Shown piece after piece: positions 1 to 64,000 of a stretch of DNA of 64,000 bases. The DNA is from Octopus vulgaris (lineage: Eukaryota): assembly GCA_951406725.2 (NCBI GenBank), contig OX597815.1, positions 70,804,001 through 70,868,000 of the forward strand, read 5' to 3'. Under the pieces are notes generated by a model. The model ran no database searches. It had not been told where the DNA came from and worked only from the letters and a program-made list of their open reading frames with translations. Within the stretch, counting starts at the first letter, position 1; the number at the start of each line of letters is the position of its first letter. The position numbers were made by a program, and so were the translations under genes.

Positions 1-300
1 ATATTCCTGTACTTTCTTTTACCCCAAAGCCAAGAACTTTTCAGCGCCCCCTCCTATGTTGTTTAGCAGTCTTTCGCTTGCAAGTGTGTCTTTGGTTTTT
101 GTTTCGTCTTCATTCTCATTCAGTTATATAAACCACTATGTTATATCCAGCATTATATCATATTCACTAGTAAATTATATAACAATTATGTAATTATATA
201 CAATTATATATACCCCACTAAATTAGACATCATTTCATAATCATAATTCAGAAATGCATTATCGTAAATTTAATATCTTTGTCAGTAAAAATATAATTGT

Positions 301-301
<1 letters not shown>

Positions 302-387
<86 letters not shown>

Positions 388-484
388 CCTACCTACCTAC
401 CTACCTACCTACCTATCTACCTATCTATCTATCTATCTATCTATCTACCTACCTACCTACCTACCTACCTACCTACCTACCTAC

Positions 485-558
<74 letters not shown>

Positions 559-670
559 GCCAATCTATGTATGTACGTACATATGTATGTATGCGTGTGT
601 ATGTGTGTGTATGTGTATATGTATGAGACTGTGTACATATGTTTGTGAGCGTGCGCGCGCATGTGCATGA
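302..670. repeat. Compound microsatellite (ATCT)n/(ACCT)n followed by TG/TA tract
   Basis: Directly visible; explains ORFs 254..670 and 297..626. Confidence 0.95.
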
Positions 671-1384
671 ATGTGTCAAGTGAATGTCAGTTTTGCTGAT
701 TTTGAGGTCGTTTCGACACACCAGCGATATACGACTGTAAACTGATGACGTCACGATAGACATATGGGCGGAATATGAAATACGAAACTGATGACGACTT
801 AATACACGTACAGTACAACATATAATATAATCGAGTCAGCATTATTATCAGCAGGATAATACACACTGGTTTCGAATGACCAGTTAAATAAACTACGCGA
901 GAGAACCCAACGGCAATGCCTGAGGGTAGAATGTCTATCCTCAAGTACATGAAACCTGGAACAGCAGCGAGTGCAGAATAACCAGACAAGCTAATGAACT
1001 TGAAGGCTTGACAGTGGTATGTGAAATGCTAAATTGTCAGAACTGGTCAAGGCAGAAATCGACATCTATTAGTCTTCGTGAAAGAGATTGGGGCCTCATC
1101 AAGTATTATCCCAGAGAAATGCCAATAATGATCCCAGTAGAAGCAACCGGTAATGGAACTTGCGAGTCTTAGCAAGCCGACTTCTGGGCACTTGGAAGGC
1201 ATCTGGCTGACGGCTGATCATACAGTGTTGAATTAATCACATTATAGCGATACCTCTTATCATTTTGTTTCTCATTTCATCTTTGTTGTTACATCTAAGC
1301 GTCAAGGCACGTAACTTAGGTATTATGACTTCCAGCTCATGATCGTAACCGAGCCGGTTATATATATATATATATATAGAATAA

Positions 1385-1650
1385 AACTTTATATATAAAG
1401 AACGTGAAATTCACGAATTGACGAACACGGAAAACAGACAGTCATTCAGAGCCTTCATTCTTCAGTCAGAAACCGATTCATCATGGCAAATTTCGGCTGT
1501 TTAATTCTGAGATTTGCTCCAAAACGGCCAGCCCCAAGGAAAAGCTAAGCTATGGGCATTATATTTCCTTGGTAGAAGGAAAGAATGTGACAACAGAGAC
1601 GAATAGGAAAACAAGAGACGAAGATAAAATTGGAAACAGTAACGAATAAA
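1385..1650 (-). mobile_element. Penelope-like pLTR-type repeat, copy 1
   Basis: Reverse complement is similar to 29860-30090 and 34200-34440 (CCAAGGAA..TAATG..CTTAG..GGGGCTGGCC..AATCTCA..CAGCCGAAATT..GACTGAAGA); abuts a (TA)n tract. Confidence 0.55.
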
Positions 1651-1739
1651 AACAGGAATGATACGACTAGCAATTTAATAGAGGTCACTAAAGTGACAGG
1701 GGGTACAAATTAGTACCTTCTGTCTACATTTATATCTTC

Positions 1740-2640
1740 GTCTGTTCTATACCTTGTATGCATTTGATTCATATATTACGCTTTCTGTACTTTTAATAGA
1801 GATATTGTCTAATGTAGGTATAGGCAACCTTTTTCGAAAAGTGGGTCGCACGTCACATGGTTTATCATCAGGCGGGCTGCATTACTAAAAAAAAAAATAA
1901 AAAAAAAAAAAAGAAAAGAAAATTAAAGGTAATTTTTCATCGGCGTGCCATTCAGAAAGTCTCGCAGACCGCAGTTTACTCATGACTAATGTATTTGTCG
2001 TATTGTATTTCTGCCTACATTTATCAGTAACTTGGTCTGTTAGTTTGTTAGAATATCAGTTGTTAAGTAATGCTTGTTTTATTCTGTGAATCTCTTTATC
2101 TAGTGTTTTATTTGTGGAAGAAAACCTTAATACCTTCTAAGTAGTGATTTTACCACTGGCATTTTGTAGGTATGTAGGTATTCATTATCTCCATGTTAGC
2201 ATATGAATTTATTTATGTCTTTCGTGTAAACTGACACAATGTTTGAATTATTTTTAATCTGGATATTTATGTCTAGGAAGAGAATCACACTAGTGTTGCA
2301 TTGGATGTTAAATTTTAGTACTGAGTTTTCTATCGGTCCTGATTTAATTTCTCTCTGTCTTTTGAAGTGTTCATAATAACTAGCTAACCGCCTACATATC
2401 TAATGTAGATTATATGTTTATGTTGAAGTATTACGTTACTTTCAGTTGTAGTAATGTAGAATATGGTGAGCATAAGGTCCTAGGAGAGAACCTATAGCTA
2501 CTCCATTTTCCTGTTTATATTATTTACCTTGTTTATCTTCTGGGCAGCGAAGCAGTACTCTTGTGCAAGTTACTAATAAATGATTTTGCTGGTATCATGA
2601 GTGACTTTAATTTTTAGATGCTTCCATACATTATCCAATA
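1740..2640 (-). pseudogene. Degenerate Penelope-like reverse transcriptase / C-terminal fragment
   Basis: Minus-strand translations YKQENGVAIGSLLGP (cf. YxQxDGVAMGSPLGP), ENSVLKF, FLDINI, SVYTK, IKQALLNN*YSN in colinear order; many stops and frameshifts. Confidence 0.7.
1814..1988. mobile_element. Degenerate hAT-Charlie-type MITE inserted in the Penelope fragment
   Basis: Imperfect TIRs TAGGTATAGGCAAC / GTTTACTCATGACTA; internal GGGTCGCA/GACCGCAG motifs; TSD not recognisable. Confidence 0.4.
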
Positions 2641-2770
2641 TAATTTCTATTGCTTCTGCAAATCCTTATATATCGTTTTTCCGGTAACTTTTCGTCACTG
2701 ATCTCGAAAAACTGTATGCAAGCAATAATAAATCTCTGAACGAGATGTAAAAAGTAACTGCACGACAATG

Positions 2771-3090
2771 TAAGGTATACTAGCCATCTCAATATGGCTA
2801 ACCCCTAAGGGTGGGTGTTACTGTAGCTTGTAGCCCCAGGAGATCATCGTCTCCAGCTGGCTTTAGGCACACTTTCTGTGCCCTTATGGTATTTGCAAAG
2901 GGAGGTCATCCCTCCCTCATCAACCTAAGTGATACGCACGGACTGCAGTTTCTAGGTATTTGCCTGTCTTCGGCGTACGGCAATCACCGGTTTTCGATGA
3001 AGGAAGTCCCAATGCAAATCCTTATATATCGTTTTTCCAGTAACACCCACCCTTAGGGGTTAGCCACATTGAGATGGCTAGTATACCTTA
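2771..3090. repeat. Inverted-repeat-bounded insert, possibly a LINE 5' UTR fragment
   Basis: 2771-2824 is an almost perfect inverted copy of 3038-3090. Confidence 0.75.
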
Positions 3091-3258
3091 CTTTATGATA
3101 ATGACGTGGAAAGAACTTAGCCCGAGATTTTAAAACTTTAGCCTTAAATTTTGTTTACTTAGTTCTCTTATGAACCTCAGAACTCACAAGACCAGGGCTT
3201 GACTCAGTTTCCATGGCTTATAAGTAAAAGGTGAAGTTACCTTCTCGAGACATATCGA

Positions 3259-3481
3259 CTCATAAAGGCTGGTTTCCCGGTTTCAATGGCGTATATATTC
3301 CCCATCTGGACAGGACGCCGGTCCATCGCAGGATTACTCCCTTTTGCCAGCTGGGTGGACTAGGGCAACGTAGAATGAAGTGTTTTGCTCAAGAACACAA
3401 CGTGTAGTCCGGTCCAGGAATGGAAACCACGATCTTACGATCAAGAATCCAACACCCTAACCACTAAATCACAGGCCTCCA
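3259..3481 (-). mobile_element. tRNA-derived SINE family A (CORE-like centre)
   Basis: Minus-strand head GGAGGC..GTG.TTTAGTGGTTAGGGTG, B-box-like segment, GTGTTCTTGAGCAAAACACTT core. Confidence 0.85.
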
Positions 3482-3499
3482 CAATGTAAAGTTCCTTCC

Positions 3500-3734
3500 C
3501 GGGTCATAAAGACCTATAGGGCCGGTTTCCCGGTTTCCATGGCGCATATATTCCCCTCCTAGACGGAATGCTGGTCTGTCACAGGATTATTCATTTTTGC
3601 CAGCTGAGTGGACTGGAGCAATATGAAATGAAGTGTTTTGCTCAAGAACACAACGCGTCGCCCGTTCCAGGAATCGAAATCACAATTTTATGATTATGAT
3701 TCCAATACCCTAACCACTAAGTCACGCACCTCCA
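3500..3734 (-). mobile_element. tRNA-derived SINE family A, tandem second copy
   Basis: Highly similar to 3259-3481 and 56715-56965; A box TGACTTAGTGG, B box TTCGATTCC. Confidence 0.85.
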
Positions 3735-4179
3735 CTAGGCGTATAAGTGACTGAGATTATAACCCACTCACTGAACTGGACACCGGCCCGATGCAGGATT
3801 AACTTCCTACCTATTGCTGGAAATGTGAAATGAAGTATTTTGCTCAAGGACATAATGCACTTCCCGGTTCGGGCTTCTTTTAGGTTCCGTCTACCAAATC
3901 CACCCACAAGGATTCGGTCAGTCTGGAGCTAAAGAAGAAGACACTTGGATTTGTACAGTGGGATTGAATCTGAAACCATGTGGATGGGAATAGAACAGAA
4001 CTTCTTACTACAATCTTATAATCGTGAGTGCAGCATCCTAACCAACTAGGCAACGCGTCTCCACAACTTTAAATTAGTATTTAATTCTAAACCTAACCCT
4101 AACCTTATTTTATAAGTTAATCGGAGGAGGTGGTGAAGTATCTATGACTTTTCTAGGGCCTCCCACAAATCGACATGGT

Positions 4180-4440
4180 TAAATTTTAATTTGAATATAT
4201 GTGGTTAATGTTCGAACGAAAAGCTCGAACGGGGAGGGTATTCCAGTGAGTTGCAGGATTAGGGAAAATATGTAGTACTGAGGATAGATAAGGTGCTGTA
4301 GAAGTGACTAGAGGAGGAAAAGTGGGTAGATCGAGTGGTCCGATGAAATGGGAAAATAGCTGTTTCAGAGACACAGCAATCATTCTGGTAACAGCGGAAG
4401 AGAAAGAGGATAGAAATATCGCGTCTGTGAGTCTACAGTT
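4180..4440 (-). pseudogene. CR1/Jockey-like LINE ORF2 C-terminal remnant
   Basis: HIFPNPATHWNTLP...FRSNINHI resembles the FFPRTxxxWNSLP...FKxxVN end of ORF2. Confidence 0.5.
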
Positions 4441-4729
4441 GTATTTATGTTGGTGTGTCTTGTTGAAAGAAACTAGGTTGTTTTGTCCATTGAATGGTAT
4501 GTCGAGATACTAACTCAATGACAATGTAAATCTGGCATCAGGTAATATCCATGTTGCGTGGAGGTGTATCATTTGTATAGGATTGTGCATTGTTAGAAAG
4601 GACGTCAAGAACAGACAAATAAGGAAGAAGGAAAAATTTAAACAGTATTTAAGTTACCTAACTCCAAATTCAGACATAGAAGATATTTTCGTTGAGTACA
4701 TGAAAACAGAATTTAAAAGATTGTAATAA

Positions 4730-4885
4730 TAGGTGCGTGCATGGCTGTATGGTTTAGAAGCTCTCTTTGCAACCACGTGATTCTGGATTCAGTCTTACTG
4801 CGTTGTATCTTGAGCAAGTGTTTTCTACAAGGCCGACCAATATCTTGCGAATGAATTTGGTAGACGGAACTAAGTCTACAGCATT
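4730..4885 (+). mobile_element. SINE family C, 5' part
   Basis: Head ATGGCTGTATGGTTTAGAAG..GGATTCAGTC..TTGAGCAAGTGTTTTCTAC similar to 38920-39090. Confidence 0.75.
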
Positions 4886-5039
4886 TTGATGAACTGAACA
4901 TCAGACATCATGATGTTGGTCATGGATGGTGTGTAACTCGGCACAGGACCCCCCCCCGCCCTTTTAATGAAAAGAATCGGTAGTGTTTGTAGGTATACTT
5001 CTCATTTTACGATCATTCGAGTCATTAAATAGCAGTGAA

Positions 5040-6200
5040 ACAGATTTTCTTTAAAACAGATGATTGCTAATTTTAGTAGAAATCCTCGGACGCCTGTGAT
5101 CTATTACAGTCCAACTAATGTATGTGACGAAAATGTTGTTGGCTTCTATCAGGAACTTTCTTCATTTACTCAACAAATATCAAAGCTTGACGTATTGATC
5201 GTATGAATGCGGAAATTGGATGTAATGAAAAAATATGTATGTAATGAAAATCATAAATAGACATTTCACGAAGCAACTAATACAAGCCGTCAATATTTGG
5301 AGGGATTTGTTTAAGATAATGGACTGTTATGCTTCAATACAAATTTCCAGAAAAAGAATGGCAAATTATGAACACACTGTTCATAACAGTGTGTTCATAA
5401 TTTGCACAAAAGAAAAGCTCAATTTAATTACTCATTCGTAAACCGTATATAGATTTATAGTGAGATGAACTGTAAAGCTTACAACAGTATGTTTTTTTCC
5501 TTCAGGAGTTAATTCTGATCATCGAATCATGTACATTAACGTTCGTCTAAGTCTGTGCTGCCTCTAAATCTAAATTTACAATCAATAGTAATCTTCTATT
5601 TGATTGGATTAAACTGATTAACAATCAATACATCATGGAAGTTAAGGACACATTTTAATCGCTTGAAACAGAAAATAGAATGAAATTCCCCAAATACTTA
5701 TTATTTATGACGATTTTGTTATATCACATTATGATGCAATTTCATGAAGCATCTCACTCATAACCCTAATCAAGAGAAAAGTGCTATGGGAATCTTAAGG
5801 CAGTCATCGACAAGCGTGAATTCAGTCCATCTGGAAAATATGAAACCTTCAGAAAGAAATTTCGGAAATTTGAAAAACAAAAACAAAAACAACAACACAA
5901 AAAAAAAACAGAGCAAAAACCAACCAACCAAACAAACAAACCAAAAAAAACACATTAGATATGAATGAAGTGGGACAGTAAAACTACATTCAAAGTAGGA
6001 TTGATATCTCGCTATACATTTTTTTGAGTATCGATATGGAACACTGTTAATGAAATCGATGCCCCACTTCCAAAGAAAAGGGCAAAAACTAAAATCCTTA
6101 AACCAAACAAGATCACTTCAACAATTGTAAGCACTGCTTTTAGAATCTTGGAAAACCTCCGGTCATTAATGGCAAACCTATACAGATTATCATAAATTAC
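5040..6200 (+). pseudogene. Degenerate RTE-group LINE, AP-endonuclease region
   Basis: YSPTNVCDENVVGFYQELSSFTQQISKLDVLIV..NAEIG, KAQFNYSFVN, GVNSDHRI, WNTVNEI. Confidence 0.75.
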
Positions 6201-6329
6201 AACAATCTGAATATCATATTGGGTCACTTTACAGCAGACGACTTAACTTTACAAACAGATGACTTAAAAGAAACTGACAAAAAAGTAAAACAAAAAAACA
6301 AAACAAAACAAAAACACCCCAGAAATACT

Positions 6330-7170
6330 CGTTGTCCGGACATTAACCATTCTTTCTGTTCCATGACATTTTTGAGGTCTTGAGAGAGTTGATCATTGTA
6401 TGTCATTCTGGGTAGTCCGAAATGAAAATTCCCATGGCTCAGGGTCCACAAAAGAAATTAATTGATTTTTTTTCGATAGCAGTAACCAGCATTTCTTGTC
6501 CTTCTCTCTCGAATGATTGATGTGTTGGGGATATTTCCAAAAGTTCATTTGTTGGATTTTGTTCCCATGATTTCCTGAGAACAGCACACAACATACATGT
6601 GTAGGTCTCATCAAGCTTGCTTTCTATTTTTCTGGTCAGAGTCCATGCTGTTGAACCGTAAAGAAGAACTGATTTTAATTTGGCCTGAAGAATTCTCGTT
6701 ACATCCTTGAGGCAGTGTACACTTCCAAATTATTCTTAATCTGTTCCATACCCCACTCCATGCTTTTGATATCCGGATTGATACATCTTTTTGGTGGATG
6801 AGATATCACTTCTGAGATAAGTGAAACGTTCCAGATGCGTACCTCGCAACGAATTGATCTGGCCGTTCTAGTTAAAGTATATGTATTCAGACTTCCCAAC
6901 ATTCCCAGCATTCCCATGAAAACTGATTCCAAAGCGCCTCTTCTACTGCATGCAGTAGTTTTTCAGCATTTGTTACCTTGCCAGCAAGTAGCGCAAGGTT
7001 GACCGCATAATCAGCATCAGTGATCTTCCTGGTTGGATACCTCCTGCTTCTAGCTTTCTGTAGAGTAAAACTAATGTTACTGTGAAGATTAATAGACGTA
7101 CGCAAAACTCAGTCCAGTGTTATGATGAACAAGAAGGATGCTAGTGTATCGATCTGTAGTATTCCCGTCT
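6330..7170 (-). pseudogene. RTE-group LINE RT / C-terminal fragment
   Basis: DTLASFLFIITLD*VLRTSI, FTLQKARSRRYPTRKITDADYAVNLALLA, LYGSTAWTLT. Confidence 0.85.
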
Positions 7171-7439
7171 GAACATAAAAAAGAAAAAAAGCCGGTGGGC
7201 ATTTAATATACTTCTTTAATTGTGAAACTCTGTTTACAATCAAAATCCACATACAAAAGTAGGTTGTATCGTCCTTCTCCACCTCCAAAAAGTGGTCTTA
7301 GACTTGATGCAAAATTATCGGTTATTGAAGTTAATATCTAGAACATAATGATACATAAAGTATCCAGGCGTAACTCGAGAATATTTTTTCGTAGAAATCA
7401 GAATGGGTTCATAAAATGTCGCTCAACGATTGGTCAAAT

Positions 7440-7900
7440 ATTAACTATCAGATAATATTGAAGCTATTTGAGCAAAGAACCTCTCTGCCATTCCGTTATT
7501 CGTAGATTCCCGCAAAGCTTGCAACAAATTCTACCATCCTATGGGATTATCTAAGACATTGTAGATGCAATAATACTGCACTACAAAAGCACTCAAATTA
7601 AGGTGCCTTCATCAGACAGAGACAAGATTTTCTTCGACATTTTTGTTGATGATTTACAAAAAGACATCCTTACACCTTTCTTATATTCTATCTTGATTAT
7701 CTCCTTCACACTCCAGTATATCGCAACAAAGAATTTGGTTTTACTATCCCAAGATCAAGTTCCAGATATGTAGGCACGACAATAACAGCAAAGATTATAC
7801 TGATAATTTAACCATAATGCCAGATACAATTGCAGAAGCTACCACTCTACTTCACAACCGGGAAGATGCCGTAGAAGGTGTTAGCATCTAATATGAATGT
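7440..7900 (+). pseudogene. Older RTE-group RT fragment
   Basis: YGI..IVDAIILHYKSTQIKVPSSDRDKIFFDIFVDDLQKDILTPFL (cf. VRSPDGDTDFFDIVAGVLQGDTLAPFL), DYTDNL. Confidence 0.7.
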
Positions 7901-8092
7901 TAAAAAACAAAACGAAACGAAAAAAACAATTCAATAGATACGCCTTGGAAGGCGCAAGCAACTCTCAGAGAGGTTATCTGTCATTCATCCTTTCGGGGTC
8001 GATGTAATCAAATACCAAGCAGTGAAATCCCGAATCGACGATATTGAATAACTCCATCCCCTCAAAATTACTGGTCTTGCACCATAATTGGC

Positions 8093-8157
<65 letters not shown>

Positions 8158-8164
8158 TATATAG

Positions 8165-8845
8165 CTATAATATAGCGCCAGCCTTGACAGCGGCTGGACA
8201 TGTTCTTCGCTGCTCTGACCATTCAGCCGAAGGCACAGAATCACTAATATAACCCAGCAGGAAAACGGTAAAATAACTCCCAAAGGCTGGAATATCAACA
8301 ATTTCCTGTGAGTATTTAAAATCTCCCTTAAAATAAGTTAGGAAACTTACATATCTACAGCTTCCTAACACACAAGCAATCAACTTAAAAAAAAAAACTT
8401 TAATATCTACAACTTCTGTGAATACCTATCCTTTCCTTTCTCCTGAGTATTCGAAAATATAAACATCCTTTTTTATTCTAAGAACAGTACAATTTTCTCT
8501 GTGAGGTCATACAAAAGACAATATTTAGTAAATTTGAAAACTTTAATATCTACAACTTTCTGTGAAAATGTTACCCTCCTTTTCTTTTCTCTCTCCCTGA
8601 GTATTCGAAAATGTAAACATCCTTTTCATTGCAAAAACACTACTGTATTCTCCAAATGGACAGACAAATGAACATCTCAAGAAAAATTAAAAATTTTAAT
8701 ATATTATATTTTGTGTGAAACTTTAATTTTACTTTTCTCCCAGACTACCCAAATATGTAAACATACCTTTTATTGCAGCAACACAATAGAATTCAGAAAT
8801 TCAAAAATTCAACGACGTGAATATCAGTATATATATATATATATA
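8165..8845 (-). mobile_element. Probable non-autonomous Helitron with ~150-bp internal tandem repeats
   Basis: GC hairpin CCAGCC..GGCTGG near one end; three diverged repeats AAAACTTTAATATCTACAACTT..GAGTATTCGAAAAT.TAAACATCC at about 8395, 8537 and 8689; TA-rich other end. Confidence 0.45.
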
Positions 8846-9179
8846 ATTATTGTTTTTTCTACCAGTAATTACAAATAGAACAGAGTGAATTGTTTCTTTT
8901 CAAGGTCAAGGTCAGTGCTGTCATTGGTCACTGGTAGTAGTAAACACATTTGACCTCTGCTGACCCAAAGGATGCAAAGATTCTTTTGTACTCTATTGCT
9001 GACCTCCTCACCATCTGCCGAATCTATTTATAGGCCTGTAGAATTTGATCTATTCACCAAGCTGCTACTCTTCCTCCAACTATTTCCTTCAAGAACCACA
9101 TATTTATGACTATCTCAAGTACAAGACAAAAGTTGAAAATAAATAACATTTAATAAAACCTTTTAATAATAAATGGAAA

Positions 9180-9235
9180 TAGTAATAATGATAATAACAA
9201 TAGTAGTGGTGGTGATGGTAATAATGATGATGATG

Positions 9236-9316
<81 letters not shown>
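9180..9316. repeat. (AAT)n microsatellite
   Basis: Directly visible. Confidence 0.95.
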
Positions 9317-9459
9317 TGCAGCAGCTGCTAATACTACAATTACTACTATTCTGATAGCACAGGAATCTGAGGCCCAACTACCACTACTACCACTACTCCA
9401 TCCCTACTACTGTTGCTGTTGCTGCTACCACTGCTGCTACTACACATATATACAGCAAT

Positions 9460-12036
9460 AAAGGCAGTAATTGACAACGGTGATAGAAGACTGAAGACTG
9501 CCCAGCAAAGAGAGCAAAGACAACAACAGCTAACACAAGAACATCAACAACACAGGAAGTAACTAAAATCTAATGCTGTGGTTATGGAGTGTTACTACCT
9601 GAGCAACCCTGTAGATGAAAATTGTGCTCAAATTAGGGGTTACCGACAACGTATGTAAGATCATTGGAGAGAAAAGGGATTGTTTCAACTTACGGAACAG
9701 AGATAATGTTGATGAAGCTAGAGCAATAAGAAAAAAATCGTTGGTTCACAGAAGTAGAGCTCGAAGCTATGAAAAGACGGGTATTGGAAAATAACAACAG
9801 AGATAACGACGAAAATATAGTTGTTACTAATAAAAGTAATCTCATAGCACAGGAGAGGAGCAATGGTAGCTTACCTGATGAGAGACAATAAAACTAATGG
9901 TGACATGACAGATGAACAAAAGGCAATCTACAACAGAATAAAGACAAGACTACAGGAGAACGATAGCGACAATATTTTCAACCTTAAAAAGGTTAATCGG
10001 TGGAAATTGAACCAAGAAAAGAAAAATGTCAATGAAATTCTGAAATACATCAGAACAAACATCAAAGAAACAAATAATTTGATCAAGGCAGCAAGTATTG
10101 TTGTAGCAGAAAAAGAAATAAAATGGGAGTGACAAAAGAAAAGATTCATGGTGGAAAAGAATATAGGCAGGGTTAGATATGCTCTCGAAAGGCATTTCTG
10201 TGTTAGACCGAAAAGAGAAAGGGGAGCTTAAAAGCGAACAAAAATACAGGGCACCGAAAAGGAAGTATAATATTGAAAGAAAGGGCCTGAAAGTGGTAAT
10301 GGAGGAACTGAAACAGCACCTCGTTGCAAAGAAAGCAAAGATGGTAAGATACGACCAAAAATGAAGGGTTACCAGCAGAACAGGTTATTCAGAGTAGATC
10401 AGAAGAAATTCTATAAAGAAATAAATGGAGAGTGTACAGATAAAAAGTTGATACCAGATAACAATGAAAGTCAAAGGTTTTTGAGTGACAACTGAAGCAA
10501 AGCACAAGAAGGATGCTGAATGGTTGCAAGAACTGAAACAAACAGTAGTCTGTCAAAAACAGACAGAACTAGTCATTTCTGTTAGGGAAGTGAAGGAAAT
10601 CAACAACAAAAAAAAATAAATGATCAACTGGAAGGCCTCGGAACCAGATAGAGTTCAAGGCTACTGGATCAAAAAAATTGGTGAATGTCATGCACGAATA
10701 GCTGCGCAACTCAACACCTTGTTAAATGCCGACCAAGTAATACCAGAGTGGTTGATATTGGGTAGGACAGTGCTGTGCTTGAAAAACATCGAAAAAAGCA
10801 ATACGGTAGACAATTACAGGCAGATATCCTGTCTGCCACTTATGTGGAAATTATTGACAGGAATACTCCCAGAATCAATGTACGAACAGCTGGAATAAAA
10901 TGAGCAGAAGGTTTGCAAGAGTAAGTGCAGAAGTACCAAGGATCAACTCCTGATAGACAAAACTGTACCTAGAGACTGCAAGAGGAGGAAAAGTAACTTA
11001 GCCATGTCATGGATCGATTATCGCAAGGCGTTCGATATGATCCCACATTCTTGGATTATGGAATGTATGAACCTATTTGGTATTGCATCGAATGTTGAGC
11101 GATTGCTTGGAAAAAGTATGGCGAATTGGAGGATGGACCTGACAGCATACAGAAGAAGTTTAGGGACAGTAGAAACCAGGAGGGACATCTTCCAAGGGGA
11201 CTGCCTGTCTCCGCTGATCTTTGTATTGTGCTTGATATCACTAACACTGATTCTGAGGAAAGCAAAAGCTGGGTATGTATTCAAAAGCCGCCAACAAAAA
11301 GCCAACCATTTTTTATTCATGGATGACCTCAAACTTCATAGTAATGATGAATCCCAAGTCAGTTCCGTCGTTGATACGGTGTATGCATTCAGTGCTGATA
11401 TCAGAATGGATTTCGGACTGAGAAAGTGTTGTGTGTTAGTCTTGAAGAGAGGCAACATCAAATGTATGGACGGGCTAACGATACCATCGGAGGAGGTTAT
11501 GAAGCAGATAGAAGAGACGGGCTATAAGTACTTTTGGGATTTTGGAAATGGATAAATTGATGGAGAAAGAAATGACACTTGCGCATACTGAGACTGATCC
11601 TTAAGTCGAAATTAAATGGATGGAATAAGTCTTAATTGAAACGGACGGAAAATGTCTTAATTGAGAAAGAAAGCAAACTATGCTGGATCATAGATATAGC
11701 ATGCCCAGTTGACAACAAGGTATGCGGTAAGGAAGAGAGAAAGGTCGAGAGATATGACAGGTTAGCTTGGGAGATTAAGCAGTTGTCGTCGATGAAAAAG
11801 GTGGTAGTAGTACCAATAATTATCGGATCCCTGGGAACAGTGAGTAAAAATCTTGAGAAGTAGATGGAACAAATAGGAGCTGCAATAAGGGTGGAGCACT
11901 TGCAGAAAACATCACTGCTTGGAACCGCTCGAATACTCCGGAACGTGCTCGAAAAATAAGGAGTGTTATCTTAGTTCACTGGTAGTGAACAGCTGACACC
12001 GTAGTACATCTCTAGTGTTAGAAGGTCGTCAAAGGC
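9460..12036 (+). mobile_element. R4/Dong-clade non-LTR retrotransposon (RT plus restriction-like endonuclease), internally deleted and decayed
   Basis: N-terminal VMECYYLSNP..RGYRQRM..W..GLFQLTEQR; [76 protein letters not shown]; RLE IIDIACP.D..KEERKVERY; ends in an (AAT)n tail. Confidence 0.92.
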
Positions 12037-12057
12037 AATGATAATAATAATAATAAT

Positions 12058-12121
<64 letters not shown>

Positions 12122-12309
12122 GCAGCAGCAACAATAATAACAGGATCGACTTTACTTTTCTCCTTTCAGGTCAATAAAGTGAGTACCAGTTGAACACTGT
12201 GCTCAATGTAATTGACTTATCCCCTGTTCCGAAATTGCTGGCTAAAATTTGAAACCGTAATAATAATAATAACAACAACAACAATAATAATAATAATAAC
12301 AATAATAAC

Positions 12310-12384
<75 letters not shown>

Positions 12385-12400
12385 TATTATTATTATTATT
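12037..12400. repeat. (AAT)n/(AAC)n/(ATT)n microsatellites with an embedded family B SINE fragment at about 12143-12258
   Basis: Directly visible; TCGACTTTACTTTTCTCCTTTCAGGTCAATAAAGTGAGTACCAG. Confidence 0.85.
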
Positions 12401-12401
12401 A

Positions 12402-12692
12402 TGAGGTTGTGAGTTGGAACCCCGGACCGGGTTACGTGTTGTGTTCTTGAGCAAGACACTTTATTTCACGTTGCTCCAGTTCCCTTAGCTGTAAAAATGA
12501 GTTGCGACGTCGCAGGTACCAAGCTGTATCGGCCTTTGCCTTTCCCTTGGATAACATTAGTGGCGCGGAGAGGCGAGGCTTGTATGCTTGGGCAACTGCT
12601 GGTCTTCCATAAACAGCCTTGCCCGGACTTGTGCCTGTGAGGGTTACTTTCTAGGTGCAATCCTATGGTCAGTCATGACCAAAGGGGGTCTC
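12402..12692 (+). mobile_element. tRNA-derived SINE (family A variant), 5'-truncated
   Basis: Closely matches 36336-36627. Confidence 0.85.
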
Positions 12693-12705
12693 AGCATATT
12701 CTCAG

Positions 12706-12737
<32 letters not shown>

Positions 12738-13091
12738 GTTAAGACGAAGCGCGCGATACGATCGTAATAGATATTTTATTGGTTGAACGATATTTCGATA
12801 GTATGTCTGTCTTTGTCAAGTTCAAAATAAGAGGTGATAAAAATTCAAAATTACAGAAATTTAAAGTACGAACGAGAGCAACAAGCGTTCACACGTTGAT
12901 GAAATGACATCATCAGTCTTTAAGTAAAACGCAAAAGCTATACTTTACATTACGATTTTCTTTAGACACCCGGATGCTTTGGTAACTTCTAGAATTTCTA
13001 TATGATCCAATTCTTTTTCTGTGTACCATAAAATCAATCATCTCAATCTACTTGATTTTGGTTACAATCGAATCGCGCTCTTCGTCTTGAC
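12738..13091. mobile_element. MITE with ~25-bp TIRs and TA flanks
   Basis: GTTAAGACGAAGCGCGCGATACGAT ... ATCGAATCGCGCTCTTCGTCTTGAC, each flanked by TA. Confidence 0.75.
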
Positions 13092-13156
13092 TATATACCT
13101 TTGTGAAGAGCTACGTCAATCCTTTTTAAGATATCATCATCATCATCATCATCATC

Positions 13157-13267
<111 letters not shown>

Positions 13268-13269
13268 GT

Positions 13270-13808
13270 TGAGTGAGAGAGCAGTGCATGCCATCAAATT
13301 GGCACTGGGATGAAATAAACGAAGCCTACTATACATATCATAACTGCCCGTCTGATAAGGGTACACCAAGCACAAGCATTATAACCGCATGTGTGCTACA
13401 TGGTGATCATATCAAGATAAACAGCACATGACCTTGCAGGTGGGGCCCAGTTAGAATTTTCTTCAGGCTGAGTAGCCCATCCCGCTCAAAAGGTCCCTGA
13501 ATAAGGGTTGTTTAAGGGTGTTGAAAGAACCACCCATGTTTCCAGAGGTGAATTATTCAAACCCCAAAGAATCCCTCTCAACACATGGCTATGATGCTCC
13601 CCCACTACTTCTGCTCGTGATCAGAGATGCACATATCGTCAGCCACCTAGGGAATGCTCAACTGGTTAAGGTCAAACAACTGACAAACAAATCTGTGGTA
13701 TTGAGCAGAATATTTACTGTAGCCCATCTTTTATACCAAGACAAAACACGTACATGATAGCACTTCCAAACAGTTAAGATCAAAAGCCATGAGAGCCAGT
13801 GCCTGTAA
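13270..13808 (-). mobile_element. Non-coding retroposon 3' end with long (AAT)n tail, family unassigned
   Basis: Complex ~540-bp block whose minus-strand 3' end (..CACTGCTCTCTCACTCAAC) runs into (AAT)n at 13160-13268; bounded by (CTT)n on the other side. Confidence 0.5.
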
Positions 13809-13875
13809 TCTTCTTCTTCTTCTTCTTCTTCTTCTTCTTCTTCTTCTTCTTCTTCTTCTTCTTCTTCTTCTTCTT

Positions 13876-13976
<101 letters not shown>

Positions 13977-14007
13977 CATTATTATTATTATTATCATTAT
14001 GACTGAA

Positions 14008-14220
14008 AGCGGCGAGCTGACAGAATCGTTAACACGCCGGGGAAAATGCTTAGCGGCATTTCGTTCGTCCTTACGTTCTGAGTTAAAATTCTGCCAATGT
14101 CGACTTTACCTTTCATCCTTTCGGAGTCGATAAAATAAGTACCAGTCGAGTACTTGGGTCAGTGTAATCGACTATCTCCCACCCACAAATTTCAGGCCTT
14201 GTGCCTATAGCAGAAAAGAT
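14008..14220 (+). mobile_element. SINE family B
   Basis: GCGGCGAGCTGACAGAATCGTTA..GAGTTAAAATTC..GTCGACTTTACCTTTCATCCTTTCGGAGTCGATAAAATAAGTACCAG; ATT tail. Confidence 0.85.
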
Positions 14221-14249
14221 TATTATTATTATTATTATTATTGTTAGCT

Positions 14250-14454
14250 TGAGCGGTAGATTGGCAGAATCGTTAGAACGTCTAAAGAAATTGTTTTGCA
14301 TATTTATTCCATCTCTATATTCTGATTTCAAGTCCCATCGAAGCCAACTTTAACCTTTCATCCGTTCAGAGTCCAAAGCATCAAGTACCAGTCATGTACC
14401 CGGAGTCGACAGTCTCGAGTAACTTCTGTCCCTTAAATTGCTCGTCTTGTGCCT

Positions 14455-14455
<1 letters not shown>
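14250..14455 (+). mobile_element. SINE family B, older tandem copy
   Basis: Diverged match to 14008-14220; (CTA)n tail. Confidence 0.7.
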
Positions 14456-14511
<56 letters not shown>

Positions 14512-16235
14512 GTATTGTACTTATTTATAGTAGTGCTCGTAGTAGCAGCGGCAGCAGCTATAGTTATTATAGTTTTATTAATCAGTTTGTGTAGCATCCT
14601 AACCATTTTAGAGGGGAAACTATGCATAATGGAATCAGAGGAAGACGTAGGAAGAAAAAGAAAGAGGGAGAGAGAAAGAGAGAGAGAGAGAGAGTGAAAG
14701 AGAGAGGGAGAGAGTGAAGGAGAGAGAGAGTGTGTGAGGGAGACAGAGATAGATATGTCGTCGGGTGGTGGTGGAGACAAGAACAAAATACCAAATAAAT
14801 TGCACAAAGCCAAGCGATGGGCGCCTGTTGCTTGTTTTGGGCAATTGTTAGTTAAATATAATTGTATATATATTGGGAAGTAAGTGTATTAACCTATAGA
14901 ATATAGTTGCCAGAAATAGCAAGGAAGGTCGTTTGTCCAACACACGGGAAATACTGTAACTGCATTTAATAGAATGGAGATGAAGGAATAATTTTGAATT
15001 TCCATTGCCAAAATTTCATCTCAGAATCATTGAATAAATCTGAATATATTAATATAAATGAAATTATATGCATGTATTTAACTATGAAGTAACCACCTAA
15101 CAATATGCGTAAATACAAACGCGCGCACGCGCATGCAAATGCTCATACCTGCTCACGGACACATATAATCATGCACATATACGCATATACACGCAAATAT
15201 ATACATCATTCATACACACACACACACATACATGTATGCATGTTTGTATTCCAGTGTTTACATGTATGGACGAATGTATGCGATGATATATGTATATATA
15301 TATATATATATACATACACACATATGTATATATACATATGTAAACACACATAAATATATATATATATATATATATACATATATTACACACACAACACACA
15401 CACACACATACACACACACAAACACATACAGGATGCAGCGAAAAAATTGACGTCTAATTTACGAAAAAATTAAAATAACACCGACATCTCATTTTAACAG
15501 ATATATTAACCAAAATTACATAAAAATATCTTGAAATACCAAAGAGTAAACTTATTCAATAAAATCGTCATTGGCTTCAACCATGGCCTCCAGACAACTT
15601 CGGAATCTGTTGCAACACTTCTGGACGGTCTCCTTGTTTAAGTTGGTGAATGCTGCCATAATCGTTGCCTTCAGTTCATCTTTGGTGTTACAAGGAATTT
15701 TGTTGGTCTCTCGCTCAACTGCGCCCCACATATAATAATCAAGAGGGTTGCAGTCTGGGGAGTTAGGTGGCTAGATGTTAGGAGTGATGTGGTCGCAGAA
15801 ATTGTCTGACAGCCATGACAGGGTTCTCCTGCTTGTGTGGCATCGTTCAGAGTCCTCTTGAAAGACATAGGGTCTACCAGCAGTCGCCCTCTTGGCCCAG
15901 GGCAGCACTACCTCCTCCATGTACTTGTAGGCTTCCGTGTTGAGTTTGAGGCCATGTGGGAAGATGAATGGAGACATAACGTCGCCATCACTAGTGATCA
16001 CTCCAAACACCATGATGTTGACTGGATGTTTGATTTTTATCGCTCTTGGTACATGGCCTCAGATTACACTGTTATCAGATTGACACTCAAACACTGAAAT
16101 GTTCGTTTTGGAGCTTCCGGCACGAATGCCAAGCAGTTCAGCATGTCGTTTCCAAATTTCTGGCAGAGTGAATTGCGTCAAGGTGCTGTTTTTCTCACAG
16201 ACGGTGCCCAGCTGACCTTACTATATTGTGTAGAC

Positions 16236-17936
16236 CAGTGTTTCCCAACCTTTTTTCCCGGCGCCCCACTTTTTCATAGCAAAAGTTTTTACGCCCCACC
16301 TTTTCCCATGTCCACTCACATTTACAAGTACATGTGGGCCTACTTACAATTGAAAAAAAATCAAAGTAAAGTTCACTGAAATTTCTTTTGGAAAATTTCT
16401 TTTTCCATAATTCGAGAGCTGTAATAAATCCAAAAATCTTTGCTTTTGCATCAATAAGTGTCATGTTTGCACCTTGAAGTTGTTTATTCAAGTTTCCAAG
16501 TTTCTCAAATATGTCTGTCAAATAACTGACAAATGCTTTTCCATCCGTTGTTGACAGCAATTTCATTTCACATTTATCACTAAGAAAGTCGTTAATCTGA
16601 TCAAATAATTCCATGAACCTCTTTAAGCAGTTTCCACTTGATAGCCATCTTACTTCTGTATGAAGCAATAATCGAACATGTTCGGCACTTTGATTTATAC
16701 AAAACTGCTTAAAAAGACGTTCAGATTTAGAATTTCTTTTAATGCTGTTGACACACTTGATCACACTTTGAAGAATCTTGTTAAGAACAGGGGACAATTT
16801 CTTGGCAACCAAGTTTTCTCGGTGTATTACACAATGGACAGTCAACATGTTTGGATTTTCATCCTTCATCATTTTTAAGCATCCCGTATTCTTGCCCATC
16901 ATGGCAGGTGCACCGTCTGCCGCACATGCCAGTAAGTTTTCCTTTGGTATTTTGTTTGCATCCAAATAATGTTTGATTTTGATGTAAATATCATTTGCAG
17001 TTGTGGTGGTTTCAAACGATTCGCAGAACAGCATCTCTTCCTGAAACTCCTCGTGGTCAATATACCTCACATAAGTCAATAACAGAGCCTCACTGTCCCG
17101 GATTGTGGATTCGTCCATTTGTAATGAAAACTTACGCAATTTTAATTTCTCAATGAGCTGGCTTTCAACATCTTGCCCCATTTCATCTATTCTGTTCGAG
17201 ACAGTGTTATTACTGAGTGGCATAGTCCTGATATCTCCATCATCTTTTTGTAATACAGTTTTTAAGAATATTGAGATAGCAGGTTTAATCAGTTGCTCTC
17301 CAATAGTGTGATTCTTTCCATGTTTTGCTATAAGCAAGGAGATTTCGTAGCTGGCTTCAAGGGCACGAGTATGAGGCGCTTGTTTTGCATGAAATAGTGA
17401 AGTGAGTTTTGTTCGGTTTTTAAATTTTTCTTTCAATGATTTGAAGTATTCCAAATCTAAATTAGAATTATTAGGATGTCTTACCTTTAAGTGCGCTTCC
17501 AGCCTACCTGCCTTCATTGACTCATTGCTCATCGTCTGATTACATAATAAGCAAAACGGTTTTACGCTCATCATGCTCATCAGGAATGAATCCAAACTTC
17601 AAAAACTCCACCGCGTATTGACGAGTCTTCTTCTTGTTTGGTTTGCTCATTTTCAATAGGGCTAACAAAAGACTAATTGAGGCAAACTAATTGAGGCAAT
17701 TGATTGGCTTATCTGAATAGTAAGTTTATTGCTCAGTGCGGGATCTTCTTTGTCTCGCTGGGGTGCGAGAGTTTCCGATGTGGAGGCTTCAAAGGAAAGA
17801 CGGAATCTAAGGTTGTGCCCGCGATGACCGCTCGTCATGTACAAATATTTTCACAGCCCACGTCTATGCCCCGCGCCCCACCTGAATTTTCTCAGGCCCC
17901 ACCAGTGGGGCGTACGCCCCACCTTGGGAATCACTG
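16236..17936 (-). mobile_element. hAT transposon of the Buster/Charlie group, 3'-internally deleted
   Basis: TIRs CAGTGTTTCCCAA / TTGGGAATCACTG; perfect 8-bp TSD GTGTAGAC (16228-16235 and 17937-17944; nnnTAnnn type). Confidence 0.95.
16380..17650 (-). pseudogene. Buster-type hAT transposase (SCAND3/ZBED8-like), frameshifted and C-terminally truncated
   Basis: MSKPNKKKTRQYAVEFLKFGFIP, then a +1 frameshift near 17561 into KPFCLLC..RLEAHLKVRH (BED finger), FSLQMDEST, ADGAPAMMG, HCVIHRENL, HTEVRWLS; dimerisation domain absent. Confidence 0.9.
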
Positions 17937-18699
17937 GTGTAGACGATAAAATCAAAAACAAACGATGTAGATGCACGAAATTGAAAATGGCGACAAGTTA
18001 CCCATCACATACTGTATATATATGTAGTGAGACACGAAAGAGCTATTTTGTCGTCGTGGCATAGCACAGTCGTGCTATGCCAACTTCAACCAATTAGAGT
18101 TGGCTGCGGAAGGATACAAATAACAACATCCACCCAGCAGTATTGCGTGCCTTTTTAAAATAGCTAAGGAGTTGCAGCATTGACAACCCTAGTGACAACA
18201 TCGCCTCCTTCGACAAGCTACTATTTCAGTGCACACCACTTACGTCGCGCGACTCAATTCATGAATATCAGTTTTCACTCTGCTTCGTATAAACAACTAA
18301 AACATATGTAGTAAGTCATGCCATTTCTTCCTGTGTTGCTACACCATTTAATGGTTTTACGTACACACACAAGAAAACAAAATCTCATTACATCTTACCA
18401 GTACTTATTACAGTTAGAATCAATTAGAATGTTCTATTTTAAACCAGCCTTCGTGAACTTTCTTTATTTTCATCACTTGCAATGCAGCACACATTGGAGT
18501 CATTTATTTTAACATTTACGTGGACTTTTACACGTCAGTATCAGCTCTATCTCCAACATCACCGAACGCGCTTCATCTCCTAGTTACATCAGTAATTCTC
18601 TCAGTTATACACACACACACACATGAATATATGTGTCTGCGTTTAGAGACATATATGCATATATGTATTTATATATATATGTATACTTGTGTGATGATA

Positions 18700-18740
<41 letters not shown>

Positions 18741-18814
18741 GCACACACACGCACGCATACACACGCACGCACACACAAGCACGCACACACACACGCACGC
18801 ACGCACACACACAC

Positions 18815-19160
18815 ATATTATTAAGTAAGAAAATAGAGAGATTTAATGGATATAAATTAATTTATTAATTAATCAGCATTTCCTACAATTGTTTCAATTT
18901 ACACTCGTTACAAAGTACAAAGCATATATCTCAACTGATGTTAATTAATTGTTAATTAGTCAATGTTAATTATTGATTAATAAATGTTAATTAATTGATA
19001 AATTTATATCCATTAAATCTCTCCATTTTCTCAACAATAATATTTGATATTTATATTTTTATTGAAGAGATATATTTTAATAATATAATATATCAAACCA
19101 GTGTAACTTGGATGGAACCATCCCTATAAGAAGCTTTATATCCTCATAATGACTGAATAT
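18815..19160. repeat. Fold-back element with unique 3' extension, Penelope inverted-pLTR-like
   Basis: GAAAATAGAGAGATTTAATGGATATAAATT inverted at about 19000-19030; minus-strand GAAACAATTGTA at 18884-18895. Confidence 0.6.
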
Positions 19161-19614
19161 ATATATGTATGTATACATATACGATGAAATGTGCGTATAT
19201 ATGCATTTATATATACACACACACACGCATATATACATATACATGCACACCCATACCTACATATTTACATATATACCCAGTACATTATGAGGAAATGATG
19301 ATCATAGACATTGACAATGAAGAGGATATGTGCATGTATTAATAATGTTACATATATGCTTGATATATATATATATACGAACCTATAGATATCTATATTT
19401 GCATTTACATACTTGTGTGTGCGTTTGAGTGCATATATATGTATGTACGTGTGTATGTGTGTGAGTGCATGTGTGTGTGTAAACACACACACACACACAC
19501 ACACATACATATATATGTCACACACACTCACACAAATGTACAACTGAAATTACGTATATATACGCCGTGTATGACTGCAAGAGTTTGCACTGAGACATAC
19601 GTATATACATATTA

Positions 19615-22080
19615 CAGTGGAGAACACAATTTTCGTTGAGTTAGATCTGACACTTGTTTTCGACAAAATTTTGACTTCTGAATCTAAAAAAATGCCCCAG
19701 TGTTTCTGTATCATGTCAAATTTTTGAGCTACAGGATACCCTGAATTTATCTCAAAACCTTTAAAATATTGCGCCTAACAGATCTGTTCTTCTTTCATAG
19801 AATGTTTTAAAAATTTACATACAACGGAAAAAATATAATATTGTTTGACTGTTAAGTTTGAACAAATTTATTTTGTTAATTGAGAGGATATTTTTACTGT
19901 GAGTCAAATTTTGTGCAAATAGTTAAGATAAAAATTTGCGCTCATAGCTTTTCCTGGAGTGTTTAATTTACGTACAGTTGCACTTCAATCTCCTACAATA
20001 GTCAGTCATCGTATTTACGTCCCATCTACCCTGATAGCATTCCTCTATGACCTTCATGTGCAGGGGTGGGAATATAATTTTCGTTATGTCAACAAGTGGC
20101 TCATGTAGAAAGTTGGAATCACTAGGTTTGAGGTCAGGTCTAGGAGGTCAATTCCTCTCCACCCAATGCTTCTCTCGAGCTCTGCGGTCAAAATGAACTG
20201 AAAGCAGGGATATTTGGGATATCCGTCTAGATGACCAAGAAGGAAGCATACCATTTTAAGGTCAATACAGACAATCTAATTGTATTTGTGATATTGCAAC
20301 AACTCAATGACTCTATATCTCCACTTTATTCACAAAGACAAACTGAATGCCCAGTTGGGACTGCCTCATCTAAATTGCCATTGTGAAGGATGACATAATC
20401 TAAGCTCCGCTTTGAGCTATTGATGAAAAGTGGCCATTCGGTTGAGTTGTAGATTAGAACTTCCAGTTCCTCCAGTGAACCCTGCATGTTATGGCAATAC
20501 ACAAACCTACTGTCACTTCGAAAGTACTATAGAAATGCACTTTCCTTGGACCAAAAGTAGGATAGTTTTGTTCCTTTTTTAAGCAAGTTTTTCTCATTCA
20601 GTCTTGGTGCTAGGAATTCTGAAGCCATTTTTGATCATTCCGTATCTCGTGCAAAATCATTCAACTCGAGCTAATTTAATCCCTTGCGAAGTGGGTCATC
20701 TTTAATTTCAAAATCTGCATCATTGTTGTCACTGAGTTCTTCATCATGATCCACATCTTTAAGATGGTACTGGGATTTCAGCTGAATGAGGTACTGGATA
20801 TATAGCTGATGCTAGGCAAGAATACACGATTTTACATTTGTTTTCTTGTTATATCCTGAAGTTTTCACTAAACAAAAGTAACAGTCCGTGCAATGACCTT
20901 TTTCTCTTGCCAAGTCATAAGTGTACTAAATTCCAACTTTGATCCACATCGGAAAACTTTCGACACCCTGCTTGCACATCTTGTGAGGGGCCCAAACCTT
21001 GTTTTGATCACCAACTTTTAATAAGACTGGGCAAGATAACATATCTTTACAAATGCGCCGATGTTTAACTGGAAATGGTGAAAATGCCCTTTAACTGGGA
21101 ATGGTGAAATTGCCACAGATATAACAAAAGGAATCAGGGCTGTTTCGGCACTTACGATGAGAAGTAGCAGAAGAAGACATGATCTGAAAGAAAGGAAATA
21201 AACATTGGAATAAAAATTAAGTTGAACAGGAAAAACGAAAACAAAATCAAATGAAAAAATTACATAAGGCCTGTTAACCCATTGCATACAAACTTTTATC
21301 TATTATTTGCAGAATACTATAATAATCAGCCATATAGAGCAACCGCTGAGACCTGTAACTGCTATCCCAGATAAATTTGTGTATTCTATATAAATGTGTA
21401 TGGATATGCATCCATAAATGAACATACTTTCATCTACATTCATAAAAATACACATTACATACATATACATTCACACAAATACTGCATAAGAAAAAAGAAC
21501 AGGGTAGAAATTTAGGCCTCGGACCTCAGGAGAAAATGCCTCCACAATTCAAATCAACAATTCATTCACTTCAAAACCTTGCCATCTCTCCTCCACTGCA
21601 CAAATCTCTTCTCTGGCCTCCTAACATCGAATCCTCTGCTCAAAAGTGTTTGTTACTCCCATATCTTGGCCATATTCATGAAATTTCATGCATCTTAGCA
21701 CCAAGCCTCCTTCCAGCTTCCATCTTGAAACAGCAACTTGACTCTTAAGGATTGAAGATCAGCTGAGGCATCTGATTGGTCAATAATCGGGACTTACTTT
21801 TTGGAGGGAGATTTGAACCTGACTATAGTCTGCCATCTTTTGAAACTAAATCACCAGATCGGAAAAATTCTCACTCCTTATCAACAAAGTTATAAATGCA
21901 ATCAGCTGACCAAACAATACAATTGTGCTTATTCAGAAAGTAAGCTGTAGTAAAAAAACTCTCCAAAACTTGACGTGATAGAAAACTGACTGTAGTTTTG
22001 AAATCAGCAGGCCAATTTTCAGTAGAATCAAGTGAAATATTGAACTCAACGGAAATTATATTTAAAATTGTTCCCCAGTG
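19615..22080 (-). mobile_element. Chapaev3-like (CMC group) DNA transposon, internally deleted
   Basis: Termini CA(G/C)TGG.GAACA, 3-bp TSD TTA at both ends; minus-strand KVGDQNKVWAPHKMCKQ, HCTDCYFCLVKTSGYN, EWPLFINSSKRSL..ILHNG, KIIFPPLHMK. Confidence 0.8.
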
Positions 22081-24008
22081 TTATTTACTGCTGCAATGTT
22101 ATGTCAGTTCATAACAATTGATGCAGTCTGAGCAAAACAGCAAACGCAGCCGTATAAAATGTTGTTTATTTGCACTTGGACCAAATCTTTTGTAAAGGAG
22201 TGTAAAATATGTCTGATTTGATTTTCACTGTTTCATCTTCGGGGAGAGAAATCAAAAAGTGCTGAAACCGTCCAGTATATTCATATATATATATTTTCAA
22301 AATATTCTTATTACATACGCACACAATTACTTGCACACTATCGTAGAAAACGCATACACAGATATATGTGCAAATATAAATGAACTGGGAATGATTATTA
22401 TTGAAAATGGTCAGAACGGATTCTTCTCTTAGGTCGATTATTATTTTATCTCAGAAATAATCAACCTAAACGTAAAAATGTGACCAAATTTAAAACTGCA
22501 ATGCCTCGGTTTAACATAGATAACTTAAGTTTTGGCTATTATTGGTTTACATATGATCTAAGCGCCACTAGGAAGTAGTTTTTCTAAGGTATATTTTAGG
22601 GCATCATGTCCCACCCGAGTAAGAAGTTGCTGTTTACTGAGATGTAATAAAGTGTTGGTGGCTCGTCTGGTATTTCTTGGAGTAATATTTTCGCGTACCG
22701 TTTGAATGTTATTGGCTCTTTTTTCTTTGATTTCTTTCTGAATAAATTCTAAATGAAAAAGAATCTGTTTAGGTAAAACAGTTGTATCGCAATGTCATGT
22801 GATATGAGGGTGATTTTTGTTGGGGAATATAGTTCTGGAGTCCAGCTTTAGTTGATTTATGAACTTGATATCAACCGTATTTGAATAGCGCTGATGGAAT
22901 ATTTTCGATATTGTATAAATAGTGGAGTGCTCACTGAATCGTTAGGAAGAATAAAATTTGAGTTTTTTGAGACCATCTCAATAATCAATGCTTGTCATAC
23001 TGTTTTTCTGAGCCATCTTTGGTGTGCTTCAATTCTTACAATGTTTTGTTATGTGTAGGAAGACTATAATGGATAGCAATAATCAGTTTAAAAAATACAG
23101 CAATAATAATTCCATCTTTGGCACTGCATCTTCATTGTAACGAAGGTAGCTGATAATCTGCTCTGTTACAATAAAAGTACTTGATATTTTATCAACCTCA
23201 GACGGCTGAAGAAGGTAACTTGACATTTACGGGATTTGAACTTCAAACGTAAATGGTCGTAAATATTGTAAAGCATGTATTTTGGTACAACCGTTTTTGA
23301 TCACCCGATCACCCAAGCATCCTGGCGAAAACGATAAAGATCTAATTAACGAATAAATCTCTACGAGGTTGGTCATCTGCTAGATATAGCAGCGATATCT
23401 TTCTAAAATTACTCACTACAATCTTAAGAAGAGGATACGTTTCTTAATACACTACACTATTCCTGGAAAATAAAACGGATTAGTCATGGATGGAACACCA
23501 TTTATCACGTGTTTGTTCGGTCAGAGCTGAATTGGGATTAAATAACAACGGAGATAAATTCTAAAGCTATTATTAGAATATTTACCAAGGTACAGTGATA
23601 TAAATATGTAAAGGTTGTATGCATTTGATTAAAACATCATCCACAGAATAATAAAATATTGATCGTTTGGTGAAGTGGAAAGCACAGCCAACCAATAGAA
23701 ATCTGCTAAAAATGACTACCACTGTTTAATAACAGCCAACATTCCACTTTCTCTTATTTTCAATCTACTGAAACAATACTAGGTCCCATTGCAAAATGTT
23801 CAAAATCAGCTAAGCATTGTTTTTGCTTAAAAATCTATTTAAAAAGTCACGTCTCGAGGTGAAGCATATATAAAACATTTCATATACTCATTACAAAACC
23901 TATCTTTACTTTCCTGAAATACCTTTTAAATATCTGTTACTTATCTACTCGCAACTTCTAATGCAAACAGGAAAAATAGGACTCAAAACAGGAGTATATG
24001 TATATTTT

Positions 24009-24146
24009 TATTAATAGTTAGCGGAAAGAACAGATTGACTCAAGTTCCGAGAGTTTAATGTGCGTTGACACTTATCAAAATGATAAGTGCCAACGCACGA
24101 AACTCTCGACCTTAAGTCGCTCTGTTGCTTCTGCTAAATATTAATA
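24009..24146. repeat. Short fold-back with degenerate hammerhead-like core
   Basis: Arms of about 68 bp, apex near 24079; (T/A)TGATAA-GTGC caac GCAC-GAAAC. Confidence 0.75.
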
Positions 24147-24149
24147 TAC

Positions 24150-24180
<31 letters not shown>

Positions 24181-24198
24181 TGTATGTATGTATGTATG

Positions 24199-24271
<73 letters not shown>

Positions 24272-24360
24272 TAAATATCCTGGAAACAGTTGTAAGACCT
24301 TCTATCTATAAATGTTCTAAAATCTACACTGCCTTGGTTTTTTATCTCATTACGAAAAAC

Positions 24361-24412
<52 letters not shown>

Positions 24413-24524
24413 ATATATATATATATTTACATTTTGCCCCATACTTAATGTAAATATATTGTGATTGGCAAGCTTTACTGCTGCACTCACCCAGAGATAT
24501 CTCCCACGGCTGTATATATGTATA

Positions 24525-24780
24525 CCTTTTATCTTTTACGTGTTTCAGTCATTGAACAGCGACCATACTGAGGCAACGTCTTGAAGGGTTTAGTTGGAAA
24601 ATAATCAACTCAAGTACATTTTTTTTCAAGTCTAGTATCTCTTCTGTCGGCCTGTTTTGCTGAACCACTAAATTTCGGGGACGTAAACAAACAAACAAAC
24701 AAACAAACACCGACTGCAATCAGTGTAAAGGAAGAAACATAAACGCGGGCACATGCATGCATATAGGGGAACAAATACAA
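24525..24780 (-). mobile_element. SINE family C, 3' part
   Basis: TTTTATCTTTTAC.TGTTTCAGTCATT..GGGGACGTAAACA matches 40315-40500. Confidence 0.7.
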
Positions 24781-24797
24781 GCGCACACACATGTTTA

Positions 24798-25464
24798 CGA
24801 GGGGAAGTAAAAAATTATCCGCAATTTTGCCATAACATATATGTTTATTATTGCCACACTGCCTTCTGTGGATGCGGGCTAATAGTTGGTAATATCGTGG
24901 TCACGTGAGCGAAGTTTGAGTCTGATCGCGCCATTTTCCTCTCTGGCTTTACAGTGTAAGCATGGCTGTTCCACTAGCAATTTGTACCAAAGAAGAACAC
25001 AGAGCAGTGATCCGAGACAGGGTAATGGTGAACCGGTTCACAATTACCATCTCTCGAGCTTGCTGAATCTTCTCGTCAGTGGCAGAGGTTGACGAATTTC
25101 CTGCTCCCTCTTCGCGCGTCACGCTTATCCGGTGACTGTTAAACTTCTCGATCCGCTCATACACACTTCTATGCGGTAGTGCTGTCCCCGTATTGTGCTA
25201 AAAGCCTCCGGTAAATTTCAGTACCTGACACACCTTTCGACCATAGAAGTCGGACCACTGCTCTTTGTTCTTCTTTGGTGCACATTGTTAGTGGAGCGGC
25301 CATGCTTACATTGTAAAGCCACATAGTAAAATGGTGCGATCAGGCTCAAATTTCGATCACGTGACCTCAGTAGTACCGACTATAAGCACGCATACGCAGA
25401 AGGCAGTGTGACAATAATAAAGATATGTTATGGCGAAAGTGCGGATAATTTTTGAATTCCTCTT

Positions 25465-25465
<1 letters not shown>
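24798..25465. mobile_element. Mariner-derived MITE built from two inverted 5' ends
   Basis: ~215-bp imperfect arms starting TA|CGAGGGG; both carry the transposase start (MAVPLAICTKEEHRAVIR / MAAPLTMCTKEEQRAVVRLLWSKGVSGTEIYRRL); minus arm continues into the HTH region. Confidence 0.85.
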
Positions 25466-25502
<37 letters not shown>

Positions 25503-25512
25503 CACACACACT

Positions 25513-25584
<72 letters not shown>

Positions 25585-25587
25585 CAT

Positions 25588-25620
<33 letters not shown>

Positions 25621-26955
25621 AGATAAATGAAACGAGAGAATAGATATTTATTCCATTAAGGATTTATAAACTTTCGACAGAACGAAAATCTCTTTTGGTC
25701 TGAAAAACTCAAAGGTTGACCTGGGACTCGACATGAACCAATATACCTTGTTGACATGACAGTCGTTCTACCATTGTACTAAAACATTTCTTCGAATTTC
25801 TCTATACAATTTATATACTTTATTAGAGACGTCAGAGTTAGGCACGTTTTCTCATCAAGAATCTTGCATACTAAATACAACGAAATACTGTAATGATTTT
25901 TGCGCAAATCTAGGTCGAAACTGCCGTAACTTTGTCGCGAGTTTTGTTCAAAACATTATAAATTTATTTCTAGCAGAATACGAGAAGTTTCCTGAAGAGT
26001 AACATATACAGCAAACACTGTCAACGCCATCACAAACACCACCATGAACAAGTCAAGAAGCTAGTTCCAATATAAACTACACTACACCTCATAAAAATAT
26101 GTCTCCCATCTTGATGTAAAATGCGCTTCCCACAAAAGATTCATACTGTAAAATAAAAAATAAAATTCTGATGTTGCAATTTTGAGTGAATAAATGAGTT
26201 GAATAAACGACTTTTAAATATTTCAAAGTTAACCGACATTAATTAATATTTGTATGTTCATTAAATCCCTTTTCGTAATTTATAAAACTAATTAATGCAT
26301 TAAAATTTTGTTTTCTTTAACTTTTTAGCTGTTCTGAGACTTTGATGTTTTGATGATGTAGTCTTTATATATTTCATGTATATATCATATCATATATATC
26401 TTGTTGGTTCTAATAGTTCATATAATATCATATACATCTTGTTAGTTTTAATAGTTCATAGATATATTATGCGCACTATGTTAATTTTTATAGTTCCTAT
26501 ATATATATATATATATATTTATATAAATAAGGATACGATCGTTAATTTAATTATCGATCTTATCAAGTGGCCGGCATGGGAATAAACACTTCAAAGGTTG
26601 CTAGTTCATCTTGTCCTTTTGTCTTCTCTTCTGGTGCTGTATGAACATTTAATGTAGTTTTAGAGTAAAGTTTTGGCTGCTATTTCCGGCGTGGAGGTAT
26701 CTCTTAGATACCCTAAATTATAATTTATATATATATATATATATACATACACAAATATATATATATATTATATAAATATTTTTAGTTGTTATAGTTTGTA
26801 TGCATGTGTGTGTATACGTTTATATGTATATATGTATGTGTGTGTGTATACGTATATATATATATATATATATATAGATAGATATATTCATGTATGTATA
26901 TATATGTACTTCTATATATATCTGTGTATATATACATATATATCTACATATACTC

Positions 26956-27004
<49 letters not shown>

Positions 27005-27194
27005 AACATATGCATATACATATACATAAATATATATGTATACATACACACACACACATATATAGATGTATGTGTATATATTTATACATCTATATAAAAT
27101 ATTACATACACAGTGCTAGTTTTATATTGACATATATAATATTATATAGACTTCATTAATTTTTAGAGATCCTATATATTCCGGAGTGGGTCTC

Positions 27195-27368
27195 TTGTTA
27201 TGAGCGCAAGTGTTGGAGTGCTGTGAAGAAGCATGGTTACCAGCCATGTGGTCTCAGGTTCAGTGCTACTGCGCTGTACCTCGGGCAAGTGTCTTCTACT
27301 ATAACTCGGAGTTGACCAAAGCCTTGTGAGTGGATTTGGGAAGAGAAACTGAAAGAAGCTTGTCGTAT
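27195..27368 (+). mobile_element. SINE family C, 5' half ending in (TA)n
   Basis: CCATGTGGTCTCAGGTTCAGT..GGGCAAGTGTCTTCTACTATA..AAAGCCTTGTGAGTGGATTTGG. Confidence 0.75.
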
Positions 27369-27609
27369 ATATATATATATATATATTATTTGTAACCGCT
27401 AGAAAGTTACAAGTGTCTTAAGGACTGGGAATCACGAAAATGTCGGCTGTTTAGTCAATTTTGCAACCTTCTGCCAATTAAAAATACTACATACACACAC
27501 ATATACATACATACACACATACATACATACATACATACATACATACATACATACATACATACATACATACATACATACACGCAGGCACACATCTCACTCT
27601 CTCTCGCTC

Positions 27610-27648
<39 letters not shown>

Positions 27649-27836
27649 TGTATATTTTCGAAAGTGAGACTTTATTCCTTGCTTTTGTTATTCATGTCAG
27701 CGTGAGAACCGGAATAAATTAATTAACAGTACCACATTTTGTGTAATATATTCTATCGGTTGTTTGTAAATTCAAACGTATATACATATACGAATGCATG
27801 CACACATATTAGTTGCTGTAATTATTGTAGTTTCAG

Positions 27837-27899
<63 letters not shown>

Positions 27900-28782
27900 C
27901 ATTGTATGTCGTGTATTGGTTATTTAAAGTGCTACTGTCAATCCTTCCTGATTTTTAGCAGTAGTTGTCTCAATGTGTGTTTTATGCATCTATTTATTCA
28001 TGAGGTTGCATTAATATGCCAACTGCAACATTTCACAATGTTTTCAGACAAAATATTAAAGCCTTATGTGAAACATTTAGGGAAAGCATAATGCAATAAA
28101 AGCGAATCGATGTCGCTGTAATTACGACCCTGTTTAAGTTTGAAGCTAAAGGTTATTTTCGTGGAAACATAAAATCAATGGGAAAGAGGCTATGTTCACT
28201 GAATATAACTCACGTAAATTATTTCATTTAGAGAAGGAGACTATAAAATTATAAACTTTCGCTAATGCTTTCATGAGAATAATATTCGAAATTTCAGGGT
28301 TATTCTATAGCTTGTTGGTATTAAAATATAACCCTATACCTTGGTCCAATTACCTGTGAACTGGGAAAAAGAGACGCACAGCTCCACGAAGCTTATTTTA
28401 TTTATAAGAATTAATATTCGTTTCATAATAATGTCTGCTATTCTGAATTGCTTATCTCTAGGCACCAACCTACAACCAAGTCACAACTGGCTACTAGTGG
28501 ACCAGCCATTCTCTATGTTTCTGCGCGCCTTTTACACTAAACTGTCTCTCTACTTGACTCTCCCTCTCTCTTTCTCTCTCAGTAGCTCTCTCTCTCGTTC
28601 CCCATACTGACTCTTTTTCTCTATTTCGCAACCGTCGACTCTGATGCAGGCAGCTTGATAAAAGAGACATTTTATCGGAATTATGAAATCTGTTACGAAA
28701 TGTGACGACCTCAGTCGGATTTCTTACCTTTATGTAAACTTACTTTTGGTCATATTCTGAAAATACAAACATCTTGTAGTTC

Positions 28783-28907
<125 letters not shown>

Positions 28908-29141
28908 TTGCATCCGCTCGCTTCACATCAATGTGTCTCTCTTGCTCAATTATCAAGAGTAAAAATGATATTTTTTATCATTTACTCTGAAGAGAAAACT
29001 ATCTTTTACCTAATTCTGGTTGCTAACATCCTAGAAAAAAAGAGACAAACCCATTATATTTCCAGTTCATTAAATTTGCCTTTGAAAAGAGACCTTTTAA
29101 ACAATGGTGATGTTTACATATATATATATATGTATATATAT

Positions 29142-29220
<79 letters not shown>

Positions 29221-29224
<4 letters not shown>

Positions 29225-29691
29225 TTTGATCACTTTGACCGACCAGTCCGTCAGGCGTCCATTTGACACCCCTGGTCACAGCATGCTGTCCACTCCTCTC
29301 TGGATCGCGCCTTTCTCATCCACGTGATCCCAATCGTCCTCCTGAAATCGTAACTCCATCGTCGTGGAGGCCTTCCGAGTGGTCATTTCCCCTCGTGCGG
29401 GTATCACTCGACAACTGCGTGGGTCCACCGATTATCTGTGAGCCGGCGACGTGTCCAGCCCATCTAAACTTGCTGCATGTATACTCTGCGATGACATCCC
29501 TCACGCCCGAATTCTTTCTGATGATCTCGCTACTGATGTGCTCAACGAGATACCAAGCATTGACCTTTCCTTAGCTCTTTGAGCCGTTACCAGTCTCTGC
29601 TCTTCTCTCTTTGTTGTAGCCCATGTTTCACAGCCATATAACATTGCAGGTAGAACTGTACTGTTGATGAGGTTGGCGCGGGTGGTCCTGT

Positions 29692-29694
<3 letters not shown>
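29221..29694 (-). mobile_element. 5'-truncated RTE LINE 3' end inside a (TA)n tract
   Basis: NSTVLPAMLYGCETWATTKREEQRLVTAQRAKERSMLGISL, KFRWAGHVA; tail GATCAAAGTGATCAAAGTGA; (TA)n on both sides. Confidence 0.9.
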
Positions 29695-30204
<510 letters not shown>

Positions 30205-30228
30205 AATATATTTATATATATATACATA

Positions 30229-30545
<317 letters not shown>

Positions 30546-30770
30546 AGAAATATATATATATATATATATAGGCAAAGAAGAAAATGGGGAGGATATAAAA
30601 TCGACAAATATCAGCCAGTAAAGACCCATATCTAGAATTCAATTGCAATATTGCCATGCAATAGTAAGCACTTGGTTAAAAATACGTAGGTACACATCCA
30701 GTAGTATATTGGATATTTAATATCCCTTAGATGGTTTATTAACGTCTAACTCATACAGACAGGCAGACAG

Positions 30771-30844
<74 letters not shown>

Positions 30845-30902
30845 ATATATGAAAAAACAAGTCAAGATAGAAAATGCTAAAATCATTTTATAAAGAACAT
30901 TT

Positions 30903-30940
30903 CAGTACCGGTTTCAGTCATTTTGAGACCTTTTCAACTG
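30903..30940 (-). ncRNA. Minimal type I hammerhead ribozyme, U3-A8 variant (left arm of fold-back)
   Basis: Reverse complement CAG-TTGAAAA-GGTC tcaaaat GACT-GAAAC-CG-GTA-CTG. Confidence 0.65.
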
Positions 30941-30982
30941 TAACGATTTTTAATTTTTCTAAATTTAATTATTTAATCGTTA

Positions 30983-31020
30983 CAGTTGAAAAGGTCTCAA
31001 CATGACTGAAACCGGTACTG
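30983..31020 (+). ncRNA. Minimal type I hammerhead ribozyme, U3-A8 variant (right arm of fold-back)
   Basis: CAG-TTGAAAA-GGTC tcaacat GACT-GAAAC-CG-GTA-CTG; stem I CAG/CTG, palindromic stem III ACCGGT, GUA triplet. Confidence 0.65.
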
Positions 31021-31098
31021 AAATGTTCTTGACTTGTTTTTTCATATATATCAACTCGTGTGTTCCTTTTCATCCTTATATATATATATATATATATA

Positions 31099-31381
31099 CA
31101 GTGGGGGAAATAAATATTCGTATATGTCAAAATTCTTTATTTATTTAATTTTTAATGAACATAAATGGGACATACCAATACTATATTTGCATACACATGC
31201 ATAAACTAAGAATATGCAAAAGAAACTAATAAATTACAGTAACTAATTTATTAGTTTCTTTTGCATATTCTTAATTTATAAATGTGTATGCAAATATAGT
31301 ATTGGTATATCCCATTTATGTTCATTAGAAATTAATTAAATAAAGAATTTTGACATGTACGAATATTTATTTTCCCCACTG
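31099..31381. mobile_element. Tc1-type palindromic MITE
   Basis: TA|CAGTGGGGGAAATAAATATTCG ... CGAATATTTATTTTCCCCACTG|TA; arms of about 140 bp meet with almost no spacer. Confidence 0.9.
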
Positions 31382-31409
31382 TATATGCATACATACATAC
31401 ATACATACA

Positions 31410-31519
<110 letters not shown>

Positions 31520-31853
31520 TATATGTATGTATATATAAAGATATATAAACAATTATATAATTTTATATGTTTATAATTTTCACCTTTAAAAGTATTTTAA
31601 TATGCTGGCCATTTTGATGGAATTTTTTTGACAAAAATTTTATCCTATATTAGAAGTAATAGAAAGTTATTTCTATATATGTATACATACATACAGATAT
31701 ATACATATATATTGCTGTGTCATACATACATACATACATACATACATACATACATACATACATACATACATACATACATACATACATACATACATACATA
31801 CATACATAAAACATACATACATACATACATACATACATACATACATACATACA

Positions 31854-31886
<33 letters not shown>

Positions 31887-32460
31887 TGCTGTGTCTAGGG
31901 AAAGTCATTATACCAATATTATTAACACACGCACTGGTTTAATTCCACTCCTTTATTATTAGTTAATTGGTTAAGTACCCAGCTAATTAATCGATTGTTT
32001 GTTTAAATTGGTTAAACAGTAAGTCATTTGTTTAGTTTTTGTTTGTCAAAAGCAAAACAAATGACAGCGTGTGTTAATAATATTGGCAGAATGATTCTCC
32101 CTAGATACAACAACGGCATACATACATAAATACATACATACATATATACATACATACATACATACATACATACATACATACATACATACATGCATACATA
32201 CATACATAATACATACATAAATACATACAGACATGCATGCATGCATACATACATACATACATAATACATACATGCATACATGCATGCATACATACATACA
32301 TATATACAAACATACATACATATATATACGTATATACATATACATACATATACATTTAGATATGCATTATATACATATAGAAATATGTGTATACATGTAT
32401 ATATATATGTCTGTATGTATGTATGTATATATATATATACATACATACACACACACACAA

Positions 32461-32512
<52 letters not shown>

Positions 32513-32520
32513 GTATATAT

Positions 32521-33110
32521 ACGGCAATAAGAAAATGGCGGGGATCAATATTCATCAACATTTAGACATATGTCTATTTATTTATTTTTTAAAGAAACAA
32601 TTATAACAATATACGTACATGTATAACATAATATACTTCACATATATAATATATAAAAATATAAAAATACCAGTAATTATTAATATATATAATGTAGAAC
32701 ATATATTCTACTTTCTATTTTCGACATTATATATTTTAGTAATTATTGGTATTGTTATATTTCATATATTATATATGTAAAGCATAATATATTACATATG
32801 TAAAGCATAATATGTATGTATAATAATATACATAATATATGTATATTGTTATAATTGTTTCTTTAAAAAATATATAGACATAATATAACGTCTAAAAGTT
32901 GATGAACACCGCCTCTTGATCTCCTACATTCTCTTATTGCCGTGTAAATTAACAACTTTTTACCCTCACCCATTTAATACTGTCAGTAGTGTAATTGCCA
33001 TGCAATGAAAAACCACATCTGTATTAATAATTGGGTATTCTACTAGCAGTATATTGGATAAATATTATCCCTTAGTTGGTTGGATTCACAACCTCTAACT
33101 CTCTTGGAAT
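32521..33110. repeat. Large AT-rich fold-back (32521-32943) plus unique extension
   Basis: ACGGCAATAAGAAAATG..CATCAAC.TTTAGAC is inverted at about 32890-32943; the extension matches 30650-30750. Confidence 0.75.
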
Positions 33111-33597
33111 TATATGAATATGTATATTTATATGTATATGTATATCTATATGTATATGTATACGTATGTGTATGTATATATATAGTTGATAAAGCAAACA
33201 CACACACACATAAGAATTTATAAACTTTCGAGAGGACGTGAAATAATTCGTTTTGAGAACAATGATCTCAAAGTATACATAAAGCTATAAATTATAACAT
33301 GTAAATATTGGGTTGAAAACCTCCTTTGGATAAAGCCCAACGGTGGAACCCCTGTCATGTCAACTGGAAATGTGGGTTTGGCTCTTACGGACAGCCTTCG
33401 ATGTTTTTCCATCCCAAAGGGCTTTTCAACTGTAAGAAAACAGAAGAAAAAAATAATTATATAATTGACAAACAAACATGTCAATTTTGTCTGTCTCTCT
33501 GTAGCGTGAAAATGAACACCCTTAGTCGATTTTCTACCCTTTTCTACATATACACACACATGCACACACACACACATTTACCCCCCCCCCCAGTATA

Positions 33598-34437
33598 TTG
33601 ACTGAAGATTGAAGGCTTCGAATGTCCCATCCGTGTTTTTTGTATCGTCTTTTAAATGTTTTGCGTTCCTGTCCCAGTTTGTATTTTTTTACATATACAT
33701 ATATATAGCGGCATCCGTACCCCTTTTGGTCTAATATGTAAGTACATATTCTTATCTTGGTACGACTCTATAACACTGTCTCTCTTCCCCCTCTCCTACA
33801 TTTCTCTGCCTTTCACACTTCGCACTCCTCTTTGATCGACTCTTTCTCTCACTCTCTCTCTCTCTTCTCCTCCTCCTTTGTTCCTTGTTCCCTTCTTTCT
33901 CTCTTCATCTGTCCCTCTTTTCCTCTCTCTTCTCACACGTGACTAGCCGACCGATTGCTAGCCCTTTCGTGGTCAGCAGCCGTTGCGGCAAGACACAAAT
34001 TTTTTTCTCTCTCTAGCCCTAAGGCTTTTTTCTAACGCCAGCTCAAAAATTTACTCGTCCTGTCGAAAAGACGCTTGTCTGTGATGTCCTGTTTTTGTTG
34101 TTATTATTATTATCATTATTGTTTTTACGTATTTTTGTATTCTTATTCGTGTTATCATTATTGTTTTTACGTATTTTTGTATTTTTATTCGTGTAACATC
34201 GTCCTGTTTTCCGTCCTTGTTTTGTATACATTCGAGGTTTTCTTCCAAGGAATCTAATGCGCTTGGCTTAGATTTTCCTTTGGGGCTGGCCAGATCGGAG
34301 CAATCTCAAGATTAATCAGCCGAAATTGCGAAGATGATCCGGTTCTTGACTGAAGATTGAAGGCTTCGAATGTCCCGTCCGTGTTTTTTGTATCGTCTTC
34401 TAAATATTTTGCGTTCCTGTCCCAGTTTGCATTTTTT

Positions 34438-34443
<6 letters not shown>
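33598..34443 (+). mobile_element. Penelope-like tandem pLTR (partial plus full copy, 748-bp period)
   Basis: 33598-33694 is repeated at 34346-34443; related to copies at 1385 and 29750; both repeats end in TA. Confidence 0.6.
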
Positions 34444-34469
<26 letters not shown>

Positions 34470-34472
<3 letters not shown>

Positions 34473-36290
34473 ATAATAAATATTAGGGAATAAATCCAAA
34501 TTTACAGGGAAAAAATCAGATTTAGGATTAAATCCAATTTTATAGTAAAATATTATAAAATATTATTAGAGACAAAACCACTATTTTGCAAAACAAACAA
34601 GGAAAGACTTAATCAATACATAAAATTTTAATAAATAGTCAAAAAAACCCCGCCACTACAATTGTTTCTTGTCTTGATCGACAATCTTCAGGTGGACTTC
34701 CAATCTAAAATATCAATATTTTAAAATATAAAAATAATAATTTTAAAATAATTAAAGTATTAATGAAAAAATATAAATATATAATCCATATATAACCTAT
34801 ATATAATCCATATATAATCAATATATAAACAATATATAAACTAAAATAAACCTATCAACAATTAAATATAAAATATAAAATATAAAATATAAAACAAAAC
34901 AAAAAAATAATAATAATATAATAATAAACTATATATACACCCATACACATATAACTAATTATATATAACCATATCTAACTACATACACTAAATCACACAC
35001 CTATATATATATCCCTATACATACACATAAAAACGTCTAGGCAACTATAAATAAATAAAATAGCTAAATACTTCAACACAATACTTATTCATACTCCCAC
35101 ACACACACATACAACCCACATTCCCGCTCTAGAAACGGACATCACTTAAAATTATGAACGGAGAAATGGAATAAATGGAATTAAAAATTATATTCACTTG
35201 GTAAAACGAACACTACTTAAAAATTATGAATGAAACAATGCAATAAAACAACAGACATCGCAAATAGACACAAATTACTACGAATTCCTTAACAAACCTA
35301 CCATGATAAACCAAAACTCATAAAAACATATAATGATAAAATCTCCCTTTACTAAACTCTATAACATACCTATATAGCAATCCCCCTAACCTAAACATGC
35401 ACACACAAATACACACACGTAAACCACACACCCACGACATATACAAATACCCACACCACTTACACATACCTATACATACATATAAACCTCAACATATACT
35501 CCAAAAACCCACTCAACCCCACACAGACAAATAAACACATACATCCCCAAACCTAAATAGCAAACCCATAAACACATTCACACACAAATATACATACGTA
35601 AAACACACACCATATACATATACATACTCACCAAACTCGACATATACAACAATATTAACACACCCACATTCATACAGATAAACAAACTACACAACCAAAA
35701 TACGCCCACACTCACACACAATCCCACATACATAAACACTCCAAATAAAAACAACATTATTACACATAATACGATATATAAAATACATCGTAAGTAACCA
35801 GAATATCAAAAATAATAATATGACATAAGGAGAAATAATATACATACTTTCAAGTCAGTTTCAAATTATGAAGTGAAATTAAATTCTAATCCGTTAAAAA
35901 CATCAAACCAAATTACGTTACCATAGGAACATAACTTATGTATAAAAAGAATACGCGCTATGGAAGCAAACCTCACTTAAAATTATGAATGGAGAAATAG
36001 AATAAATGGAATTAAAAATTATATACACGCGGTAAACCAACATTAATTTAAAAAAATTATGAATGGATTCTTTTATAAAACTACCATGATAAGCTAAAAC
36101 TCACAAAAACATAAATGATAAAACCTCCCTTTACTAAACACTATAACATACTTATATAGCAATCCCTTTAACCTATACATTCACACACAAATACACACAC
36201 GTAAACCACACACCCATAACAAATACAAACACCCACCCCACTCACACACACCCACAAGTACATATAAGCCTCAACATATACACCAAACAA
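34470..36290 (-). mobile_element. Non-coding, strongly strand-biased element carrying the hammerhead (Penelope-like 3' region)
   Basis: Starts at a (TA)n tract; plus strand A/C-rich with very little G; 35142-35520 duplicated from 35973. Confidence 0.5.
34653..34695 (-). ncRNA. Canonical minimal type I hammerhead ribozyme
   Basis: Reverse complement CCAC-CTGAAGA-TTGTC gatcaa GACAA-GAAAC-AATT-GTA-GTGG; all core residues present and all three stems pair. Confidence 0.88.
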
Positions 36291-36292
36291 GT

Positions 36293-36627
36293 GAAGGCGC
36301 ATGGCTCAGTGGTTATAGCGTCGAGCTAACGATCGTGAGGTTGTGAGTTCGATTCCCGGACCGGGCTGCATGTTGTGTTCTTGAGCAAGACACTGTATTT
36401 CACGTTGCTCTAGTTAACTCAGCTGTAGAAATGAGTGGTGACATCACTGGTGCCAAGCTGTATCGGCCTTTGCCTTTCCATTGGATAACATCAGTGGTGT
36501 TGAGAGGGGAGGCTGGTATGCATGGGCGACTGCTGGCCTTCCACAAACAACCTTGCCCAGACTTGTGCCTTGGAGGGGAACTTTCTAGGTGCAATCCCAT
36601 AGTCATTCATGACCGAAGGGGGTCTCC
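36293..36627 (+). mobile_element. Full-length tRNA-derived SINE (family A variant)
   Basis: A box TGGCTCAGTGG (36302-36312), B box GTTCGATTCC (36347-36356), CORE-like GTGTTCTTGAGCAAGACAC. Confidence 0.9.
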
Positions 36628-37084
36628 TCCATATATACACATTATCATATATTTAATTTACGTGCATTTGTAAACGCTTCAAAGTTGTGGCATTTCGTCC
36701 AGGCTTGACGTATCGTGTTAAAAAGCACAGCAAATTTCGAACATAGGCGAAACGAAATCATCTCCGAAGTGAAAGAGAGCAGCAGTTATAGATATTTCGC
36801 CGTCATTCCCGTTCTTCAGTCTACACACTTCATCACCTCTGAAACTACTCACGCGGTACATTTTTAAAGAGGATTCTCCTGGATGAAGCACCACAGGTTT
36901 GTAACGTTTACTAACACAGACACATTATGAGATATTGCTTATGCTTACATAATTAAGTTGCTGGAAACACAAAATGTGAATGAATGTATTTTCGGCGGTG
37001 TCCCAGCATTATCACAGCCTTGAAACGGAAACATTTTAAAGAATTTAAAGAATTATATATATATATATATATATACATACATAC

Positions 37085-37120
<36 letters not shown>

Positions 37121-37754
37121 TGTGTGTGTGTGTATGTAGATATATATATACATATATATGAATATGTATATATACTTATATGTGTGTGTGTGCATATATA
37201 TATATATGTATTATATATATATGTGTATATATATATGTATGTATATATATACAGGTATACACACAAACACACACATACACACACACACACATACACACAC
37301 ACATATATATATATATTATATATATAGCGTTACAGCCCGAACGTACGTCATTCTCTTGCTCAGAAATATTCAAAATTAGAGGCATGAAACTTCACGTGAT
37401 AGAATGCTGTATACTGGAACTATAACTTTTTGATATTTACTCCACTTAAGCAATTGAGTTATTTTAAAAAAATATTTTGTATGCGACTTCATTCGAATGA
37501 TGGCCTGTTGGATTTTCACGACATTGGGGAGTAACTATCATTGAGCTAATTTCATACGAATGCCGTCTATGTTGAAGAATCACAAAATCGCCTTATCTCT
37601 TTCTTCCAGGCAGATTTTGATAGCACTTCTCTTACAACACAAATCATCCAATCGTCTTTCTAGAAGTAAATATTTATGAGTATTTTCTACCACACATTAT
37701 TCAATTGACTGTGTAAACGTTAACATATATATATACATTTATAAACACGTATAT

Positions 37755-37829
<75 letters not shown>

Positions 37830-37869
37830 CACACATACACACATATATATATACATACATATATATATA

Positions 37870-38640
37870 TTCATCTAACCCTCCTTCTCTCTCCTCGCTT
37901 CCTCTCACATCTACTTCCTCTCACCAACCTCACCTCTCTTGCTCTGGCACCTACTTCCTCTCGTCAATCCTACCCACCTTCTCCCTTCCCCCACTCCCTT
38001 CATCGTCACCCATCCCTCATTACCCGACTCCTACACATTCCAAACCTACCATACCTATACATCCCATCCCACCCCACCTCATCCATTAAACGCCACCCTT
38101 GCTTCCCCCAATCTCGCCCCCACACTCCAACATCACCACATCCCACCCCACCACACCACCACACACCGCCATACCACACCACATCACATCACCCCGCACA
38201 CACTAGCACTAGCCACTTCCCAGCACCCACACCAACCCGCATACACTAGCATTGACCACTTCCCAGCACCTACACCATCATCCACACACCTACATATGCA
38301 CACACACACATCAATGTCACCAGCCCCCTTTCACACGCACATACACGCTCTCACATACACACGCACGCGCACCTTCGTTGTGGGGTCACCACTACTTTAT
38401 TATCTTCCCTTCTTCTTAGCTCTCCTGTGTGACCCCTCTGTCCGGTATTCGCCATGATAGATCGCTAGCCCTAAACCTTTTTCTATTTCCTCTCCCTGTT
38501 TATTTCTGTGTTCCTTTCTGTCGAAGGGTGTAGGCTCGAAACGTAAAAGACTTTCTCACTTCCCGAGCGTTAAACTAATACATTTGTTTGTTGTTTACAC
38601 ACCCGTCTTCGTATTTTTTGTTTTCTTGTAAATTTTCACT
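37870..38640 (+). mobile_element. Penelope-like 3' region / pLTR with degenerate hammerhead at 38514-38550
   Basis: C/A-rich low-complexity run, then CTGTCGAA-GGGT gtag GCTC-GAAACGTA; ends in TA. Confidence 0.6.
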
Positions 38641-38919
38641 ATATATATAAGCATATAAGTTAGAACGTATCTATGTACATTCATAGACACATTTATATAA
38701 ACCCTGCCTTGATTGATATTCTAAATTAAGTTCTGAAATATTCCATGCCTGAATTCTGTTGTATTTCAAACGCATATCCTGAAACAAATTTTAACTATGA
38801 TTACATTATTGTACCACTCAGATAAGGAGAGGTCTATTTCTTGGTAAGCAAGAAACGAAAGGACACATTATACATAATTTATCATTGTTTTTATTCATAC
38901 GAACATTCTTTTAATTATA

Positions 38920-39315
38920 TAAGTGCAATCATGGCTGTGTGGTTAAGAAGTTCGATTTGAAACCGCATGACTTCGGGTTCAGTCTGTCTCTGCGGCACTG
39001 TGGTCAAGTGTTTTCAGCTATGTCCTCAGACCGACTAATGCCTTGTGAGTGAATTTGGTTGACGGAAACTGTGTGGAAGCCCGTCGTATATATATGTGTG
39101 TGTCTGTGTCTGTGTTTGTCCCTCAACACCGCTTGACAGTCTGTGTTAGGTTGCTCAAGTCTCTATAACTTAGAGGTTTGACCAAAGAGACTGATAGAAT
39201 AAATACCAAACTTTAAAATAACTACTTGGTCGATTTGTTCGACTAAATCGCTTCAAAGCAGTACCTAAGCATGACTGCAGGCCAATGATTGAAACAAGCA
39301 AAAGATAAAAGAAAG
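38920..39315 (+). mobile_element. Full-length SINE family C
   Basis: ATGGCTGTGTGGTTAAGAAG A-box head, GGTTCAGTC, internal TA/TG tract, AAAAGATAAAAG tail. Confidence 0.85.
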
Positions 39316-39629
39316 ATATAAGGTGTTTCAACAATATCAGTGTAGTACAGAAGCAGAAGATGATGTAAGAACAAGAAAACAAAGGAAAAAATCATTATAG
39401 ATATGGAAATTATTTGCAAAAAAATCTGCATGATGAATATTAATCAGTAGAAACTGAAACATTTACTCAAGAATAAACTAAAAAGAAAACAACTCATTTT
39501 AAATGTCAGAATGAAACTGTGGCTCATGAAATTCCCAAAGCAACTGCACATGAAGGTGAATGGATCATATGTCTTAAAATCAGGATATGAGAAAAGAACC
39601 CATTAATAATACACGGTAAGGTCTTGAGT

Positions 39630-39880
39630 TTTTGAAATTTTATACGAAGATGATATGGTTCTTCAGAAGGTGACCTCCTGCACGCAATGAATGGGTTCGC
39701 TGCCAAGTGCTGCAAAGTAGAGCGGAGAATTAGTGTTGTGAAGACGAAGACATTGGCTCTCTGAAGAAAATCTTCTCAATGCATTCTATATATATTAGTG
39801 GAACATTGTGAAGCCAAATGGAGAAGTTAAAGTATCTCGGGGCGGTATTCAAAAGGCTGAAGTGGATGCTAGAATTGTAG
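39630..39880 (+). pseudogene. RTE/Expander-like RT fragment
   Basis: DDMVL..GDLLHAMNGFAAKC..RISVVKTKTLAL..QMEKLKYLGAVF. Confidence 0.65.
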
Positions 39881-40314
39881 GAGGGTTGGTAAGTAGGGGA
39901 GGTTGGTAAAAGGCCAAACTTACTATCTTCAGTTCGGCTTTTGTACTCATCCTTACTTCATTGACACTCTTCACCTACCCATCTCTATCAGAAATGTTTT
40001 CATAGTGATTCCCTTGTTTAAAGATACCAGATTGATTCTGACAATCGCTTGGAAAAGTATTGGGAGAAAAGGGAATATATCTTTTCAATGTTTTCTACAT
40101 TTCTTCATATTTTCCATTCATCCTTTTTCGCTGCCCACTATCCCTGGGAGGGTCCTCAAGCACCCCCAAGTAGGGTCTTAATAGAGTCCTAAAACACCCC
40201 CTAATAAGGTCTTATCTGAAGCAACTGTCATTGCATTCCCAAGCGTGATCAGCTGCGGCAATGGATATTTGCGATCGTACTCTTTCGGTCATTACCAAAT
40301 ATTCAAGCTATGCT

Positions 40315-40690
40315 TATCTTTCACTTTTTACTGGTTTCAGTTATTGGACAGCGACCATGCTGAGGCAACGCCTTGAAAGGTTTTCTTCTAACAAATCGAT
40401 CCCAGTAATTATTTATTTTAATGTCTGATACTTATTTTATTGTCTCTTTTGATGAACAGCTAAGTCATGGGGACGTAAACACACCAGCACAGGTTGCCAA
40501 GCGGGGATGGGGAGAAAGCACACACACACACACACACACGACAGACTTCTTTCAGTTTCCGTCTACCAAATCCACTCACAAGGTTTTGGTCAACCCGAAG
40601 CTATAGTAGAAGACATTTGCTCAAGGTGCCACGCAGTGAGACTGAAGCCGGAACCATGTGGTTCGGAAACAAGCTTCTTACCACACAAGA
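40315..40690 (-). mobile_element. SINE family C
   Basis: Reverse complement of the family at 38920-39315. Confidence 0.8.
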
Positions 40691-40939
40691 ATTTAGTTAA
40701 TGCTTCAGTATTGTCACCAGACAATGGATGAGTTACTACAAAAGTAAAATGGAGAATATGAACGTTTACTGTTTTTGTACTTGGTTTGCAAAATTCTTGA
40801 TGGGAAACCGTGTGTTGAAACATATTTTCTTGTGTCTCGGGGGGTTTGATCATGTCAATAATGAACACACACACTGTTTCTATTTCATTTCTTTATTATT
40901 CGTTAATTAGTTAACGGAATTAATATTTTACCCACCTCC

Positions 40940-43620
<2,681 letters not shown>

Positions 43621-43877
43621 ATTTTTGGAAAATATAAGCCCAGTTAGCTATTATATGCTTTTTGGTTATATCTAAATAGATAAAGTTACGTTGTTTTTGG
43701 TTTTAATAATTAGCGAGTTGGGTTGCTAAAACAACCTCGGCTTGTGTATATTATCTTTCTCTCGTCGGTTGTGTGTGTGTGTGTATGTGTGTGTATGTGT
43801 GTGTATGTGTGTGTATATGTGTGTATGTATGTGTATGTGTGTGTAAGTATAAGTGTATCTATATCTCTCTCTATCTC

Positions 43878-43949
<72 letters not shown>

Positions 43950-44324
43950 GCTAGCTAGCTAGCTAGCTATATATATATGCGTGCACAAAATTAGCATCGA
44001 ATGAACATGCCAGTATACATAATCACACATACACACACGCACACACACACGTACACACACGCACACACACATATTTACATACATGATGTATATGTAAATG
44101 ATAAGCAAAGTTCACCCTTTCAGGTTATTCTAGTCGCCTCGGGCATGCTAGAAACAACAAGTAAAGGACAGGATTTCTTGGAGAACTTTTAAAATATATA
44201 TCGAAGATGAGGTTTTTAAATACACTCATCACTTAACACAAATTACAGAATATAAAAAGGCAATTTCAATTGGATTTGAGCTGTAATTTTGAGCGTGCAC
44301 ATAGCAAGCGATAACATAATTAAT

Positions 44325-44339
44325 ATAGCAGTTTTACCT

Positions 44340-44411
<72 letters not shown>

Positions 44412-44417
44412 TTTGTG

Positions 44418-44452
<35 letters not shown>

Positions 44453-44739
44453 GAAGTTATTTTATGGCATTCTTTCGTTCGAAGCAGGAAAGTTGTCAAC
44501 TCGATCATATGGTCGTCGATCATATGATTGTTCATTAGTTTCCGTAAAATATTTTTTATTTCTTTATGCTTTGAAGAGAGCAGAAACAGAACGAGAGGAG
44601 AAAGTGAAAAAGCAACATTTGCTTTGAAGTGAGAGCAGAAAGTGAAAAAGAGGAGAAAATGAAAGAGGTATGTACGTGTATATGAATGGAAGTGTGTGCA
44701 TGTGTACGTGTGTGTGTATGTGTGTGCGCGTGTGTGTGT

Positions 44740-44794
<55 letters not shown>

Positions 44795-45596
44795 TGTCAG
44801 GTATGTATTTTTTGCATGTATGTGTAAGTGGCACTCATTCGCTCTCTCTCTCTCTCTCTCTCTCACACATATCTTTCTTATACACGTATATAAATATGTA
44901 TACACCTTTTTTGCATGTATGTGTGCGCGTGCATGTGAGAGAGAAAGTGAATGACTGTATTTCCTCAAAACATATAGAGAAATGGATGTCTTTTAAAGTA
45001 CACATTCATACAAAATGTGACGTCGCCGGCGTGATATAATATGTCATTTAGGATAGTTGAATTATAGAAAGATTACAGTGTTAAATTTTTGTAATGCAAA
45101 TATTTAAATGAAAATAGAGTTTAATTGTTAGCCGAAAGATTACTGAATCTTTTGATACCCATACGTCAAAATCGACAACTCAGTTTTTGAATATATTCGT
45201 TAATTTACGTATTTAAAAAAAAAATGTATGCTTTGAAGAGAGCAGAATTTGAAGGAGACGAGAAAGTGAAACCGCGACATTTGCTTTGAAGTGAGTGCAG
45301 AAAGTGGGAGAGAAGACAAAATGCAAGCTCTATGTACATGTATATGAAATGGAAGTGTGTGTGTTTGTGCGTGTTTGTGTATGTGTGTGTGAGTGTCTGT
45401 GTGTGCGCTTGAGTGTGTGCGTGAGAGAGGAGAGAGAGTGGGTGAATGAAGGTGTGTGTTGTCATGTATGTGTAAGTGGCACTCACTCTGTTTCTCCCTG
45501 TCTCACACAGACACATCTTTCATATACACATACATAAATATATATGCACACATAATTTTTGTATATATGTATGCATGCGCGTGCGCATGTGTGTGC

Positions 45597-45645
<49 letters not shown>

Positions 45646-46305
45646 TGAGTGATTGTAGTTCCTCATAACATATAGAGAAATAGATGTCTTTTAAGGTACA
45701 CACTCATATAGAAAATGTGACGACGTCGTGGTATAAAATGTTTACGATAGTTGATTTCTAGAAAAAAATTATAATGTAAATTCTTTATAATGCAAATATG
45801 TAAATGAAAAAGTTTATTTGGTAGTCGTAAGATTACTGAATCTTTTGATACCCCATACGTCAAAATCGACAACTCAGCTTTCGAATGGATAAGGAATATA
45901 CAAGTGTGCGCACGTGCACACACACACACACGCACACACACAAACTCTCTTTTATATATATATATATGGAAGTGTCCCTGTCCGTCGTACTCTCTGTCAG
46001 TTTCTCACATTCCCTGTGTGTCTATCTCTTTCTGTCTCCTCGCCTTCCCTGATATCAGTCACCATCATTATGCCACTTATCCCTTAACCTAACCCTTTTT
46101 CACCCCTCTCATTTTGCCATGTGATAGCGCAACCCCGTGGTCGGCTCATTATCGATTTTTATTGAAATCCAGTTAGCCTATAATTTAACTGGATGTTAGT
46201 TTAACATGCATACAAAGTTTGGTGAAGATTGGTTCCCTGGTTTGGGCAGCAAGATAGTAACAGACAGACAGAAAGACAAACAGAGATTGCCATTTATATA
46301 TCAGA
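44325..46305 (-). mobile_element. Probable non-autonomous Helitron with an internal ~660-bp tandem duplication
   Basis: Minus-strand 5' end A|TCTGATATATAAATGG..(CTGT)n..AACCAATCTTCACCAAACTTTG; 44565-45192 duplicated at 45226-45886; 3' end uncertain. Confidence 0.55.
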
Positions 46306-46322
46306 TATATACAGTATATACA

Positions 46323-46383
<61 letters not shown>

Positions 46384-47165
46384 TGCATGTATGTCTTTGC
46401 TTTTGATCCCAATGCCACTTGACAACCGTTGCTGATTTGTTTACGCCCTTGTAATTTTGTGGTCGGGTAAAAAATAGGATAAATACTGGGGTCGATTTGT
46501 TCGAGTAAAACTCTTCCAATCGGTGCCCCGGTATGGCTACTGTCAAATGACTGAAACAAGTAAAAGATATGATAACTATTAAACAAAATGCCTACCTTGC
46601 AGTGTACACCTTCCATCACGCTCGATTTACAAATGTCTAGATCGAAAATAGTATTCGATGACTCAGATTCGTGCTCCGGCTTCAAGCCCATAGACAAACC
46701 TTTATACATTTATCACACTAATGAAATTTGGAGAGAAGCAGGAAAGCCACAGTTTCTTCTTTCTTTTCGTTCCACCTTAACAATTAAACTATACATAGTC
46801 ACCTCTCTCTTTCTATCTGTTGCTCTTCTATATTTTTGTTCTCTTCTTTTCATCGTTCGGTCTTAGCAAAATAATATCTTTTCTTCTGTAGCTAGCACAG
46901 ACATTATATATGAGTGCACAAGTAAACAGACAGACACACACACGCGCGCACACATATATGTACACACGTGCATATGTACCTACATGCATACACACACGCA
47001 CACGCGCATATATATATAAACAAGCAGACAGCGACATAAAACACTGGCATTTTAATACCGAGTGAAAAAGTTATACTTTCATTGGGAACACAGGTGTCCA
47101 TTATGTGTATATACATTTACTCAGGTGTATATTACATATATGTATATAATGTGTATGTGTGTATT

Positions 47166-47240
<75 letters not shown>

Positions 47241-47322
47241 TATACATATATACGAATATATAATATATATATTATATGTATTATAATATATATGTATATT
47301 ATATATATATATAAATTATATC

Positions 47323-47370
<48 letters not shown>

Positions 47371-47559
47371 TATGTATATGTGCCCACACGCACACCTATG
47401 ATGTAAACGCGTTAGTATCTGTATATGTACATTATTTATATATGTACTCGCAATCACTGACTGACATATATATACATACATGCGTGCAGTACATACACGA
47501 ACTCGTATTGTTTGGGGGCTCATTTCCCTTATTACTTCCCCTTTTCCTTCCTTTCCTAT

Positions 47560-47991
47560 CTCACCTTTTTCCCTTTTCTGTCCACTCCCCCTTCTTCCCT
47601 TCCTTCAATCCTTCCTTCCTTTCTTCCTTCCTTTCTTCCTTCCTTCCTTCCTTCCTTCCTTCCTTCCTTCCTTCCTTCCTTCCTGTGGAGGTTTTTATCA
47701 AAATGTCAGCGAAACCAGTGAACACGGTGTCATTGTAACATTCAATCGCAGAACTGGTGTCGCTGCCGAGGCAAAAACTGTTGCGAAATGTCTTTTGATT
47801 ATCCAATAATAAATTTAACAATAGCAACAGCAGCAGCAGCAGCGGCCACACGTATCACAATAACAACTACCACTGTAGTTACAACAACAACTACAACTCC
47901 AATAGCATCTACAGTAACAACAGTAGCAACAATAACAGCAGCAAGAACAACAACAAGAATTCAAAACCGACGACAACAATAACAAATGACA

Positions 47992-48067
<76 letters not shown>

Positions 48068-48626
48068 ATAATAATAATAATAACAATGTTGCATTTTGCT
48101 GTGATTGGTCGTAAACTTGTCTTGGACACAATTCCGAATTTTCTGCTTTAAGCCAGCACTAGCACGAAGACGACGACGACGACGATCCCCCCCACCACCA
48201 TTATCGTTGTCGTCATCATTATCATCGTCGTGGTTGTCATCATCATCGTCACCCTTATATTCAAAAATATATATATTTAAATTCTTCTTCTTCTTCTTCT
48301 TCTTTTTCTTCTTCTTCTTCTTCTTTTCCTTCTTCTCTCCTTCTCCTCCTCCTCCTCTCCTATACTCTTTCTTATCGTACTCCTCTCTCTCTACCTCCTC
48401 TTCCTATTGTCAAATCACTCCCACGTTCCTTCTTTTATGGGAAAGAACCTGCAAATGTTTTCGCCAATTGCAGCAGCAGTTTCCAGACCTATATGTAATA
48501 TATAGTTGTATGTGGTTGTTGCAGGTGGCGTTGTAGTTGTCGTCGTCCTCCTTTATTTATCCATAAGAAATTGCGCCTGCTGCTCTCGGACGACGATACT
48601 AATGTTAAAAGTGTTGTTGTTGTTGT

Positions 48627-48659
<33 letters not shown>

Positions 48660-48780
48660 CAATGGTGGTGATGGTGGTGGTAATAGTGTGTTTGATGATG
48701 ATGACTATGACAAAGAATAAGAAGAAGGAAAAGAGAATACAGTGTATAATGGAAGAAGGAGATGATAGGTTTGAATAAAT
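47560..48780. repeat. Cluster of simple repeats (CCTT, ACA, CTA, CTT, GAT) with short unique islands
   Basis: Directly visible. Confidence 0.85.
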
Positions 48781-48832
48781 ATGTCTCTTCCGTGAAGAGA
48801 GTTGTAGAGAGGGTAAATAATAACGGAAGGTG

Positions 48833-48871
<39 letters not shown>

Positions 48872-48875
<4 letters not shown>

Positions 48876-49123
48876 TGTTACATTACTCAGTCAAGATAAA
48901 ACTCTGAGTTTCAGATGCCGAAGTGGAAATCACAACACCATCTTTCGGTTATCTGGCTATTTTAAAATAGCCAGATAACCGAAGAGATGTTTGTGATTTC
49001 ACTCGCATCTGAAACTCAGAGTTTTATCTGACTACGAGTAATGTAACATATTGTATAGATAAATTTCCTCTATTTACATAATATTGAGGTCTCTTTCTTT
49101 CTTTTGTTATCTTACCGTTTTAT

Positions 49124-49125
<2 letters not shown>
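48872..49125. repeat. Fold-back (48872-49052) with a degenerate hammerhead in each arm, plus extension
   Basis: AGATAA-CCGAAGA-GATG..CATC-T-GAAAC-TCAGA-GTT-TTATCT at 48973-49029; (TA)n on both sides. Confidence 0.75.
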
Positions 49126-49166
<41 letters not shown>

Positions 49167-49171
49167 CATAC

Positions 49172-49302
<131 letters not shown>

Positions 49303-49439
49303 AATATTGACGATCCGTGTTGGCTTGTTTGCGTCCCCGTAACTTGGCGATTCGGCAAAAATACCGATTGAATAAGTACTGGTGTCGAGTTGTTCGACAA
49401 AGCACTTCAGTATGGCCGCAATCCAATGACTAAAAGAAG

Positions 49440-49500
<61 letters not shown>

Positions 49501-49935
49501 CATACATTTATATTTATATATATAAACACGCGTATACATGCGTAAAGACACACGCATACACATATATATACTTACATACATACCATACATACACACCATA
49601 TATGCATACATACATAACCATTGTTTACCTAATTGCTTCCTTTGATATATATACTTTTTCCCGTTCTCCCCATAACTCGTCGGAGTAGAGACGTTATTTT
49701 TACTTGCTATTGTACTTGTCTTATTTATTTTTTCCTGTCCTTGTTCATTTATCATGTTCGACCACTTTATGTTGTCGTCACCATCAAATTGAACAAATAT
49801 CGGAAGGTGTCAAAATTGTGATGGCTTTTGTCCAACTACAGATGAAGGAATGAACGTGTTCGGGTCCATTATCTGTGTGCTTTATTCCTATTTTTCCGTA
49901 TGCGCCTTTTTCGTGACCCTGTACCAAAATTACCC

Positions 49936-50024
<89 letters not shown>

Positions 50025-50824
50025 CCTACCTACCTATCATACCGACAAAGGTTCTAAAATGCGTTAAATTTGTATGTACACATATTTTTTGTTTTATTAA
50101 AACAAATTTAACTTTTTAACATAATGCGTAATTGGTTTTATTCAATGTATTTGTACATAGGAAAATAAAAGTGTAAACATACGTTTTCATGTAAATGTCT
50201 TCGTATTATAAGTTCAACTGAAAATATATCGGTGTACATATTCATAAGGTAAATTTGATATATATATAAAATAAGTAAACAGCAGAGAAGGAAAAAGAGG
50301 ATCACATATTTCGAGTCTTTTGTATAGAAAAAAGGTTTTTTTACACTTTTGAGTGTGTTACGGCCAAAAGATGATTTGTAGTAGAAAAAGACATTTAACT
50401 GACCAGGATCCGTTTTATGCTGACCTTCATTTTAATAAAGTTTTGGGTAATTTTTCCATATGTAAACCATGTTTGGGTTAAATGAGTTAAGCAGGCTTAT
50501 ATATATCTTTTAGTCAAGAGTGAGTTGTAGTACTCATTACAGGATCCACTCGATTCGAAACCGCTAACACAGATGGAAAGGGAGGAAGTAAGGAATTCTC
50601 AAACCAGAAATCTGCCCCCAATGCTTACAATAGATTTGTCTCTTCCAAAGACATCTAAGGTGCAAGGTGGTGGTGACAAAATGGGCGACGGATCAAGTGT
50701 ACTACCCAAGTAGGCCATGGCGGGATTTAAACTCAAAACACATAGGGCTGGAATATAATAGCACCAGATATCCGGTTCGATGATCTTACTATTCCACCAT
50801 TCCACTATCTTGCATGAGTACTTT

Positions 50825-50899
<75 letters not shown>

Positions 50900-50996
50900 A
50901 ATGTATATATATATATATATATGTATGTATATACATAATAGTTATATATACACTCACACAGATACATGTATACATACACACGTATATATTTGTATG

Positions 50997-51038
<42 letters not shown>

Positions 51039-51049
51039 CGTCTATATGT

Positions 51050-51860
51050 CTGATAGAACCGCCACTACTGTTAGTGGTGGCTCTCTCAGACATTCTCTCA
51101 GCTATACAGTCAGCCACTCTCACCAGCTATGATGATGATAGAAAAATATCGCAGGCAGTCAAGGACCCTGATGATTCTCTAAAACTGCGGAAAGGCCTGA
51201 ATGCAATGTACAAGTAGGTTGATGAAAATAACATGCAGTTCAATGCTGAGAAGTTGCAAACACTTCACAAACGGACTACAATAGGAATGCACAGGATCAG
51301 GGTAGTGTAATCTCTGAGTCAGAGTCAGTGTGTGACTTGGGAATCCACGTAAGTAATAATGTAACATTTCATGTACATACTACCAAGATGGCAACACTGT
51401 TCAGGAAACTGGCAGTTTGAACTCCGAGACTAGGAAAAAGAATACCCTGCTACTCCTATGGAGAACATTCGTTCTCAGTCGGCTAGATTACTGCTCTCAA
51501 CTGTGGTCGTTGCAAAGCGTCAAACTAACAGCGGAACTCGAGGCAATCCATCGCCACCACATAAAGCAGATTGACCCGGTGCAACAGATAAATTACCAGG
51601 AGATGCTAAAGGAACTAGAGAGAAGATTTGAAAGATATGCAGTGATATACACACAGAAGATCCTGGAAAGTCTAACTCCCAACTTTGGAATTGAAGGGTA
51701 TCCCAACCACCGAAATGGACCACACTGAATAGTGCCAACAGTGCCAATATTATCTATCTAGAATAAGACCCCGGTCCTGAAACAGCTTAGGTTTCAAGTG
51801 CCCGTAACTTTTTGATATTCTACTAAACATCTTCAGATCTACGAGTTGTAGATGTGAAAG
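51050..51860 (+). pseudogene. CR1-group LINE RT / C-terminal fragment
   Basis: [30 protein letters not shown]; LWRTFVLSRLDYCSQLWS; ERRFERYAVIY. Confidence 0.85.
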
Positions 51861-51879
51861 TTTAAAAAAAATTTTGAAC

Positions 51880-52560
51880 AAGTTTTCATCTGACGTCAGC
51901 ATGATTTTTTTTAGTGAATGTGAAAGATATTTTGTAATGCTTTTTACCTTGTTGCAAGGCAAACCAGACTTTCTAAGCAGTTTTTAAAACTCCTTGGATA
52001 TAAATTGCTTGATACAAATCTTGGCCAGTTATAGTTTCTTTCAATGGTTCAACTGACAGCAGCTCTTCAGTAATTGTAAAATTATCATCAGTTACTCTAA
52101 AGTAGATGTGCTGTCTCTTACATGTCAAAGTTCTCATCTTGCGCCAGTGCATATCGCACAAATGACTTGTCAGCCTCGAGTAGATGTTCTGAAAGACTTA
52201 ACGAAATCGTATCAATACGCCGAACTACAGTTATCCTCATGATGCAGCATCAGTTTCTGCTTTCACTCCTAGGTAGACAATATCAACATCATTAACCATT
52301 GAGTCATTCAAAACTTTTGCTGCACAAAACGGTTTGTAATATTTGGCAATTTTACAAACAGGCGCAAAACTGACTTTTGTGACAGCTTCTTATATGGTTG
52401 CCTGTTTCTCAAAAACGTTTGTCGTTGTTTTAAACTTTTCAAAATGTCATTGACTTTTCCCTTTCTGATAAATCACTTCCAAAGTTCTTTCAAAGTGTTT
52501 AGTCTGAAAATTCGTTATGTGCAACAAAAGCAGTATTAGATTAAATTAACAATCTGTGTA
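51880..52560 (-). pseudogene. hAT-Charlie (GTF2IRD2/SPIN-like) transposase remnant
   Basis: IYFRVTDDNFTITEELLSVEPLKETITGQDLYQAI. Confidence 0.65.
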
Positions 52561-54649
52561 TCTTACTTAATGCAAAACATCACGGAAAGCCATATTAACC
52601 GCGATATTCTTCCAGAGATGATATCTCTTATGGATGAATTGTGTTAAATTACACAAAAATATATATGAAATGTTTCTTCAATAATTATACTCCTTAAAAT
52701 AGCAACACTGTGTTGGTGTATTAGGCACGCTGCTTGTTAACATAAACTGTTTATCATGTGTCGTCTAATCTTCCATAACTAAATCTGGACAATTATTTCC
52801 AAACCCCAAAAAGTCATGTTGCTTTAACTTCTATCAGACATCATCAATATTTTTATTGATTGAAACATTATGCTACCATTTTATACAATTCGTCAGTGGC
52901 TTAAAGTTAATCACTAGTCACTGTAATGAACTAATTTAAAGTTATTCTAATATAATAAGTCTTGAAAGCGGAAATAACTCTGAGCTGCCATAGAGTGTAG
53001 TAATGAAATTGTGTTTGGTGGAATGAGAGCGACTTCAACAAATGCACATGTTTGGAGAAAATCGAAATTTAAAGGATGGCCAACAGAGTTGCCCAAAAGC
53101 AGAAGTGACTTAGGTCCGAAACAATTCTCTCAGAAACGTTTGGTAACAGAAGAGAAATGTTTAACGAACCGTCCAGTAAACAGATCCTATGTAAACACAA
53201 ACTTTTCCCTTAGATTTGTACATAACAGGGAGATTAGATTTAGAGACGTCTTTCATTACTCTTGGAGTATTAAGAAAGGTAAACAAGTAACGACTTAAGT
53301 TCCCTGTCAGATATTTAACGTGATATTATTAATATTCTATTTGTGCGATGCAATTGCAAAGCAATAGTTTTTACACTATTTGTATATACTTCAGACTAGC
53401 GATTTCGAATTTGTTTCGGAAGTGAGGCGAGTGCGCGGCGTTGATAATCTGCAAAAACAGTGAAATACTATATCTGCCGCTCTTCCCTTCCGACGTGATT
53501 TTGTTTCGCCTTGCTCTGAGCTATACTGTGTTTTTAACTTTATTCGTCTTTAAAGGGATCTTTCCCGGACGAAATACCACAGTTCTCGGCATTTAAACAA
53601 CATAAGTTAAGTATGTGATATAGAGATGCTTCAATTGCATGATTTGAATTTATTCTTTGAATAGAATATATTTTAAAAAAGAATTTAAGGAAAGAAAATA
53701 AAAAAATGATTTTTCTCATGAAATTTAAAAAAACAAAAAAAAAAACAACGAGCAAAAAAAACCCCAATTTTTTCTCAAATGAAAAGAATATAAATGTTTC
53801 CCAAACATTAACGATATTGTGCTACACATTTCAATAGTTTTTCAAAAGAGATCACAATTTTATAATCAGCAACTGTAGGGCTACTAATCCTAAGTTCCAC
53901 TATACAAAACTTGGCTGTAGTCATCTCTTCCTTTGGTAATATAAAAACAAAATTAAACTCCTAAGAGGAAGGGTTTTTCCTTCCATCCATGCGCTTTTTC
54001 TCAAGGATGCAACGATAGACTAGATTTGCTACGACAACAAATAGTTGCGACTTCCTGTTTGTGGGCGATCGGTTAAAATCACTTAAGTTTAATTGCTTCT
54101 TTACTATAGAAAGCATGTAAAACTGCTTCAGCATTAGATGTTTTTAAAAATGGTCAGGTGGAAATTTTAAACTGTGGTTGGAAGAAATTTAACAAAATCC
54201 CAAAGTTACGTATACAGAAAATACAGAGAATGAGCTTTTGGTATTTACGTACGTACGTACGTATGTATGTATGTAAGTATGTATGTATGTATGTATGTAT
54301 GTATGTATGTATGTATGTATGTATGTATGTATGTATGTATGTATGTATGTATGTATGTATGTATGTATGTATGTATGTATGTATGTGAGTGTGTGTGTGT
54401 GTGTATGTACGTATTCATGTATTTATGTATGTATGTATGTCTATATGTGTGTTTGTTTTCCCGTTTGTCAGAACGCCTCTCTTTACATGTGTATCACTCC
54501 TTGTCACTTCTTCCTACTCTGGTTTGTAATCTGACTGCATCCCTTTCTGTGTGTTTGTCTGTCTGCTTATTTGTTTACCCGTTTGTCAGTCAGTTCACTT
54601 CTCTTTAACGTGTGTATGTCTCTTTCTCTTCTGGCTTGTTATCTGTTTG

Positions 54650-54690
<41 letters not shown>

Positions 54691-55699
54691 TTTACAAACA
54701 ACATTTTTATGCCTCTCTCCTCCCCTTTAAACTATGTCATATCACCGTCGCATGCTTGCGCCTCCATATTGATCTGTCTCGTAATCTGTCTCGTAATCTT
54801 GTCTGCAGTTCGCACCGACACTATCTTGCCTGTCTGCATGCATAAAAGAATGTCTCTCCTCTCTCCTCTCATCTCTCCCTCCCTATATCTGCATGTGTAA
54901 CCCGTCCCCACTAGTCTGTCTCACTTACTCTCTTTGTTTCTTTCTCTCCCATAAACCTTACATTATAAGCGTTAGTGTCACTTTTACTTTTGTGTTCTTC
55001 ATATTTCAACCTTTTTCCTCGGCTATTTTAGGAATGTCAAGATATTCTTCTATACAGAAGGAATAATTCGCACCCATACGCACCACATACGCACCCACAC
55101 ACATTCATACACAGTCATACGCACTCGCACTAACCCGTACACGCTTGCATATAACTACACACATATGCAAGACCTATACACAAGAACCAACGAGGAGGCT
55201 TCTATACTCGACCTGCTAGAAAGAGCAACAAAATCTACCTCAAATCACACCTTAAGGGAAGAATACATTGAAGCATTTGGTCCCTGAGACGCAAAAATAT
55301 TTCATAGGTCTTCTCGGTCAGTGTTAATTACATCAGTAACAACAGCAGCAATAACAAAAACAACAACAGCAACAGCAGCAGTAACAGCAGCAACAACAAC
55401 AACAACATCATTAACGACAATAGCGGAAACAATTCACAATCATAAACCCACATATAGACGTATATGTCCGACTAAAAAAATATAGTGGTCAAAGTTCGAA
55501 TGCCTTTGGTTATAGGTCTACTTAGTCAAGGCTGATCGGGGTTAAACAACAGCATCATCCTCATCAGCATGACCATCAGCAGCAGCAACAACAGCAAGCA
55601 GCAACACAACGCAACAACAAAAACTGCTCATACTTATACATGTTATGCTTAATACACTACCACACGCAACTATACATAGTTATAAAAGATCTTACATAG

Positions 55700-55845
55700 C
55701 ACCATTCACAAGCATTCACAAGCATCCGCGAGTATTCACTACCATTCACAAGCATTCATTGTAATTTACAAAGGTTCTCAAACATTCACTATCATTCACA
55801 AGCGTTCACAAGCATTCGCTACCATTCACAAATATTCACACCTAT
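55700..55845. repeat. Minisatellite with 10-11-bp unit (CATTCACAAG)
   Basis: About a dozen degenerate copies visible. Confidence 0.8.
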
Positions 55846-55964
55846 ACATAACGCTATATAGTCGTAATTATTTTTTCATACTACTTTGTCAATATTTCTC
55901 TTCTTTACATATATGTGTCCAACCACTCAGGTTCCGCACTAATGGCCATACTCTATTTTCCTTT

Positions 55965-56500
55965 TGTAAAGGTGTGTGGCAAGGTAGTTAAAGTGTTATA
56001 TTCACGAACGCATTGTCGTGGTTTCGATTCTCGGATCGGGTAATGCGTTGTGTTTTTGAGCAAACCATTTCATTTCACATTGCTTTGCAATCACTTCTAC
56101 GTCTGACGTATGGCACACCGTGCACCTGTACAGGCAATGTCGATTTGATGTAAGGAGTGAGCTAATGTACAGCACATACATTTGATCAATGTTTGGCGGG
56201 AAAAAAGGCGGCGAGATAGCAGAAACGTTAGCACACCGGACGAAATGCTTAGCGGTATTTCGTCTGCCGTTACGTTCTGAGTTCAAATTCCGCCGAGGTC
56301 GACTTTGCCTTTCATCCTTTCGGGGTCGATAAATTAAGTACCAGTTACGCACTGGGGTCGATATAATCGACTTAATCCCCTTGTCTGTCCTTGTTTGTCC
56401 CCTCTGTGTTTAGCCCGTTGTGGGCAGTAAAGAAATAACAAACATTTGATCAATGTAAACCAATCTTTTGCGCAGGCTGTTCAGCAAGAAATTGCGAAAA
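55965..56500 (+). mobile_element. tRNA-derived SINE interrupted by a family B SINE (56193-56441)
   Basis: Host B box GTTTCGATTCT; 15-bp TSD ACATTTGATCAATGT at 56178-56192 and 56442-56456. Confidence 0.85.
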
Positions 56501-56714
56501 TGTCATATGTCATCAACAAAAGAGATCGCCATTTCTCTCCTTCAATGTTTTCTTACTGGAATTTCTTTCTTAGCACACATCTTTCCAGCCAGTTGCCGAC
56601 TTGCAATAGTTTTAAACAGAATGCAAACAGCATCCCAATCGGTTTTAGAAAATCTGTGACGGTTTTAGAAAATCTATGACGGTATAACCTGTATCTACAC
56701 ATATTCATAAATAA

Positions 56715-56965
56715 ACATAATAAATGCGCCCTTTTAAAGCCTAGCCAGGCTCATGGGCCCGGTTTCAATGGCGTATGTGTTCCCCAGCTGGACGGGACAC
56801 CAGTCCATCGCAGCATTACTCATTTTTGCCAGCTGAATGGACTGGAGCAATGTGAAATGAAGGGTTTTTGCTCAAGAACACAACGCATCGCCCGGTCCAG
56901 GAATCGAAACCACAATCTTACGATCATGATGCTGACACCCTAACCACTAAGCCACGCGCCTCCAC
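56715..56965 (-). mobile_element. Full-length SINE family A
   Basis: Minus-strand head GGAGGCGCGTGGCTTAGTGGTTAGGGTG; B box GTTTCGATTCC. Confidence 0.9.
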
Positions 56966-57290
56966 ACACATATTCATACTATATGTATATTCTATTCTTT
57001 CTTTTTTGAAATTTTACATACGCAAATACATACATACAGACACACATGCGACGGGCTTTCATCCGTTCTCTAATTGCTAAATTCATCGACAAAGCATTAG
57101 TCGGCCTGGAAAAATTGTACACGACACTTGTCCAAAGGGATACGCACTGGGACTGAACAGGAAATTAAGTGGTTGCAAAACGAACTTCTCGGACCATACA
57201 ACCATGCCTGTGACTATGTATGTATACAGATATATACATACTTAACATGGCTACACATATACCTATATAAACACGCCATATGTACACGTA

Positions 57291-57331
<41 letters not shown>

Positions 57332-57517
57332 CACACATGTCCACCCACTTTCATCGACGGTTCTCAAAATATGTCTTATAAAGGAGTAATGGTTCTCCGA
57401 GGCAATGTTGACTGTCCAATGAAAACCTTAGCTTCATCTTTATAGTAACTGAACCATTGTTAGCAATGTGGTCAGTTACTGAACGTACGGAAAATATCAC
57501 TGGGAATCTGTGTAGAC

Positions 57518-58174
57518 CAGAGGTCGACAAAGTGGGTAATATTGAACCCTGCAGGTCTATGTGGGTATCCAAGCGTCCATAAACATCTGAAATGATTTTG
57601 AACATTTGAATGCTGACTTATTAGCAAATTGAATCTGGAAGAGTGTAGGTAATTTAAATCCCAAACTCATTAGTTTACAGCCAAATATCGAATCAAAAGT
57701 AGCACGCACCAAACACCTTTATCATATTAAATATTTTGGCTATATTAATTTAACATCACTGAATTTTTATTGTTCTTTATCAATTTTGTTAAATATTTTC
57801 ATAACATTTAAAAAAATATTTTTTATTAAAAAAAGCGGTAATGACTCAAAAGACGAAATCATTATTTTTAAATCAAATTTTTTAAAATAAAAAATGTGCA
57901 ATCCACAAGCGGATAGTTAGTATAAGGGAGATACTAAATTTTCTTCATTTTTGGTGGGATTAAAATTTTGAATTTGAAATTAAGGAATAAGGAAACAGAT
58001 GTACAAAATATAATATTCAAATTGTTTTTTTGTTGCTTGCTTACTACGGAAGTCTTAACATTTTTAATCTTAGATAATCATATTTAAATTTCATTTTAGA
58101 AATTTACATGATGGTGGTCGATAAGTTATCAATGATTCCATGAAGGGGCCAATGGAATAGGTTTACCGACCTTG
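57518..58174. mobile_element. Degenerate hAT-type MITE
   Basis: Imperfect TIRs CAGAGGTCGACAAA / TTTACCGACCTTG; flanks GTGTAGAC / GTTAAGAC (6 of 8 match). Confidence 0.5.
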
Positions 58175-58397
58175 GTTAAGACCCTGATCTCTTAGTTCAC
58201 GTATTACACGATGTCTCCACTGCAAATTTTTGTCAGGTTAACATACATCCATAGCCAGTTGCAATAGACGCTGAATCGAAAATAATATCTTGAAATCTTA
58301 TATATTCTATAAATTGCTTCTTTAATTAGATTTTTTCTCGATCATTTCTCTCCAGAAATGTATCTTTCTAGAATTCCTTCCTGCATGTGAATAAATA

Positions 58398-58531
<134 letters not shown>

Positions 58532-58958
58532 ACAAGTTATTTATCTACTTAACTACCGATCAGTCTCTGCTTCTCTCTCTCTTTCTACCTACCTACAACC
58601 TACCTACCACCTAACTACCACCTACCTACCTACCTACCTACCTACCTACCTACCTACCTACCTACCTACCTACCTACCTACCTATCTACCTACCTGCCTA
58701 TTTACTAATCCTACTTACCTACCTATCCACCTACCAGCCTGCCTGCCTGCCTGTCTGTCTGCCTGTCCGCCTGCCTGTCTGTCTGCCTATCTGTCTGCCT
58801 ATCTATCTGTCTATTTGCGCCCGTTTGTCTCTTTCTTTCTTTCGATCTCTTTCTCTCACTCTCTCTCTAAATATCTATCTGTCTGTCTCTGATTGCATCT
58901 GTCTTTCTCCCTTTTCCGTCTCTTTCTCTCCATTTATGTGTCTGTCTGGCTCTCTGTC

Positions 58959-59054
<96 letters not shown>

Positions 59055-59529
59055 TGTATCTATATTTATATATATATATTTGTTTTTAACCATCTCGACA
59101 TTGATGCTGATAACTATTATTTTTGATTGATTTTAAGATACCTAACTGAAAGCTCATCCTAACACACCACTGTATGTTTTGTAGTATTTTTCCCAACTCT
59201 CAGCACCTTGAGTTCAATTTCCGAAGTCAGCTTTGCCTTTTATCCTTTCGATATCGATAAATAAAGTACCAATCCAAGCGCTGAATTGGCGGAACTGTAA
59301 GAGCATCGGATCAGACACCTTGTGGGATTTGTTCAGAGTCTTTGCTTTCTGAGATCAAACCATGTCATTCCTTTTGTGCAAACATTGGGCCAAGTTTGAT
59401 GTTTAAAGACACCTTCCTCCTCTCTTCCCCATTAGTCTCGAAGGCCCTGTGAGGGTTCATGGGCATTGTCTTCCTCTCTAACTAATAGATACAAAAATAA
59501 AACCATAAACAGTTGATGACAGTTGATGC

Positions 59530-61295
59530 AGGCGGAAGCATGACTGTGCAATTAAGAACGCCGCTTTGCAGGTACTTATTTTCGGATTCATTCCCACTGC
59601 ACGATATCTTGGGCACATGTCCTCTACTCTAACTTCGGGTTGACCAATATTTTGTGAATGAGTTTCGTAGACGGAAACTGTGTGGAAACCTGTTGTATAT
59701 ATGTGTGTGCGCGGGTGTACGTGTGTTTGTGTCTATGTCTGTCTTTTCCCACCGTTTGACAAGGTGTTTGTTTGTGTAGGTCCCCGTAAATTAGTGATCC
59801 AGCAAAAGAGTTGGATAGAATAAGGTCCAAACTTAGCCTAAGTCGTCGGATCGTTTCATTCAACTAAAAGCCTCAGCGTTGCCACATTCAAATGATTGAA
59901 ACGAGTAGAAGTTAAAAGATGATACGTCATCTAGAAGGGTAATGTCAACTGCGGGGTCCTCAGTGGGAAGCATGAATAATTTTGGCATCAGAGAGCATTG
60001 GAAAGTATGAAAGAGCAAGTATCGAGATATATTCCGAAACATTTCTGTGTAAAACGTTATCCAGTACGATAGAATAACCAAGGCTTTAGTATATTTCCTT
60101 GAAAGACACTTGTTCTTTCGGAGATATTTGTACTATATCGGCAGGCTGCCCGCCACGCAGGTATTGCTTGATGGCTGTCTGACTGCTATCAAATAATATT
60201 TGCTTCAAATTTTGGCACAAGGCCAGTAATTTCGGGGGAGAGAGAAGGGGGGGGGGAGTCGATTAAATGACCCCAGTGTTCAGCTGGTACTTATTTAATC
60301 GACCTTGAAAAGATGGAAGGCGAAGTCGACTTCGATGGAATTCGAACTTAGAACTTAAAACGGGCGAAATGCCGCTAAGCATTATTCCCGGCATGCTAAC
60401 GGTTCTGCCAATTTGCTGCCATCAAATAATATCAACGTTTATAGTCAATGTGGTTCACCAGTATCCAACGACATCTTTTATCTTTCACTTGTTTCAGTCT
60501 TCGATTGCGGTCATGCTGGGGCACCGCCTCAAATGGAATAGTCGAACAAATCAACCCCCAGTATTTATTTTTTTAAAGTCTGGCACTAATTCGAATGTTA
60601 ACTTTTACCAGACCTCTAAGTTACGGGGCATCAACACACCAACACCGGTTGTCAAGCGATGACTGCGGAATTACAAACCTAGACACAAAGACACGCAAAC
60701 ACATACATACTCTTACACACACACATATATACACCACAAACTTCCACACAGTTTCCATCTACCAGCTTCGCTCACAAAGCATTAGTTCACCCATGGCTAC
60801 AGTAGAAGGTACTTGCGCAGTGGGACTGAACCGGAAACTATGTGCTTGTAAACGAGCTTCTTAACCACACAGCCTTACTTGTGCCTATGTCTGCGTTCAT
60901 GAAGGCAATTTATATAAGGTAGCTAATGATACATACGTACGATCACTAAGCAGTGGGATCACACAAACATACAGGAAGGTGGTCCTTCAAAACTTTAATA
61001 ATATTAACCATGAAGCCAAAGTGTTTGACTAACATTGGGGATAGGCTAGAGACTCTGGCAAAAAAGAATCCTTACAACGATCAAAGATCATAGTCTTAGG
61101 ACTCACTGCACCTGTTAATCCTTTCCCAGAACGCCAGTTCGTCGCAGGGTTACCCATTTACAGCTGAGTGAGCCGGAGGAACGTGGAATGGTGTGTTTAA
61201 ACATAAAAACACAATGCCTTCCCAATAGGGGAATAGAAACCATTATCTTGTGATTGGGAGTGTAACACCCCTAACCATGAGGCTACGTGCCTTCA
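59530..61295. mobile_element. Cluster of SINEs: C (+) 59530-59920, B (-) 60195-60420, C (-) 60470-60890, A (-) 61120-61295
   Basis: Each matches the family motifs described above. Confidence 0.75.
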
Positions 61296-61329
61296 CAAAA
61301 TGTCATCTGATAACGTTGCCAATATATCT

Positions 61330-61620
61330 TATACTGGCATTGAAGACTTTTGAAGAAGTTTGGTAGCGACACAGAGTAGCACATCAAAACATACTAGTCG
61401 TTGGTGTCTAAAATCTGTTGAAGACCTACAAAATGCCAATCGCATTTGGCACTTCTAAATTCTTGATTATGTTCAGCACATCCTTTGAAATTTCTCAAGA
61501 CTGCGAGAAGATAGGTGGAGCGATGGTGGAGGTGGTGGTGGTGTTGTAGAGTTAGTTGATGTTGATGTCTTTCTGCAATTCCTCGACTGGCATGAAAGAG
61601 TGAAACTGATAACTTTTCTT
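61330..61620 (-). pseudogene. Very degenerate RTE-like RT fragment
   Basis: EHNQEFRSAKCDWHFVGLQQILD resembles EEQAGFRxxRSCxDxIFxLRQILE; followed by FSKVFN. Confidence 0.4.
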
Positions 61621-61653
61621 GTAGACATATACCAGGTTCTAAGTTACCGGGCG

Positions 61654-61719
<66 letters not shown>

Positions 61720-61922
61720 TGCGTACATGCACACACATGCACATACACAATCGTACAATACATAACCACGTGCACAGAACGCGTAGAGATCAATTAATCA
61801 ATTAATTAGTATATATTGTACATACATGCACAAACGCATGTGTGTGTATACATCTGCGCGCGCAGACACATACATACACACACATATATACATACGTCTC
61901 TCTCTCTCTCTATATATATATA

Positions 61923-62834
61923 TAGGGTATTTCCATAAATAATGCTGTATTTTCAAGTTCATGAACTAAAATTCGGAGGGTGCGGGATAAACTACCTGCA
62001 TCAACTTGCTATAAAAGCAGATAGTAATTTTACTTTGTCCTTATTCTTAGTGCAAGTTTCGAAGAGTGCAGTTCGATTTTAACAGTTATTTTTTCAAAGC
62101 TTTAATGGAAGTGGCAAAGGAGCATGTTCAGCATATTTTGCTTTATGAGTTCAAAAAAGGCAACAACGTAACGGAAAGTGCGAAGAATATTAATGCAGTA
62201 TATGGAGATCGAAAAATAAGCGTTAGCCAGTGTCAACGGTTGTTCCAGAAATTCCGAGCCGGAAAATATAGCGTAGAAGATGAGCCTCGTCCCGGAAGAT
62301 CTGTAGGGCTCAACGAGAACGTTCTGCAAATCTTGGTGGAACAAAATTCCATCATAACTGTTGAGGAAGTAGCAGAGAAGCTTGGATATGGTCATTAAAC
62401 AAGTCATTCAAGTCAGCACTAGAAGAAAAATGACTATCTTTGATTTCAAGGCGAAAGGCGTTTTTTCATCAGGATAATGCTCGGCCACATACAGTGAGGA
62501 TGACATTCCAAAGGCTGGAGCAGTTTGAATGGGAAACGATGCCCCACCCACCATATTCGCCGGATATTGTCCCATCTGATTATCATTTATTTCGCAGTTT
62601 TCAAAATAATTTGGACAGAAAATATATGAATTTTGTAGACGAGGTCAGAATAGTACTGGAAGAGTATTTTTCGTCACGACAAGTGAATTTTGGAAGAGGG
62701 GCTTTGCAAGTCTACCAGATAGATGGAAGAGTATTGTAGAGAATGAAGGAGAGTATATTTTAGATTAAAAAGAACTTTATCTTGACTTTGAAAAATAAAA
62801 GTATAAAAACCGCATTATTTATGGAACGACCCAA
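61923..62834 (+). mobile_element. Mariner (DD34D) transposon, internally deleted
   Basis: TIRs GGGT..TTCCATAAATAATGC with TA flanks; MEVAKEHVQHILLYEFKKG..EDEPRPGR; HQDNARPH with 34 aa to the D of YSPDIVPSDYHLF; first catalytic D region missing. Confidence 0.93.
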
Positions 62835-62844
62835 TATATATAAA

Positions 62845-63301
62845 ATTAAATTAGGCAACGGTTTAGCAATGTATCACCAAAAAGGAAAACTATAATATGA
62901 CTGAGGGTATTAGAACACCTACAATGCTAGAAATAGGAGCTAAAGTGCTTTGATGCTGCAGTCAATGCACACAATTGTATACATACAGACTGACAGCGAC
63001 TATAAACGGCCGAAAATAGCAGTCGTGATGTCCCTATACCATCGACAGTTTCGGCTTTAACAACGGGAACCTCTTCAGTAGGGTCGGCACAACTCGCCAG
63101 ATTCCGGACAAGATTGCCACCGGTATATATGTCTACATCAAAGAAATTTATGCATGATTTAGCGAATCGCTAATGTATATACAAATTATTAAATTAGGCA
63201 ACGGTTTAGCAATGTGTTACCAAAAAGGAAAACTATAACTGTCATTAAATATGACTAAAAGTATTAGAACCCCTACAATGCTAGAAATAAGAGCTAAAGT
63301 G
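62845..63301 (-). mobile_element. Direct-repeat-bounded non-coding element with a hammerhead core at 63038-63084
   Basis: 62845-62947 repeated at 63188-63301 (period about 343 bp); minus strand CTGAAGA-GGTT..AGCC-GAAAC-T-GTC; TA tracts at both ends. Confidence 0.65.
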
Positions 63302-64000
63302 ATATATATATATATATATATATGTAAATGCCGACCGATGAGGATGGGTTCTCAACATTGCATAGGTGGATAGAATTTCTTTATTTGTGTATTAAGACTA
63401 CAATTGGTTTCATGTTCAGAGAAAATTTCTTAATATCTTAACAAATTTTCATGTGATTTGTATTGTACAGCTTTCAAGCCGATTTGTATTGCTAGCTTGT
63501 ATTGTACAGTTTAGGGAGAATTCAGCTCGTCAGTTTGTTATGATATTCCTCTGACATCATGGGACAAATTGTAAACAAAATTGCTGCATATTTAACTAGG
63601 TCTGTGCAAGGGTCAGTGAGGAACTGACATTGCCCCTAGTGTTGAAGCTCCAACCTTCACCTCTTTTCACCTACTATTAAAATCAGTTTGATAAAAAATT
63701 TTCCTAGGGAGCTTACATTCCCTTTCATAAAAACAGCTGTGTAGATTTGCCGAACTTGCAATTCCCCCACTCATTTGAATAACACTTTCAAACTGTGTTC
63801 TCTCACTTCTTTTTTTTTCAGCACTGCACCACAGCATACAATCTGTTACATAATCGGGTCCTCAGTAACTGAAACGTCACTTTTCATGGTTAGCCTGGTG
63901 AGAAGAGATACTAGAAACCTCACAGAACAAAGGAAGAGACGAGTCAACAGAAGGGCCAACGATTATCTTGCAATGGCGTGGGTCGCAGAAATTCTGTGTT

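What the first reader, a model, noticed from the sequence alone, without database searches (positions are those of the whole stretch)
18815..63301. Recurrent set of (TA)n-embedded, hammerhead-bearing non-coding elements from several families
Seen: at least seven loci that look unrelated by eye (18.8, 24.0, 30.9, 34.6, 38.5, 48.9 and 63.0 kb) carry whole or partial type I hammerhead cores. Most have short palindromic or near-palindromic stem III sequences (ACAATTGT, ACCGGT, ACGT, ACTC-A-GAGT). Nearly all abut TA tracts and form either fold-backs with a one-sided extension or partial tandem repeats. Established: Penelope-like elements carry minimal hammerheads in their pLTRs and form tandem or inverted pLTRs, and metazoan retrozymes are short hammerhead-containing tandem repeats. 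Inference: this genome hosts a diverse, TA-microsatellite-targeted population of ribozyme-carrying mini-elements, at roughly one per 9 kb in this window. I cannot tell whether they have been catalogued.
Basis: partly seen in the sequence, partly recalled or inferred. Interest (0 to 1): 0.75.

Follow-up and report, generated by a model that had tools for sequence, protein, structure and literature searches.

The report
Penelope ends and spliced ribozyme retrocopies
The seven spots are the ribozyme-bearing ends of Penelope-type jumping genes, plus two short non-coding relatives, sitting in TA repeats; hundreds of genome copies of one family lack their intron exactly and often sit back to back, which likely means the enzyme copies the start of its own spliced RNA from both sides of a DNA cut.

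Summary
All seven loci belong to dispersed families with type I hammerhead motifs and TA-flanked 3' ends (130 of 191 copies; background 7%). Five are ends of protein-coding Penelope-like elements (PLEs): three Hydra-type (34.6, 48.9, 18.8 kb) and two Neptune-type (30.9, 38.5 kb). The 63.0 kb locus is a 353-nt retrozyme-like unit; 24.0 kb is a ~135-nt element with no parent found. That much is of known kinds. Not found in print: in the 34.6 kb family, 575 genomic arms carry an exact GT-AG splice junction upstream of the hammerhead, against 440 unspliced. Spliced arms stop at the exon-1 start (29 of 30) and often form tiny head-to-head palindromes. All 28 pairs examined were spliced/spliced or unspliced/unspliced, and arms share alleles. 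The 48.9 kb family shows the same sharp stop, without splicing. Likely mechanism: two-ended priming on one sense RNA, running off its 5' end. This argues against the antisense-template explanation of PLE intron retention. Ribozyme activity and RNA ends are untested; within-family covariation is not significant. This scan already noted two-armed retrozymes in this genome and spliced PLE copies in another.

The parts
18816..19133 (.). Old Hydra-like PLE end as a head-to-head fold-back: tail-less arm on - (holds stem II 3' half, GAAA, stem III at 18884-18895), tail-bearing arm on + starting just after the cleavage site
   Evidence: Hydra-like RT/EN remnants 1.3 kb upstream in L208
23961..24146 (.). 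~135-nt element (U3-A8 core, 4-bp stems II and III, 3-bp stem I) as a fold-back whose centre is the element's fixed 5' end; tail arm on -
   Evidence: no shared upstream sequence or joined ORF in 48 loci (one holds a local tandem array)
30851..31076 (.). Neptune-type PLE end, fold-back with two U3-A8 hammerheads (30906-30937 -, 30986-31017 +) and a tail on the + arm
   Evidence: RT (DKG), Cx4CxxC linker and GIY-YIG (PF01541) upstream in L172/L173; 2262 exact core-motif matches
34463..36289 (-). 1.83-kb 5'-truncated end of a young Hydra-type PLE: promoter region, exon 1, retained intron, hammerhead, two 3' end sites, then (TA)n
   Evidence: 98.7% to full copy L171
35848..35869 (-). Short exon 1; its 5' boundary (about 35869-35874) is where spliced genomic copies begin, the inferred transcription start
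34705..35847 (-). 1143-nt GT-AG intron, retained here and removed exactly in spliced genomic copies
34657..34691 (-). Minimal type I hammerhead, C3-G8 core, unpaired base after A9, palindromic stem III
   Evidence: 1253 exact core-motif matches
37870..38644 (+). Neptune-like PLE end; hammerhead at 38518-38545 with A6U core
   Evidence: GIY-YIG-like frame upstream in L209 and L210; no Pfam hit at E 0.01
48872..49125 (.). Young Hydra-type PLE end as a head-to-head fold-back with 75-nt tail; hammerhead 48979-49023 + with U4C core and an extra U before G12
62835..63301 (-). 1.35 units of a 353-nt circularly permuted non-coding monomer with a canonical-type hammerhead (63037-63078)

Best explanation
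These loci are hammerhead-bearing ends of five coding Penelope-like retrotransposon families plus two short non-coding elements, and their fold-back shape likely arises when the Penelope enzyme cuts a TA repeat and copies one sense RNA from both DNA ends, starting at two fixed sites downstream of the hammerhead. Shown: family identity, TA flanks, two fixed outer ends, head-to-head polarity, allele sharing between arms, exact GT-AG junctions and a sharp stop of 5' ends. Inferred: (1) both target strands prime cDNA on the same RNA, one at the tail site and one 75-90 nt inside it; (2) the two cDNA ends are joined at microhomologies, giving variable centres; (3) priming at the 5' repeat of the transcript gives short run-off copies that end at the transcription start and record splicing, while priming at the 3' repeat gives long copies that keep the intron; (4) the template is uncut at the hammerhead, so cleavage is weak or comes later. 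The 63.0 kb family is likely a non-LTR retrozyme copied from a circular or multimeric RNA.
For: Full or near-full elements join RT/EN to the same hammerhead end: L171 (pLTR-ORF-pLTR, 6.83-kb unit, inverted 5' copy), L206 (2.53-kb unit), L172, L208, L209. Among the first 100 listed matches on contig C1: 28 head-to-head and 0 tail-to-tail pairs (34.6 family), 26 and 1 (48.9 family). 34.6 pairs are bimodal, 18 at 28-70 nt and 10 at 1.3-14.6 kb. All 18 short pairs carry exon-1 sequence instead of the intron end; all 10 long pairs are unspliced in both arms (listing). Genome counts: 575 spliced vs 440 unspliced, controls 0. Three junction types match the GT donors of the two promoter copies in L171. 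29 of 30 spliced arms have no element sequence upstream of exon 1; the 30th reaches a second splice junction. 16 of 18 short pairs have one arm ending near +136 and the other near +225. 48.9 family: 4720 core matches, 1490 at -74, 1304 at -434; 17 of 25 copies that reach the core stop within 33 nt upstream. Arms agree at diagnostic sites: 28 CC, 8 TT, 0 CT among 39 fold-backs; stem III allele equal in 16 of 16 pairs. Tail-less arm longer in 15, tail arm longer in 11, equal in 13, which plain snap-back does not allow. In vitro a PLE nicks and extends both strands, starts RT at two internal sites and uses uncleaved RNA (PMC11167929).
Against: No RNA end, splice read or cleavage was observed: the runs were contigs with RNA status guessed, and the laid stretch did not reach the splice site. 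Later deletions at palindrome centres can mimic arm asymmetry, and arm-to-arm gene conversion can mimic allele sharing. Spliced copies may have been amplified from a few masters. Why the 3' copy of the intron is not spliced is unexplained. The Neptune-type 30.9 family shows no spliced class in 30 arms and only a weak cluster of 5' ends. At 24.0 kb one site is concordant between arms and another is not. Exact-motif counts depend on motif conservation. Clades were assigned by motifs, with no tree.
Confidence: 0.72

Rival explanations
1. Snap-back or self-priming: one cDNA folds on a short palindrome near its end and copies itself to make the second arm.
For: Arms share private variants; centres use short microhomologies and natural palindromes; proposed in PMC3846280.
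Against: The copied arm cannot hold sequence absent from the first, yet the tail-less arm reaches further 5' in 15 of 39 (48.9) and 12 of 35 classified (24.0) fold-backs. The antisense-template form of the model does not predict sense GT-AG junctions.
Confidence: 0.15
2. The short copies are separate non-autonomous families: one or a few spliced or truncated masters with an internal promoter spread on their own.
For: 24.0 kb has a fixed 5' end and no parent in 48 loci; 63.0 kb is non-coding; non-autonomous PLE derivatives are known (PMC8557442).
Against: In the 34.6 family at least five junction-by-allele combinations occur, and the same alleles occur in unspliced long copies, pointing to repeated origin from the coding element. 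48.9 short copies match the long ones base for base.
Confidence: 0.2
3. The fold-backs are MITE-like DNA transposons or assembly artefacts, and the hammerheads are chance matches in AT-rich DNA.
For: True MITE-like palindromes lie nearby (24800-25463, 31098-31383); within-family covariation is not significant.
Against: 4-6 motifs vs 0.13 in shuffles; variable centres, one-sided tails, RT/EN linkage and exact intron loss.
Confidence: 0.02

Closest known systems
Hydra-clade PLEs (Craig et al. 2021, PMC8557442)
   Same: DKT, RWK (exact at 48.9, KWK at 34.6), CxCx5C linker, C-terminal GIY-YIG, hammerhead, (TA)n targets, inverted 5' copy and one-sided tail
   Different: 34.6 unit is 6.8 kb with a 4-kb 3' region, two promoter copies and an Asn-rich linker; tails are 75-90 nt rather than 30-40; spliced run-off copies are not described in the passages read
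Penelope of Drosophila virilis (PMC2377424, PMC4209133)
   Same: Transcription start, short exon 1 and an intron whose 3' end lies next to hammerhead stem I, all inside the pLTR
   Different: There genomic copies are described as keeping the intron; here spliced copies outnumber unspliced ones at this junction
Minimal PLE hammerheads (Cervera and de la Pena 2014, PMC4209133)
   Same: Short palindromic stem III, base after A9, U3-A8 variant, pairs on opposite strands 100-700 bp apart
   Different: U4C as majority core in a young family (3871 vs 849 canonical), A6U, and a 75-nt stem II; U4C is known from a viroid (PMC3088659); Lunse et al. 2017 could not be read
Metazoan non-LTR retrozymes (PMC7229834; bioRxiv 10.64898/2026.07.22.740005)
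   Same: 63.0 kb: 353-nt non-coding monomer, canonical type I hammerhead, more-than-unit permuted copies (mussel units are 350-390 bp)
   Different: Old (about 75-90% to majority), no array of two full units seen, dispersed with PLE-type ends; circular RNA untested

Membership tests
Hydra-clade PLE (34.6, 48.9 kb) | DKT in place of DKG | tested here: met
   SDKT in both
Hydra-clade PLE (34.6, 48.9 kb) | RWK motif | tested here: inconclusive
   exact in 48.9; KWK in 34.6
Hydra-clade PLE (34.6, 48.9 kb) | CxCx5C linker and C-terminal GIY-YIG with CxxC and CxH | tested here: met
   read from translations; Pfam gave no hit
Hydra-clade PLE (34.6, 48.9 kb) | Hammerhead in pLTR and (TA)n insertion | tested here: met
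Hydra-clade PLE (34.6, 48.9 kb) | Generally under 3 kb | tested here: inconclusive
   48.9: 2.53 kb; 34.6: 6.83 kb
Hydra-clade PLE (34.6, 48.9, 18.8 kb) | Placement in RT phylogeny | not tested
   no reference PLE proteins at hand; 18.8 rests on 45% tblastn identity to the 34.6 protein
Neptune-clade PLE (30.9, 38.5 kb) | DKG, Cx2-5CxxC linker, C-terminal GIY-YIG | tested here: met
   30.9 family only:
Neptune-clade PLE (30.9, 38.5 kb) | Same motifs in the 38.5 family | tested here: inconclusive
   only a decayed EN frame, 27% to the 30.9 protein; label partly from recalled motifs
Non-LTR retrozyme (63.0 kb) | 150-400 nt non-coding monomer with type I hammerhead | tested here: met
   353 nt; no joined ORF
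Non-LTR retrozyme (63.0 kb) | Tandem units each with a hammerhead | tested here: inconclusive
   2 of 37 distinct places hold two cores (1.85 and 1.78 units); none holds two full units
Non-LTR retrozyme (63.0 kb) | Self-cleavage and circular RNA | not testable with these tools
   only contigs available
Non-LTR retrozyme (24.0 kb) | Tandem, circularly permuted copies | tested here: not met
   fixed 5' end; one local tandem array in 48 loci
Type I hammerhead | Conserved core and three stems in family majority | tested here: met
   82% and 86.5% of cells paired vs 14-43% when slid
Type I hammerhead | Stem covariation above control | tested here: not met
   63.0: 50-474 of 500 shuffles reach the observed values; 24.0: one measure 5/500, the others 47-397/500
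Type I hammerhead | Catalytic cleavage | not testable with these tools
   needs an assay

The most novel reading that the evidence does not exclude
Penelope-like elements insert by double-ended priming on a single sense RNA and can prime at either terminal repeat. Priming at the 5' repeat yields a strong-stop class of spliced, transcript-start-anchored hammerhead palindromes (about two thirds of arms in two young families); priming at the 3' repeat restores the intron. This would explain the tail, the head-to-head inversion and intron retention with one mechanism, and turn such genomes into maps of PLE transcription starts.
Probability: 0.55. Interest if true: 0.8.

Novelty: new variant of a known kind. 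Interest (0 to 1): 0.63.

Why it matters
How PLEs form inverted ends and keep introns is stated to be open (PMC8557442; PMC3846280, which favoured self-priming on an antisense template). Hundreds of young, exactly spliced, sense-derived copies beside unspliced long ones, with no mixed pair among 28 examined, make both questions testable by census, 5' RACE and the existing in vitro system. The families also offer natural core variants (U4C spreading in a young family, A6U) to ask whether PLE hammerheads need to cut at all.

Tried and rejected
Rfam scan: only microsatellite-driven miRNA hits among those listed. Idea that the 24.0 kb 5' end is made by cleavage of an upstream hammerhead: the junction motif occurs 4 times against 7 for the control, two in the one tandem locus and two unrelated; rejected. 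Idea of a hard stop at the upstream cleavage site at 63.0 kb: 8 copies stop just short of it, but two loci cross two sites, so length decay explains it; rejected. PLE fragments beside 63.0 and 24.0 copies (L093, L104, L054, L049, L052) are neighbouring insertions. A 3'-only DNA search for the 34.6 family returned nothing because common words are skipped; replaced by motif counts. No spliced class was seen at 48.9 (20 loci) or 30.9 (30 arms). Sequencing runs: no RNA holder on record; contigs of four guessed-RNA runs cover 15-30 of 30 bins of the RT-to-hammerhead stretch but cannot show ends, and the splice site was not covered. CpG decay alone does not explain the canonical core at 48.9 (849 TG vs 108 CA), so a canonical subfamily probably exists. 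Lunse et al. 2017 was not held.
Full report
Setting. The window is G000:C2:70804001-70868000 in a 2.8-Gb assembly, 36% GC and full of microsatellites. Earlier scan notes call the animal a cephalopod; I did not test that.

Observation. A strict hammerhead descriptor finds four motifs and a relaxed one six, against 0.13 per shuffled window (60 shuffles). The relaxed form was widened after I saw the variants. The 24.0 and 18.8 kb loci are partial in the window. Their families show whole motifs: U3-A8 with 4-bp stems II and III at 24.0, and C3-G8 with a ~75-nt stem II at 18.8. All seven are dispersed families. TA flanking holds in 130 of 191 mapped copies against 6.9% background, 96-100% in the three young families and 33-67% in the old ones (duplicates and unmapped loci were dropped). 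Named structures pair in 82% and 86.5% of cells against 14-43% when slid, but covariation does not exceed the shuffle control except for one measure, as expected of decaying copies.

What they are. 34.6 kb: L171 holds pLTR-ORF-pLTR with an inverted 5' copy and a (TA)n flank. [quoted passage not shown] These are the Hydra features of PMC8557442 (section 11 read). 48.9 kb: L206 is a 2.53-kb tandem unit with RWK, DKT and CxCx5C; L205 and L214 are 2.8-3 kb palindromes. 18.8 kb: decayed Hydra-like frames lie upstream in L208. 30.9 kb: L172 has RT with DKG, a Cx4CxxC linker and GIY-YIG (PF01541, E 7e-5 in L173). 38.5 kb: a decayed EN frame lies 0.5 kb upstream in L209 and L210. 63.0 kb: a 353-nt monomer, circularly permuted, up to 1.85 units, no joined ORF, with an extended stem I; this fits metazoan non-LTR retrozymes (PMC7229834, passages). 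24.0 kb: ~135 nt; in 48 loci, 26 of them sampled by the tail alone, no copy shares sequence more than about 9 nt upstream of the core, apart from one local tandem array.

Insertion geometry. Among the first 100 listed motif matches on contig C1, neighbours on opposite strands are head-to-head in 28 of 28 cases (34.6) and 26 of 27 (48.9). Outer ends fall at two sites: about +136 and +225 from the core in 16 of 18 short 34.6 pairs, and 75 nt apart at 48.9. Arms of one insertion share alleles: 28 CC, 8 TT, 0 CT at one site in 39 fold-backs, with shared changes 13 times the between-copy rate, and 16 of 16 at a stem III site. At 24.0 one site agrees and one does not. Neither arm regularly contains the other (15 tail-less longer, 11 tail longer, 13 equal, 2 unclear, after dropping 12 duplicate or TA-only rows). 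That contradicts simple snap-back unless centres were later deleted.

The stop upstream of the hammerhead. For 48.9, exact 19-mers occur 4397 times at stems II-III, 4720 at the core (two alleles), 1490 at -74 and 1304 at -434. In a single-arm sample, 17 of the 25 copies (of 29) that reach the core stop within 33 nt of it. For 34.6 the counts are 1253 at the core and 401 at -171, and pair spacings are 28-70 nt (18) or over 1.3 kb (10), with none between.

Splicing. All 18 short 34.6 pairs, and 16 of 20 singletons chosen mostly for lacking the -171 motif (3 unspliced, 1 unclear), have upstream of the hammerhead not the adjacent intron end but a ~20-nt piece found 1.14 kb away in the window copy. 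That piece is followed by GT in both promoter copies of L171, the hammerhead side is preceded by a pyrimidine tract and AG, and the three junction types seen are the three that those donors predict. Genome counts are 575 spliced and 440 unspliced, controls 0. Of the first 30 spliced matches, 29 have no element sequence beyond exon 1; one extends 95 nt to a second junction. The ten long pairs are unspliced in both arms (listing). So sense, spliced RNA served as template, its copies end at the exon-1 start, and no mixed pair was seen among 28.

Mechanism. Shown in vitro for another PLE: both strands are nicked and extended, RT starts at two internal sites that define the tail, and uncleaved RNA is the main template (PMC11167929, parts 1-2 of 4 read). 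I infer that both target ends prime on one RNA and the cDNAs are joined head to head. Priming at the 5' repeat gives short run-off copies that record the transcript start and splicing; priming at the 3' repeat gives long, intron-keeping copies. The same layout of start, short exon, intron and hammerhead is known for Drosophila Penelope (PMC2377424 passages; PMC4209133 parts 1-2 of 4). Why the 3' intron escapes splicing is not explained. The U4C core dominates the young 48.9 family (3871 vs 849 canonical vs 108 CA); U4C lowers activity in vitro (PMC3088659, passages), which fits a dispensable or delayed cut.

Known and not known. Minimal hammerheads, U3-A8, opposite-strand pairs, tails, inverted copies and TA bias are published (PMC4209133, PMC8557442). 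PMC3846280 (passages) proposed self-priming on an antisense template and left it open; PMC8557442 calls intron retention unexplained. Searches for spliced or intronless PLE copies, twin priming and cephalopod retrozymes (listings only) showed no such report. The library lacks most subscription papers, Lunse et al. 2017, Repbase and Dfam, and I read no supplements; Craig's files S1-S2 may list some of these families. Also seen: bioRxiv 10.64898/2026.07.22.740005 (part 1 of 5) and PMC6765202 (passages). Scan notes describe two-armed retrozymes in this genome (read after my arm analysis was designed) and spliced Hydra copies in another genome (read); they are unchecked and are not counted as support.

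Verdict. Real features of known kinds, with a variant insertion product that bears on an open mechanism. Interest 0.63.

Noticed in passing
L171:6687-6779: Contigs of two guessed-RNA runs show a back-joint with 25 extra letters and very high depth over this piece of the RT frame: a short tandem or circular derivative of about 118 nt.
   Followed up: no
G000:C1:57208884-57222548: Two-armed array of the 48.9 family: four 2.58-kb units on - facing two on + (listing).
   Followed up: no
L213:2380-3100: Tandem array of the 24.0 element with 122-135 nt units and two 46-nt units that end at the cleavage site; unique in the genome by motif search.
   Followed up: partly
window 34180-34440, 29829-30079, 33598-33707: Another dispersed repeat ending in (TA)n, tail to tail with the 34.6 kb element; no hammerhead found by the loose scan.
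   Followed up: partly
window 24800-25463 and 31098-31383: Fold-backs with terminal inverted repeats in TA tracts that look like mariner/Tc1-type MITEs (label recalled), without hammerheads.
   Followed up: no
window 16198-17598 (-) and 10899-11552 (+): 467-aa frame resembling a hAT-type transposase (recalled; no Pfam hit) and an RT fragment (PF00078, E 3e-17).
   Followed up: partly
L357-L386: About 8 of 30 arms of the 30.9 family begin near 120 nt upstream of the core, a possible transcription start; judged by eye.
   Followed up: partly
L132-L149: Several 18.8-family copies fold back or begin about 50 nt upstream of the core; not counted.
   Followed up: no
window 32522-32942 and 31886-32113: Imperfect palindromes in microsatellite DNA, not classified.
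   Followed up: no
L171:5194-7203: Long Asn-rich insert between RT and EN, like those described in rotifer PLEs (PMC3846280).
   Followed up: no
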